NCBI GenBank assembly: GCA_050613775.1
Contig: JBODTK010000010.1
Span: forward strand, 1,364,001-1,428,000
Direction: 5' to 3'
Length of the DNA stretch: 64,000 nucleotides
DNA from: Neocallimastix sp. 'constans'
Taxonomy: Eukaryota
Translations under genes and position numbers: made by a program
Shown here: in pieces, positions 1 through 64,000 of the stretch
Position numbering within the stretch: position 1 is the first letter of the stretch
Layout: each line of letters opens with the position of its first letter
Notes under the pieces: generated by a model
Told to the model about the DNA's origin: nothing
The model's database searches: none
Seen by the model: the letters and a program-made list of their open reading frames with translations, nothing else

Positions 1-579
<579 letters not shown>

Positions 580-1590
580 TTAGTTTAAAGACTTATTGTT
601 ATTATTAATATTATTGATACTAAGCTTTCCTTCTTCTTCCATTATGGCTAATTCACGATAAAAATATGGACAATCTTGTAATTTATATCCGAATTGATTG
701 CATTTAAAACATTTTAATGTTTTATTATTATTATTAATATAATTGTTATTATTGACATTATTATAATTATTATTTTTAACTTGTTTATTCAAATTCCTAT
801 CATTGTTTACATTGTTTGTGAGAAATCTTTCATTATTAATGTTATTATTGCTATTACTATTATATCTCGTATTATTGAAGTTATTATTTTATTAAGATTA
901 TTATCATTTTTCAAATAATTATTATTGAAATTGTTCCTATTGTAACTGTCAAAATTATTAAAATTGTTATTATGATAATTATTATAAGGGTCATATTGAG
1001 AATAGTTATTGTTTAATCCTTGATTAAATCGGTTATTGTATTCATTATTATTATAAAGATTAGAATAAGAATTGTAATAATTATTATACTTTCTATTATA
1101 TTTAAAATTCATATTTCCATTGTTATTAGGAATATTGAAGGATTTATTATTAGTATAAAGGACGGGATTTATGTTATTATCAAAAGTGTCATAATAAGGA
1201 TTATTGTGTAAGAAATTAAAAGGAGAGCTATTGGGCATATAATAAGGATTGAAAACTATTATTTTCATTTCCCAAAGCCATTATTATGTTATTCGGAATG
1301 TTTGGTGTTTCAGTTGCGTTTTCGGCTAATTCAGCAATTTGGAGTGCCTCTTCAAGTGTATCTGGTTGAGCAGTAATTACTTGGGTTCTGACAAAAGGTC
1401 TACTTGATATAGAATTACAATAATCTTTAATTGTGATAAATTCCTGGGATTCAGGGTTTAATGAATTATGTAAGTTATTATATCTCCAATTAAAATCCCT
1501 AATAGTTTCGTTTCTTCTTATTTTAAGTGCCTTTAAATTAAACCATTTTTCTTGTTGGGTAACTTCCAGATAATCTTCAATAGCGGTTTT
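580..1590 (-). pseudogene. gag: Frameshifted, 5'-truncated gag of A0
   Basis: Degenerate knuckle CFKCNQFGYKLQDC followed by ELAIMEEEG (A1: QLAELEEKG). Upstream EEALQIAELAE matches the A1/A2 gag core. Confidence 0.8.
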
Positions 1591-1754
1591 ATGTTTATTA
1601 AATCAAAATTAAATAAAAATATTAATTTAAATAATATGAAGAATTAATTTTATATTTCAATTATAAAATTAATAACAAAGAATAATTGAATAAAGAAAAT
1701 ATTTACATCTATTTAGTTTTTTTCACAAGAATTAAACTAATTTATATTTTAAAT

Positions 1755-1895
1755 AATAAAAGAAATAAAAGGGAATAAAAAGAAATAAAAAGAAATAAAA
1801 AGAAATAAAAAGAAATAAAAAGAAATAAAAAAAAAAATAATTAAAAAGAAATGAAAAGAAATAAAATAAATAAAAGGACATAAAAGGAAATAAAA
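1755..1895. repeat. Tandem decamer (AAAAGAAATA)n
   Basis: Directly visible. Confidence 0.85.
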
Positions 1896-4106
1896 GATGA
1901 TCATTTGTTTACAAGTTTAATATTTGCAATATTATTTTAAATTTTCAAGTTTAATATGTACAAGATTATTTAAAATTTTATTTACAAGTTTAATATTGTA
2001 AAGATTTAATAAAATCTTTAATAATTAATTATTACATAATTAATTAATGTAATAAAATTACATAAATTTATGATTTTCGTATATGAAAATTAATTATAAA
2101 TTTATGTAAACTTTTCATAAAGGAAAAATTATTATTTAAATAATTTTGGATAATAACTTAAATCTAAATAATTTATTTAAGTTAGTTAATTTAGTTTAGT
2201 TTATTTAAAATAGTTATTCTATTTAACTTAGTTAATTTAGTTTAGTTAGTTTAAAATACTTTAAAATTAATTTCGGAATAGTTTTAAATAGTTAAAATTA
2301 GTTTAAATAGTTTACAAAAATAGTTTTGAATTGTAAATATATAAACATTAGTATTAATAATATTTATATAATAAATATATAATAAATGAGTTGTTATTGA
2401 ATTTAATTATTATTTTAAATAAGTTGAAAGTTTATTAAATTAATTATTGTTTAGTTTAGTTAATTATTATTTAATAAAATTATTAATAAATATTTTGTTT
2501 ATAAATAAATAGTAATATATGTAAATTAGATAGAAATAATATATTATAATGTAATAATGAAAAAATATAAATACATGTAAATTTCTATAATTAAATCGAT
2601 GTATTAGTTATTGACTATATGATAGTTAATAACAAAAAAGAGATTTAATTTTTTTTAATTAATAAAGATTATTTTATTTAAAAAAAACGAATTTTTATTA
2701 CGTGTTTTTTTTTTTATTTTGGTGTTAAAATTTGTTATTTGTAATCTATTTCTGATAGAACTCTTTACAAATATTTATAAAATTATTTAAAATTTTATTT
2801 ACAAGTTTAATATTTAAAAAATTATTTAAAATTTTATTTGCAAGTTTATTTAATATATAAAGTTATTGTTAAAATAATAATTTAATATTAGAAATAATTA
2901 GGATTAAACATATTTTTTTTTTAACATTAAATATTAATTAACGAATTGATAATATTTGAAAAAAGAATATATTTATTATATTATATTTTAGAATATTATT
3001 AATAAAATATTGTTATTAATAATTGTTTGTAGTTTATTTATAATTTTGTTTATTATTTTATCTTTTATTTATTTTTATTATTATTAAGATAAAATTTTAT
3101 TATAATTTTTCTTAAAAGTATAATTTTATAGAAGAGTTCAATATAATTTTATTTTAAGTTTACGTTTGGGTATCTATTTAATAAATGGAATAAGCATTGG
3201 ATTAGGTTAGTATGATTAAATTTACAAATTATTGATTTATTATTTCATTATAATTTTTTGATTGGTAGACTCGGGGTTGACACGTATAGATTTAAAATCA
3301 AGCAGGGGGGACGGGTATTACCCTGTTTTGATTTTAAATAAAAAAAAATTTCTTTTTATTAAAATTTATTTATTATTTATTAATATTAAAATTTATTTTT
3401 TTAAAGTACATACATTTAATTTTTAAGAAATATTTACAATATTTATATTTTTTTATAAATTTAAAGTATAATTATTTGTTTATAATTTAAGTAATTTTAT
3501 AGAATTATTGAATTAATTTTATATCAATAATTCATTTTTGTTTTAATTTTTATAAATATAATAATATAATATTCAAATATAATTTAATTAAAGATAATTA
3601 TAAAATAAATATATAGAAAATAGTTTTACTATTTTCTTTGATATTTTTAAGTTAAATAAATTGTTTTTAAAGATTAATATAATAAATTAAATAATCTTTA
3701 ATTATTTTAAATAATACTTGTAATTATTTTCAAAAATAAAATAAAATTTTATAATATTTAATTAATAAGTTTGTTAATATTTAAATAATAAATTTTTATA
3801 ATAATTAATAATTTTTAATAATAATTTTTAATAATAAATTTAATTATCAAAATATCTTAAAAGTATATAATTTTTAATATTTACAATAATACTTTAATAT
3901 ATACATATGTTTAATAATATACAACAAATTAATTAATTAAAATTTATTAGATATTATTTGCAAGTTAAATTTAATTTATATTAAAATAAATTATTTATAC
4001 AATGAGGTTTAGGTTATGAAGAATATAGGAAAGAACACTTAATTAAAGAATAATTAATAATATTTTATAACAAAATAAATGTTATTAATTCATTCTTTAC
4101 TATGAT

Positions 4107-5020
4107 TGTAAGAAATAATAATAAATTTTTAAATTTTAATTATTATTTCTTATTATGTATTAATATATTAAATACTTAATAATTAGAAATACATTATTTT
4201 TACATTATCATTATTTATTTTGTAGCAATGTACTATAACTATTACATGTAAAATTATTTAAAAATTAGGAATAGTTAACCAATTATTAGTTAAACTTAAT
4301 AATTAAAAATTTTATTAATATTAGTTAATATTATTTAAATGTTTAGACATAATCAAAAATTATTTAAAATTTTTCATAACAAAAAATTTTTTCTAAATTT
4401 GGACAAATTTATTCAATTTTTAATTTTTTTTTTTTTTTTATTTATTATTTTGGACAAATTTATTCAATTTTTAATTTTTTTTATTTATTATTTTGGACAT
4501 TTAATTAAAATTATATATTATAAAAATAATTAGAAAATCGATCTTTAAGGTTTTCCCGGATACTGATTGGTATTGGTTTTACTTAATGATCCGATGATTA
4601 ATATGTTAGAATATTAATCGAAACTTATTTAGGTTTTTCTTCTAATCTTTTCCTAAATAAGAAATTTGTTAAGATTAGACAATATTTAATTTAAAATTTT
4701 GAAAAAGTATAAATAGAGACTCTTAAGTTCTTTTAGAAATTAAGAGTTATTATTATAAGAAAAATAATAATAACAATAAAATTTTATAAATTAATAGCAA
4801 TAAATTTATTCTTTTTTAATCTTAAAATAAATTTTATTTATTATTTTTTTTAAAAAAAAAAAAAAAATAAATTAAATTTATTTAAATTTTCTTATAATAA
4901 ACTCGATTTATTTTAATAAAACAAATTTAAATTTCTCAATTTTAGTTAATAATAATATTATTAATATAAAATTGTAGATTAGAAATTGATATAAAAGATT
5001 TTTTATTTCAATTTCTAACA
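4107..5020 (+). mobile_element. Solo LTR S-a (family S, diverged)
   Basis: TGTAAG...CTAACA, preceded by ATGAT. Shares internal motifs and the TATAAATA block with other S copies. Confidence 0.75.
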
Positions 5021-5024
5021 ATGA

Positions 5025-5979
5025 TGTAAGAATCTATAATTATTTTTAAATAAAATAATTATATTTTCTTAGTTAAAGTTATAATTATAGCTTTATTTAA
5101 TTATATAATATTTATTCATTTAAATATTATTAATAATTTATTTAACTCCATATTAAATATTCATTAATTTAATACAACAAAATTTATTTAATTAATTATT
5201 ATTCATATATTTATAAATAATTATAGTTTATTTAATTATACATTTAATTATTAAATTTATTAATTCTGGTTTATTTATTTAATTAAATTGTAAACAAATA
5301 TATTATGTATTCTAATATGCATTTTAATAATGTATTCTGTATTTTGTTTATTAATATCATTATGTTATTTTCCTTATTTGTAAATTTATGATTTTATGGT
5401 CGAAATATCTTTTATTATTTTATTCTTTTATTTTCGATCAATTAAATTAGATTAGCTAATCGGTCAATTAGGGTTTTTCCCAATCACTTTTTAAAAGTAA
5501 TTGATTTTACCTAATTGATACGATGATCGATATGGATAGAATATCGATCAAAAAATCTTATCTAGGTTTTTCTCTCTAATCTTTTCCTAGATAAGAGATC
5601 TGTTAAGATTAGAAAACATTTTTAATTTAACCTTATTTTTCAAAAAAGTATAAATAATGCTCTTGAATTCTCTTTGAGAAATCAAGAGTTATTATTATAA
5701 CAATTATAATATAGTAATAACATTAATAAATTTTTTATATTTCCATTTTAATAAAGCAAGTTTTAATAAAACAAATTTAAAAATAAAATAAAATAATCTT
5801 TTTTCTTTGACAATTCTGTGTTATTAGTTTATTATAATTAGTTATAATAAACTCTATCCTATAGAGATAAGTATATTTATCTTTTTTGCTTTCTCAATTT
5901 AATAATAATTATTATTTAGTTATTATTAAATTGTAGTTAATAATTTAATTATAATTAATTTTATAATTAAATTATTACA
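5025..5979 (+). mobile_element. Solo LTR S-b
   Basis: TGTAAGAATC...ATTACA; TSD AATGA at 5020-5024 and 5980-5984. Confidence 0.85.
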
Positions 5980-5985
5980 AATGAT

Positions 5986-6487
5986 TGATACGATATTTTT
6001 ATTAAACATCAATATCAATATTTATTTTATTTTATTTGGACGATAACAGTAGGGAATAATTGACAAAATAATATATTCTAATATTATATAGAATAATACA
6101 CACAATAATAATATTCACACTTTAATATTTAGTTTATTTATTTTATTTATTTATTATCATTCATCAATAAAAATACATCATCAATATAAATATCTGTTAA
6201 CTAGTTAAAATAGAATTAAATCATTTAATAAAATATAATTATTTACTCAAATTTCTTATGTTATTAATGTAAACTAAATATAAAACTATACTAAACTATA
6301 CTAATAAACATGTTTATAGGTTAAATTATTAATAAAACTAAATTAATATTAATAAAAGAACCATTCTTTATTATTATTTACTTACTATATATAATATTAC
6401 TAAATTATTATTAACCAATAAGATTTCATCAAATAATTTCTAACCTAAGTTTCACTAAATTATGGTATTTATGGTGGTACCGTATCA
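5986..6487. mobile_element. Solo LTR, family-A-like
   Basis: TGATACG...CGTATCA inverted termini; 4-bp duplication TGAT at 5982-5985 and 6488-6491. Similar to 30207-30556. Confidence 0.8.
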
Positions 6488-6491
6488 TGAT

Positions 6492-7395
6492 TGTAAAGAA
6501 TAATAATTAATTTTTATTAAAATAAAAAAATAATTATTAACCTTTATTAAATAAAATAATATTTATTTAATAAAATTTATTAACTTTATTATAAAATATT
6601 TTTAATATAAAATTATTATTAATAATTTAAAATTAATATTGTAAAATTATTATTCTTTATCATTGTATTAATTAATAATATTAAAATAATTAAACATTAA
6701 TATTTTTTATATTTGTTAAAATTCATTTGATAATTAAATGTTAAGTTTTAATTTAAATAATTGTTACATTAATATAATTTTAAACAAATCTAATATAAAT
6801 TATAGAATTATAATTTAGAAATAATTATAAAATTATATTAAAAATCATAATGTAACAAATCAAATGAAAAAAGAATAATTAATATTTAAAAAATTAATTA
6901 AAATAAAACAATGTCATGTATAATTGACATTGTTTAAATAAAACAAATGTTAATTGAAGTTTTCCGATTGGAAATTATCGGTTTTTATTCAATTAACATA
7001 TGATCAATTTTATTAATAATTGATCATTAAACTTTTTAGGTTTTTCTCCCAAATCTTTTCCTAAAAAGTTATTCATTAAGATTTGGAACTTTACTATAAA
7101 TAATTCTTGATTTTCTTTATTTTGAAAATCAAGAGTTATTATTATAAGAATATAATTATAATAATAAACAAAATAAATTTTTAATTTTTTAAAAAATAAC
7201 AAAAATCTAAATAAAAATTATTTTTAATAAAAAATATTTTAATAAAAATTTTATTTGAACTAATCTCTTATAATAAACTCCTACCCTATTTTAAGTTTCG
7301 TTAAGTATTTTCTTTTTTTTTAATTTCTCAATTAATATTAGTATTAATTGTAGAAAAGGGTTAAATTTAATTAAGTTTAAATTTAATTCTTTAGA
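6492..7395 (+). mobile_element. Solo LTR S-c (diverged)
   Basis: TGTAAAG...TTTAGA, flanked by ATGAT on both sides, with S-family internal motifs. Confidence 0.75.
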
Positions 7396-7400
7396 ATGAT

Positions 7401-8184
7401 TGTAAGAATCTATAATTATTTTTAACAAAATAATTATATTTTCTTAGTTAGGTTATAATTAATATAACTTTTATTTAACTCATATTTCATTTATACAATT
7501 AATTATAATTAATAATTTATTTAATTATATATTAAAATTTTATTTAGTTTAATATTAAAAATTTATTTAATCAAATAATTTTTATACATTTAAAATAATA
7601 TTAAATTTATTTAATTATTCACTTAATTATTAAATTTATTAGTTTTAGTTTTCTCTCACTTATTAAATCATAAACTAAAACACTATTCTGTATTTTATCA
7701 TGTATTCTGTATTCTATCATGTATTCTGTATTGTATTAATCATGTATTTTATTATTAATGTATTGTTTTATATTTTTTATGTAAAGTTCTATAAAATAGA
7801 ACTAAATAGATTAAATTTTAAATTTTATGATCGAAATAATTTTCATTATTTTATTCTTTTATTTTCGATCATTATATTAGATTAAGTAATCGGTTAATTA
7901 AGGTTTTTCCAATTACTTCTTAAAAGTAATCGGTTTTACTTAATTAACGCGATGATCGATATGGATAGAATATCGATCAAAAAACTTATCTAGGTTTTTC
8001 TTCTAGTCTTTTCCTAGATAAGAGATTTGTTAAGATTAGAACCCCTTTTGATTTTAACCTTATTTTGACAAAAAAGTATAAATAAGGCTCTTGAGTTCTC
8101 TTTGAGAAATCAAGAGTTATTATTATAACAATTATAATATAATAATAATAACAATAAGTTTTAACATTTAAAATTTTTAATAAA
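7401..8184 (+). mobile_element. Solo LTR S-d, 5' part (continues at 14156-14187 and, inverted, at 15947-15760)
   Basis: Colinear with S-b; interrupted by C1 and a B LTR. Confidence 0.85.
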
Positions 8185-9064
8185 TGTAACAAATCTTAAT
8201 GTTACTTAAGATTGTTATAAGGTTTTTTACACAAAAGGTTCTCGACACTAAAGTAATTCAAAATATGTTTTATTAAAATAAGTTTTTTTTATTAGTAAAA
8301 ATATAAATTATTATTTTATTAATTAATCATTGTAATATTTTAAATTACTTTAAAATTAATTAATAAAAGCACAAGTAAAAATATTTTATTATGAAATTTT
8401 ACACCTATTTATAGTTTTTCAGGAAAATTAATTATTTTAAGTTATCAGTTGTTATTAGTAATTATTAGAAATAAAAGAAAATTAAAGAAAATTAAAGAAA
8501 ACAAGTTTTCTTTCTAGAAAATGAATCTTAGATAAAAAATGATAAAAAATATTAATAAAATAGATTTTTCTAGTTTTATCGGTTCAATTGTTTAACCGAT
8601 AAACACTAGTAATTTCTTTAATATTCTAGTTATAATAAATAAAAAGTTATTAAAATTTAGAAAGAGTGGGTGTCGAACCCTAAGGGTTCAGCCCGATGGT
8701 TATGGTAACTTACCATTGAACCATAGTTACTAATTTACTAGTTATGAGTTTCGTTACATGGTCCTCCTCTAGGATTCGGATACCAGACGAATCTCAAAAC
8801 TAGGCTAAACTATACTAAGAAAATTTTATTTAATTATTTTAATATATAAATTATTTTAATAGTTATTTGGTGTAAAATTTCAATACATGATAAACATAAA
8901 AATACATTATTAATAATAAGGTTACATGAATTTAAATAATATTTATATTAATAAGTAAAAATAATAAAGATTATTGATATTGATATTAATAGAAATAAAT
9001 TTGATATTAATAAATATAAATTTTTGTATAATTAATATTATAGATTCATTTTCTAAATATAAGT

Positions 9065-11965
9065 TTATTTGTTTGATTTATTAAATTTTTTGAGTATTTC
9101 TGGACAGTTGAGGTTTTCTTCCGGTTCCCAAGATGCTTCAGATAAAGGATATCCTTTCCACTTAATAAGATATTGAATCTTTCCATAATGTTTTCTTTTA
9201 TCAAGTATTTCTTCTACTTCATATTCTTCTTCATCATTAACTATAATTGGAGGTGGAGGTTCCTTTTTTCTTTTAAAATTGTCTTTGTAGTATGGCTCAA
9301 GTTCTGATACATGGATAATTGGGTGTATTCTTATATTTTTTGGAAAATCAATTTTGTATGTTACTGGAGAGACTTTTTCAATTATTTTATAAGGTCCTAA
9401 CTTTCTTGGTTTTAATTTTTTATTTTTATTTCTTAATATGAGTGAACTGTTTATCCAAACTTTGTCGTTTACTTTGAATTCAGGTGCTTTAATTCTGTGT
9501 TGGTTGGCGAATTTTTCTTGTTTATTTCTTGCTTGTTTTAAATTTTCTTTTAATTGTTTGAAAAGTTTCGCTAAGTTTGTTGTAAATTCTTCAGCACGCG
9601 GAACATCAATAGAACTTGGCACAGCTGGTGAGAAGCGAGGGTTGTAACCATAATTTGCGTAGAAAGGTGATTTATTTAATGATTTTTGAATAGAATTGTT
9701 GTAGCAGAATTCAGCAAGGAATAGATAATTATGCCAATTTGAACCTTTAAAATTAGAGTAACATATGAGAAATTGTTCTACAACGGAGTTCACCCTCTCC
9801 GTTAAACCGTTAGTTTGATGGTGAAAGGGAGAAGAAAGTTTCATTGAGATATTGAGAGTTTTGCAAATAGAAGTCCAGAATTTAGAAGTGAATTGAGTAC
9901 CTCTATCTGAAAGAATTTCATTTGGTAATCCATGAAGTCTGAAAATATGAGTCATGAATGCCTTAGCAGTATCTTCAGAAGAAGGAACGTTAGGAAATGG
10001 GATGAAGTGACCCATTTTTGTGAATCTATCGAGAACAACAAAAATACAAGTATATCCATTAGATGAAGGGAGATTAGTGATGAAATCCATGGAAAGCGAA
10101 GTCCAAGGTCGGTCAGGAATTTCTAGTGGGTTCAGAAATCCATAAGGTTTGTGTCTAGAATCCTTTGAACGACAACAGATTTCACAAGATTTAATATAGT
10201 CTTTAATATCTTTTTGCATAGATGACCACCAAAAGTCACGATTGATTAAGGAGAAAGTTTTCTTGAAACCAAAATGACCAGCAGATGGGGAGTCATGACA
10301 GATATTTAATACGGAAGAACGACAGTTAAGGGGAACATAAATTTTTCCATCAAAGAGTAAGAAGTTGTTACTTAAAGAAAATTTATTAGATTCTGGGAAG
10401 TCTTGTTTAGAGTTGAGTTTTTTGCAGATTTCATTATAATATTTATCTTTCTTGTATTCATGGAGTATTTGATCATTTAAAGAGGCAATGGAAGTGGTAG
10501 CGCAAAAATTTTCAGGTTTTAAGACGTTGAAAGGAATATCAGAGGACAGTTCTTCTTCATTTGATGCATAATCAGGTCTTCGAGAAAGTGCATTCGCATA
10601 TATTTCGCTAAAAATATCCTTAAATGGAAGTAATTTCTTTGGTAATGATTTATTTACTATATTACTTTCTTTATCTTCTTCTTCTTTATCATTCTTTTTA
10701 ATAGTATTTAAAGGAACATAAGTAGTGAAGGCGCTGGGAAGTACAAGACAATTGGAAATACAATAGTTGGATTTGAAAGAGAGTTCTTTTGAGGCAAAGT
10801 CTATAGTGGGATTATGAGTTTCTAGCCAGTCAATGCCTAAAATAGCACAATACGAAGGAAGGTCAACAACATAGAAACTTGTTTTACATATGTGGTTTTT
10901 ATATTTTAAGGATATTGGTGCAGTTTTACCTATGATTGACTGAATACCACCGATTCCAGATACGTTAGGGAGATTACATTCACTAGAGTAAGGAATATTG
11001 TTTTCTTTTGCGAAGTATACATCCATTAAATTAAGTTGAGAGCCGCAGTCCAGAAGAATTTTAGTTTTTGTAGAGATATTGGAAACATTAAGAGAGAATT
11101 CAAAAATTGGTAGCTTTACATCGGGTTGATCAGAAATTCTTATTCTTGGAATGGTTTTAGGTTCAAGATTAGTGATATGAGAACTGCTTGAAGAGGCTTT
11201 ATTTCTGTTTACTAGTGGGCAATGGTCAAGGGAATGGTTAGCTGATCCACAATAGGCACAAAGATGTTCTTTTCTTCTTCTTTCCTTTTCTTCATTAGAC
11301 AAAGGACCTCGGGTATTGAATTTGAAAGGCTTTTTCCCTTTATTTTGTCTTCTATTATTATTATTTCTGTTATTATTTCTGTTATCATTATTATTATTAT
11401 TATTTGATCCGTTTTGTGGATTAGAAAATTGTCTATGAGCAGCAATACGACTATCTAGTCTAGAGGCAATAGTTTGTAATGCGAAAAGAGATCTTGGTCC
11501 TGGAAACATTTCATATATTTTGGTAGCAATTTGATCGTTAAGTCCATTGAGGAAAGCATCCATTTTAGCTTCTTCATTCCATGAAGATTCGTCAGAATAT
11601 CTATTGAATTCGAGAATATAGTTTGTTATTTCACCGATGCGTCTTTGTTTAATTGTCTTCAATTTCTGGTTAGCAATGAAAGTCGAATCGTAGCTCCCAA
11701 AAGTAGCCTTAAATCTTGAGGTGAATTGTTGATAGTTATTTAAACATGGATCGTTATTTTCAATTAAAGTAGCAGCCCAGTTCATTGCAGAGCTGTAGAG
11801 TCTAGAAATGATATACGCAACCTTTATTGGATCATTATTAAATCGTTCGGGATCAAGCATGAATATTAAATTCATTTTTGCTAAAAATCCTTTAAAGTAA
11901 CGACGATCTCCAGCGAATCCATCTTTATTGGTAGCACTGGCATTTAAAAAGGTATCTTCTTCCAT
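9065..11965 (-). CDS. Gag-protease-integrase-chromodomain polyprotein lacking RT and RNase H
   Basis: [14 protein letters not shown] knuckle, LLDCGS protease, HHCC/DDE integrase, GPY, chromodomain [22 protein letters not shown]. No YxDD motif. Confidence 0.9.
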
Positions 11966-12642
11966 TTTCTTGCTTTTTCAAAATAGATTTATTTGATAAT
12001 TTAATTATTGAAGAACTTTTATTTAAGGTAAATACAATTTAAATTTCGCTTTTAATGCCTTACAACTAAAAAAAAACCGGCAAAAGCTACTAACTAGAGG
12101 TATATACTAGACCTCAAAATAAAATTAAAAACTATATATTTTAATGTCGCTTTACCTTCACGACCAACCTATAGCCTTCGGTGACTATAGTTCCTTATTC
12201 GCCAGAGCTTATTCGAATAGAGCAACCACCGAACTGTTGAAGTTAGTTGGTAGGATGTGGTTCTCTTTTAATCCACACTCTCTTTACACTCTAGGGTTTT
12301 GAAGCCCGTTTATATTCAAATAATTAACGACTATAGTTTCTAACCTACTGAAACTAGTTAATATACGCCGAAACTCTGTTTATGAGCTCTAACCGCTCTT
12401 AGTATATTTATCGTATTACCTTAAAAGATGGACACGAAAACTTATTAAAAATTAAAAATTCTTTTTTTTTTTTTTGTGTTGCTGTTCTTTCAGTGAATTT
12501 TAACTGAAAGAGCTGAGATGTAGGGCTTACGTCTGAGCCTACCAGCGAGGGCCAACACAAAATTAAGGAATTAAATAAAAAGAATAAAAGAGAATAAGGA
12601 TTGTCTATACAGATTCTCCTTATTAGTAAATTTTATTAAAAA

Positions 12643-12674
<32 letters not shown>

Positions 12675-13383
12675 TTATTTAGCTAATTATTAATATATGT
12701 ATTTAGTTTTAAGTATTAATTTATCTAAAATATATTATATTCCTTCACTTAGATTATAGTTAAATTTTATCCAAAATTATGTATATGTCCACTTAATTTT
12801 CTTTCAGAATTTATCTAATAAATAGTATATTTGTTCAATTAGTTTTACTATAAATTTATCTAATAAATAATATATTTGTTCAATTAATTTTACTATAGAA
12901 TTTATCTAATAAATAGTATATTTGTTCAATTAATTTTACTATAAATTTATCTAATAAATAATATATTAGTTCAATTAATTTTATTATAATATTTATCTAA
13001 GATACTATATATTCATTCACCTAAATATATTATAGAATATAGGGTTAGGGTTATATATTCATTTAATAATAAAATTTTTTTTTTTTTTTTTTATTAAAAT
13101 CCAAAAGGTATAGGTAGAGTTTCAAAGAGGAATCCAAAGGTAGATAGAATTTAATTTGAAAGTATGTTTATAATAAAGAGTAAGCGAAGAATCTAAGGAA
13201 AAATTGGGCAAGAATTTGAGTAAAGAAGGAATACAAAAGAAAGGTAGATAACCTATAAAAAGAAATAATCCAAAAGATACTAGATTCAAGAATAGAATTT
13301 TTTAAGGAAGTATTCCACAGAAAAAATATTGTTTTGGTGATAATATAATTATTAGCGGTAGCCCAAGAGTTGTTTAAAGTTTT

Positions 13384-13532
13384 AAAAGAGTAGATTCCAA
13401 AAGAGTAGATTCCAAAAGAGTAGATTTCAAAAAAGTAGATTCTTAAAAGAGTAGATTCCAAAAGAGTAGATTCCAAAAGAGTAGATTTCAAAAAATTAGA
13501 TTCTTAAAAGAGTAGATTCCAAAAGATAGATT
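13384..13532. repeat. ~15-16-bp tandem repeat (AAAAGAGTAGATTCC)n in the C1 5' leader
   Basis: Directly visible, next to the PBS. Confidence 0.9.
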
Positions 13533-14187
13533 TGTCTCGAGAAGGTTTCGTGTTTTTTGTCAAAGGGTGCTTTTATTGTAACAAATCTTAATGTTACTTA
13601 AGATTGTTATAAGGTTTTTTACACAAAAGGTTCTCGACACTAAAGTAATTCAAAATATGTTTTATTAAAATAAGTTTTTTTTATTAGTAAAAATATAAAT
13701 TATTATTTTATTAATTAATCATTGTAATATTTTAAATTACTTTAAAATTAATTAATAAAAGCACAAGTAAAAATATTTTATTATGAAATTTTACACCTAT
13801 TTATAGTTTTTCAGGAAAATTAATTATTTTAAGTTATCAGTTGTTATTAGTAATTATTAGAAATAAAAGAAAATTAAAGAAAATTAAAGAAAACAAGTTT
13901 TCTTTCTAGAAAATGAATCTTAGATAAAAAATGATAAAAAATATTAATAAAATAGATTTTTCTAGTTTTATCGGTTCAATTGTTTAACCGATAAACACTA
14001 GTAATTTCTTTAATATTCTAGTTATAATAAATAAAAAGTTATTAAAATTTGGAAAGAGTGGGTGTCGAACCCTAAGGGTTCAGCCCGATGGTTATGGTAA
14101 CTTACAATTGAACCATAGTTACTAATTTACTAGTTATGAGTTTCGTTACAATAAATAATAAAACAAATTATTTTAATAAAACAAATT

Positions 14188-14922
14188 TGTCGAAATTACA
14201 ACTGAATTAAATTTCAATTTCAATTAATTTCAATTAAAATTATTAAAAACAAAATAATTAATAAAAATTTATAATTCATTAATTATTCTTTAAATTTTAT
14301 TTATTTTATAATATTATAAGTTATTTGATCATCTTAGGACCAGCTTAGGCCTACTGATTCTAATGATATCATATTAAACTTAAATATTATTAATAAATAA
14401 AATATTTATTAACATGAATCATTTGGTCATGTCATCCTTGATTCATAAATTAATGTTTATGTATTAATTTATGTTATATTGATTTAATTAATTATTAATT
14501 ATTAATTACTATATTAAATATTTAAATTTAATATTATATTATATATATTAGCTAATATATTAGATTAAAAAATATAATTTATTTATATTAAACATATTCT
14601 TATACTAAATATTATTATTATCAACTTTATATTATTATTATCAATATTCTCAAACCTACAAAGTATAAAAAGAAAATTCAAATTTATCTTTTTGTCCTTT
14701 GTAAGGTTATAGTTAACCTATTATAATATAACTATATATTTTTATTAATAAATAAAAATTTTTATCATATCAAACCAATTATTAGTTTTAATTAAGTGTT
14801 AAATTAACAAATTTAACTTTATAACTCTTTTATTTTAGTAATTTACTTATATCTATATAGTTATATTATATAGATATATCAACCTGATTCCTCGTTAAAT
14901 TCAACCTGTTTACTTTTTAACA
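14188..14922 (+). mobile_element. Family-B solo LTR (735 bp), flanks swapped by inversion
   Basis: TGTCGAA...TTAACA; flanks AAATT and TACAA. Confidence 0.95.
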
Positions 14923-15755
14923 TACAACTTAACGACTAATTCATTAAGTTGAGAAAATAAAATAAAATAAATTTTTTTACCTTTAATGTAGAGTTTATTA
15001 TAAAATTAATTATAATAATAACACAAAATGTAAGAGAAGAATTGTTTGTATAAATTGATCTTAAAAATATGTTTTTGAATAAAATATTTTTATTAATTTA
15101 TTAAAGTTAAAAATATAAAAATGTTACTATTATAACTATGTTTTTTATAATAATAACTCTTGATTTCTCAAAGAGAACTCAAGAGCCTTATTTATATTTT
15201 TTTATGAAAATAAGGTTAAATAAGAAAGGGTTTTCTAATCTTAACAAATCTCTTATCTAGGAAAAGATTAGATAGAAAAACCTAGATAAGTTTTCGATCG
15301 ATATTCTATCCATATCGATCATCGCATTAATTAAGTAAAACCGATTACTTCTAAAAAGTAATTGGAAAAAATCTTAATTAACCGATTTTCCAATCTAATG
15401 ATCGAAAATAAAAGAATAAAATAATAAAAGATATTTCGATCATATAATTTATCCTTATATTAAAAATATAAAATTAAATAGTTAATAAAATACAGAATAC
15501 ATTATAAAATACAGAATACATTATAAAATACAGAATAAAATACAATACAAAATACATTAGTTACAGTAGAGAATTTAGCATATTGTAAATATATTATTTA
15601 AAATTAATTAAATAAATTTTGTTAAATTAATGAATATTTAAAATTAAATTAAATAAATTTAATAAATATTATATGTAATTAAATAAAGTTATAGTTATAA
15701 TAACTTAACTAAGAAAATATAATTATTTGCTAACAAATAATTATAGATTCTTACA
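14923..15755 (-). mobile_element. Solo LTR S-e, main part, inverted (3' end at 21505-21553)
   Basis: Near-identical to the intact S solo at 52445-53363. Confidence 0.9.
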
Positions 15756-17206
15756 TCATTGTAATAATTTAATTAAAAAATTATAATTAAATTATTAATC
15801 ATTAATATTAGCTCTAACTGCTAATATTAAAGGTTTAGAAAAGAATCATACTTACCTATGGTTCTTTCTAATTATCGAGTTTATTATAACGAATTATAAT
15901 AGACGAAACACTAAAATTGATAAGGAAAAGTTTTAATTATAAAATTTTGTTAAAAAGTAAACAGGTTGAATTTAACGAGGAATCAGGTTGATATATCTAT
16001 ATAATATAACTATATAGATATAAGTAAATTACTAAAATAAAAGAGTTATAAAGTTAAATTTGTTAATTTAACACTTAATTAAAACTAATAATTGGTTTGA
16101 TATGATAAAAATTTTTATTTATTAATAAAAATATATAGTTATATTATAATAGGTTAACTATAACCTTACAAATGACAAAAAGATAAATTTGAATTTTCTT
16201 TTTATACTTTGTAGGTTTGAGAATATTGATAATAATAATATAAAGTTGATAATAATAATATTTAGTATAAGAATATGTTTAATATAAATAAATTATATTT
16301 TTTAATCTAATATATTAGCTAATATATATAATATAATATTAAATTTAAATATTTAATATAGTAATTAATAATTAATAATTAATTAAATCAATATAACATA
16401 AATTAATACATAAACATTAATTTATGAATCAAGGATGACATGACCAAATGATTCATGTTAATAAATATTTTATTTATTAATAATATTTAAGTTTAATATG
16501 ATATCATTAGAATCAGTAGGCCTAAGCTGGTCCTAAGATGATCAAATAACTTACAATATTATAAAATAAATAAAATTTAAAGAATAATTAATGAATTATA
16601 AATTTTTATTAATTATTTTGTTTTTAATAATTTTAATTGAAATTAATTGAAATTGAAATTTAATTCAGTTGTAATTTCGACAACGCCCTTCCACAAAAAT
16701 CGGATTCCAGACGATTTTGTGTAACGTTACATAAAGAAATTATTATATTTATAAAATTGTATATTTTAAAAATTTTTTTTTTTTTTTTTTTTTTTTTTGA
16801 AGTAAAAAGGTCACATGAGTCCTTTAAAGAACACATTACAAGTGGCCATTTCATGGAAATTTCGAAATTGTCAAAATTTACTGAAATTAAAATTTTGTTA
16901 TAAAATTAAATATCGAGAAATATAATGGTGTGAATTTTATTAAAAATTTCGTTGAAAAAATGTAAAATTGAAATTTTGAAATTGAAATTGAAATTTCATC
17001 TTAATTTTATGCATTAAATTGAAAATTTTTAAATATAGTGAAAATTTATAATTTAATGAATATAATAATGTAAAAATAAATAAAGTATTATTAAATTTCG
17101 ATTTTTTAAAAATTTTTGAAATTTTGAAATGTAAAATTTTAAATTAACTAATTTAATTTTGAAATATTATTATTATTTAATATACTATTTATAGCTTAAG
17201 TATAAT

Positions 17207-17266
<60 letters not shown>

Positions 17267-17272
<6 letters not shown>

Positions 17273-18306
17273 ATAAGAAAGAGAAGTGAATTTTCTATTA
17301 TTCTTTAAATATTCTTGATATATTCTTTGATTCCTTGGATTATTTTCAACTTCATAAGAAGGCACCCAATTACTTGAACTTTTATATTTGTATCTAACTC
17401 TATATTCGTAGCAGTTTTTCTTGTAGTTTGTCCTAAATCCAGAAATTTCAATAATATCATTAATGGATTCATTGTGCGAACTTCTATTTAAAAACTTTTG
17501 CGGAGTTGGGACATAAGGTTCCAATTCAGAGATATGAAAGATTGGATGATGTTTTGGAAAAGGTGACTTTTTAAGATCAATTTTATAATTATTATTCTCT
17601 AAAACATCGATTACCTTGTAAGGTCCATATTTGCAAGGAGCGAGTTTAGAACAATCTTCAATATTTAAAGAAGGAGGTGCTTGAATCCAAACCAAGTCAC
17701 CTTCTTTTATTACAGGAGGTGGCATCCTTTTCTTATCCGCATAATTTTTATATAATTCTTTAGATCTTAATAAGACATCTTTAATATGATTAAAACTTGT
17801 ACTTACATTTTTAATAAATTTACTATTAGTATCAACTTGGGGTAGTAAGAAATATTCGTCCATAGATGGATGAAATCCATAGTTAATAAAGAAAGGTGTT
17901 TCTTTTGTAGATTCATTGACTGAATTATTATAAGCGAACTCTGCAAGATAGATCCAATTAATCCAATCGTCGTGATAATAAGATCTTGAATAAGCTCTTA
18001 AATACTGTTCAATAAAGGAGTTACATCTCTCAACTTGACCAACAGTCTCATGATGATCTGTTGTAGCTAATTTGGATTTAATATTAAGTAATTTCATGAA
18101 TTCTTTCCAAAGTGCACTTGTAAACTGAGGACCTCTATCTGTATACATATCATAAGGAAGGCCATGTAATTTATAAACATTATTCATAAATGCTTTGGCA
18201 GTTTGTTTTGCATCAGGAATTTGTTTGAAAGGTATTAAGTGAATCATTTTAGAGAAACGATCCACTACAACCATTATTACCGTATATCCCTTTGAATCCG
18301 GGAGGC
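17267..18306 (-). pseudogene. B1 integrase core and C-terminus with degenerate chromodomain-like tail
   Basis: VVDRFSK, TDRGPQF, GQVER, GPY. Near-identical to the end of 48926-50719. Confidence 0.9.
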
Positions 18307-19660
18307 TGAACGTAAATCTAATTTTGTAAAATACTTTGCTCCTTTAACCTTTTCAATAATTTCATTAATAAGAGGTATGGGGTACGAGTTTCTTATAGTA
18401 ACAGCGTTTAACTTCCTATAGTCTACGCATAACCGAAGTGTACCATCTTTTTTCTTTTGGAATAGAACTGGATAACCTGCAGGTGATTCAGATGGTCTAA
18501 TAAATCCTTTTTTTAGGTTTTCTTTTATATATTCTTTCAAAACTTTATTTTCCTCTTCGGTTAAGGGATAGATTGGACCATAGTGAAGGGAAGCGTCCTT
18601 CTCCAGCACTATTTTGCAGTCGGTTAAACGATGTGGGGGAAGTTTATCGGCTTCGGCTTTACTAAAAACAATAAATAGATCGCGATATTGAGGCGGAATA
18701 TCTTCAATATTTGGATCTTCATTGTCATTTTTATTAATTTCTTTATTTGATAAGAAGGAATATATTAAAAAATTGTAATTATAGTCATTGTTTAAATTAA
18801 AATTGTTTTTTAAATATTTATTTTGTTTTTTGAAATAATATTTATATTTATTAATAAAATAATGATTTTTATTAAAAAATTTTTTATAATTAAATTTATC
18901 ACAAAATTTTGAAAATTTATTAAGGTTAAGGTTATTAAGTTTTTTATTAAAAAATTTTTTATTATAATTAAACTTCTGATCAAATTTTTTTAAATTTTTT
19001 GAAAAATTTTTATAATTAAATTTTTTTATTGATTTATAAAAAAGTAAATAATTTTTTAAAATTTTATTTTTCATCGACTGTAGATATAAATTGTTTTTGC
19101 AATATTTATTAGGATTTTTGTTATTTTTTTTTGAAAAATAATAATTTAAGTAAGAATATAATATATTCTTATCATAATTATAGTGAATTTTGAATTTTCG
19201 CATGAATTGATTACCAAAAAGTAGATCAGTTGGTATGCAATTTGTTATTAGAAATTTTTCATTGTAATTTTTAAAATAAAATTTTTTATTCTTTTGTATT
19301 TTTATTTGAAATTTTAGCCAAACGTACTGATCTATCTTAGTAGTAGAACCAGATATACCTTTGACTGAAATTTTATTTTTTAAATTATAAATTTTTAAAT
19401 TTAGTTTTTGAACTAAATTTTTTGTAATAAAATTACAAAATGATCCAGAATCTAGCATAGATTCAGATGTAATTTTTTGGTTATTTTTAATTTTTAATTT
19501 ATTATTATTAATTGGTAGTCTTGTTGGAATGTAGCAATGGAATAAAAGAAAAGTTGAAGGTAGTTTTTGGGTTGTGATGTTATCAAATGAAGGAAAGTTA
19601 TAATAAATTGTTTTTACATTTTTTGATGAATTGGACTCCGAGTGAAGTCCTTCATTTAGT
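18277..19660 (-). pseudogene. pol: B1 pol 5' part: protease and RT N-terminus, cut by a deletion
   Basis: MLDSGS..DLLFG protease; [18 protein letters not shown], then a jump into integrase sequence. Confidence 0.9.
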
Positions 19661-20735
19661 TTTTTGAATTATTATTATTTGTACTATTATTACTGTTATT
19701 ATTAATTTTATTAAAGTTATTATTATTATGGACTTTATTATAATTATTATTATAATATTTGTTATAATTGTTATTATTATTATATTTATTATTATTGTTG
19801 TTGTTGTTATTGTGGACATTAGAAGGCTTTTTCTTTAAATTTTTATTACCATTAGATTTTAATTGACCTTTAGATTTCAAGGAATTTTCGTAAAGAATAC
19901 ATCTAGTATAAATAGTACTAAGATCAGAAGGAAATTCATCCATTTTTTCTATTTCTTCCTGGAACCTTGGGTGCAATCCATTATAAAAGAATAAAACTAA
20001 AGCTTCTTCATTCCAATTCAAACATGTTGTAAGGGTTCGAAATTCATCAATATAATCATTAATTTTCCCAAATGTGTGAGAAATTTTTGCGAGTTGGATC
20101 ATGGCTAATTTCTTACTGGCAACATTATTAAAAGCTTTCCTTAATTCTTTAATCAATTCTTCTAATGTTGCTGGACTTCTATCTTTATATTTGGCATAAT
20201 ACCAATTACGAGCACCATCTCTTAAGCGTGACTTAACATAATTAATTTTTACATCCATAGTAGATTCACAGTTAGGATAAGTCTTAAAAGTATCTTCACA
20301 GAGCTGACAAAAGAGATCGGTTTCCTTAGTATCCCCAGTGAAAAATCCAGGTTCTGGGACTTCTTGAAGTGTATTGGGAATAGTATTCCTCATTATTACA
20401 TCATTGTCTGCCTCTCTTCTTGTTGATATAGAAGCGTTATCATCTTGATTTTGAGAAGCATTAACATTAGGAATAAAATCGAATTTCTGATTTAAAATGC
20501 TGGTAATAGAAGAAAGTTGTTTTATGATATTCTTGTTATCCCTATTTAAAGTAAAAAGTTTCTTTTGAAGATCTTCATTATATTTATTAAAATCTTCTCT
20601 TGATAAGAATGTAACTTCTGCATCTTTTGCCAGTTCAGAGACAGTAATCTGAGCGTCTGTTCTTAGCTTATTTACTTCCGACATAGGAGCAAAGTCAGGA
20701 TAGGAGTTTGCCCACACGTTATTATAAAGGGACAT
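19656..20735 (-). CDS. gag: Family-B Gag (no CCHC knuckle seen)
   Basis: Retrotransposon gag motifs LRDGARNWY and FYNGLHP; lies directly after the PBS. Confidence 0.9.
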
Positions 20736-21504
20736 ATCAAGGTGATTCTCTTTTCTAAGGTAAGGTTATTGTTAAAAAGTAAACAGGTTGAATTTAACGA
20801 GGAATCAGGTTGATATATCTATATAATATAACTATATAGATATAAGTAAATTACTAAAATAAAAGAGTTATAAAGTTAAATTTGTTAATTTAACACTTAA
20901 TTAAAACTAATAATTGGTTTGATATGATAAAAATTTTTATTTATTAATAAAAATATATAGTTATATTATAATAGGTTAACTATAACCTTACAAAGGACAA
21001 AAAGATAAATTTGAATTTTCTTTTTATACTTTGTAGGTTTGAGAATATTGATAATAATAATATAAAGTTGATAATAATAATATTTAGTATAAGAATATGT
21101 TTAATATAAATAAATTATATTTTTTAATCTAATATATTAGCTAATATATATAATATAATATTAAATTTAAATATTTAATATAGTAATTAATAATTAATAA
21201 TTAATTAAATCAATATAACATAAATTAATACATAAACATTAATTTATGAATCAAGGATGACATGACCAAATGATTCATGTTAATAAATATTTTATTTATT
21301 AATAATATTTAAGTTTAATATGATATCATTAGAATCAGTAGGCCTAAGCTGGTCCTAAGATGATCAAATAACTTATAATATTATAAAATAAATAAAATTT
21401 AAAGAATAATTAATGAATTATAAATTTTTATTAATTATTTTGTTTTTAATAATTTTAATTGAAATTAATTGAAATTGAAATTTAATTCAGTTGTAATTTC
21501 GACA

Positions 21505-21553
21505 TTGTAGTTAATAATTCTATTTTGAGTTAGTTCTTAATAGAATTATTACA
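21505..21553 (+). mobile_element. 3' terminal 49 bp of S-e
   Basis: Reverse complement of 52445-52493; ends ATTACA. Confidence 0.9.
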
Positions 21554-21569
21554 AATCATTTTTTAAGCA

Positions 21570-21662
21570 GCTCGTGTAGCCTAGAGGTTTAAGGCGTCGT
21601 GCTTATAAGGGAGTACCTCTTATGCAACGCGAAGATCGCGGGTTCGACCCCCGCCATGAGCA
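21570..21662 (+). tRNA. tRNA-Ile(TAT) with 19-nt intron (21608-21626)
   Basis: Acceptor GCTCGTG/CATGAGC, D stem GCCT/AGGC, anticodon stem TCGTG/CGCGA with CT-TAT-A, T arm GCGGG-TTCGACC-CCCGC, downstream T runs. Confidence 0.97.
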
Positions 21663-22499
21663 ATATAAATTTTGCTTTTTGTTCTATGTTTATTATTTTT
21701 TTTTATTTATTTTGATACGTTATTTTTATAAGTATCAATGTTTTTGTGGTTAGAAAGATTGTATTAAATAAAAATATATTCTAATATAAAAATATATAAT
21801 TACAATACACGTTAATATTAAAACAAAATATAAAAAAAATTATAGTTTTGTCGTTTTATTTATTTATTTAAATTATTTATGTCGTAATACAAATTTTATA
21901 ATAAAATGTTATTAAAGATCTTATTAATTATTTATTTCTAACTAACTTATTACTATTAAAATTTTTGATAAATAAATATATTCCCCAAATATATTTATTT
22001 TAACCAATTTTATCTCTATTTTTTTCCAAATAAAAAAACCTCCCTTTTCTTTAAAGAATTATAATAATTTTTCTTTTATATTTCTAATTTCTAATTTACT
22101 ATAAATTAAATCCTATTGGCTATTAACTAATTAAATAAATTTAATAATTTTTATATTACTATTTATTATTATAATATACATTTATAATTTAACTAATTAT
22201 TTATTATATTTAATTTTATTTCTTGATAATATTCTCTTTTTATTTAAATACTGCATCAAGACGCCCCCGCTTAGCCTAGACTTCGTCCCTTGAAGTCCTA
22301 AAAAAAAATATATATATATATATAAATCTATTTAAATTTGCTAGTTTGTTGTTGTATTTTTTTTTTTTTTTTTTTTTTTTAATTAAAATTAATCTTTGTT
22401 CAAAAAAAAAAAATTTTATATGAATTATTATTGTTTTATTGGTCAATTATTAATTCATTGAACATGTGAAGTTTATCAATGTAAATGTCTTATTCATGG

Positions 22500-22530
<31 letters not shown>

Positions 22531-23045
22531 TTTTATTTAGGTATGTATATTATGTTATTATTATTATTATTATTATAATATATTTAAATTGATGATTACA
22601 TATTTAAATTGATAATTACATTCAATTATTATTTTTATTAATTGATTTAATTTCATTGTTACCATTTGTTATATAAATATATATATATATATTTGGAAAT
22701 ATCGTATAATTTAGAATTTATAACGTCAAATTTCTTTGTCAAATCTCATTATGTTCACATTATTTTCTTTTCGCCTTGTACTTTTTTAATTATCATTAAT
22801 ATGTATTATAATCATTATTATCCAAATAAAATTATAATTAAAAAAAATAAAATAATCTTTTGAATCAATGTCTTAATTTAGTGTTGAACCTATGGTTTTA
22901 AAATATATACTATTATTATTTTTGTATATTATTATATAATTATATTTATCTATAACATTCATATTATTTTATATTATAATACTACCTATTTTGTTATTTT
23001 AGTTAATAATATATATTATTATACTATCTTTTTGTTATTTCATCT

Positions 23046-23235
23046 ATATTTTATTATTTTACTCAATATATAATATTTATATTATTATACTATCTATTTG
23101 TTATATTATCAATATTTTATTATTTTACTCAATATATAATATTTATATTATTATACTATCTATTTGTTATATTATCAATATTTTATTATTTTACTCAATA
23201 TATAATATTTATATTATTATACTATCTATTACGTT
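23046..23235. repeat. ~66-bp tandem repeat x3 in the A1 3' UTR
   Basis: TTACTCAATA recurs at 23059, 23125 and 23191. Confidence 0.85.
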
Positions 23236-23327
23236 ATATTGTCTATATTATAGTTAATTATACTATCTATACTCTCTATGTTTATATATTTTATTATTAT
23301 ATCTAATATAATCAGTTCTTATATATA

Positions 23328-23403
<76 letters not shown>

Positions 23404-23522
23404 AGATAAAATTTATCAAATATTAAGAAATGAATAAAATAAATTTCAAAATTATAAGTTTTAAATTCAGATTTTGAAATTTCAATTTTGAGGTTTTGAA
23501 GTTTCAATATAATTTAATTATT

Positions 23523-23556
<34 letters not shown>

Positions 23557-23592
23557 CTGTTAATTTTTTTTTTTGTATATATATATGTATCC

Positions 23593-26500
23593 TTATTCTT
23601 CTAAATTCAATTCTGTGAAATATGGAATAATATTTTTTAAATGAATGTTTCTATCAGCAACTTCCCCAGTTACTGGATCGCAAACTGTTACTGTATTGAA
23701 CTCTTGTTTTACGATCTTTAGTGGGCCAGTGGAAAACGGATCCAGCTTCTTTCTGTTGAACAATTTGACCAAAACAAGATCACCTGGCTTATACTTTGCT
23801 CTCATTCTTTTTATTTGTTTTCTACGATCTTCCCACAACTTGTTTGCTGTTTCAATGTTTTTTATTGCTTCACGGATCCAACGGTCATGGTTAATAAATT
23901 TCCTCAGCCAAAATTCTTCTTCGTCTTCCCAGTCATTTTTGGATTCGACATTAACAGTGAGTTCGAATGGTTGTAAGTCTCTCCGACCATACAACAATTC
24001 AAAGCTGCTGTGTTTCGTAACTTCATTCTTGCACGTTCTTAAAGCCCAAAGAGCACTATAAAGTGTTTCGTCCCACTGCGAATCCTCTTCTCCGAGTAAC
24101 CTGAGATACTTACCTATTTCCCTATTTCTGTTTTCTACTTCTCTATTAGACGAGGGGTGATAGGTTGCTACATAATTTACATAAATGTCGTTAAGGTCCA
24201 AAAATGCTTTTGTCTTATCGGAAGTAAACTGTGGACCATTGTCAGTAACTAAAATTTCAGGAACACCATGTCGTGCAAATATTTTCTTGAGAAAATTTAT
24301 TACATCTTGAGATTCGGCAGATTGTAAGGGTTCTGCTTCCACCCATTTGGTAAGATAATCTACTAATACAATTATATATCTATTACCTTTATTTGTTATA
24401 GGTAACGGTCCTATTAGATCCAACCCAACTCTTGAGAAAGGATATTCAGGTACAGTTGCAATATTTTCGGTATATTTATTTAATTTTTGTGGTCGACAAG
24501 TTTGACACTTGTGACAACATTTTATTAGTATTTGTATATCTTTTTTCATATTTCCCCAGTAGTAATCCCTCTTCAGTCTGCTATAAGTTTTATAAGCTCC
24601 TTCATGGCCTAGACCATGGGCTTCTTCGATTAATTTTTGCTTCTCTTCTTTGTTGTGAACTATTCTTCTCAGTTGTTCTCCTTGTTTAAGATATTCCACA
24701 CCATCAATATTTATAATTCTCTTATTTATAAATTCATTCATAAATTTATTTATACTATCATTGCTATTATTGGATAAAACATCATTGTTTACTAATGCAT
24801 TTAATATTTCTTTATTTTCATATATTTCTTTTGTAGGTAACCTAGATAAAGCGTCAGCAATAACGTTCTTCTTCCCTTCTTGAAATTGGACTTGAACATT
24901 TAATATTGATAGTTCAGTAACCCATTTAAGGTGGCGATTATTTGAAGGCTCTCTATTAGCAAATATACTAACCAAGGGTTTATGGTCTGTATAAACGATA
25001 GTGGTAAAAGGGCTTCCACTAAAATAGGGTTTAAATTTTTTAACACAATGAAATATTGCTTTACCTTCTAAATCAGTAACACTATAATTAGATTCAGCAG
25101 CGGAAAGAGTTCTACTTTCAAAATATATGGGGATTTCAATTGAATTTTCATTTGTTTGGAGAAGTACTCCACCAAGTCCATCTCTGGAAGTATCTGTTCG
25201 GATAATAAATGGTTTAGAATAATCAGGAGGAGTTAAAATAGGGGCAACCGTTAGTGACATTTTTAATTTTTCAAAGGCTATGTTGCACTTTTCGGACCAT
25301 TCATACGGTACATCTTTCTTTAAGAGGTTAAACAGAGGATTTGCAATCTGAGCAAAATTTTTAATAAATTTCCGATAATAACCAACAGCTCCCAAAAATG
25401 ATTTAAGTTGAGTGATATTTTTAGGGGATAGCCAGTTAATTATAACTTTAATCTTATCAGGAATCGGGGCAATACCTTTTGTGGATAATACATGACCAAG
25501 AAGGACTACTTCTTCTTTAAAAAAAGAACATTTTTCTAAGTTTATTTTCAAACCATTGTCTGCTAGGATTTGGAATACTTTAGTAAGATGAGTAATGTGT
25601 GATTCAATTGAGTCAGAAAATATTACTAAATCGTCAATGTAAACAAATAAGCATACTCCAATCAAGTCAAAAAAAATCCGGTTCATTTCACGTTGAAATG
25701 TAGCCGGTGCATTACATAGCCCAAACGGCATCACACAAAATTTATAGTTTCCAAACATCGTTGTGAATGTTGTTTTATCTTTATCATCAGGATTCATTGG
25801 AACCTGATGATAACCAGAAAAAAGATCAATAGTAGAGAGTATTTTAGCGTTCTTTCCAATAAACATTAATATGTCATCAATTAAGGGCAAAGCATAGGAA
25901 TCCTTAATAGTTATATTGTTTAAAGCCCTAAAGTCGACACACATTCTCCAGTCGCCGTTTTTCTTTGGAACTAATACTACTGGAAATGCCCATGAAGAGT
26001 AGGATGGCTCTATTAGTTTGTTTTCTATTAGCTTAATCAAAATTTCCTTTAGAGCTTTTGTTTGCGCTTTGGATAAACGGTAAGCTTTTAACTTTATGGG
26101 TGAAGATTTTGGAATTAATTCAATCCTGTGAGGTAATAATTTTGACCTTCCTAAATCATCTGTTTTAATTGCAACTACATTTTTAAATTTAAAAAATAAT
26201 TTACTAATTTTATTTTTAAATTTATTAGGAACAGAAGATATTATTTCGTTAATTAAATGTTCTTTCGTGTTAGGTAATTCATTATTGTTCGTAATTTCTT
26301 TATCATTGGTAACTGTAATTGTTAATAAAAAAGGTTCAAATTTTGTATTTTGATGTTTTTCTATATCCTCATCATCCTCGTAAGTATTATTAAGATTGAT
26401 ATCATAAAATAGATCTGCTAGTTTAATGTAATTATTATTTTCATCAATATAATATAAAGTATCATCTACTAATTTAATATCAAATCTATTATTCTTTAGA

Positions 26501-28188
26501 GAATCAACACCAATTAAGATATCGAAAATATCATCCTTTTCTATTACTCTGAAATATTCATTAAAAGTTTTACTACCAATAGAAATCTGTAAGTCATAGA
26601 TATCACTCTCTGTTGAAGAATTAGAGTACGCTTGAAATATTGTTTCAGAAATTCTACCAATAGAAGGTTTGTTGATTTTTAATTTATTTAAAGCAGAACG
26701 TGTGATAAAGTTGACACTAGCACATGTATCTAAAAATATTTCACAGTCATTATTTTCTACTTTACCGCAAACTTTAATTATTTTATGTTTTGTGATAACC
26801 GGTATCACATTTGTTATTGTTTGTTTAGGCGCTAATTTTAAAGCTTTTAAAAATTCTGTACGAAATTTTGGAAAAAGATCTAAAAGGTAAACTAATTTTG
26901 TTATTACATCAGTTGATGCAATTTCTTTTATTAAATCTTGAATATAATAATCACCAAATTTTTCCATAAGTTTGATGTGTTTTTCAGGTTTCTTAAAAGA
27001 AGTTTCACTTTGCTCAATGTCGGTATTTATTTTCTTAGCTTTATTTTTTATATCTTTAATTTTTTCTTCCCTATTTTTACCTTTAACATTTCGAATATTT
27101 TTCTCTGTTATAAAGGAAGGATCAAGATATTCTAGTTTTTCTGTTTTACGATTTTCACTATTAGAGGCCATATCCGGGTTTTCCTTAATTATATTATTAA
27201 AATTCTTAGATCTACCAGGTAAAATATTATTATAATTTTTAGAGTTATAATTTTCTTTATCAGCATCATTATCTTCATCATCTTCAGATTCTTCTATCAT
27301 AATTACATCTTCATTAGGTTCTATATCTTCTCGTTCAACCCTTTGGGTATTGCTTGTATTGTTATGAGTATTATCATCATTATTGGTGACAGTATTTTCT
27401 TTAAAATAGTCGTAAGTATTATTTTCCTTATTTTCATTAAAATCATTATTACTATTATAATTATCTATAGTATTATTATTTTTATTATCATTATTCGCAT
27501 TATCGTTATAATTGTCTATATTATGATTAATTTTATTATTATTATTCTTATTATTGTTTTCATATTCATTATTCTTATTATTCTTATGATTATTAATATT
27601 ATTATAATTATTATTAGCATTTGTATTACTATAATCGATATTATTTTTATTATTAATATTATTATTATAATTATTATTAATACTATTATTAGTACTAATT
27701 TTATTATCACTAGTATTATTATTAATATTATTATGACTCATAGCTGCCGTTTGCATTGGTTTTGGATTGTCCTTTAAATTAAATCTCACTTCCTTTCTAT
27801 TGTATGGCTTTTCATTATGTTTGTTTAATTTATTTCTTGAATTTCGAGTAGCGGCTGCTATAATTTCAATTGGTCTATTTAATGTATTTTGTGTAGTGTT
27901 ACTATTATTGTTTATATTAAGGTCATAACATTTTTGTTTTTCTTTAATATTATTATTAATTATAGGTAATATTGTTTGATCGTCTACCATTGTCATTATA
28001 TTATTATTATTATTATTATTATTATATGAGTCGTTATTTTTGAACATTATTTTATTATTATTATTATTATATGAGTCATTATTTTTGAACATTGTTTTAT
28101 TATTATTATTATATGAGTCATTATTTTTGAATATTATTTTATTGGTTTGGTTAATGGAAGTTGTCCTTCTCCCATCTATTGGTTTAAA
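23593..28188 (-). CDS. pol: A1 Pol (Asn-rich leader, PR, RT, RNase H, IN), reached by -1 frameshift
   Basis: FLDTCAS, YIDD, TDHKPL, HHCC, TDNGPQF. The frame is open back to the slippery site at 28182-28188. Confidence 0.93.
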   Translation of the reverse strand, partial: FKPIDGRRTTSINQTNKIIFKNNDSYNNNNKTMFKNNDSYNNNNNKIMFKNNDSYNNNNNNNNIMTMVDDQTILPIINNNIKEKQKCYDLNINNNSNTTQNTLNRPIEIIAAATRNSRNKLNKHNEKPYNRKEVRFNLKDNPKPMQTAAMSHNNINNNTSDNKISTNNSINNNYNNNINNKNNIDYSNTNANNNYNNINNHKNNKNNEYENNNKNNNNKINHNIDNYNDNANNDNKNNNTIDNYNSNNDFNENKENNTYDYFKENTVTNNDDNTHNNTSNTQRVEREDIEPNEDVIMIEESEDDEDNDADKENYNSKNYNNILPGRSKNFNNIIKENPDMASNSENRKTEKLEYLDPSFITEKNIRNVKGKNREEKIKDIKNKAKKINTDIEQSETSFKKPEKHIKLMEKFGDYYIQDLIKEIASTDVITKLVYLLDLFPKFRTEFLKALKLAPKQTITNVIPVITKHKIIKVCGKVENNDCEIFLDTCASVNFITRSALNKLKINKPSIGRISETIFQAYSNSSTESDIYDLQISIGSKTFNEYFRVIEKDDIFDILIGVDSLKNNRFDIKLVDDTLYYIDENNNYIKLADLFYDINLNNTYEDDEDIEKHQNTKFEPFLLTITVTNDKEITNNNELPNTKEHLINEIISSVPNKFKNKISKLFFKFKNVVAIKTDDLGRSKLLPHRIELIPKSSPIKLKAYRLSKAQTKALKEILIKLIENKLIEPSYSSWAFPVVLVPKKNGDWRMCVDFRALNNITIKDSYALPLIDDILMFIGKNAKILSTIDLFSGYHQVPMNPDDKDKTTFTTMFGNYKFCVMPFGLCNAPATFQREMNRIFFDLIGVCLFVYIDDLVIFSDSIESHITHLTKVFQILADNGLKINLEKCSFFKEEVVLLGHVLSTKGIAPIPDKIKVIINWLSPKNITQLKSFLGAVGYYRKFIKNFAQIANPLFNLLKKDVPYEWSEKCNIAFEKLKMSLTVAPILTPPDYSKPFIIRTDTSRDGLGGVLLQTNENSIEIPIYFESRTLSAAESNYSVTDLEGKAIFHCVKKFKPYFSGSPFTTIVYTDHKPLVSIFANREPSNNRHLKWVTELSILNVQVQFQEGKKNVIADALSRLPTKEIYENKEILNALVNNDVLSNNSNDSINKFMNEFINKRIINIDGVEYLKQGEQLRRIVHNKEEKQKLIEEAHGLGHEGAYKTYSRLKRDYYWGNMKKDIQILIKCCHKCQTCRPQKLNKYTENIATVPEYPFSRVGLDLIGPLPITNKGNRYIIVLVDYLTKWVEAEPLQSAESQDVINFLKKIFARHGVPEILVTDNGPQFTSDKTKAFLDLNDIYVNYVATYHPSSNREVENRNREIGKYLRLLGEEDSQWDETLYSALWALRTCKNEVTKHSSFELLYGRRDLQPFELTVNVESKNDWEDEEEFWLRKFINHDRWIREAIKNIETANKLWEDRRKQIKRMRAKYKPGDLVLVKLFNRKKLDPFSTGPLKIVKQEFNTVTVCDPVTGEVADRNIHLKNIIPYFTELNLEE

Positions 28189-29492
28189 TGTTTATTGAGC
28201 AATCCTTTTTCTTCCAATTCAGCCAATTGCTTAAATGTATAAGGACATTCTGAAGCTCTATGTCCATTCATTGTGCAACGGTAACAATTCACATGGTTGT
28301 TATTATTGTTGTTAATTGAGTTTTTATTAGTTACTAATGTATTACTGACATTATTATTTTCTATCCCATTGTTGTGATTATTTCCATTTTGATAATTAAA
28401 GGATTGAATCATATTATTTGTATTAAATTTATTATTGTTAAACATTTGGTTGTCATGTTCTTTATCATTATTTGTTATATTAATATTGTTGTTCAAATTG
28501 TTTAAATAATGATTCATCTTATTGTCTCTTATTTCATGGGATGGCTGATTATTATTCATATTGTTCATATTATATTTGTTATTATTATTCATATATTGAT
28601 TAATATTATTACTGTGCCAAAATTTATTATAATTAAATCTACTATTATAACGATTTGTAAAATTTCCATTGTTCATTTTATTAATATCATTTTTATTATT
28701 CAAGTAATAATTTGGATTATTATATGGATTACTCATGTGATATACATAATTTGAATTTCTGAAATTATTATTATTGTTCCATAATCTAGATTTAGAATTC
28801 CAATTATTTCTTTCCTGGAATATATTATTATTATGGTTCATAGGTAATTGATTTAACTGTAAGTTTTCGTAGAATGGATGTCGCATTAGTAAGCTATTAT
28901 CCGGCTGATTCTGAGTAAACATAATATGATTCCTCATATTATTAATTTCATTTCTTTGATTTATATTTGCTATTTCTTTTTCAGTCTCCTCAGCTACTTC
29001 TGCAATTTTGCACGCCTCATTTATTGTATCACATTCTGCAACCATAACTCTTGAGCATGGAAATACACGGGAGCTAATAGCATTCGTGTAGTCCTTTACA
29101 GATATAAGTCTTCTATATTCTAAACTGAGTTTATTATATAATTTTTTATATCTGTAATTAAACTTTTTAATTGATTCTTCTTGATTTATTTGTATTGTTT
29201 TGAGAACTGCACATTTATCATTTTCTGTAATGTGCAAATGTTCTTCAATTGTATTTTGAATTTCTTTAAATGTGGGATATCTCATTTCATCCCCTCGTCT
29301 GACTACCAATGATTGTAACGCTCCTTGAATATCTTCTTCCACAGCTTCCTTTACCCAAATAAAAATTCGCCTTGGTTCCATTATACCATAAAGCTCCATT
29401 ATCTTAACAAAGTCGGTCATCCAGCTGTCTACATCTTTTCCATAATCAGCCAGATGTGGTAGCTTCCTTTGCAGTTTAGTAGCGTCAAACAT
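28176..29492 (-). CDS. gag: A1 Gag with CCHC knuckle
   Basis: CYRCTMNGHRASEC. Confidence 0.92.
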   Translation of the reverse strand: MFDATKLQRKLPHLADYGKDVDSWMTDFVKIMELYGIMEPRRIFIWVKEAVEEDIQGALQSLVVRRGDEMRYPTFKEIQNTIEEHLHITENDKCAVLKTIQINQEESIKKFNYRYKKLYNKLSLEYRRLISVKDYTNAISSRVFPCSRVMVAECDTINEACKIAEVAEETEKEIANINQRNEINNMRNHIMFTQNQPDNSLLMRHPFYENLQLNQLPMNHNNNIFQERNNWNSKSRLWNNNNNFRNSNYVYHMSNPYNNPNYYLNNKNDINKMNNGNFTNRYNSRFNYNKFWHSNNINQYMNNNNKYNMNNMNNNQPSHEIRDNKMNHYLNNLNNNINITNNDKEHDNQMFNNNKFNTNNMIQSFNYQNGNNHNNGIENNNVSNTLVTNKNSINNNNNNHVNCYRCTMNGHRASECPYTFKQLAELEEKGLLNKHLNQ

Positions 29493-29634
29493 TGTAAAAA
29501 AAATAATTACTTGATAAAAAAAAGAAAAATAAATGAAAGATTATATATAAAAAAAAAGTATTCTATTATGATAATTATATTGTAATTATAATTTTCTTAT
29601 TATTTTCATATTAATTTATTTGATCTTGCTTTCC

Positions 29635-29651
29635 CCCCACGTTGGGCGCCA
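29635..29651 (-). promoter_or_regulatory. PBS, tRNA-Lys(CTT)-like
   Basis: TGGCGCCCAACGTGGGG, 5 nt inside the LTR; matches the classical tRNA-Lys1,2 PBS. Confidence 0.85.
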
Positions 29652-30206
29652 AATTTTGATACGTTATTTTTATAAGTATCAATGTTTTTGTGGTTAGCAA
29701 GATTGTATTAAATAAAAATATATTCTAATATAAAAATATATAATTACAATACACGTTAATATTAAAACAAAATATAAAAAAAAATTATAGTTTTGTCGTT
29801 TTATTTATTTATTTAAATTATTTATGTCGTAATACAAATTTTATAATAAAATGTTATTAAAGATCTTATTAATTATTTATTTCTAACTAACTTATTACTA
29901 TTAAAATTTTTTGATAAATAAATATATTCCCCAAATAAATTTATTTTAACCAATTTATCTCTATTTTTTCCCAAATAAAAAAACCTCCTTTTCTTTAAAG
30001 AATTATAATAATTTTTCTTTTATATTTCTAATTTCTAATTTACTATAAATTAAATCCTATTGGCTATTAACTAATTAAATAAATTTAATAATTTTTATAT
30101 TACTATTTATTATTATAATATACATTTATAATTTAACTAATTATTTATTATATTTAATTTTATTTCTTGATAATATTCTCTTTTTATTTAAATACTGCAT
30201 CAGATT

Positions 30207-30556
30207 TGATACGATATTTTTTTTATGTATCTAAATTAATATTTATTTATGGGCAATGACAATAAGGAATTATGACAAAATAATATATTCTAATATTAAA
30301 TAGAAATAACACATACAATAATACAAAATAAAGTAATAAATATATCTTTTTAATGTACTCTTTATTTATTATTAATTATTAATTATTACATCAATTATTA
30401 TTATTACTCTCTTATATAAATATTATAATTAATTATCTCAAATATATATAATATCTCTTTTTAAATATACTAAAATAAAATATAAAAATAGCTATTTATG
30501 TGAATTAATTTATCATAAGTATATACTTATAAATAAAAGAATTCACATAAATAAAA
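30207..30556. mobile_element. Truncated family-A-like LTR
   Basis: Starts TGATACGATATTTT; similar to 5986-6150. Confidence 0.65.
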
Positions 30557-31323
30557 TGGTTGATACAATTAATTTAAAAAGTATCATAAAATATGGGAAA
30601 AGCAAGAGGGAATTAATCAAGAAATATCGTATTTATGAAATAGTATAATAATTATTATATATTTATATAATACACTCAAATTATTATTTTAGAATATAAT
30701 GTTCATTTTATTATGTTTATTTATTAAAATTATTCACTTTATTATATTTATTTATTAAAATAATTATTCACTATTATTCATTCTCAATTAATACATTTCA
30801 ATAAAAATAAAAACACAACATTTTTTTTTTAATTAAAACTTCCTAATTTTTATCTTATTATTCTCTATATTATTATTATTCAAAATTTGTACTTTTACAT
30901 AATTAATTATATTATATATATTTTTATAATAAACTTATATTAATAATAAAATAATAAAATAATTTTATAATATTATATCTTATTAAATATTAATTTTAAC
31001 TTATTTAGAAAATATTAATAATAAAATTATTTACAATAATATTTAAAATAATAATTATATCACTTTACATTCTTATTAAATATCTCGTATCAGAACGCCC
31101 CTTCTTTAGACATGACTTCGTCCCTTGAAGTCAAAATGGAACAAAGTTAATATATATATTATTAAATATTTATAATAAAATTTTTTTTATAAATTTTTTT
31201 TTTTTTTTTTTTATAAATTTTTTTATAATATTTTTTTTTTTTTTTTTTTTTTAAAAAATTTTTTATAATATTTTTTTTTTTTTTTTTAAAAAAAATATAT
31301 ATATATTTTTTATAATATTACTC

Positions 31324-31355
<32 letters not shown>

Positions 31356-31403
31356 TAAAATTTTTTTTTTTTTTTTTTTTTTTAAAAAATTAATTTTGTT
31401 TCT

Positions 31404-34400
31404 TTAATCTTTAAATTCAATAAAGTTAGTAATATAAGGAATAACATTTTTTAAATGAATGTTTCTTTCTGCTATTTCGTTAGTTATTGGATCACAAACA
31501 GTGACTGTGTTAAATTGTTGTTTCACAATTTTTAAAGGTCCTAAAAAGTATGGATCCAATTTTCTTCTATTAAAATTTCTGATTAATACTAAATCTCCAG
31601 GTCTAAAAGAACTTCGGAGTCGTTTTATTTGTTTCCTTCTATCACTCCACAATTTATTTGCTGTTTCTATATTTTCTATTGCTTCCTTTATCCATTGATT
31701 ATGATTTATGAATTTCCTGATATAATATTCTTCTTCAGTTTCCTCAGGAAGTCTTTCATCCATATTAATAGTAAGTCCAAATGGTTGTAAGTCTCTTCTA
31801 CCGTATAGTAATTCGAAACTACTATACTTAGTCACATCATTTCTACACGTCCTAAGTGCCCATAATGCACTTGGTAGAAGATCATCCCATTCCTTGTCAT
31901 TACTTCCTAGAATCCTTAAGTATTTAGAGATTTCCCGGTTACGATTTTCTACCTCACCATTTGACGCAGGATGATATGTACTAATATAATGTACATAAAC
32001 ATCATTCAAATCTAAAAAAGCCTTGGTTTTATCCGCTACAAATTGTGGTCCATTATCTGTTATTAATAATTCAGGAATTCCATGTCTTGCAAAAACATTA
32101 GTGAGAAATCTTATAACATCTTCTGATTCTGTTTTTTTTTAATGGCTCCGCTTCTACCCATTTGGTTAGGTAATCTACTAAAACTATTATATATCGGTTT
32201 CCACGCTTTGTTCTGTATAATGGTCCAATTAAATCTAATCCAACTCTAGAAAATGATAGACCAGGTGGAGTAGCCAAATCTTCAGGATAGCTATTCGTTA
32301 GCTGAGGTTTGCAAGTTTGGCAATTATGACAACATTTAATAAATAATTTGATATCTTTGATCATACCCTTCCAGTAAAAATCTCTTCTCAGCCTATGATA
32401 GGTTTTATAAATGCCCTCATGTCCTATAGTATGAGCTGCATTTATTAATTTCCATTTTTCTTCTTGATTGTTGATAACTTTCCTTAATATATTATTTTGT
32501 TTATAATATAGTATATTATCTATTTTAACAAATTTTTGATTAATATAATTTTCTAAAAAATTATTTAAACAATTTCCACTATCCACAACATTATTGTTAT
32601 TATTGTCATCAACTTTATTATTGTTATTATTAATATTATTATTACTATTATAAGGATCATTAATATTAATAAATATATTATTAATTTCTTCTTTTTTATC
32701 TTTATTATTATTTTCTAAAATTTTATATTCTTCAATTTTTTCATTTAGTATTCTTGTATTATTAACGCTATTAATAATATTATTATTTTTATCTTCATTA
32801 TTTAGATTTTTATTGACATCCTTATTTTCATTATTTAAATTTTTATTTTTATTTTTATTTTCATTATCCTCAATATTAATTTTATTTTTGACTTTATTGT
32901 TATTTTCCTTAATAGTAAATTTATTTTTATTATTTTTGAAAGTGAATTTATTAATGTTTTCATTAATAATATTTTTATTATTATTTTCATTTGTAATATT
33001 TGTAATTTTGCTTTTATCTTTAATATTATCTCCATTATATTAACATTTCCTTTAAATCATTTTTATATTTTCCAACGTTATTAGTTTCTTTGTTTTGGTT
33101 ATTAAATAACCCCTCCCCCTCCTTAAAATTGTTATTAATATTTAAAGAATTTTTATTGTCATTGATATTAATTTTATAATCTTTTTTAACAGACATTCTA
33201 GATAAAGCATCAGCAACTACGTTTTTCTTACCTTCTTCATATTTAACATTAATTTTTAAAGTACTAAATTCTGTTATCCATCTTACATGGCGACTGGAAG
33301 TAGGTTCCTTATTATTAAAAATATAAACTAATGGTTTGTGGTCAGTAAAAAGAATAGTTTTAAAACTATTGCCTGTAAGAAAAGGTTTAAATTTTTTTAC
33401 ACAATAGAAAGCAGCTAGACCTTCAAGTTCTGTTATACTATAGTTGTTTTCAGCGTTAGATAGAGTTCTACTTTCATAATATAAGGGTTTTTCAATGTTA
33501 TTATCATCAAGTTGTAAAAGTACTCCTCCAATACCCGCTTTTGATGCATCAGTACGAATTATAAATGGCTTATTAAAATTAGGAGGTGATAAAATTGGAG
33601 CTTTAACTAGTTGAGTTTTTAAATATTCAAAGGCTATATTACATTTAGTAGACCAAATAAAAGGAGTATCTTTCTTAGTTAGTTCATATAAGGGTTTAGC
33701 AATTTGAGCAAAATTACTAATAAATTTCCGGTAGTACCCAATTGCTCCAAGGAATGAACGTAATTGTTTAATATTAGTAGGAGGTAACCAATTAGTAATT
33801 ATTTCAATTTTAGAAATCATAGGTTTAATACCTTTAGTTGATAGTGTGTGACCTAATAAATCGACTTCTTGAAAGAAGAGGCATTTTTCGAAATTGACTT
33901 TGAGTCCATTATTATTAAGAATTTGGAATACTTTTTCAATGTCTTTTACGTGTTGTTCCAACGAACTAGAATAAATAACTAAATCATCAATATAGATAAA
34001 AACACATACACCAATTAGATCAAAGAAAATTCTATTCATCTCCCTTTGGAAGGTTGCGGGAGCATTACAAAGACCAAACGGCATGATTTCAAAATTAAAA
34101 TTGCCATACAAAGTAGTAAAATAAGTAATATCTTTATCATCAGGATGCATCGGAATTTGATGATATCCTGAAAATAAGTCAATCGTAGATAATATTGTGG
34201 TATCACCACTGATATAATAAAGTATGTCATCAATAAGAGGAAGAGCATATGCATCCTTTAAAGTACAGTTATTAATCTTCCTATAATCAACACACATTCT
34301 AACTTGTCCATTTTTCTTCGGAACAAGTACAACAGGGGAAGACCACGGAGAACTAGAAGGTACTATTAATTTATTATTAATTAATTTAATTAATTCTCTT

Positions 34401-35040
34401 TTTAATGCGTCAGCTTGTACTTTTGAAACACGATATACGCGTTGTTTTATGGGTTCTGTTCCAGGAATTAAATTTATTCTGTGAGGATATAATTTTGAGG
34501 ATCCCAAATCATCAGTTTTTAACGCTAGTACACTAATGTATTCTAAAAATAAATTTTCAACACTTGATTTTAGATGTTCTGGTAGTTTATTAATAATAGA
34601 ATAAATCATCTCAAATTTTGTCTTAGTATCGTTAATGGGTACGTTATCTTTATTGTCTATTACTTCATTTGTTATGACTAAAAGTGCTGGTATTAAATAA
34701 GTATTAATATTGTGTAATTTATTTTTATATTCTTTATCATTTATTTTAGCTTTAAGTAATTTAGAAGGTTCATTTATTTCATCATTAAAATTTCTTTCTG
34801 AAACATTTTTAAGTGAATTATGAGAATTTAATTTTGACATATCATTATTAATATTTTCAGTATTTATTTTAGAATTATTTATTTTTTTATAAATGATTTC
34901 GTTATTTTTATTTTCAATCTTATTTATTTGTTCAGTAATTATTTTAGGATTATTTATTTTATTATTAGAGATATCATTATTATTTTTTTCAATATTATTT
35001 AAATTTGAATTAATATTATTATCAATTATAACATCAAGAA
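31404..35040 (-). pseudogene. pol: A2 pol 3' part (RT, RNase H, IN) with frameshifts near 33035 and 32140
   Basis: YIDD, TDAS, TDHKPL, HEG..CHNC, NGEVENRN split across ORFs. Confidence 0.92.
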
Positions 35041-35775
35041 TGTTAAAAAGTAAACAGGTTGAATTTAACGAGGAATCAGGTTGATATATCTATATAATAT
35101 AACTATATAGATATAAGTAAATTACTAAAATAAAAGAGTTATAAAGTTAAATTTGTTAATTTAACACTTAATTAAAACTAATAATTGGTTTGATATGATA
35201 AAAATTTTTATTTATTAATAAAAATATATAGTTATATTATAATAGGTTAACTATAACCTTACAAAGGACAAAAAGATAAATTTGAATTTTCTTTTTATAC
35301 TTTGTAGGTTTGAGAATATTGATAATAATAATATAAAGTTGATAATAATAATATTTAGTATAAGAATATGTTTAATATAAATAAATTATATTTTTTAATC
35401 TAATATATTAGCTAATATATATAATATAATATTAAATTTAAATATTTAATATAGTAATTAATAATTAATAATTAATTAAATCAATATAACATAAATTAAT
35501 ACATAAACATTAATTTATGAATCAAGGATGACATGACCAAATGATTCATGTTAATAAATATTTTATTTATTAATAATATTTAAGTTTAATATGATATCAT
35601 TAGAATCAGTAGGCCTAAGCTGGTCCTAAGATGATCAAATAACTTATAATATTATAAAATAAATAAAATTTAAAGAATAATTAATGAATTATAAATTTTT
35701 ATTAATTATTTTGTTTTTAATAATTTTAATTGAAATTAATTGAAATTGAAATTTAATTCAGTTGTAATTTCGACA
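35041..35775 (-). mobile_element. Family-B solo LTR
   Basis: 735 bp; TSD AAGAA at 35036-35040 and 35776-35780. Confidence 0.97.
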
Positions 35776-35848
35776 AAGAAAACATGATGGATCATCTTTA
35801 AAATTATTAATATTGTAACGAATCCTAAAGTTAGTAAAATTGTTGTTG

Positions 35849-35903
35849 TAGTCTGGTGGTAATACACCATGACAATGAAGCCGAACTTCTAAGGTTCGAC
35901 TCA
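35849..35903 (+). promoter_or_regulatory. tRNA-like A box (35849-35859) and B box (35893-35903) in the C2 LTR; equivalents at 14115-14061 and 8723-8669 (-) in C1
   Basis: TAGTCTGGTGG..GGTTCGACTC in C2 and TGGTTCAATGG..GGTTCGACACC in C1, both at LTR positions 36 and 80. Confidence 0.7.
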
Positions 35904-36386
35904 CACCCTTTCCCAATCTAAATTATTTTTAGTTAATTAATTAAATTATTGTAGAAAGTTCTAGAGTTTCTTTGGTTAATATTATATAACTAAATGAAAC
36001 TAGAAAGTTCTATTTTAATAATTATTTTATCATTTTTCTATAAGATTCATTTTCTAGAAAGAAAACTTAATTTTTTCGAACTTTCGTTAATCTTAACTTT
36101 TTCCGAAACTGTTTTTCCGAAAAAGTATAAATAAGCGTGAATTTCTCAATAAAAAATAATTTTTCTTTGTGCTTTTATTAACTAGTTAAAAGTAATTCGA
36201 AATATTACAATAACTAATTAATAATAAAAAAATAATAATAAATTTTATATTTTAATAAAAAATATTAATAAAACAAATTTTTTAAGAAAACGAATTACTT
36301 ATTAGTGTAGACCTATTGGGTGTAAATCGTTACAATAAAAGCACCCAAAGAAAAGAAGCCCAGTACCCCTGCACTAAGGACTAGCC

Positions 36387-36568
36387 AAGGGAAATCTACC
36401 AACTCAAGAAATCAAGGAAATCAAGGAAATCAAGGATATCTACCAACTCAAGAAATCAAGGAAATCAAGGAAATCAAGGATATCTACCAACTCAAGAAAT
36501 CAAGGAAATCAAGGAAATTAAGGAAATCTACCAACTCAAGAAATCAAGGAAATCTACCGAATCAAGAA
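36387..36568. repeat. Compound tandem repeat (AAGGAAATC / TACCAACTCAAGAAATC) in the C2 leader
   Basis: Directly visible. Confidence 0.9.
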
Positions 36569-37524
36569 GATTTATTATAAAGCGAATAAAATAAAATAAA
36601 TTAAATTACAGATACTATTCTAAACAACATCTCGCATTAAATAGTACTCTACTCTCCGAATAAATATTTATTTTAATTATAATTAATTTTAAATTTCTTA
36701 CGTTATATATAAAGGCTTGCCTGGCTCCCAAAGCGACGATAGTTGAGCATCGTTACCATAATACTTTGTCGTTCAGATTCTGTTGATAACTGGGGAAGAT
36801 AATTTGTTGTACTTTTTCATGCTAACAAAGGTTAGATACAAACAAAAATACAATTACATTACTTCCTTCTACCATTAATTGGTACTAACAATCGACTTAA
36901 TCTGCGTTTATCGATAAAGAGCTAAAGAGACTTACCACGCAAGGCTTTAACAAATTATATATTTCCTGGCTCAATACTATATGATTTGGTTTATAACAAT
37001 TCAATAAGAAATAAAGATTAATCAAATAAAATAAATATTTAATTACTCCTATATCTTCCAAAATAATTATATATTACTTTATCACTATAAAAAAAAAAAA
37101 AATCTTAATCACGGGATATATCAAAAAAAATCAACTCTGAAAATATCCAATCTCAAATCACTCTCAAAATCAATCTGAAATTTTATATCAACTTAATGCA
37201 ATAAATTTTAAATCTCAATAATCTTTTCTAAATTATTTCCAGCTCTCTATAACTATTAAATTACTATAATAATATATATACAAATCTACTATACCTAATT
37301 TAGTATATTATATAAATTTAAAATTTCAATACCAAACCTTATTTAATTCTAAATAATTCCAGTGGGATCAATTATTACTATTTATATATTCAAATCCTCC
37401 TTAATCAAAATTATATTATAATTCAATTCCTCTCTATTATACTGAAAAAATCGTTCTTAAATATATCTTATTCCAACTTATTCAATAATCAACTATAAAA
37501 ATAACAGTGAAACTTATATTCAAA

Positions 37525-40500
37525 ATGGAAGAAAACAATTTTGCCAACGCAACCTATAAGGATGGTTTTGCCGGAGATAGACGCTACCTTAAGGGATTCT
37601 TAGCTAAAATGAATTTAATCTTCATGATTCACCCTGATCGATTCAATAATGATGAAACAAAAGTAATCTACGTTATTTCTAGGTTATATGGTAATGCTAT
37701 GAATTGGGCAGCATCACTTATGGAGAATCAGGACCCTTGCTTGTTAAATTACGAAGCCTTCGTTGAAAGAATGAAATCTGTATATGGGAGTTATGACTCA
37801 ACATTCATTGCAAATCAGAAACTCAGAACTATAAGACAAAAACGGTTAGGCGACATTAGAAGCTATATACTCGAATTCAACTCTTATGCCGACGAGTCAT
37901 CTTGGAACGAAGAAGCGAAAATGGACGCATTTCTTGTTGGTTTAAATGATCAAATCGCTACAAGAATTCTGGAAATGTTCCCTGGTCCAAGATCTCTTAC
38001 TGCTATGCAAACTATAGCTTCCAGAATAGATGGCCGTCTATCAGCCCATAGGCAATTTACAAATAATCAAAATCGATCAAACAATAACCTTAATAACAAC
38101 AATTCTAATAAGAAAAGATGGAATTTTTATAAGAAAGGTTCGAATTCTAAACATTATGGACCCCTATCCGACGAAGAGAAAGAAAGAAGAAAAAGAGAAA
38201 ACCTCTGTTTATATTGTGGATCCTCAAATCATACTCTAGGCAATTGTCCACTCAAAAATAAGAAAAAATCACCCTCAAGCACTTCTCATATTACTAATCC
38301 TGAACCAAGGGCCAAAGAAAGACCAAGAATCTCAGATCAACAAAATTTGAGTCTTCCTATATTTGAGTTCACTCTCAATGTTTTAAAATCATCAGTCAAA
38401 ACTAAGATTCTTCTAGATTCAGGTTCTCAACTTAATCTTATGGATGTCTACTTTGCCAATGAAAATAACATTCCTTATTCATCCGAAACCATTCATCCTG
38501 AAGTAGGAAGAATTGGTGGTACTCAGAAAATTCTCGGGGAAACTTTGCCAATTTCGATCAGCTATAAAAATCACAATTGTAAAACTAAGTTTTATGTCGT
38601 CGATTTACCTTCTTATTGTGCTCTTCTTGGCGCTGAATGGCTCTCTACTCATAATCCAACAATAGATTTCTCTTCTAAAACACTTCATTTTAATTCAAAA
38701 TATTGCATTAATAATTGTCTCGTTATTCCAAATACTTATACAACCTTCATTCCTTCATGCAATTTAATAAACGAAATTCCAAAAAATTCCGATAATTCGG
38801 ACAGCCAAAAAATTGAAGAAATTAACAATTCAGAAGAAAAAATATCTAATGAAATAATTAATAATACTAAGAACCAACACAAGGAACCCAACGAAGATAA
38901 TAAAAATGTTATCTATCTTTTACCAACTAAATTATCCTCATTTATGGATGTTTTTAGTGAAGTCGCTGCGAACATGCTACCCCCTCATCGACAATATGAT
39001 TGTGAAATTAATTTGAAACCAAATACTAATTTATATTACGGCCCAATATATCCATTAACAGAAAAGGAATTAGTTGCCTTCAAGAAATATATTGACGAAA
39101 TGCTTGCTAAAGGTTTTATAAGAAAATCAAATTCTCCTGCCGGCGCTCCAATTTTCTTCGTACTGAAAAAGAACGGTGAACTCAGACTTGTTGTGGATTA
39201 CCGTCGGCTCAATGAATGTACTTATCGTAACTCCTTTCCCATTCCACTTATCAATTTTATGTTAGAAAGACTTCGTAAGGGTAAAATATTCTCTAAAATT
39301 GATTTACGCCAAGCCTTCAATCTTATAAGAATCAAGAAGGGAGATGAGTATAAAACTGCATTTACTTGTGTATTTGGACATTTTGAATACCTAGTAATGC
39401 CCTTTGGACTCAAGAATGCTCCTGCAGTCTTCCAACACTTTATTAATGATGTATTTGAAGACATCATAGGAAAATTTGTTTTCTGCTATATTGATGATAT
39501 CATCATCTTTTCTCCAGACTTAGAAACACATTACGAACACCTTACTGAAGTACTTACTAGACTAAGAAAAGCAGGATTATACGCTAAACTCGAAAAGTGC
39601 GAATTTTGTGTACCTTTTCTAGACTTTCTCGGACACAGAATCTCTGCAAATGGTATCTACATGGATCCTAAGAAGGTTTCTTCTATCCTAGAATGGCCAG
39701 CCCCAACTAATACTAAGGAACTCCAATCATTTTTAGGTCTTGCTAACTATTACAGACGCTTCATCACAGGATTCGCTAAGTTATCCCATCCACTTAACAT
39801 TTTACTCAGAAAAAATACAAAATTCATTTGGACAACCGAATCTCAAAAGGCTTTCGATGAAATTAAGTCAAAATTTTCTTCAGCCCCTGTACTTGCTTAT
39901 CCAAACCGTGAAATCCCTTTTATGGTTGAAACCGATAGTAGTAATTTTGCTATTGGTGCTATTCTTTCACAAACTTCGACTAAAGACAACAAAATTCACC
40001 CTGTCGCATTTTTCTCTAGAGCTCTCAACCATGCCGAAAGAAATTATCCCATATACGATAAGGAACTTCTTGCCATTGTTTCGGCCTTAGAACACTGGAG
40101 ACACTTATTAAAAGGCACAGATATTCCCTTCACCATTTTCTCCGATCATCGAAACTTACTTTACCAAAAGAAACCTGAAAAAATGTCACAAAGACTTGTC
40201 CGTTGGTCAATATTCCTATCCGAATTCAATTTTAAAATTGTCTATCGTTCTGGATCATCTAATGGTAAACCTGACGCACTTTCCAGAAGACCTGATTATA
40301 TTCCTTCCTCTGACGACTCCTCTTCCGAAACTCCATTTTTCGTACTTCGCCCTGAAAATTTCGTTGTTACTGTCTTAACTAATTCTGATCTCTCTAATAA
40401 AATCCTTAATGAATGTAAAGATGATATTTTTTATCATAATATCTGCGAATATTTAGAAAACAAAAAACTTCCAATTCCTCATCCCAACATTGATAAATTT

Positions 40501-41808
40501 TCTCTAAGTAATAGTTTCTTACTCTTCGATAGCAAATTATACGTTCCTCCTAAGTGTCGTTCTTTCGTTTTGAATATTTGTCATGACTCTCCTTCCTCTG
40601 GACACTTTGGAATTAAGAAAACCCTCAATCTTCTGAACCGTGACTTCTGGTGGCCTTCTTCCAATCCTGATACTAAGGATTATGTCCGCTCTTGCGAAAT
40701 ATGTTGTCGCTCAAAAGTTTCCAAACACAAACCTTACGGCTTGTTAAACCCGCTTGACATTCCTAATCGCCCTTGGACTTCCATCTCAATGGACTTCATA
40801 ACAGACTTACCCAAATCAAACGGCTATACATGTATTTTGGTGGTTATCGATCGTCTTTCCAAGATGTGTCATTTAATTCCGTTCCCAAACGTTCCTTCTG
40901 CTTCAGACACAGCTTCCGCCTTCCTTAACCAAATTTTTCGCTACCATGGACTTCCTACTGAAATCCTATCGGATAGAGGAACACAATTTACATCTAAATT
41001 TTGGACAGCTGTTTGTAAAGGACTAAATATTTCTCTTAAATTTTCTTCTCCATTTCATCACCAAACAAATGGTTTAACGGAGAGGGTGAACTCCGTTATC
41101 GAACAATACTTAAGATGCTATACAAATTTCAAAGGATCTAATTGGAATGACTTCCTTTACTTAGCAGAATTTAGCTATAATAACACCATTCAAGAATCCA
41201 CTAATCATTCACCTTTCTTCGCTAATTATGGATTCAATCCCAGACATTCTCCCGAAGTCCCCACAAATGTTGAAGTACCTAGAGCAGAAGAACTTGTTAA
41301 AAACCTTGCAGAATTAACCAAGGAATTAAAAGAAAATATTAAAATAGCAATTGAAAAACAAGAGAAATATGCCAATAAGCATCGTATGGAACCACCTGAA
41401 TTCAAGAAAAATGACAAAGTTTGGATCAATAGTTCTCTAATTATAAAGAATGGTAACAAAAAGCTTAAACCAAGAAAATTAGGACCTTTTAAAATCCTAA
41501 GCAAAATATCTCCTGTTTCGTATAAACTTGACTTGCCAAAAAATCTTAGGATTCATCCAATCATGCATGTCTCTGACCTTGAACCGTACTTTGAAGATAA
41601 GTTTGGAAGAAACCAAGAACCACCACCAATTATCATTAACAACGAAGAAGAGTACGAAGTTGAACAAATATTAGACAAACGAACTCATTATGGGAAAATC
41701 CAATACTTGATAAAATGGAAAGGATATCCGCTTTCAGAAGCTTCTTGGGAACCTGAGGAAAATCTTAATTCCCCCAAACTCTTGAAAAAATTCAATAAAA
41801 ATAATTAA
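37525..41808 (+). CDS. Intact Gag-Pol: Gag-CCHC, PR, RT, RNase H, IN, chromodomain
   Basis: CLYCGSSNHTLGNC, LLDSGS, YIDD, TDSS, SDHRNL, HHCC/DDE, GPF, chromodomain. The ATG at 37525 aligns with the C1 start. Confidence 0.96.
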   Translation: MEENNFANATYKDGFAGDRRYLKGFLAKMNLIFMIHPDRFNNDETKVIYVISRLYGNAMNWAASLMENQDPCLLNYEAFVERMKSVYGSYDSTFIANQKLRTIRQKRLGDIRSYILEFNSYADESSWNEEAKMDAFLVGLNDQIATRILEMFPGPRSLTAMQTIASRIDGRLSAHRQFTNNQNRSNNNLNNNNSNKKRWNFYKKGSNSKHYGPLSDEEKERRKRENLCLYCGSSNHTLGNCPLKNKKKSPSSTSHITNPEPRAKERPRISDQQNLSLPIFEFTLNVLKSSVKTKILLDSGSQLNLMDVYFANENNIPYSSETIHPEVGRIGGTQKILGETLPISISYKNHNCKTKFYVVDLPSYCALLGAEWLSTHNPTIDFSSKTLHFNSKYCINNCLVIPNTYTTFIPSCNLINEIPKNSDNSDSQKIEEINNSEEKISNEIINNTKNQHKEPNEDNKNVIYLLPTKLSSFMDVFSEVAANMLPPHRQYDCEINLKPNTNLYYGPIYPLTEKELVAFKKYIDEMLAKGFIRKSNSPAGAPIFFVLKKNGELRLVVDYRRLNECTYRNSFPIPLINFMLERLRKGKIFSKIDLRQAFNLIRIKKGDEYKTAFTCVFGHFEYLVMPFGLKNAPAVFQHFINDVFEDIIGKFVFCYIDDIIIFSPDLETHYEHLTEVLTRLRKAGLYAKLEKCEFCVPFLDFLGHRISANGIYMDPKKVSSILEWPAPTNTKELQSFLGLANYYRRFITGFAKLSHPLNILLRKNTKFIWTTESQKAFDEIKSKFSSAPVLAYPNREIPFMVETDSSNFAIGAILSQTSTKDNKIHPVAFFSRALNHAERNYPIYDKELLAIVSALEHWRHLLKGTDIPFTIFSDHRNLLYQKKPEKMSQRLVRWSIFLSEFNFKIVYRSGSSNGKPDALSRRPDYIPSSDDSSSETPFFVLRPENFVVTVLTNSDLSNKILNECKDDIFYHNICEYLENKKLPIPHPNIDKFSLSNSFLLFDSKLYVPPKCRSFVLNICHDSPSSGHFGIKKTLNLLNRDFWWPSSNPDTKDYVRSCEICCRSKVSKHKPYGLLNPLDIPNRPWTSISMDFITDLPKSNGYTCILVVIDRLSKMCHLIPFPNVPSASDTASAFLNQIFRYHGLPTEILSDRGTQFTSKFWTAVCKGLNISLKFSSPFHHQTNGLTERVNSVIEQYLRCYTNFKGSNWNDFLYLAEFSYNNTIQESTNHSPFFANYGFNPRHSPEVPTNVEVPRAEELVKNLAELTKELKENIKIAIEKQEKYANKHRMEPPEFKKNDKVWINSSLIIKNGNKKLKPRKLGPFKILSKISPVSYKLDLPKNLRIHPIMHVSDLEPYFEDKFGRNQEPPPIIINNEEEYEVEQILDKRTHYGKIQYLIKWKGYPLSEASWEPEENLNSPKLLKKFNKNN

Positions 41809-42724
41809 AATAACTTAAACTAGAAAATGAATCTCTAATAAACTTTAAATTTTATAGTATATTATATAATTATATGATTAAATTATATTATTAAATTATT
41901 AATATTAAACTTATTATTATTGTTAAAATCTAATTTTTCCTTTATATTATTTTATAACTTATATTAAAAAAAAAAAAAAAAAAAAATCTATAATAACTGT
42001 AAACTTTATTAATATCATGTAACAAAAATAATTATTAAATATGTTATTTCATGTAATTAATTATTAATATCATGTATTATTATTTTTATTATTTCATACT
42101 ATTAAGCAAAAAAGAAATTCACACTTAAATATTTTATTTATTCATTGTAGTCTAGTTTAACTTTAAGATTCGTCTGGTATCCGAATCCTGGAGGAGGACC
42201 ATGTAACGAATCCTAAAGTTAGTAAAATTGTTGTTGTAGTCTGGTGGTAATACACCATGACAATGAAGCCGAACTTCTTAGGTTCGACTCACACCCTTTC
42301 CCAATCTAAATTATTTTTAGTTAATTAATTAAATCATTGTAGAAAGTTCTAGAGTTTCTTTGGTTAATATTATATAACTAAATGAAACTAGAAAGTTCTA
42401 TTTTAATAATTATTTTATCATTTTTCTATAAGATTCATTTTCTAGAAAGAAAACTTAATTTTTCGAACTTTCGTTAATCTTAACTTTTTCCGAAACTGTT
42501 TTTCCGAAAAAGTATAAATAAGCGTGAATTTCTCAACAAAAAATAATTTTTCTTCGTGCTTTTATTAACTAGTTAAAAGTAATTCGAAATATTACAATAA
42601 CTAATTAATAATAAAAAATAATAATAAATTTTATATTTTAATAAAAATATTAATAAAACAAATTTTTTAAGAAAACGAATTACTTATTAGTGTAGACCTA
42701 TTGGGTGTAAACCGTTACAAATAT

Positions 42725-44807
42725 GAATATTTGGAATACCAGATTCCACATAAATAAAGAAGGTATTATTATCATTATTATTTATATCCAACTCATCATT
42801 TAATTTAATTTCATTAATGTCAGAACATTCATCACTTAAACTATCATCATTATTATTTTCATCTAATTCTTGATCACCTTCATTTGTTTCATCAGTAGGT
42901 TTAAGATTAACATCATAAAATAATGAGGCTAGTTTAACAAAATTATTATCATCATCAATATGATACAGAGTATCATTTACTAAGTTTATATCAAAACGAT
43001 TTCTTTTTAAAGTATCAACACCAATTAATATATCAAATATATCATCTTTCTCTATTTTTCTAAAATAATCTACAAATGTGTAATTTCCAATAGTTATTGA
43101 TAATTCATAAATATCAGAGTCAATAGAATTATTTGAATAAACTTGAAAAATCTTCTCTGATATTCTTCCAATAGGATTTTTATTAATATTATATTTTTTC
43201 AGAGCTGAGGATGTAATTAATTTACACTAGCACAAGAGTCAAGGAATATTTCTACTGGTTTTTTATCAACTGTTCCTTTGACTTTAATCACCTTGTGCTG
43301 ACTTATAATATTCATAACATTAATTAGTGAAGTATTTGCTTTTGTTGTATTATTCCCTTTTCCTTCTGTTAAACGTAAAGCTTTAGTAAATTCTGATCTA
43401 AACTTTGGGAATAAGTCTAATAAGTAAACTAGTTTTGTTATTACTTCAGTTGAAGCTACCTCCTTAATTAAATCATTTATTTTATATTCTTTAAAAGTTT
43501 CCATCATTTTAATGTGTTTTTCCGGTTTATTAAATTCTTGAGTGATGGCTATTTTATTATTATTATTTTCTTCACTTAATATTTCTTTTATTTTTTCCTT
43601 TTTATTAATTTTTTTATCATTCCTTATATTTGGTTGATTAATTACCGAAAGGTCAAGGTAATTTAATTTATTTGTATCTATATTATTATTATCCTTATCT
43701 TGTAATATATTATTTTTCGGAGAATTATTATTATGTATTTCTTTTTTCTTAGTTATTAAATTTTCATTATTTTTAGAGTTAGTAATATTACTGTGTTTTT
43801 TATTATTTATTTCTGTATCTGTTAGAGAAATATTATCATGAATTTCAATTATATCATTAAAAGAAACATTTTTATTATTAGTTTTTGGAATATTTTTTTC
43901 ATTAATTATATCAAATTTTCTAATAGTGTTATTTATTTCTTCATTATTTGGGAAATCATTAGTTGTCACATTAATTTCTTCCGTTTCCATATTTGAGTTT
44001 GTAGATTTATTAATTTTATTATTTAATTTACTTTGAATCTTTTTTTTTATTGCAGGTGTGATAATTGGGACAGGATTATCTGTTAACTTTTTCTTAACTT
44101 CTTTTAGAAAAGGAGTTGATTTTGAATTATTTTTATTTCCTTTTTTCTGAACCACTGCCGCAATTTCCTCCACTTCATCATTATCATTGAAATCATTATT
44201 ATATTCATTTATTTCATCATTTTCAATATTATTTTCTTCTTTGTTTAAATAATAAATATTACTATTTTTTTCCATGTAATTTTGATTATTAGAATAATCA
44301 GGATAATTATTATATTTATTAACTTCATCTTCATAATAATCATTATGCATTAAATGTTCATTATTATCATAATTACTCTCATTTAATTTTATATTATTAG
44401 AAAAGTTATTATTTTCAACATTATTATTATATTTATTGTTGTTTATAATTTCGCCCTCCATTTTAAAATTGTTTTTATTATTAATATTGTTAATATTATT
44501 TATATTATCATTATCACTTGTATAATTATTAATATTTTTAAAATTATTATATATAACATTGTTAGGAGAATTATCATAATTCATGTTGCTATTAATTTTT
44601 TTTTATTTTGTCACTATCATTATTATAATTATATTTTCCATTATCATTATAAAGAATTTTATTAGTTTCCATTATATGATTATTATTATTTAAATCTAAT
44701 GAATATGTTAAATTCACATATTCGTTATTATTGTTTTTATTATAGTTAATATTTTGTTGATTGGTTTGTTTAGTGGAAGTTATCCTTCTCCCAATATTTA
44801 GTTTAAA
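42725..44807 (-). pseudogene. pol: A2 pol 5' part (Asn-rich leader and protease) with 1-nt frameshifts
   Basis: FLDSCASVN then DILIGVD in another frame; homologous to A1. Confidence 0.88.
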
Positions 44808-45987
44808 TGATTATTATTAAGAAGTCCTTTTTCCTCCATTTCTGCTAATTGCTTAAATGTATAAGGGCATTTATTACTCTTGTGTCCTTCTTGGTAACAA
44901 CGATGGCAATATAATGTAGAATTTGGGCTGTTTAAATCTAACCCTTACTGAATTCTATTTTGAATATCGGAGTTATTAATAAATTGTTCTTTTCTATTTT
45001 TTATATACGGATTTTTGATTTGATTATTTTGATCATGATAATTATTATATCCTTGAATATTATTATAATTATTTTGTGGAACTCCAGCATTATAATTATT
45101 AGTTCCATTGTTTATATAATTAAAATTATTATTTCTTCTATTACTGCTATTATTAAAATTATTTATATTTCCATTTGTACGGTATTTACCATAAGGATTA
45201 TTGAGTGTAGCTCTATTTGGATTATATAAATTAAAATTATTACTATTATTAAAAGAATATTCATTATTATTAGTATTCCAGTTATTGTTAATCATATTAT
45301 TATTTTGTTGATAATTATTTCTTGGATCTGCATTAAAATAATTAAATGTAGGATTTCTATTTCTTCTTGGGAAACTAGTATTTTGAGTCAACATAGATAA
45401 ATTTCTAATATTTCTTTTATTGTTAGTTGTTCTAATTTGATATTCTTCATTACTATTATTATTATCTGGTTTGTTCCATTCCTTCTCTGCTTCTTCAGCC
45501 GTTTCAGCAATTTCATAAGCTTCATTCAAGGAATCACATTTAGACATAAATACTTGAGAATAAGCAAAATTCCTTGACTTTATAGCGTTCCTATAAGTTT
45601 TTACTGAAACAATTTTTTGGTAGTCTCTTGACAGATCGTGATATAATCTTCTATATCTATCATTAAAAGTTTTTATTGTTTCATTTTCTTTAATTTTTAA
45701 TCCTTGAAGGTAGGTCAACTTATCTCCTTCGGTAATTCCAAGATGTTCTTCTACTGCCTTTTGAATTTCCTTAAGAGAAGGGTACACACCTGTTCTTTTA
45801 TTTATTAGTCTTCTTAAAACGGCTTTAGTATTTGAATCCACAGCTTCAAAAGCCCAAGTAAAAATTCTTTCCGGGTCTTTTATATTGCAAACTCTCATTA
45901 AGTTGCTAAGGTCTTCAATCCAATCCACTACATTATTTTCATAGTCTTCTAACATAGGGAGGACTTTATAAATTTTCAAAGAATCCA

Positions 45988-45988
<1 letters not shown>
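44798..45988 (-). pseudogene. gag: A2 gag with in-frame TAA at 44945-44947 before the knuckle
   Basis: Reading through the stop gives CHRCYQEGHKSNKC..QLAEMEEKG..HLN*. Confidence 0.88.
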
Positions 45989-46047
<59 letters not shown>

Positions 46048-46442
46048 ATTTATTATTTTTTTTTTTTATAATGTATATTATATATTATTATTTATTTTTA
46101 TTATAAATATATAATTCTCTGATTTTCTTGGCTATTTGTTTTAAATTTTCAAGACTGTGAATTATATCTACTCTCTTGACTTACTCAATTTTCGATTCTA
46201 TTCACCCTTTATTCTCTTTAAAACAAATCCAGTACTCTCTCAGTATTAATATATTTTTATAAATGAATTTATATTTTTTAAAATATTTATAAAATAACCA
46301 CAATTTATTATAAATTTTTTTTTTTTTTTTTTTTTTTATAAAATTTTTTTTTTTTTATATTTTTTTTTTATAAATTTTTTTTTATAATTATTATTTATTT
46401 AATTTTTATACTATATTTTCACGATATTTTCCTGCTTGCTTC

Positions 46443-46459
46443 GCCCGGATTCTCCACCA
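46443..46459 (-). promoter_or_regulatory. PBS, tRNA-Ala-like
   Basis: TGGTGGAGAATCCGGGC next to the 5' LTR; complementary to a ..TTCTCCACCA 3' end. Confidence 0.75.
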
Positions 46460-47388
46460 AAAATGGTTGATACAATTAATTTAAAAAGTATCATAAAATA
46501 TGGGAAAAGCAAGAGGGAATTAATCAAGAAATATCGTATTTATGAAATAGTATAATAATTATTATATATTTATATAATACACTCAAATTATTATTTTAGA
46601 ATATAATGTTCATTTTATTATGTTTATTTATTAAAATTATTCACTTTATTATATTTATTTATTAAAATAATTATTCACTATTATTCATTCTCAATTAATA
46701 CATTTCAATAAAAATAAAAACACAACATTTTTTTTTTTAATTAAAACTTCCTAATTTTTATCTTATTATTCTCTATATTATTATTATTCAAAATTTGTAC
46801 TTTTACATAATTAATTATATTATATATATTTTTATAATAAACTTATATTAATAATAAAATAATAAAATAATTTTATAATATTATATCTTATTAAATATTA
46901 ATTTTAACTTATTTAGAAAATATTAATAATAAAATTATTTACAATAATATTTAAAATAATAATTATATCACTTTACATTCTTATTAAATATCTCGTATCA
47001 GATTGTTGCAGGATTTCGAATAATTTAAATTTTTATTTTCAAAAATAATATATTCTTAATAATTAGATTTTCTTTTTTTTATCTTTTATTAACTTTTAAA
47101 TTTTTTATTAAGTATTTTCTTTTTCTTTTATATTTTTTTTTTTACTACATGAATTTTATAATTATTTTAATTCTTATTAGAATTAATTATTACATGTGAT
47201 TTTAATAATATTTTTTAAAAGTTATTTTAATAATAAAAATATTAATATTAATATAATTAATATTATTTTTAATGACAAAATATTAATAATGATAAAATTA
47301 ATAAATTTAACAATAAAATTATTGATAATATTTTCGATAATATAATTCTTAAAACATTTTAATATAAATAATAATTAAATATAATAAT

Positions 47389-47533
47389 AAATCAATTTAA
47401 TTAATATAAAATAATAATTATTTAATAATTAGTCATTAATCAATTTAATAAAATAATAATTATTTAATAATTAGTCATTAATCAATTTAATAAAATAATA
47501 ATTATTTAATAATTAGTTATTAATCAATTTAAT
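47389..47533. repeat. ~42-bp AT-rich tandem repeat x3
   Basis: AATCAATTTAAT..AATTAGTCATT units. Confidence 0.75.
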
Positions 47534-48466
47534 TTGATAATTTATATAATTATTTTAAATTAAAAATAAAATTATGAAATTATAAAAATAGTTTAAATTA
47601 ATTAACATATAAAGTTATTAAATTTAATTATAATTTCGAATTGTTGTTAAAAAGTAAACAGGTTGAATTTAACGAGGAATCAGGTTGATATATCTATATA
47701 ATATAACTATATAGATATAAGTAAATTACTAAAATAAAAGAGTTATAAAGTTAAATTTGTTAATTTAACACTTAATTAAAACTAATAATTGGTTTGATAT
47801 GATAAAAATTTTTATTTATTAATAAAAATATATAGTTATATTATAATAGGTTAACTATAACCTTACAAAGAACAAAAAGATAAATTTGAATTTTCTTTTT
47901 ATACTTTGTAGGTTTGAGAATATTGATAATAATAATATAAAGTTGATAATAATAATATTTAGTATAAGAATATGTTTAATATAAATAAATTATATTTTTT
48001 AATCTAATATATTAGCTAATATATATAATATAATATTAAATTTAAATATTTAATATAGTAATTAATAATTAATAATTAATTAAATCAATATAACATAAAT
48101 TAATACATAAACATTAATTTATGAATCAAGGATGACATGACCAAATGATTCATGTTAATAAATATTTTATTTATTAATAATATTTAAGTTTAATATGATA
48201 TCATTAGAATCAGTAGGCCTAAGCTGGTCCTAAGATGATCAAATAACTTATAATATTATAAAATAAATAAAATTTAAAGAATAATTAATGAATTATAAAT
48301 TTTTATTAATTATTTTGTTTTTAATAATTTTAATTGAAATTAATTGAAATTGAAATTTAATTCAGTTGTAATTTCAACAACGCCCTTCCACAAAAATCGG
48401 ATTCCAGACGATTTTATGTAACGTTACATAAAGAAATTATTATATTTATAAAATTGTATATTTTAA

Positions 48467-48502
<36 letters not shown>

Positions 48503-48925
48503 AAGTAAAAAGGTCACATGAGTCCTTTAAAGAACACATTACAAGTGGCCATTTCATGGAAATTTCGAAATTGTCAAAATTTACTGAAATTAAAATTTTG
48601 TTATAAAATTAAATATCGAGAAATATAATGGTGTGAATTTTATTAAAAATTTCGTTGAAAAAATGTAAAATTGAAATTTTGAAATTGAAATTGAAATTTC
48701 ATCTTAATTTTATGCATTAAATTGAAAATTTTTAAATATAGTGAAAATTTATAATTTAATGAATATAATAATGTAAAAATAAATAAAGTATTATTAAATT
48801 TCGATTTTTTAAAAATTTTTGAAATTTTGAAATGTAAAATTTTAAATTAACTAATTTAATTTTGAAATATTATTATTTAATATACTATTTATAGCTTAAG
48901 TATAATAATTTTTTTTTTTTTTTTT

Positions 48926-50822
48926 TTAATTATAAGAAAGAGAAGTGAATTTTCTATTATTCTTTAAATATTCTTGATATATTCTTTGATTCCTTGGATT
49001 ATTTTCAACTTCATAAGAAGGCACCCAATTACTTGAACTTTTATATTTGTATCTAACTCTATATTCGTAGCAGTTTTTCTTGTAGTTTGTCCTAAATCCA
49101 GAAATTTCAATAATATCATTAATGGATTCATTGTGCGAACTTCTATTTAAAAACTTTTGCGGAGTTGGGACATAAGGTTCCAATTCAGAGATATGAAAGA
49201 TTGGATGATGTTTTGGAAAAGGTGACTTTTTAAGATCAATTTTATAATTATTATTCTCTAAAACATCGATTACCTTGTAAGGTCCATATTTGCAAGGAGC
49301 GAGTTTAGAACAATCTTCAATATTTAAGGAAGGAGGTGCTTGAATCCAAACCAAGTCACCTTCTTTTATTACAGGAGGTGGCATCCTTTTCTTATCCGCA
49401 TAATTTTTATATAATTCTTTAGATCTTAATATGACATCTTTAATATGATTAAAACTTGTACTTACATTTTTAATAAATTTACTATTAGTATCAACTTGGG
49501 GTAGTAAGAAATATTCGTCCATAGATGGATAAAATCCATAGTTAATAAAGAAAGGTGTTTCTTTTGTAGATTCATTGACTGAATTATTATAAGCGAACTC
49601 TGCAAGATAGATCCAATTAATCCAATCGTCGTGATAATAAGATCTTGAATAAGCTCTTAAATACTGTTCAATAAAGGAGTTGCATCTCTCAACTTGACCA
49701 ACAGTCTCATGATGATCTGTTGTAGCTAATTTGGATTTAATATTAAGTAATTTCATGAATTCCTTCCAAAGTGCACTTGTAAACTGAGGACCTCTATCTG
49801 TATACATATCATAAGGAAGGCCATGTAATTTATAAACATTATTCATAAATGCTTTGGCAGTTTGTTTTGCATCAGGAATTTGTTTGAAAGGTATTAAGTG
49901 AATCATTTTAGAGAAACGATCCACTACAACCATTATTACCGTATATCCCTTTGAATCCGGGAGGCCACATAAAAAGTCAACTTCTATAGATTTCCAAGGT
50001 CTATCAGGTGTTTCCAACGGTTGTAGAAAGCCATATTTCCTATGTCTATTAATTTTGTTTCTTGCACAACATTCACAGGAATTGACAAATTTTGTAACAT
50101 CATCTTGCATTTTTGGCCACCAAAAGTTTCTTGTAATTAATTCAAGAGTTCTTTTAATTCCAAGATGACCAGCGGAAGGCTTTTCATGATATTTAGTTAA
50201 GATTTCTAATCTTAAAATTTCAGGAATATAAATTAAATTATTATATAATATAATATTATCCTTTATTTTGAACTTATTCATTTTCCTAAAGGGTTTATAG
50301 GACATATCATTTTTAATATTCTGTGGGCTAAAATAGAGTCTAATATCATCAGCTGTGGCATCTGTTTTTGTAGCTTCTATAATTCTTTCTAAAAGATCGC
50401 TAACAACACCAATAAAACATGGAACTTCCTTTACATTTTTTATGTCAAGAATATTTTCGGTATTAGTTTCTTCATTATTTTTTATATAATCTGGTCTTCT
50501 TGAAAGAGAATCAGGTTTTCCATTATTGGAACCTTGTCTATAAATTAATTCAAAATTATATTCTTGGAAGAACATATGCCATCTATGTTGCCTTTGATTA
50601 CCAATTTTCCCACCAAGGGTATATAATAAGTTCCTATGATCAGTATAAACAGTTACTTTGTATTTCGCACCAAGTAATAAATGTCTCCATGCCCAAAAGG
50701 CTTCTCTAATAGCTAACAACTCCTTGTCTGTAATAGTATAATTAATTTCTGCACCTTGTAAGCTTCTTGAGAAATATGCAACTGGATGTAATTTATTATT
50801 ATCATCCTTTTGTGATAAAACA
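48926..50822 (-). pseudogene. pol: B2 RNase H-integrase fragment
   Basis: ELLAI..TDHRNL, HEKPSAGH..CECC, DDE, GPY. Cut at 50822 by an LTR. Confidence 0.92.
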
Positions 50823-52303
50823 TGTTGAAATTACAACTGAATTAAATTTTAATTTCAATTAATTTCAATTAAAATTATTAATGTTGAAATTACACTGAAT
50901 TAAATTTCAATTTCAATTAATTTCAATTAAAATTATTAATGTTGAAATTACAACTGAATTAAATTTCAATTTCAATTAATTTCAATTAAAATTATTAAAA
51001 ACAAAATAATTAATAAAAATTTATAATTCATTAATTATTCTTTAAATTTTATTTTTTTTATAATATTATAAGTTATTTGATCATCTTAGGACCAGCTTAG
51101 GCCTACTGATTCTAATGATATCATATTAAACTTAAATATTATTAATAAATAAAATATTTATTAACATGAATCATTTGGTCATGTCATCCTTGATTCATAA
51201 ATTAATGTTTATGTATTAATTTATGTTATATTGATTTAATTAATTATTAATTATTAATTACTATATTAAATATTTAAATTTAATATTATATTATATATAT
51301 TAGCTAATATATTAGATTAAAAAATATAATTTATTTATATTAAACATATTCTTATACTAAATATTATTATTATCAACTTTATATTATTATTATCAATATT
51401 CTCAAACCTACAAAGTATAAAAAGAAAATTCAAATTTATCTTTTTGTTCTTTGTAAGGTTATAGTTAACCTATTATAATATAACTATATATTTATATTAA
51501 TAAATAAAAATTTTTATCATATCAAACCAATTATTAGTTTTAATTAAGTGTTAAATTAACAAATTTAACTTTATAACTCTTTTATTTTAGTAATTTACTT
51601 ATATCTATATAGTTATATTATATAGATATATCAACCTGATTCCTCGTTAAATTCAACCCGTTTACTTTTTAACAATAACCTTACCTTAGAAAAGAGAATC
51701 ACCTTGATATGTCCCTTTATAATACTGGCAAAAGATGCAGAAGTTACATTCTTATCAAGAGAAGATTTTAATAAATATAATGAAGATCTTCAAAAGAAAC
51801 TTTTTACTTTAAATAGGGATAACAAGAATATCATAAAACAACTTTCTTCTATTACCAGCATTTTAAATCAGAAATTCGATTTTATTCCTAATGTTAATGC
51901 TTCTCAAAATCAAGATGATAACGCTTCTATATCAACAAGAAGAGAGGCAGACAATGATGTAATAATGAGGAATACTATTCCCAATACACTTCAAGAAGTC
52001 CCAGAACCTGGATTTTTCACTGGGGATACTAAGGAAACCGATCTCTTTTGTCAGCTCTGTGAAGATACTATTAAGACTTATCCTAACTGTGAATCTACTA
52101 TGAATGTAAAAATTAATTATGTTAAGTCACGCTTAAGAGATGGTGCTCGTAATTGGTATTATGCCAAATATAAAGATAGAAGTCCAGCAACATTAGAAGA
52201 ATTGATTAAAGAATTAAGGAAAGCTTTTAATAATGTTGCCAGTAAAAAATTAGCCATGATCCAACTCGCAAAAATTTCTCACACATTTGGGAAAATTAAT
52301 GAA
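50823..52303 (+). mobile_element. Nested B3: two 58-59-bp LTR-start duplicates, full LTR 50940-51674, PBS, truncated gag
   Basis: TGTTGAAATTAC at 50823, 50882 and 50940. The gag ATG at 51709 is followed by an 86-bp deletion relative to B1. Confidence 0.88.
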
Positions 52304-52444
52304 TTATAAATTTTTATTAATTATTTTGTTTTTAATAATTTTAATTGAAATTAATTGAAATTGAAATTTAATTCAGTTGTAATTTTAACAATTGTATAAT
52401 TTAAATCATTAGTTTATTGTATTTTGGCTAGTTCCGTAACAAGA

Positions 52445-53363
52445 TGTAATAATTCTATTAAGAACTAACTCAAAATAGAATTATTAACTACAACTTAACG
52501 ACTAATTCATTAAGTTGAGAAAATAAAATAAAATAAATTTTTTTTTTTTACCTTTAGAGTAGAGTTTATTATAAAATTAATTATAATAATAACACAAAAA
52601 GTAAGAAAAGAATTGTTTGTATAAATTGATTTTAAAAATATGTTTTTGAATAAAATATTTTTATTAATTTATTAAAGTTAAAAATATAAAATTGTTACTA
52701 TTATAACTATGTTTTTTATAATAATAACTCTTGATTTCTCAAAGAGAACTCAAGAGCCTTATTTATATTTTTTTATGAAAATAAGGTTAAATAAGAAAGG
52801 GTTTTCTAATCTTAACAAATCTCTTATCTAGGAAAAGATTAGATAGAAAAACCTAGATAAGTTTTCGATCGATATTCTATCCATATCGATCATCGCATTA
52901 ATTAAGTAAAACCGATTACTTCTAAAAAGTAATTGGAAAAAATCTTAATTAACCGATTTTCCAATCTAATGATCGAAAATAAAAGAATAAAATAATAAAA
53001 GATATTTCGATCATATAATTTATCCTTATATTACAAATATAAAATTAAATAGTTAATAAAATACAGAATACATTATAAAATACAGAATACATTATAAAAT
53101 ACAGAATACATTATAAAATACAGAATACATTATAAAATACAGAATAAAATACAATACAAAATACATTAGTTACAGTAGAGAATTTAGCATATTGTAAATA
53201 TATTATTTAAAATTAATTAAATAAATTTTGTTAAATTAATGAATATTTAAAATTAAATTAAATAATTTAATAAATATTATATGTAATTAAATAAAGTTAT
53301 AGTTATAATAACTTAACTAAGAAAATATAATTATTTGCTAACAAATAATTATAAATTCTTACA
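52445..53363 (-). mobile_element. Intact family-S solo LTR
   Basis: TG..CA termini; TSD CAAGA at 52440-52444 and 53364-53368. Confidence 0.93.
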
Positions 53364-54695
53364 CAAGATTTTCTGTAACAGATACATGGTAACTTCAAGC
53401 CTATCCAATGATAGTTCTTTGGTTACGTAACGTATCTCTAAACAGCTAGCAATTTCGGCTAATCAAATAAAATCTTTTGTTACTTTCGTACATTAAATTT
53501 TATTATTTTATAAATAATTATATAGTTAAATATTTATTTAAATATATTTTATTTAGTGATTAGTAAACTAAGTTAAATTAAATTATTTACCAATCATAAT
53601 ATTATTGACATGTATAAATAATAATTGAACTTGTAACTGTAACGCACTAGCGTTACTATTAACGTAAATTGTTATTATAAATATTAATATTGATAAATAA
53701 AAATATAATTATTAAATAAAAAATATTACTCAGTGTAAGCCCAGTAACTGATAACAAATAGAGTTATAAAGTGCTGCGCTATACTCTAGTGTAAAAAGAA
53801 ATAATAATTATAGAATTAATTAATTTAGTGTTTATTATTAACAACTCGAATAGAGAGGTGTTAAGTTATCTTAGCCTTTAGATTTAATTATTATTCGTTA
53901 TTTTAGTTAATAATAAACTTACCTTTTACAATAGTAACGCTTTATAACTAAATAGCCGATAATAATTAAATAAAAATTTAAACGCTAAGTAATAATTTAA
54001 TAAGATAGAATAGTTAGTTTTATAAAATAAAAATTAATATTTAAACAATAAATCATAGTTTACTTATTTTCTTTGTTTACTTTTTAATTGTTTAACTTAG
54101 AAAATTTTTGATACAAAATTTACGCCACAATACGTAGCGGAAGAAGCCACAAAAATTTTAATCAAAAAAAAAAAAAAAAAAAAAATTTTTCGGCTTCAAA
54201 ATAAAATTTTGATCAAAAATCTAAAAATTTAAATTTTTTTAAAATTTCGTATATCCGAAATTTAATTTATTAATAATTTAATTATAAATCATTATTTAAT
54301 TTAAAAATTTTAAATTTTTGGTAATACCGATTTTTAATTAATAAAAATTTTGTACTTTACCAAATAAAATTCGCTTTTGCTTAATAGGTAGTCATTTTTT
54401 ATACAAATTTATATTTGTAGTGACTCGGGAAGCGAAAGAAAAATTTTTAAAATAATTATTTATTTAAATTATTAATTATTATACATTTAATTTTTAAAAA
54501 AAAAATTTATTTTTTTATTTTTTATTTTTATTTATTTTATATTATTATTTAAAAAAAAAAAAAAAAAAAAAAAATTAAGTGGACGATTATATCAACTAAA
54601 TAAATTTAAGTAAGTGAATAAATTATAATCTTTTAAATAAACTAAAAGTGAGTGGATATATTTATAATTACTAGATAAATTATTAAGAAAAGTAA

Positions 54696-56461
54696 ATGGA
54701 TAAAAAGAATAAGAGTAATAAGGCGCCTGAAAACACAAGAAAAACCACAAGGAGTGGTTCTCTGAAGAGTTCGGTGGGCAGCGTGACTGCAGAGAGTAGT
54801 CCTACGCCTGTAGAAGCACCTCCATCTCGACGCCAAAATACAGGAGACAAGAAAATGACTAGTACTCCTGAGAAACCAGCTGCTTCTAAACCTAAACCAG
54901 CTGCGGCGCCTGAGAAGAGTCAACCCGAGGCTAGTAAACCTGAAGCCAGTAGGCCAGGAACTAACCAAGGAGAAAGTTCAAGCAAAAATGTTAATGCTGG
55001 AGCGATGGACTTTGCTGCTTTGCTGAGTAAGCAGATGGAGGACTTTAAGAACATGATAATAAGCACTCAGCAACAGACGGCTGCAATGATAGAACAGATG
55101 CAAAACCAAAGTGAAATGAAATTCGCTAAAATTGAAGCCGAACTAAGCAACTTTATCCCCGCTGTGGACCAACGATTTGGAGAGGTTGAGAGGCGTGTGG
55201 AAGAAGAGGAGTCTAGTAGCCAAGCTAGTGTGCTAGAGCTTCAAAAGGTACAAGCGTATCTAAGTCAGCAACTTGCTGAAAGTAAAGATAAAGAGGCCGC
55301 TGTTAAAACTGAAATCAAAAAGATTGAAACCTATCTGGATGCGGACCAGATAAAAGGAAAACAAATACAACAAGACCTAGAGGATAAAGGTCAAAAATTG
55401 TTCAAGATTGAGGAATTCTTGGATGCGAACCAAGAAAGGGATAAGGTACACTTGAATGAGCTCGAAGAAAAAATCGAGAAGCTAATGGCCATTAACCAGG
55501 TACAGCAACAGGAGATCGAACGACTGGGTAAGCTGGCTTTGGATGCTCAGAATAAGGAGCAGGCATCGACGAGCAAACCTTTCCCACTACACATAGATAC
55601 TAAAGAAGCAAGATACGGTAGTTATCACCACTTCACGCCGCCTATAATGACCAGAAGTGCGATGGAAGATGTGGTTATGACCGACGCGTACCCTGTGGAG
55701 TACGAACGAGACATCCCAATGTTCCATGGTGAAACTGGAGATGTAGAATCATTTATTGACAGGTTAAAAAGGTACTTTGGCAGACACCAGAAGTATTACC
55801 AAAGCGAGCCCACGGCTATGTTGTACTTTATTGAGGACCACTTACAAAGAACTGCTAAGAAGTGGTACCAAATGGACGAAGTATTCAAACAACGAGATGA
55901 CCCACAACCTCAAAGGTTGATGGAGAGATTGCTGAAGGAATTTAAAAGCGAAAGAACGTTGGAAGAAGTTAAAACAGCAATGCTTAAACTTAGGCACGAT
56001 TGGGGTAAAGCCTATGAATACCTATCAGAATTCAATAGGTTAAGTAGAATACTTCAGCTAACAGATGAAACCAAAAGACTACTACTCGTACAACAAGTTA
56101 GACCATCGGTTCGTGAAGCTTTTATGATCTACCTGCAGAAAAGCAAACCTTAGAAGATTACGTGACTTGTCTAAGGAGATGCGACACATTCCCCGCGGAA
56201 TACAAAGACGATTACCTAGAAAGATACGAATACAACCGCGAGAGGAAGATAGCCATCATTGCCCTACTTGGAATGATGGACCCGCGAAGACCCTCCAAGG
56301 ATATTGAAGCCAAAAGAAGGAGGAACAGCGATAATCGCCGAGGCGATAAAAGAGATTTCAGTAGGAAAGAGCCTACTAAGCAAAACAATTACGATAAAAA
56401 CAAGAAGGATGGATATAACCACAATAGTGGTAAAGATTTTAGTACGAGACCAAGTGAATAA
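54696..56461 (+). pseudogene. gag: D Gag (coiled-coil N-terminus), 1-nt frameshift at ~56122
   Basis: FHGETGDVESFI..AKKWY gag core. One extra T joins ORFs 54696 and 56162. Confidence 0.8.
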
Positions 56462-59400
56462 CAAAATTACTATAAAGACTCACGTACCAGCAGTAATAAT
56501 CCAATTCCCAAGACAGCACTTCTAATGCAAGCTGGGTCTGAGTACGAAGAATTTGTGCCTGAGGCCAAGATAAGTAATCTTCGTACCAAAGAGGGGCTCC
56601 AAGATTTAAATGTGCTGTACGATACTGGATCACAGATCAACATGATCCATCCGCAGTTAGCCAAGGAGATGGGACTCAAGACAGAAGACCGTCCCTTAAC
56701 GTTCACTACTGCCGCTGGTAAAGTGCTGATATCACAGGTTACGGAAGAGTTCAAGATTAAGATTAAGCTGGTCGAAGAGCGTACTGGTAAAGTCAAATGG
56801 TATGACTTTAATACAAGATGCAGGCTAGCCGAGAACGATCATTCTGGGATCAAGATTCATGGATAGACATTTAATCTATAGAAAGATTGACGTCCATGAT
56901 CAACAGCCTAAGGTATATAAAATAGATGGCGAAAGACCAGGGCTACCAGATGTAGACTCACCAGAAGAGTGCGCAGGTGAAAGTATCTACATGGTGCAAC
57001 TCCCAGAAGAAAGAGAAGAAGCTGTGCAAAAGGAGATTCAACCTACAGCGAGAATTACCAAAATTATAAATCAGGTTATTGATAACCAGAAGTTGAAGGA
57101 CACGGTGTATGAATTAACGAGGCAATATTACCGTGATAGAGGAATTGAGTATACGATGGATTACTACGATTATTTAGTGGATTACGATAAATGGGCAGAT
57201 TGGTTCAAGGTACAAAAGACTAAAAATCTAAAGGAGAGTGAAATCAATAAGAACCCTACGGAAAGTAGTGCACAAAAAGATAGCCAGACAAAAGATCATC
57301 TAGCCATGATCACGCAAGAGGATTCGGTGGCGGAAACAATCAGAAAAGTGGGACTTGAGAAACTATTGTCAATAGGCGAAATTATAGATAAGTATTATGG
57401 AGACTTAACGGAAGCATTCAATGAAGAAATCGCTGAGACATTACCAGAGCACAGGCCGTATGATTGCAAAATAGAACTAGAGCCTGATGCACCACTTTAT
57501 AAAGGAGCTATCTACCCAACGAGTCCTAAAGAAGAGAAAGCACTTAAAGAATATATTGATGAAAATTTAGCTAAGGGGTTTATAAGAAGGTCAGAATCTC
57601 CGGCGGGTTACCCTGTATTGTTCGTGCCGAAGAAATCAGGTGAGCTACGACTTTGCATGGATTATCGCAAACTGAACCAATGGACTAAACGCAACGCCTA
57701 TCCGATCCCAAGAATTAGTGCAGTGTTCGAAGCTATGAAAGGAGCAGTTGTGTTCTCCAAGTTCGACCTAAAATCTGCCTATAACTTGGTACGAATTCGA
57801 GAAGGTGATGAGTACAAGACAGCCTTCAACACCAAGTTTGGACACTTTGAACATTTGGTAATGCCTTTTGGGCTAACCAATGCACCAGCAGTGTTCCAAA
57901 GCTTCGTGAATGATGTCTTCAGCGAGGATATCGGGAAGTACTGTCAAGTCTACCTAGATGACATCGTCGTATATTCCAAAACTTTGGAGGAACATGTAGA
58001 GCATGTTCGAACGATTTTAAAGAAGCTGATACAACATAAACTCGTAGCTAAGATGTCCAAATGTGAGCTACATAAGTTAAAGATCTCATTTTTAGGCCAT
58101 GTGGTCAGCAAGGATGGTGTAGAGACTGACCCAGAAAAGATTAAGGCCGTGGCAGAATGGCCACAACCAGAAAATATCAAGCAGATGCAAAGCTTCTTAG
58201 GCTTTTGCAATTATTACAGGAATTTTATTAAGAATTTCTCTGAAATAGCCAAACCGTTATTTAAAATGACCTCAAAGAAAGAAAAATTTGAATGGAGCGA
58301 AGAAGGATTGGCCGCGTTTCACAAATTAAAGGAAATGCTTACCTCTCCGCCAGTACTAGCTTATCCTGACCACGAGAAACAGTTCTTCGTTGAATGTGAT
58401 GCTAGTAATTACGCGATAGGAGGTGTGCTGTCACAGAAAGGAGACGATGGTACCCTTCATCCTATATATTATTATTCTAAGACACTTAGTAAGGCTGAAG
58501 TAAATTATTCGATTACAAAGAAAGAACTATTAGCCATTAAGACTGCTTTTACAGAATGGCGACACTTGCTTCAAGGTGCGAAGCATAAGATTATTGTTTA
58601 TAGTGACCACAGAAATCTGTTGTTCGCTACCAAACCACAATTACTAACTCCTAGGCAAATTAGATGGCAAGAACTATTCGCCACATACTGGTTTGAAATA
58701 GTTTACAGACCTGGGAAGAAAAATGGTATGGCTGACGCCCTCTCAAGAGTTGAAACAGAGAAAACTGAGGGTAAAGAATTTGATAAAGATAGTCTATTAA
58801 AACCCGATCAATTGGTAGGATTTGATGACGTAGATGGAGAAGCTAGTTATCTAGCCTTAGCTACCAATTTCGTGGATGATATCAAGCAGGCCTACCGACA
58901 GGACAAAATGGCCCAAGAGATTATGAAAGATCTAGCAGAAGATGCCAGAAATAATTATAACAAGAAGCATTGGCTAGAAGTAGATGGCCTTCTGGTTAGA
59001 AAGGAAAACCCTGAACAAATTTACGTGCCCACAACGTTCAGGAAAACAATTATTCAATTAAACCATGACTCGGAGTACGCAGGACACTTAGGAATTGATA
59101 AGACTTCGGACCTAGTATCTAGGAATTTCTACTGGCCGAAGATGAGGAAGGATATATCAGGCTACGTGAAAGCTTGTAGAACCTGCGCTACTAAGAAGGA
59201 TGATTGCCATAAAGAATATGGTACTGCGGTAAGAGTTCCGGTCGCAGAATTACCCTGGCAAGAGGTACAATTGGATTTTATAACTGATCTGCCAGTGAAG
59301 AGTAGAGTAAGGACCAATAGTGGTTATGTTTGGGAAACGAAAAGAGCAGGTTGTATCTTAGTATGCTGCGATAAATTAACCAAGATGATACACCTGATAG

Positions 59401-60362
59401 GATTTAAACATGTGCCCAACGCTAACGAGACTGCTGACGCATTCCTAAAGGAGATTCACAGGTTGCATGGATTCCCTAAGGTGGTTACAACTGATAGAGG
59501 AGTCCAGTTCACCAGTCAGGTATGGAAGGAGCTACTAGAGTTCTTCGGGACCGAAGTAAACCATGCTACCACTAGTCACCACGAGACAGTAGGCCAAGTG
59601 GAAAGGAACAATGCCTACGTAGAGACTTATTTACGGTGCTTTGTGGGAACCTACGATGATGAAAGTTGGATGGACTACTTGTTCTTAGCAGAGTTCTGTT
59701 ATAACAACGCAATCCACGCTTCTACCCAACAATCTCCTTTCCTCACCTTATATAACTACCAGGTACACAACTCCCCTAAGACAGCCGATTTAGTACACTC
59801 GTTAGGCGAAGCCAAAATGATCGATAGCTTTGCTCACAACTTGGGAAACCTAAAGCACATCCTAGAAATCGCCCAAACAAGATACCTGGATAATATGGAA
59901 AGGACCCGTACAGATAATTACCCTAGGTACAGGTTGTTAGATAAAGTATGGCTAAAGAAACCTGAAAATTATGACGCGTTGCCATTCTACAAACTTACAA
60001 CAAGAAAATTCGGACCATTCAAGGTAGTTGGTGTCGACGAAGAAAAGAAGAATTATAGATTAGATATAAGTCGTTCACCTTTCCCAAATATGTACCCAGT
60101 GTTCCATGTGAGTGAATTGGAACCATTCTACAACTTACCTAAAACATTAGTGCCGGCTCCTGCAGGAAACCAAAAGATAATTCATATCCTTGGATCAAGG
60201 AAACACCAAGGACTTTATCAATACCTGGTTGCGTACCAGAATGATAAACAAGAGTGGGTCAACGCCGACGTGATCGACGACAATCCTCACTACGCAGAAT
60301 TGCTGGAGGATTACCAAGATTTTAGCTATAGCCAGTTCATCGCTAGCGTCGTCAACCATTAG
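56462..60362 (+). pseudogene. pol: D pol (PR, RT, RNase H, IN, degenerate chromodomain-like tail), frameshift at ~56835
   Basis: LYDTGS, then IILGS in a shifted frame; YLDD, CDAS, SDHRNL, HHCC, TDRGVQF, GPF. Confidence 0.9.
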
Positions 60363-61653
60363 TAGCTTGCTCCTTGGGAGAGGCCTTGTAACAGATACAT
60401 GGTAACTTCAAGCCTATCCAATGATAGTTCTTTGGTTATGTAACGTATCTCTAAACAGCTAGCAATTTCGGCTAATCAAATAAAATCTTTTGTTACTTTC
60501 GTACATTAAATTTTATTATTTTATAAATAATTATATAGTTAAATATTTATTTAAATATATTTTATTTAGTGATTAGTAAACTAAGTTAAATTAAATTATT
60601 TACCAATCATAATATTATTGACATGTATAAATAATAATTGAACTTGTAACTGTAACGCACTAGCGTTACTATTAACGTAAATTGTTATTATAAATATTAA
60701 TATTGATAAATAAAAATATAATTATTAAATAAAAAATATTACTCAGTGTAAGCCTAGTAACTGATAACGAATAGAGTTATAAAGTACTGCGCTATACTCT
60801 AGTGTAATAAGAAATAATAATTATAGAATTAATTAATTTAGTGTTTATTATTAACAACTCGAATAGAGAGGTGTTAAGTTATCTTAGCCTTTAGTGTTGA
60901 AATTATAACTGAATTGAAATCTCAATTTCAGTTATTTACATTTCAATAATTAAAAATATTATTTATTTAATTATAAATAATATATATAAATAATATATAT
61001 ATTTAAATAATTAATAATTAATATAAATTCTTGTTTAATATTTAAAGGGTTATCTTAGGCCTAATAATTCTGAGAATATTAATAAATAAGGTTTATATTA
61101 ATAATTAATTTCAATGATACATTTGACGTCACGTGTATTTTATTTATATTATGTTTTTATATATGTTTACAACATATCTATATTAAATTCAATTATTCAA
61201 ATTAATTATATAATTAAATTTATCCTTATATTTTATTAGTATTTATATTACTATATTATTACTATCTTATAATTAAATATTATTATTATGTAACTTACAA
61301 AGTATAAAAGAAAGATGTAAAAATCTATCTTTTATGTTCTTTGTAAGGTTATTGTAAAATTACCTTAATAGTAATATATTATAGATATTTTATTATTAAA
61401 TAAAATCAATAAATTTAAAATCAAATTAATTTGATAATTCTAATTATCAAAGTTTATTATAAATAAATTTTCATTAAACTAAACATTTAAATATTTATTA
61501 TTATTATTATATATCTATATAGTATATTACTATATAGACATATCGACTTAGTGAATATTTTTATTAAAACATATTATTTTATTTAAATTTAAATTATAAA
61601 TTATATCAAAATCTTAACAATAACCTTACCCTAGTTTTAGTTGCTACCTTGAT

Positions 61654-62724
61654 ATGTCTTACTATACGAACGTCTGGGCTAGTGAAATACCTGACATTGC
61701 ACCAATGTCAGAAGTTAATAAATTAAGGTCTGACGCCCAAGTTACCGTATCCGAATTGGCTTCTTCTGTTAATGATAGTTTTTTATTAAAAGAAGATTTT
61801 AATAATTATAACCAGGACTTACAGAAAAAACTTTATACATTTTACAGAGATAATAAAAATATTATTAATCAACTTTCTAATTTAACTAAAATATTCAATG
61901 AAAAATTAGATATAAAAATTAGTACCAATGATGATCCCTCTTCTAGCCAATCTGTACCACAAAATCAAGATAACGCCTCTATTTCTACCAGACGTGATGC
62001 AGACAATGATGTCATCATGAAAAATAGTTATTCTAATAATTTGCAACAAGTACCTGAATTTGGATTCTTCTCAGGAAACACTAATGACACAGATTTATTT
62101 TGTCAATTATGTGAAGATACTTTCTCAACTTATCCCAACTTAGGATTACCAGAAGAAGTAAAAATAAACTTTGTCAAATCTCGTTTGAGAGACGGTGCAA
62201 GAAATTGGTATATTGCTACCTATAACGAGAACAATCATCCAGGAACACTAAAGAAATTATTAAGTGATATAAAGAAAACTTTTACGAATGTTGCAAGTAA
62301 AAAATTGGCTAAAATCCAGTTAGTAAAATTAAAACATTCGTATGGGAAAATAAATGATTATATAGAAAAGTTTAGAACGTTAACTACTGGTCTGTCTTGG
62401 GACGAAGAAGCTTTAGTCTTATTTTTCTATAATGGACTTCACCCAAAGTTCCAAGAAGAAATAGATAAAATGGAAGAATTCCCTACAAAGATTGGTGATA
62501 TTTATACTAAGTGCATCTTATTTGAAAATAATATTAAAAGTAAGGACCAATTAAGAAATAATATTGATAATAAAAATTTGAGAAAGAAACATTCAAGCCT
62601 ACATGTAAACAATAGCAAGAATTATAATAATAATAATTATTATTATACTAAAAATAAATCTAGCAATAATTATTTTAATAATAATAACAATAATAATAAT
62701 CAACATAATAACCAAAAAAACTAA
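61654..62724 (+). CDS. gag: B' Gag
   Basis: Colinear homologue of 19656-20735. Confidence 0.9.
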
Positions 62725-64000
62725 TTGATGGGCTTCAAAAGGAGTCCAGAACATCAAAAAATTTAAAAACAATTTATTATAATTTTCCTACACTTGATTC
62801 AATCAATGAATCAAATCTCCCATCTACATTCCTTTTATTCAAATCTTATATTCCTATTAAATTCTTAAATAATTTTTCAATTAAAAATGAAAAAATTCAA
62901 AAATTAACTTCTGAATCTATGTTAGATTCAGGATCCTTTTGCAATTTTATCACAGAAAAATTAGTAAATAAATTAAAACTAAATATTCAAAAAACAAAAA
63001 ATAAAATCCTAGTTAAAGGTATTTCAGGCAGAACTACCAAATTAGATCAATTTGTTTGGTTAAATTTTCAAATTAAATTTTTTAAAAATAATAAATTTTA
63101 TTTTCAAGATTTTAAAGAAAAATTTTTAATCTCAAATTGTATTCCTACTGGTTTACTTTTTGGAAATCAGTTTATTAGGAAATTCAAAATACATTACAAT
63201 TATAAAAATAATACCTTATATTCTTATTTAAATTATAATTCTTTAAAAGATCATAAAAATAAATCCATAAAATATAAGGGAAATAATTTTTATTTAAACT
63301 CGTTGAAAAGAAAAATTTTTAAAAATAAATTTTTTAAAAGAAAAATAAAAAATAAATTTTATTATAAAAATTTTTCAAAAAATCGATCAAAAAATAATTC
63401 AAAAAATATCTCCAAAAAATTTAATTTAAAAAATTTAAAAAATTTTTCAAAAAATTCAAAGTTTAATAAATATAAAAATTCTATTAATAAAAATTCTAAA
63501 ATTTATGTATATGTAAAATATTTAAATAAATCTAAAAGTAAATTTTCTTCCAAAAAATTTAACAAAAATCATCGAGATTTATATAATAATAAAAAAGAAT
63601 TTAGTTATAATTTTTTAATATATTGTTTTCTTTCAACTAAAGATAAAGTTGAAATTGAAAATGAGGAATCAAAAGTAGAAGAAATTCCTCATCAATATCA
63701 AGATTTAGCAATCGTATTTAGCAAAAAAGAGGCAGATAAATTACCTCCTCACCGTTTAACCGACTGTAAGATTGTTTTAGAAAAAGACGCTACACTCCAT
63801 TACGGCCCAATTTATCCATTAACTGAAGAAGAATCACAAGTTCTTAAGGACTATATAAAAGAAAATTTAGAAAAAGGATTTATTAGACCATCAGAATCTC
63901 CTGCTGGATATCCTGTCCTTTTTCAAAAGAAAAAAGATGGTTCCCTTCGGTTATGTGTAGACTATAAAAAATTAAATGCAGTAACTATAAGAAATTCATA
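62715..64000 (+). CDS. pol: B' Pol 5' part (PR, RT start) in the -1 frame, partial
   Basis: MLDSGSFCN at 62919; [11 protein letters not shown] at the window end. Confidence 0.85.

Follow-up and report, generated by a model that had tools for sequence, protein, structure and literature searches.

Ty3/gypsy elements that target Pol III start sites are reported to place their LTR end 15–17 bp from tRNA genes (PMC5014426). Ty3/sigma of S. cerevisiae and Tyl3/Tyl6 of Yarrowia lipolytica combine this distance with a 5-bp TSD and a 1-bp jitter (PMC5014426, 10.1101/2021.07.27.453949), and Tj1 of Schizosaccharomyces japonicus is described as a self-priming Tf1/sushi chromovirus that is Pol III-targeted and inserts in the direction of the tRNA (PMC4600332). 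In the AT-rich genome of Dictyostelium, LTRs of the Ty3/gypsy elements DGLT-A and Skipper-2 lie 13–33 bp upstream of tRNAs, and a table footnote mentions successive insertions at one tRNA that displaced earlier ones (PMC5911963, PMC5006619).

The locus described here belongs beside these systems. In a 64-kb window (the whole stretch of DNA analysed), five solo LTRs of a family termed S stand head to tail, the last of them (S-e) ending at 21553, 16 nt before a tRNA-Ile(UAU) gene at 21570. The proposed likeness to Ty3 in distance holds for S-e, whose 16 bp fits the reported 15–17 bp (PMC5014426). As described for Tj1, S has a 5-bp TSD, probably a self-priming PBS, and a position just upstream of the tRNA in the same orientation (5/5 array copies); however, in S. 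pombe Tj1 inserts 5–11 bp ahead of the mature 5' end against 15–16 bp for S, the Tj1 LTR measures 244 bp against 0.9–1.0 kb, and Tj1 is tRNA-oriented, whereas an S-like LTR from another record (L001) is not (PMC4600332). DGLT-A and Skipper-2 use a wider window, with about 20 copies in a gene-dense genome, while here a 3-bp window is used in a retrotransposon-packed region (PMC5911963, PMC5006619). Transposon dimers formed by double insertion, as reported by McGurk and Barbash, also carry a copy of the target site inside each tandem junction, but their anchor is a sequence motif and a single family is involved, whereas the array holds six elements from several subfamilies and two families (10.1101/158386). 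Our literature searches turned up no stack of five or six elements for Ty3/sigma or Tyl3/Tyl6, and no report of Pol III-start targeting in this fungal lineage; a 2024 study of anaerobic-fungal LTR retrotransposons (PMID 38750926) may bear on novelty. The array likely reflects Ty3/Tj1-like targeting of Pol III starts that is not exclusive. The mechanism is already known; the depth of the insertion record is unusual.

Layout of the array and its nested elements

The initial annotation had placed five S solo LTRs about 16 bp before tRNA-Ile. This stack was borne out, all six of the quoted spacers were found in place, and a sixth solo LTR, W, was added. W belongs to one other family, has a 4-bp TSD and occupies the S-b/S-c junction, where AATGAT (5980–5985) is followed by W, then TGAT, then S-c. 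Its best match within the window is the LTR of element Y at 30207. The features are as follows.

4102..4106, + strand: outer TSD copy ATGAT, without a preceding LTR end, which makes S-a the left array edge
4107..5020, + strand: S-a, solo LTR, 914 bp, TGT...ACA
5021–5024: spacer ATGA between S-a and S-b
5025..5979, + strand: S-b, solo LTR, 955 bp
5986..6487, − strand (inferred from the ORFs of Y): W, solo LTR, 502 bp, TGATACG...CGTATCA, TSD TGAT
6492..7395, + strand: S-c, solo LTR, 904 bp, the most diverged copy
7396–7400: spacer ATGAT between S-c and S-d
7401..8184, + strand: S-d, first piece
8185..14150, − strand: nested U element, TSD ATAAA, LTRs 572/574 identical
14156..14187, + strand: S-d, second piece, ending in TSD copy AAATT
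14188..14922: inverted T LTR at the left inversion breakpoint
14923..15755, − strand: S-e, 5' piece, inverted
15756..15759, − strand: spacer ATGA between S-d and S-e (reads 15759–15756)
15760..15942, − strand: S-d, 3' piece, inverted
15948..21504, − strand: nested T element, internally deleted, gag and integrase matches, LTRs 733/735 identical
21510..21553, + strand: S-e, last 44 bp
21554..21569, + strand: spacer between S-e and the tRNA, 16 nt, beginning AATCAT (21554–21559)
21570..21662, + strand: tRNA-Ile(UAU) with a 19–20-nt intron, A box at 21577, B box at 21641
52445..53363, − strand: S-f, solo LTR with perfect 5-bp TSD CAAGA, 868/876 aligned bases as in S-e

Six sites in the window carry the 28-nt S core motif, where 100 shuffles give an expectation of 0.00; five lie in the array and the sixth in S-f. 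LTR ends are TG...CA in five of the six window copies, S-c ending in AGA instead of ACA, and S-a to S-e represent five related subfamilies. The tRNA gene is supported by an Rfam match of 55 bits and by a cloverleaf fold with the intron after the UAU loop. An ARAGORN call of Ala(TGC) was rejected, as it needs a non-canonical intron place; fold and Rfam alignment point to Ile(UAU).

The inversion proposed inside the array is confirmed by swapped TSDs. AAATT (14183–14187 and 15943–15947) is the TSD of a solo T LTR within S-d, and TTGTA (14923–14927 and 21505–21509) that of the longer T element within S-e. The flip is either biological or an assembly flip between inverted T LTRs of 99.7–100% identity, and the array reconstruction is the same either way. 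The nested U element carries gag, integrase and chromodomain matches, and the domain search returned no RT match in it.

Target-site duplications and the order of insertion

All six junctions carry ATGAT-derived words, each 4–5-nt spacer word having a chance of 0.002–0.006 at local base composition, and S cuts at positions 1 bp apart (ATGAT versus AATGA). Allowing at most one mismatch, the array collapses with TSD lengths of 5 for S and 4 for W only, among six length combinations tried. The spacer before the tRNA opens with AATCA, the TSD of S-e bearing a single mismatch, C at −13; G stands at this position in one X11 contig, matching the TSD-model prediction for the ancestral site. The collapse upholds the proposal of repeated independent insertion with a TSD regenerated under 1-bp jitter, and we regard separate insertions as almost certain.

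A single solo LTR multiplied by tandem duplication or unequal crossing-over and then diverging would share the head-to-tail layout and common orientation. Array neighbours, however, share only 58–77% identity, against 99% between S-e and S-f 31 kb away; AU tests reject both array monophyly (p 0.024) and a clade of S-d and S-e (p 0.001), in line with the original argument against duplication, and spacer lengths differ as TSD offsets predict. Tandem duplication is thus refuted by the identities and tree tests, and we give it practically no weight.

The order of events is less constrained. With these TSD lengths, 270 of 720 insertion orders fit the junctions, and the only relation forced by the TSDs is that S-a preceded S-b, because the 5-bp TSD of S-b (AATGA) borrows the last A of S-a. 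Exactly one of the 270 (a, b, W, c, d, e) has all six elements landing <40 bp from the tRNA, at 15, 16, 14, 15, 15 and 16 bp, and under this order alone do S-a to S-d come to lie at 15–16 bp; the other 269 include insertions far from the tRNA. The idea of a chronological tape with the youngest copy nearest the tRNA therefore stands as the single fitting order if tRNA anchoring is assumed, but the TSDs themselves do not impose it, and we hold this strict order to be somewhat better supported than not. Divergence plotted against position fails as a clock, since S-a to S-e fall in separate subfamilies and their identity to S-e does not rise or fall monotonically along the array (S-a 66%, S-b 80%, S-c 61%, S-d 77%).

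Copies outside the array and rival explanations

Of the two S copies recovered in full beyond the array, L001 adjoins an A/B-box unit and S-f does not. L001 (core identity 58–72%) is separated by 16 bp from an A/B-box unit of tRNA type within a U-family LTR. The distance from its start to a canonical A box is 23 nt, the B box following 43 nt on, and S-e is also 23 nt from the tRNA A box. L001 is opposite in orientation to this unit, its single visible flank reads TTTTA, and the unit neither matches tRNA in Rfam nor folds into a cloverleaf. S-f is part of a second, four-family pile-up (X/Y/Q/S-f/V) within 10 nt of the V LTR, where TSDs overlap. For the initial annotation, S LTRs elsewhere lacking an adjacent tRNA would count against its reading, and S-f does so in part: no tRNA or A/B-box pair was found near either of its ends in the window (V's far end lies outside it). 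Stacking here thus also happens without a visible tRNA. A Pol III promoter at the V LTR start was sought as an explanation of S-f; a TGG stands 23 nt from S-f, but for want of an A/B pair the idea was set aside. A hidden tRNA may lie beyond V but is not favoured, because V's LTRs look older than Y's: the Y pair, the youngest, has 0/540 substitutions against 6/509 for V (Fisher p 0.013).

In favour of Pol III anchoring, 325 of 504 contigs over the S-e-end/tRNA stretch in run X1 are 99+% alike. On the other side, no recognisable tRNA start was seen at +15/16 behind the S-e end among the 9 loose-end rows listed of 37, eight of these nine being mixed consensuses of 2–8 contigs with agreement of 0.55–0.8; none of the contigs listed bridges the S-e/tRNA stretch completely, and such a gap proves nothing. 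Also on that side, X11 contig depths suggest roughly 200 near-identical S-e ends versus ~14 tRNA-Ile copies, rough figures since depth is not copy number. The S core pattern was found at 1 locus in metagenome contigs and in no viral contigs or prokaryote genomes, and contig and genome searches yielded no autonomous S element, S integrase or S coding sequence.

These observations can be set against three accounts of the site. Overall, six insertions at a 3-bp-wide site 14–16 bp upstream of tRNA-Ile, re-chosen via a Pol III-tethered integrase, form the explanation we consider probable, and Pol III anchoring of the S insertions is held with the same good confidence. Six LTR-retrotransposons would have inserted separately at one site 14–16 bp before the gene, with integrase action suggested by the TSDs; the integrase, like those of Ty3 and Tj1, would be tethered to the Pol III initiation complex, each new element would land beside the tRNA and push older ones outward, and LTR–LTR recombination would then have left solo LTRs. 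If ATGAT itself were the target, regenerated by each TSD with the tRNA nearby by chance, the ATGAT-derived words at every junction would follow, and a double-insertion route of this kind is documented for Drosophila elements (10.1101/158386). The flanks of S-f (CAAGA) and L001 (TTTTA) differ, so ATGAT is not a sequence target for S, and the S cut site moves by 1 bp; this account is very unlikely, although it may hold for W, the TSDs of W and Y being TGAT and GATT.

Insertion might instead favour existing LTR ends, through open chromatin or a bound protein, so that one initial insertion would seed a pile-up, leaving the order arbitrary and the tRNA relevant to the first event at most. Such a junction hot spot would accommodate the second pile-up, whose TSDs overlap and which shows no tRNA at that distance, the tRNA-distant insertions in nearly all fitting orders of the main array, and two X1 loose-end rows listed that read S end, 5 nt, S-like start. 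It would also suit the two of three compatible second-pile-up orders that place Y, whose LTRs are the youngest pair, 0.7–1.6 kb from V. That ordering, however, depends on a one-mismatch TSD for X, and the S–S rows are mixed consensuses that fit stacks at other tRNAs too. A hot spot further leaves unexplained the array position at −15/−16 of the tRNA, the equal A-box distance of L001, and why the least-diverged copy is tRNA-proximal, S-e being the only array copy with a near-identical relative in the window. We judge it unlikely. Pol III-start targeting is probably strong but not exclusive.

Priming, family assignment and implications

The first 12 nt beyond the L001 LTR form the complement of a motif shared by all seven S LTRs, which sits 34–38 nt after the TATAAATA box, and this 12-nt word recurs behind the S-e end in one of the X1 loose-end rows. 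S is therefore likely self-primed, its candidate PBS complementing a motif in the element's own LTR. Judged from the LTRs and ~40 nt of internal sequence, it is likely a Tf1/sushi-type Ty3/gypsy family like Tj1. Contact of the S integrase with TFIIIB (Brf1/TBP) is putative, by analogy with the known systems. Ty3 is tRNA-Met-primed. So is Tyl3 (PMC5014426), in contrast to the likely self-priming of S.

The same priming layout, together with gypsy domains, recurs in the other families U, U' and T; U carries a 966-aa ORF and U' a gag-pol ORF of 1427 aa that matches RT, integrase and chromodomain. A/B-box pairs spaced 43–44 nt are present in U (one of two LTRs), in both U' LTRs and at L001, with four in the window versus 0 in 100 shuffles. 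The U-family LTR abutted by L001 resembles the Helenus/TRIMp3 TRIMs, described in rust and agaric fungi as well as in animals and Selaginella, in carrying tRNA-type A and B boxes, but Helenus is short and non-autonomous, whereas U' has its long gag-pol ORF (PMC10886601). On a speculative reading that we hold to be less likely than not, several families may compete for a few bases at Pol III starts in anaerobic gut fungi, writing ordered multi-family tapes, with the tRNA-type promoter in the LTR of the chromovirus family U serving as a mobile landing pad for S; if so, one transposon would spread the target sites of another.

Targeting of tRNA genes has been interpreted as a way to find a safe haven in compact, gene-dense genomes (PMC5006619), an explanation that fits less well in a retrotransposon-packed region. 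A site-specific native integrase would interest builders of genetic tools for anaerobic gut fungi. A Pol III-targeting, self-priming element in a probable anaerobic gut fungus would represent one more origin of this habit outside yeasts and slime moulds, or else a deep root of it, and, if the order holds, each tRNA flank would provide a relative chronology of retrotransposon families without a molecular clock.

Anatomy of the LTR array

The window (GC content 24%) is crowded with Ty3/gypsy elements and holds a single tRNA gene, whose predicted fold is a cloverleaf in which an intron follows the UAU loop. One polyprotein has a 70%-identical relative in a JGI 'Orpsp1' gene model, a label we take to denote an Orpinomyces-type anaerobic gut fungus, and the array's words are present in 18 runs, 11 of which are animal feces metagenomes; an anaerobic gut fungus is therefore the probable host. 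As initially annotated, five solo LTRs of the S family lie head-to-tail with short spacers derived from target-site duplications (TSDs), S-e ending 16 nt from the tRNA; W, a solo LTR of another family, additionally occupies the b|c junction.

LTR array, nested elements removed
ATGAT, left spacer
4107-5020, S-a, followed by ATGA
5025-5979, S-b, followed by AATGAT
5986-6487, W, followed by TGAT
6492-7395, S-c, followed by ATGAT
S-d, followed by ATGA
S-e, followed by 16 nt
21570-21662, tRNA-Ile(UAU)

W carries a 4-bp TSD and is closest to the LTR of element Y at 30207. S-d is interrupted by element U (TSD ATAAA) and a solo T LTR (TSD AAATT), and S-e by a T element of greater length (TSD TTGTA). 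The AAATT and TTGTA duplications are exchanged across inverted T LTRs, which shows that the intervening segment lies inverted. All three nested insertions (8185, 14188 and 21504) fall in the tRNA-proximal LTRs d and e; a, b, W and c contain no such insertion. The nested T and U elements gave no RT hits (18274-18383 and 9065-11965, respectively), and probably either moved in trans or suffered deletions after inserting; the deletion in nested T, relative to the copy at 47645, starts near 18306. About 760 bp left of S-a lies a GC-centred inverted repeat (3280-3340), possibly a small DNA-transposon remnant.

Independent insertions and their order

Adjacent array copies are only 58-77% identical, whereas S-e agrees at 868 of 876 aligned positions with S-f, a sixth S copy 31 kb away. 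In a tree built on the conserved core of 7 sequences (about 260 columns, no sequence excluded), b groups with d and e with f. The AU test rejects monophyly of the five array copies (p 0.024) as well as a pairing of d with e (p 0.001), in agreement with the earlier view that the array is not a tandem duplication.

All 720 insertion orders were enumerated under six TSD-length combinations, tolerating one mismatch. Only S=5 with W=4 was workable, leaving 270 compatible orders that all collapse to the same empty site; the sole forced relation is a before b, because the TSD of S-b borrows the last A of S-a. The order a,b,W,c,d,e is the single one that places every insertion near the tRNA (15, 16, 14, 15, 15 and 16 bp), and is therefore the natural reading provided that the tRNA is the anchor. 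The chronology first proposed, youngest nearest the tRNA, is thus plausible but conditional on tRNA anchoring, and is not proven by the junctions by themselves. Independent, modest hints come from S-e, which alone among the array copies has a near-identical relative within the window and whose end is plentiful and little diverged in four runs. One contig of sequencing run X11 has G at -13, where the model requires that the C seen in the window arose later.

The Pol III start as a probable anchor

The distance of the S array to the tRNA matches the 15-17 bp that PMC5014426 reports for elements of the Ty3 type, bearing out the likeness to Ty3 suggested initially. ATGAT is very unlikely as a sequence target, since S copies outside the array have different flanks. 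A single S-like copy, L001, was found in a public collection; a canonical A box lies 23 nt from its start, the same offset as from S-e to the tRNA A box, and is followed 43 nt further by a B box. This A/B unit was rejected as a tRNA and sits in a U-family LTR, in the orientation opposite to the array's case.

A/B box pairs (43-44 nt apart) in U-family chromovirus LTRs
8723, minus strand, window
35849, plus strand, window
42237, plus strand, window
949, minus strand, L001

In U and in U', a related element with a 1427-aa gag-pol ORF, the distance between LTR start and A box is 35 nt; instead of a cloverleaf, the A/B segments form two hairpins. In contrast to Helenus TRIMs, U' looks autonomous. 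U, U' and T carry 10-nt self-complementary sites in place of the tRNA-type primer-binding site of element X (29632-29656), presumably tRNA-Lys, which lies 5 nt from its LTR and begins TGGCGCCC.

Of the two S LTRs seen in full outside the array, L001 adjoins an A/B unit, and S-f has neither a tRNA nor an A/B pair beside it; S-f thus tells in part against the initial annotation, which had named S LTRs away from tRNAs as a refutation. None of nine displayed loose-end rows (consensuses of contigs running past a matched stretch) behind the S-e end contains a tRNA start, eight of them being mixed consensuses, and no clear LTR end stands at -15/-16 in the four rows displayed for the upstream side of other tRNA-Ile copies. 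Depth ratios in X11, which are not copy numbers, suggest roughly 200 S-e-like ends against about 14 tRNA-Ile copies. A six-T run at tRNA -11 to -6 (21559-21564), shorter in one X11 contig, would suffice to terminate Pol III transcription that began upstream of it.

S-f belongs to a second pile-up, in which TSDs again overlap the ends of neighbours.

Second pile-up (21713-53374), elements abutting within 3-10 nt
X, 50 nt downstream of the tRNA
Y, TSD GATT
Q, solo LTR, TSD AGAT
52445-53363, S-f, TSD CAAGA
V

The TSD of X fits only when one mismatch is allowed, and Q is split by a T element (TSD ATTGT). One of three compatible orders puts every insertion 7-10 nt from V. This pile-up would reflect either a Pol III gene on the far side of V, past the window's limits, or a tendency of elements here to accumulate at LTR ends as well. 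The LTRs of V differ at 6/509 positions and those of Y at 0/540 (p 0.013); those of V thus look older, which does not speak for such a hidden gene. Accumulation at LTR ends accords with S-f, which has no adjoining tRNA or A/B pair yet lies among overlapping TSDs. The right LTR of Y (46460-47000) spans 541 bp against 886 bp on the left, without substitution over 540 bases, and is therefore truncated on its inner side. The V LTR start (53380-53440) folds as a closed stem-loop (z -2.9), and the T element at 50825-52390, part of whose interior is inverted and in which pieces of the LTR ends recur, suggests a rearranged or aberrant insertion.

S elements among known systems

In 7/7 copies the most conserved S motif is found 34-38 nt past a TATAAATA box. 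A perfect 12-nt complement of this motif comes immediately after the LTR in L001 and recurs in a loose-end row of run X1 behind the S-e end. This layout is that of self-priming Tf1/sushi elements, as described in 10.1101/2022.12.06.519325 and PMC4600332. It implies that longer S elements exist; none was recovered.

Ty3, Tyl3/Tyl6, Tca8, Tj1 and DGLT-A are established as elements that target Pol III starts (PMC5911963), with TFIIIB binding as the structural basis in Ty3 (10.1101/2021.07.27.453949); successive insertion at one tRNA is on record in Dictyostelium (PMC5006619), as are TSD-separated dimers in Drosophila (10.1101/158386). A literature search of partial coverage, which does not establish absence from print, found no report of elements that target tRNA genes in anaerobic gut fungi, nor of a stack as deep as the S/W array. 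The array is a real, unusually clean record of repeated insertion. It probably works like Ty3/Tj1 targeting, with S a candidate member of the elements that target Pol III starts.

What the first reader, a model, noticed from the sequence alone, without database searches (positions are those of the whole stretch)
13567..61629. Tf1/sushi-type self-priming with covarying sequences in three families
Seen: none has a TGG PBS. The 10-13 nt at the 5' LTR boundary instead complement an LTR segment ~30-40 nt after the TATA box. Family C: ATAAAAGCAC (36335; 13576) vs GTGCTTTTATT (36169; 13764). Family B: ATAACCTTAC (20769; 51675; 61620) vs GTAAGGTTAT (20991; 61343). Family D: ATAGTAACGCT (53931) vs AGCGTTACTATT (53649). 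Known: S. pombe Tf1 primes with the first 11 nt of its own mRNA. Inference: the same mechanism, with family-specific primers.
Basis: partly seen in the sequence, partly recalled or inferred. Interest (0 to 1): 0.75.

Follow-up and report, generated by a model that had tools for sequence, protein, structure and literature searches.

The report
Self-priming retrotransposons in gut fungi
Several jumping-gene families in what is likely an anaerobic gut fungus carry, where a host tRNA normally lands, 10-11 bases that match a stretch of their own terminal repeat, so they likely start copying themselves with the front end of their own RNA, a trick already known from fission yeast Tf1 and its relatives.

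Summary
Observation confirmed. At six 5'-LTR junctions (five LTR families, three primer sequences) the 10-11 bases after the terminal CA are the exact complement of a block 166-282 nt upstream in the same LTR, 36-43 nt after a TATA box (0-3 of 2000 shuffles). Two TGG-type elements in the window lack it. The closest named proteins are from anaerobic gut fungi. In relatives of family B, 17 of 17 loci with enough upstream DNA keep the match, with one compensatory change versus the window, and a U5-leader helix covaries. An RT tree puts the families in a fungal/vertebrate clade apart from plant elements, though Tf1 and sushi-ichi were not in it. The start site is untested: no usable reads. Verdict: likely Tf1/sushi-type self-priming, a new member of a known kind. 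One lead: pairing ends at ten bases and the next PBS base is C in 23 of 24 junctions, which may face the RNA's cap G. This scan noted self-priming signatures before in copia and BEL/Pao elements of other genomes, not in this family.

The parts
13577..14150 (-). C1 5' LTR (574 bp; 572 of 574 identical to the 3' LTR at 8185-8758; TSD TTTAT)
13755..13764 (-). C1 predicted self-primer GTGCTTTTAT, 41 nt after a TATAAAT start
13567..13576 (-). C1 PBS ATAAAAGCAC, directly after the LTR, followed by C
9065..11977 (-). C1 ORF: gag-PR-IN-chromodomain, RT and RNase H deleted in frame
35814..36334 (+). C2 5' LTR (521 bp; 3' LTR 42202-42719; TSD AATAT)
36169..36178 (+). C2 predicted self-primer GTGCTTTTAT, 43 nt after a TATAAAT start (36126)
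36335..36344 (+). C2 PBS ATAAAAGCAC, followed by C
37489..41808 (+). C2 single 1439-aa ORF: gag-PR-RT(YIDD)-RNase H-IN-chromodomain
20770..21504 (-). B 5' LTR (735 bp; 733 of 735 identical to the 3' LTR at 15948-16682)
20982..20991 (-). B predicted self-primer GTAAGGTTAT, 37 nt after a TATAAAA start
20760..20769 (-). B PBS ATAACCTTAC, followed by C
20802..20819 (-). B U5 arm of the predicted U5-leader helix (10 bp, 2x2 loop, 6 bp)
20731..20748 (-). B leader arm of the predicted U5-leader helix; covers the gag ATG
17267..20765 (-). B internal region: gag, PR and IN ORFs; RT, RNase H and the IN zinc finger are missing
50940..51674 (+). second B 5' LTR; predicted primer 51453-51462, PBS 51675-51684, truncated gag behind it
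60895..61619 (+). B2 5' LTR (725 bp), inserted in the D 3' LTR
61343..61352 (+). B2 predicted self-primer GTAAGGTTAT, 40 nt after a TATAAAA start
61620..61629 (+). B2 PBS ATAACCTTAC, followed by C; gag ORF to 62724
53374..53930 (+). D 5' LTR (557 bp; 3' LTR 60387-60894, cut by B2)
53649..53659 (+). D predicted self-primer AGCGTTACTAT (11 nt), 36 nt after a TATAAAT start
53931..53941 (+). D PBS ATAGTAACGCT, followed by T
56829..60362 (+). D pol ORF: RT(YLDD)-RNase H-IN with a degenerate chromodomain-like tail
29634..29651 (-). control: TGG-type PBS of element A (LTRs about 29657-30202 and 21713-22258); no self-complement
46442..46459 (-). control: TGG-type PBS of element E (5' LTR about 46460-47270); no self-complement

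Best explanation
These are Ty3/gypsy LTR retrotransposons, likely of an anaerobic gut fungus, whose primer binding site is the exact complement of a 10-11 base block in their own LTR, and they likely prime reverse transcription with the 5' end of their own RNA, as Tf1 does. Shown: the complement, its position at the LTR end, the TATA spacing, the compensatory change and the covarying U5-leader stem. Inferred: transcription starts at the first base of the block (a purine after pyrimidines); that 5' end loops back 156-399 nt and pairs with the PBS inside a loop closed by the U5-leader helix; the element's RNase H cuts after base 10 or 11; RT extends the released piece across U5 and R. Also inferred: plus-strand synthesis copies the attached primer back into the PBS, so the two blocks would change together. 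C1 and B copies that lack RT keep the signals and would need RT in trans.
For: Complement at offset 0 in 6 of 6 non-TGG junctions, 0-3 of 2000 shuffles; 0 of 2 TGG junctions. Chance phage matches to two junction 15-mers had the complement upstream in 0 of 118 and 0 of 60 loci. Of 27 metagenome loci related to B gag, 23 show the junction; 17 of 17 with at least 302 nt upstream carry the exact 10-nt complement 176-409 nt away. Position 6 of the primer is A:U in those 17 and G:C in window B and B2, one change on the gag tree. Pairing never extends 5' of the block in 18 of 18 elements. Strict TATA at -45..-34 in 16 of 18 against 5% background; C at -4 in 15 of 15 B-type LTRs. U5-leader helix: 93.4% of 304 cells paired, 14 of 16 pairs with two-sided changes, 0 of 500 shuffles as high, slid controls 28-48%. 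RT-RNase H tree: C, B-type and D form a gut-fungal clade (SH-aLRT 98) inside a clade with fish, amphibian and fungal elements (97); A and E lie outside. Family B's PBS starts with ATAAC, the first five bases of the Tf1 PBS (PMC11042837, section 8 read). Self-priming is reported as common in the Tf1/sushi group (10.1101/2022.12.06.519325 and PMC6317226, passages).
Against: No start site was measured: three raw-read runs matched only spuriously (96-97% of laid reads run on unlike the stretch) and the one holder is contigs. In whole-leader folding the primer:PBS duplex forms only for B2 (about 1.0) and C2 (about 0.35) and not for C1, B or D; the program cannot model the pseudoknot, and the duplexes are weak (-10.3 to -13.9 kcal/mol). 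The U5-leader helix is not specific: tRNA-type A and E have one too. The third pretzel duplex is clear only in C1. The junction search in relatives looked for the B-type PBS, so it could not find other primers; 4 of 27 loci had no junction and 6 of 23 had too little upstream DNA. No C or D relative with both blocks was found. Two loci inside the same gut-fungal clade (L038, L040) show CA-NN-TGG. Tf1 and sushi-ichi were not in the tree, and support is SH-aLRT only.
Confidence: 0.87

Rival explanations
1. Transcription starts upstream of the block, and the primer is cut out of the inside of the transcript by two cuts, or the pairing only organises the leader RNA while priming uses something else.
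For: No start site measured. The conserved TTCTTT just upstream could be transcribed. Tf2 uses alternative start sites (PMC5341516, passages).
Against: Pairing stops at the block's first base in 18 of 18 elements and the TATA spacing is fixed to that base. No TGG or other primer site is present.
Confidence: 0.07
2. A host tRNA fragment or other host RNA is the primer, and the LTR block is a mimic that keeps the PBS covered until then.
For: Half-tRNA priming exists in copia lineages (PMC6317226, passages). All three primers end in TAT, and the C primer shares 6 bases with the window's tRNA next to its TAT loop. Host tRNAs could not be screened.
Against: The window tRNA shares only 6, 5 and 4 bases with the three primers. 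Three primers plus a compensatory variant each match their own LTR exactly, which one fixed tRNA could not follow.
Confidence: 0.05
3. The matches are chance inverted repeats in very AT-rich DNA.
For: The window is 24% GC. A loose scan for CA plus a 10-mer with an upstream complement gave 5 unrelated hits in the window besides the 6 junctions and one mirror hit.
Against: 0-3 of 2000 shuffles per element; 17 of 17 related loci; 0 of 178 chance phage loci.
Confidence: 0.01

Closest known systems
Tf1 and Tf2 of Schizosaccharomyces pombe
   Same: No tRNA PBS; PBS directly after the LTR's CA and complementary to a block in the LTR; PBS begins ATA (ATAAC in family B, as in Tf1: PMC11042837); Ty3/gypsy order; 5-bp TSD; C has one ORF with a chromodomain.
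   Different: Primer is 10 nt in B and C (11 with the terminal A) against 11 nt in Tf1 (PMC7175516, passage); sequences differ; B and D have separate gag and pol ORFs and only a degenerate chromodomain; mechanism is proven in Tf1, predicted here.
Tf1/sushi group (Fungi/Vertebrates chromoviruses, including Tj1, Tosmo1-3, Tcry1, Tcn1)
   Same: Self-priming is predicted in these from the same sequence signature, including the pretzel duplexes (10.1101/2022.12.06.519325, PMC4600332, PMC6317226, passages). The RT tree places C, B and D with fish, amphibian and fungal elements.
   Different: Host is likely Neocallimastigomycota; I found no paper describing priming there. The elements form their own gut-fungal clade, in which two loci show a TGG junction of unknown type.
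Dictyostelid Skipper and DGLT-A
   Same: AT-rich host, clusters of Ty3/gypsy elements, loss of the TGG PBS in Skipper.
   Different: Skipper has a polypyrimidine tract and no LTR complement, DGLT-A has TGG (PMC5006619, passages); the closest proteins here are gut-fungal.

Membership tests
Tf1/sushi group | Ty3/gypsy LTR element (TG...CA LTRs, PPT, TSD, PR-RT-RH-IN order) | tested here: met
   best solved RT relative is Ty3
Tf1/sushi group | RT groups with the fungi/vertebrate chromoviruses | tested here: met
   SH-aLRT 99 and 97 with fish, amphibian, newt RTL1-like and fungal rows; by proxy only, since Tf1 and sushi-ichi were not available; B is represented by related loci because the window's B copies lack RT
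Tf1/sushi group | Chromodomain at the end of integrase | tested here: inconclusive
   met in C1 and C2 (E about 1e-16); D scores E 0.12 and B has no Pfam hit, B aligns weakly to the C2 chromodomain (29%, E 0.008)
Tf1/sushi group | PBS lacks TGG and is complementary to a block of at least 10 nt in the 5' LTR | tested here: met
   6 of 6 junctions; 17 of 17 testable related loci
Tf1/sushi group | The complementary block is the 5' end of the transcript | tested here: inconclusive
   no usable raw reads; only indirect support from TATA spacing and the sharp 5' edge
Tf1/sushi group | Pretzel: duplex between the sequence after the PBS and the LTR | tested here: met
   also present in the tRNA-type controls, so not diagnostic
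Tf1/sushi group | Pretzel: duplex between the sequence just before the PBS and the LTR | tested here: inconclusive
   long hairpin in C1, 6 bp in B, weak or absent in most others
Tf1/sushi group | RNase H cleaves the RNA duplex to release the primer | not testable with these tools
   RNase H domains are present in C2 and D; cleavage needs an experiment
tRNA-primed Ty3/gypsy | TGG PBS within a few bases of the 5' LTR | tested here: not met
   absent in B, B2, C1, C2, D; present in A and E
Dictyostelid Skipper | Polypyrimidine tract in place of a PBS, no LTR complement | tested here: not met

The most novel reading that the evidence does not exclude
In families B and C the primer is the cap plus ten bases: the C that follows the 10-nt PBS pairs with, or is copied by RT from, the m7G cap of the element's own RNA, so the PBS is rewritten from the capped 5' end in every cycle. 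The base after the match is C in 21 of 21 non-redundant B-type junctions and in C1 and C2, the next base is free (C10 A5 T4 G2), and the base before the block in the LTR is never G. Against: D has T there; other leader positions are also invariant; an 11th pair can be made instead with the LTR's terminal A (14 of 15 B-type). That RTs copy a cap G as C is recalled; my search did not surface a paper on it.
Probability: 0.28. Interest if true: 0.55.

Novelty: new member of a known kind. Interest (0 to 1): 0.3.

Why it matters
It extends Tf1-type self-priming to the anaerobic gut fungi, an early-diverging lineage, which fits an old origin of the mechanism in fungal chromoviruses. It supplies a natural set of sequences that fixes the primer's edges and the U5-leader helix by covariation, and it gives a simple test of whether the RNA cap takes part in priming. 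The mechanism itself is known and expected in this clade, so the finding is not surprising.

Tried and rejected
A dictyostelid host was considered from base composition and rejected: closest named proteins are from Orpsp1_1 and Anaeromyces robustus. No whole genome is held, so host tRNAs and other copies could not be screened. C-family relatives: 8 viral and 76 genome-contig loci; 44 were scanned and none gave a credible primer-PBS pair, mostly because LTRs were missing. B gag in viral contigs gave one weak hit. Two 15-mer scans of viral contigs gave chance matches, used as negative controls. No tRNA gene in 31 related loci, so tRNA-gene targeting is not supported beyond the one case in the window. 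The bootstrapped tree did not finish; the quick mixture-model tree is reported (42 of 63 rows, 53 of 63, near-duplicates dropped; the row named after Tf2, P0255, was too short). The primary Tf1 papers were not held, so the Tf1 mechanism is cited from reviews and later papers; the base after the Tf1 PBS could not be looked up. REXdb additional files 1 and 3 of PMC6317226 were too large to read and may hold comparable self-primer sequences.

Full report
Setting. The window is 24% GC and is mostly a nested cluster of Ty3/gypsy LTR retrotransposons. The closest named proteins are gene models of Orpsp1_1 (74% to C2 RT-RNase H, 69% to B gag, 73-88% to D) and Anaeromyces robustus; most unnamed close hits are from metagenomes. 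The host is therefore likely an anaerobic gut fungus; this is inferred, and no genome is held.

Anatomy. LTR ends, PPTs and target duplications were read directly. C2 (35814-42719, +) has one 1439-aa ORF with all domains and a chromodomain. C1 (14150-8185, -) has RT and RNase H deleted in frame. B (21504-15948, -) also lacks RT; six B LTRs lie in the window. B2 starts at 60895 inside the 3' LTR of D (53374-60894). Two more elements, A and E, have TGG junctions.

Observation. All quoted motifs are present. At six junctions the bases right after the terminal CA are the reverse complement of a block 166-282 nt upstream of the LTR end: 10 nt in C1, C2, B, B, B2 and 11 nt in D. Shuffled LTRs reached that length in 0-3 of 2000 trials; A and E gave 6 and 4 nt, at chance level. 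A TATA box starts 36-43 nt before each block.

Relatives. An alignment of 49 B-type gag proteins fetched 27 metagenome loci. A search for the B-type junction found it in 23; three of the other four lack the DNA upstream of gag and one is a weak partial match. All 17 loci with at least 302 nt upstream carry an exact 10-nt complement 176-409 nt away; the 6 with 263 nt or less do not show it, and for the two longest of these the sister locus has the block further away than the contig reaches. These relatives read GTAAGATTAT against ATAATCTTAC, where window B and B2 read GTAAGGTTAT against ATAACCTTAC: a two-sided change, counted once on the gag tree. Over 13 non-redundant loci and five window families, a strict TATA starts at -45..-34 in 16 of 18 (background 5%), pairing never runs 5' of the block, and B-type LTRs keep C at -4 and T at -2 in 15 of 15. 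Chance phage matches to the junction words had the complement in 0 of 178 loci.

RNA structure. With the PBS held open, most elements fold a U5-leader helix, in B and C typically with a small internal loop rich in C; the cognate leader ranks first among 24 in 13 of 22 non-TGG elements and in the top three in 19 of 22. On a 19-row alignment, 14 of 16 pairs show two-sided changes and 93.4% of cells pair, above all 500 shuffles and all slid controls; the structure was taken from window B, and one row (L026) is misaligned. This matches one duplex of the Tf1 'pretzel' (10.1101/2022.12.06.519325, passages), but A and E have such a helix too (ranks 2 and 1). The duplex on the U5 side is clear only in C1. 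In unconstrained folding the primer duplex appears for B2 and partly for C2 and not for C1, B or D; the full structure is a pseudoknot that the program cannot form.

Phylogeny. On RT-RNase H, C, D and B-type loci form a clade (SH-aLRT 96 and 98) within a clade (99 and 97) holding fish, amphibian, newt RTL1-like, Rhizoctonia, Ustilago, Berkeleyomyces and Planoprotostelium rows; plant and algal rows lie outside it, and A and E group far away. This is the expected place of the Tf1/sushi group, by proxy. C has a clear chromodomain; B and D have at most a degenerate one.

Mechanism. [quoted passage not shown] The same steps are inferred here. Copying of the attached primer would also explain why the blocks stay perfectly matched, so the match reflects templating as well as selection; this is my inference. 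The cut site is open: T11 pairs with the LTR's last A in 14 of 15 B-type elements and in C, yet window B, present in six near-identical LTRs, has a mismatch there, which favours a 10-nt primer.

The extra C. The base after the 10-nt PBS is C in 21 of 21 B-type junctions and in C1 and C2, while the next base varies; that position was not part of my search pattern. An RNA-library contig of B changes the two following bases and keeps the C. It would face the cap G if transcription starts at the block. D has T at the matching place, and other leader bases are also invariant, so this stays a lead at about 0.28.

What was not shown. The start site: raw reads did not come from this element and contigs cannot show a start. 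Host tRNAs, apart from the one in the window. Covariation in C and D. Two clade members show CA-NN-TGG and could be tRNA-primed or self-primed.

Literature. Passages seen: PMC5006619, PMC6317226 (plus supplement file 5), PMC2864245, PMC4600332, PMC7175516, PMC5341516, PMC3601003, 10.1101/2022.12.06.519325; one section of PMC11042837. They report self-priming as common in Tf1/sushi elements (83% of 1500 Tcn1 elements predicted). Two searches listed no paper on priming in anaerobic-fungal elements (search listings only). Earlier notes of this scan describe such signatures in copia and BEL/Pao elements, none in this family.

Verdict. Real, well supported and expected: new members of the Tf1/sushi self-priming kind in a host group where I found no prior description. 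Interest 0.3.

Noticed in passing
window 14183-21509: Target-site flanks are swapped among three B LTRs (14187 +, 15948 -, 20770 -): AAATT and TACAA pair up only if the segment between the outer two LTRs is flipped, which suggests an inversion between a solo LTR and a 5' LTR, or an assembly error.
   Followed up: partly
window 21570-21662: An intron-containing tRNA gene (anticodon TAT read by eye) has a B LTR 65 bp upstream and the 3' LTR of element A about 50 bp downstream. No tRNA gene was found in 31 related loci, most of which lack flanks.
   Followed up: partly
window 8185-14150 and 15948-21504: Two elements with near-identical LTR pairs (572/574, 733/735) lack RT; in C1 the RT-RNase H deletion is in frame and leaves gag-PR-IN-chromodomain in one ORF.
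   Followed up: partly
L038:37-60 and L040:110-135: Members of the same gut-fungal RT clade show a CA-NN-TGG junction that differs between two close relatives; the LTR upstream is missing, so tRNA priming and self-priming cannot be told apart.
   Followed up: partly
window 17270-17509 and 60120-60359: B and D integrases end in a degenerate chromodomain-like tail; the D- and B-like relatives listed mostly lack the Pfam chromodomain.
   Followed up: partly
window 20731-20748: The gag ATG of B-type elements lies inside the 3' arm of the U5-leader helix in most aligned loci, which could couple translation to priming or packaging.
   Followed up: no
window 36390-36560 and 13375-13526: The long leaders of C2 and C1 hold unrelated short tandem repeats (9-nt and 15-nt units) behind the PBS.
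   Followed up: no
window 35041-36334 and 60895: Nesting: a solo B LTR (TSD TTCTT) and C2 sit 38 bp apart inside element E; B2 sits inside the D 3' LTR.
   Followed up: no
L037-L112: The 76 loci from prokaryote genome assemblies carry matches to a Ty3/gypsy polyprotein, most on short contigs and likely eukaryotic contamination.
   Followed up: no
window 580-1602: Short ORFs with a weak Ty3 capsid hit and a zinc-knuckle-like motif suggest a further degraded element at the left end.
   Followed up: no

What the first reader, a model, noticed from the sequence alone, without database searches (positions are those of the whole stretch)
52391..60894. Three insertion offsets predict a second tRNA gene just beyond the window
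Seen: with later insertions removed, B2's end is 59 bp from D's insertion point (52391-52444 plus 53369-53373). B' is also 59 bp from it (TSD 5 + 49 bp of missing D LTR + TSD 5), and the S solo is 10 bp from it. The 49-bp B-S difference equals 65-16 at tRNA-Ile. Inference: a + strand Pol III gene starts ~6 bp after D's right TSD (TTTTC), which would make D a start-site-proximal inserter too (~11 bp).
Basis: inference. Interest (0 to 1): 0.85.

Follow-up and report, generated by a model that had tools for sequence, protein, structure and literature searches.

The report
Retrotransposon stack pointing at unseen tRNA
Five jumping genes in a very AT-rich fungal genome are piled up at one spot, with spacings that match a second pile in front of a tRNA gene in the same window, so they likely aim at the start of another tRNA-type gene predicted to lie about 4 kb beyond the window, which could not be read.

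Summary
The site is a polar stack of five LTR insertions (E, G, H, S, D; about 46 kb with nested elements). Overlapping target duplications show that it grows to the right, away from tRNA-Ile. A second stack of six LTRs sits 14-16 bp upstream of tRNA-Ile and shares the S and G families, with B1 at 65 bp. Aligning the two stacks puts a gene start 5-7 bp after TTTTC and D at about 11 bp. Contig ends in public runs show D ends 10, 0 and 1 bp from S-, T- and G-type LTRs, as that model predicts. The gene was not seen: no genome is held, and none of 10 D-end flank rows shown held a tRNA. It would lie near position 68,000. Two of five B-family insertions are off 65 bp. D and B are sister chromovirus clades with degenerate chromodomains. 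This works like Ty3/DGLT-A targeting; the fixed 65-bp LTR site is the unusual part. The scan noted similar 12-16-bp targeting on other DNA before.

The parts
4107..5020 (-). S-like solo LTR 'S-1', stack 1, offset 15 (duplication ATGAT)
5025..5979 (-). S-like solo LTR 'S0a', stack 1, offset 16 (AATGA)
5986..6487 (.). G-like solo LTR, stack 1, offset 14 (4-bp TGAT)
6492..7395 (.). T-type solo LTR, stack 1, offset 15 (ATGAT)
7401..15947 (-). S-like LTR 'S0b' (offset 15), split by chromovirus C (8185-14150) and a B solo LTR (14188-14922); the stretch between the two opposed B LTRs is inverted
   Evidence: swapped duplications AAATT and TACAA/TTGTA
15948..21504 (-). Element B1, inserted inside S, 65 bp upstream of the tRNA
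21506..21553 (-). 5' end of the youngest S LTR of stack 1, 16 bp upstream of the tRNA (rest at 14923-15755)
21570..21662 (+). Intron-containing tRNA gene, likely Ile(TAT): the measured anchor
21713..30202 (-). Element E, gypsy with tRNA-type primer site and no chromodomain; oldest member of stack 2, inferred offset 13; its two flanks differ (TATTT/GATTT)
30207..47000 (-). Element G (4-bp GATT, inferred offset 13), holding a B solo LTR (35041-35775) and chromovirus F (35814-42719)
47004..52441 (.). Putative solo LTR H (687 bp without B2; TG...CA ends, 4-bp AGAT, inferred offset 14); no second copy in the window
47645..52390 (-). Rearranged element B2 inside H (ATTGT both sides), 51 bp from H's right end, inferred offset 65
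52445..53363 (+). S solo LTR (CAAGA both sides), inferred offset 16
53369..53373 (+). TTTTC, left target duplication of D
53374..60894 (+). Element D: 5' LTR 53374-53930, self-priming site, gag 54696-56153, pol to 60362, 3' LTR 60387-60894 cut by B'; inferred offset 11
60895..64000 (+). Element B' (LTR 60895-61619; gag and pol 62-64% identical to B1), runs off the window; inferred offset 65

Best explanation
Five LTR retrotransposon insertions lie stacked at one short target, and they likely aimed at the start of an RNA polymerase III gene (probably a tRNA) predicted to lie on the + strand beyond the window, 5-7 bp past D's original target duplication. Shown: the stack, its duplications, its rightward growth from G to H to S, and a matching stack at tRNA-Ile. 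Inferred: each family has its own distance from the mature 5' end (D about 11; E, G, H 13-14; S, T 15-16; B 65), each new arrival lands next to the gene and pushes older ones away, and B-family elements fall inside whichever LTR is then nearest. Inferred by analogy with Ty3: the integrase is tethered to TFIIIB/TFIIIC, in D and B probably through the C-terminal domain and a degenerate chromodomain; start-site families insert at the downstream edge of the complex and B just upstream of it.
For: (1) Stack 1: 6 of 6 successive junctions upstream of the real tRNA resolve to offsets 14-16, and B1 sits at 65. (2) Stack 2 junction spacers are 4, 3, 3 and 10 bp; H's duplication includes G's last base and S's includes H's last two, so younger members lie to the right, away from tRNA-Ile. 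(3) One free number (6) gives S 16, G 13, H 14, B2 65, B' 65, against S 15-16, G-like 14 and B 65 measured at tRNA-Ile. (4), the 5 single-contig rows behind D's end: S-type 3' end at 10 bp (X2), T-type LTR at 0 bp (X2), G LTR at 1 bp (X3), a 7-letter E/G-type start at 1 bp (X2; weak), and one likely internal variant (X14). Ten bp is what 'S first, then D' predicts; 0-1 bp is what 'D first' predicts. Motif matches in the window. (5): S joined head to tail to S with a 5-bp spacer (X9); S 3' end joined to D 3' end (X9, X14); the consensus of 27 contigs left of D in X1 resembles an S 3' end at 10 bp (16 of 20 letters by eye; agreement only 0.51). (6) D and B form sister clades (SH-aLRT 97, quick tree of 50 of 57 proteins) with no Pfam Chromo hit, next to C and F, which have one and sit at no fixed offset. 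(7) The model of D's last 180 residues has the Ty3 integrase as its top two matches (E 2e-3 and 3e-3, high rmsd) and fits the Rhino chromodomain over 59 columns at 1.9 A (E 0.09): weak.
Against: The predicted gene was not seen. None of the 10 rows behind D's end shows a tRNA 5' end, and the two largest consensus rows (8 and 7 contigs) are AT-rich; 21 of 41 loose-end rows were not shown, few junction contigs were laid (3-21 per run), and the tool drops human-like contigs, which may include tRNAs. Of 5 independent B-family insertions, 2 are off 65 bp (solo at 14188, at least about 203 bp; solo at 35041, about 4.3 kb), and 2 of the 3 that fit are the ones used for the inference. LTR ages disagree with the stack order: D has 5 substitutions in 508 bp, the older G 0 in 541 (Fisher p 0.026; 0.11 after removing 2 that one search lists as family polymorphisms). 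E's flanks do not match. H is called an LTR from its ends and duplication only. Only one real anchor gene calibrates the offsets. Both targets read GATTTT at -13 to -8 (stack 1 in its older duplications), so a sequence preference may contribute.
Confidence: 0.82

Rival explanations
1. The elements target each other's LTR ends (bound integrase or LTR-end chromatin), and B falls about 50 bp from such an end; no gene is needed at site 2.
For: Every resolved D flank is another LTR, not a tRNA. B1, B2 and B' duplications lie 45-49, 47-51 and 50-54 bp inside an LTR end.
Against: Those three distances differ, yet all become 65 once family offsets are added. It does not explain one-way growth, the end of stack 1 at a real tRNA, or why S-D spacers are 10 or 0-1 bp.
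Confidence: 0.07
2. The families recognise a short DNA motif (GATTTT-like) and the tRNA-Ile neighbourhood is incidental.
For: Both targets carry GATTTT at the same register.
Against: Such a motif is common at 24% GC. The 10-bp S-D spacer of the X2 contig has another sequence. A motif at -13 does not place B at -65 inside three unrelated LTRs.
Confidence: 0.04
3. The anchor was a Pol III gene but has since been lost, moved by recombination between LTRs, or is misjoined in the assembly.
For: The window holds an LTR-mediated inversion, a rearranged B2 and mismatched E flanks.
Against: B' and D are young-looking and their junctions are clean; nothing points to a break right of D.
Confidence: 0.05
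4. Stack 2 is aimed downstream of tRNA-Ile (Skipper-2/TRE3 style), since E starts 50 bp after that gene.
For: E begins at 21713, 50 bp after 21662.
Against: G, H and S get younger away from tRNA-Ile, 25-32 kb from it. At most E could fit.
Confidence: 0.02

Closest known systems
Ty3 of Saccharomyces cerevisiae (Ty3/gypsy, Metaviridae)
   Same: Insertion 1-4 bp upstream of the tRNA start site, about 15 bp from the mature 5' end (PMC5006619, PMC5911963, passages); a vestigial chromodomain acts as a ruler on TFIIIB (bioRxiv 10.1101/2021.07.27.453949, passages). D's integrase matches Ty3's at E 3.5e-32.
   Different: D is self-priming (11 of 11 bases), whereas Ty3 is tRNA-primed (recalled). Several families share the window here, and sequence similarity to Ty3 stops before the chromodomain.
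Tj1 of Schizosaccharomyces japonicus
   Same: [quoted passage not shown]
   Different: Tj1 inserts in one orientation; D is inferred in both. Relatedness of D to Tj1 was not tested.
DGLT-A and Skipper-2 of dictyostelids
   Same: DGLT-A: 13-33 bp upstream, TGG primer site, short integrase tail, like E and G here. Skipper-2: chromovirus whose diverged chromodomain goes with tRNA targeting, while its canonical sister is not targeted (PMC5006619, passages), like D/B against C/F.
   Different: Skipper-2 inserts downstream. D has two reading frames and a chromodomain-like tail, unlike DGLT-A.
TRE5 and NLTR-B (non-LTR, dictyostelids); Ty1
   Same: Fixed sites 40-54 and 39-64 bp upstream (Table 1 of PMC5911963, seen as a passage) resemble B at 65.
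   Different: These are non-LTR elements; Ty1 is copia-type with a window of about 1 kb. That table lists no LTR element with a fixed site near 65 bp.

Membership tests
Ty3/gypsy LTR retrotransposon (D) | RT, RNase H, integrase in that order | tested here: met
Ty3/gypsy LTR retrotransposon (D) | Two TG...CA LTRs | tested here: met
   503 of 508 bases identical; 3' copy cut by B'
Ty3/gypsy LTR retrotransposon (D) | Matching target duplication on both sides | not testable with these tools
   right flank lies outside the window; no genome held
Chromovirus (D, B) | Chromodomain at the integrase C-terminus | tested here: inconclusive
   no Pfam Chromo hit; aligns with the chromodomains of C and F but lacks the first aromatic residue (cage positions recalled); fold fits Rhino chromodomain at 1.9 A, E 0.09
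Tf1/Tj1-type self-priming elements (D, B) | Primer site complementary to a stretch inside the LTR | tested here: met
   D 11 of 11, B1 and B' 10 of 11
Pol III start-site-targeting elements (works like Ty3) | Repeated insertion within about 20 bp upstream of a Pol III gene | tested here: met
   S, S-like, T and G-like LTRs at tRNA-Ile, 6 of 6 junctions
Pol III start-site-targeting elements (works like Ty3) | A D copy seen directly next to a Pol III gene | tested here: inconclusive
   0 of 10 D-end rows shown; offset inferred from neighbouring LTRs only
Pol III start-site-targeting elements (works like Ty3) | Integrase binds TFIIIB or TFIIIC | not tested
   host subunits not on hand; no complex prediction was run
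Ty3 proper | tRNA primer-binding site (recalled) | tested here: not met
   D and B are self-priming
DGLT-A | Single ORF, short integrase tail without chromodomain, TGG primer site | tested here: not met
   not met for D and B; E has the TGG site and short tail but separate gag and pol frames, relatedness not tested
TRE5 / NLTR-B | Non-LTR element | tested here: not met
   B has 735-bp LTRs and an integrase

The most novel reading that the evidence does not exclude
In gut fungi, two sister chromovirus clades that both lost the canonical chromodomain read the same Pol III complex with different rulers: D lands at the start site (about -11) and B at a fixed site just upstream of TFIIIB (-65), an LTR-element behaviour absent from the published table I read. 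With an unrelated tRNA-primed gypsy lineage they build one-way stacks of over 40 kb in front of single tRNA genes.
Probability: 0.45. Interest if true: 0.75.

Novelty: new variant of a known kind. Interest (0 to 1): 0.55.

Why it matters
Pol III targeting is known from yeasts and social amoebae with compact genomes. Here it appears in a repeat-rich early-diverging fungus, in at least two gypsy lineages at once, so stacks become a dated record of insertions. If D and B really differ by 54 bp in aim, they are a natural pair for testing the Ty3 chromodomain-ruler model. Site-specific native integrases could also help engineer gut fungi. My literature searches listed no report of this in these fungi, but the one paper on their LTR elements (Navaratna et al. 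2024, PubMed 38750926) is not held; I saw only its citation, and it may cover the point.

Tried and rejected
No whole genome is held. The unique 25-mer of the spacer was absent from metagenome contigs. A combined S/D LTR-end motif gave 4 loci in metagenome contigs, none with a tRNA, likely chance. LTR-end motifs in viral contigs gave 1 chance hit and 0 hits. D protein or alignment found no relative in viral contigs. Nineteen loci in prokaryote genome bins carry related pol genes, with no tRNA in any; the S/D stretch gave only short, weak hits in 3 of 4 such bins. Relaxed ARAGORN, a B-box scan and Rfam found no second credible Pol III gene in the window. B' right junction (expected before 53877) was not among the loose-end rows shown. 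VIA-align fold searches were not obtained. The careful tree did not finish; the quick tree is cited, and E fell below its coverage cut. The + strand B LTR and gag at 50823-52308 was first read as a separate insertion; it shares both private variants with B2's LTR, so I count it as a rearrangement of B2. Supplements were not read.

Full report
Setting. The window is 23.9% GC and nearly all nested Ty3/gypsy elements. D's nearest named relatives come from anaerobic gut fungi (P0003, P0015), so the host is probably one. One tRNA gene is present, 21570-21662 +. No whole genome is held, so nothing past 64,000 could be read.

The observation. All numbers check. B2 ends at 52390 with ATTGT on both sides. 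54 bp follow, then the 919-bp S solo LTR with CAAGA on both sides, then TTTTC, then D. D's 3' LTR stops at TTTAG, 49 bp short, where B' begins. At the tRNA, S ends 16 bp upstream and B1 sits inside S at 65 bp. A rough chance that both B2 and B' hit the base set by S is 4e-7 to 3e-6, post hoc.

Stack 1, with a real anchor. Upstream of the tRNA lie six LTRs in a row. Their junction spacers read ATGAT, ATGA, AATGAT, TGAT, ATGAT, ATGA: repeated copies of the same few bases at -16 to -11. This gives offsets 15, 16, 14 (a G-like LTR with a 4-bp duplication), 15, 15, 16. Three duplications include the last base of the left neighbour, so younger members lie nearer the gene. The last junction is read through an inversion between two opposed B LTRs, shown by swapped duplications. 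S's two duplications differ at one base (AATGA, AATCA).

Stack 2, the finding. Left of H lie G and E. Junction spacers are GATT, GAT, AGA and CAAGATTTTC, all cut from one target, AGATTTTC. H's duplication includes G's last base and S's includes H's last two, so the order is G, H, S and the anchor is on the right. tRNA-Ile, 25-32 kb to the left, cannot be it. With x bases between TTTTC and the gene, S = 10+x, G = 7+x, H = 8+x, B2 = B' = 59+x, D = 5+x. Stack 1 values (15-16, 14, 65) give x = 5-7, best 6. B' would end near 67,900 if it is whole.

Other copies. Public runs hold the families (X1-X3 share 0.85-0.89 of words and may be the window's own source, so they are not an independent organism). 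Laying contigs on D's end showed 20 of 41 loose-end rows, 10 of them behind the end. Of 5 single-contig rows, one has an S-type 3' end at 10 bp (allowing one change in D's last three bases), one a T-type LTR at 0 bp, one a G LTR at 1 bp, one a 7-letter E/G-type start at 1 bp, and one is likely an internal variant. Of 5 multi-contig rows, one resembles the T-type start, one an S-type start at 1 bp, and three are unassigned. If S sits at 16 and D at 11, S-then-D gives 10 bp and D-then-S gives 0 bp; G at 14 gives 1 bp. All three occur. One search adds a head-to-tail S pair with a 5-bp spacer and an S-end/D-end joint in two metagenome runs. No row shows a tRNA. The tool leaves out human-like contigs, and D copies seem often buried, but this is a real gap.

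Against. Two of five independent B-family insertions are not at 65 bp, and two of the three that fit are the inferred ones. D's LTRs differ at 5 of 508 bases while the older G's differ at 0 of 541 (p 0.026); two of the five are family polymorphisms (then p 0.11). E's flanks do not match. Both targets share GATTTT.

Mechanism. D, B, C and F are self-priming. In a quick tree of integrases (50 of 57 proteins), D and B clades are sisters (SH-aLRT 97) and group with C and F (98). C and F carry a Pfam chromodomain and sit inside other elements at no fixed offset; D, B and their 14 database relatives in that clade carry none. Their tail still aligns with it but lacks the first aromatic residue (cage positions recalled). 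A model of D's tail (mean pLDDT 76) ranks the TFIIIB-bound Ty3 integrase first and fits a chromodomain, both weakly. Ty3's vestigial chromodomain contacts Brf1 and acts as a ruler (bioRxiv 10.1101/2021.07.27.453949, passages). I infer similar tethering here; it is untested. E and G have tRNA-type primer sites and 34% identity to D (E), so targeting spans two lineages. S, T and H are known only as solo LTRs.

Comparison. Offsets of 11-16 match Ty3, Tj1 and DGLT-A (PMC5006619, PMC5911963, PMC4600332; passages only). The D/B versus C/F split parallels Skipper-2 versus Skipper-1. A fixed site near 65 bp is listed only for non-LTR elements in Table 1 of PMC5911963. Earlier notes of this scan report 16-bp and 12-bp targeting in other fungal DNA; I did not check them.

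Verdict. Observation confirmed. A Pol III gene to the right of D: about 0.82. That it directly follows TTTTC with no later LTR between: about even. New variant of a known kind; interest 0.55.

Noticed in passing
window 14188-16682: Inversion between two opposed B LTRs, shown by swapped target duplications (AAATT and TACAA/TTGTA).
   Followed up: yes
window 50823-52390: B2 is rearranged: three tandem copies of the LTR start, a full LTR and gag on the + strand, then the first 97 bp of the LTR inverted. Looks like a fold-back duplication with loss of protease and RT.
   Followed up: partly
window 21663-21712: If E's flanks are one 5-bp duplication with one change, the predicted gene began only about 58 bp after tRNA-Ile: a tandem gene pair now about 46 kb apart. 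Otherwise two loci were joined by recombination.
   Followed up: partly
window 1995-2031: Start of another LTR, 37 of 38 bases identical to the LTR start in locus L007.
   Followed up: no
window about 3530-4101: Probable seventh, decayed T-type LTR at the far end of stack 1, followed by ATGAT.
   Followed up: partly
L006-L010: AT-rich fungal-type retrotransposon contigs filed inside bacterial and archaeal genome bins: likely contamination of those bins.
   Followed up: partly
window 14188, 47645-48379, 50940, 52390: The first bases of B LTRs vary as TGTCGA, TGTTGA, TGTTAA, a pattern like CpG decay at the LTR terminus.
   Followed up: no
window 46460-47000: G's right LTR lacks 346 bp next to the primer site compared with its left LTR.
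   Followed up: no
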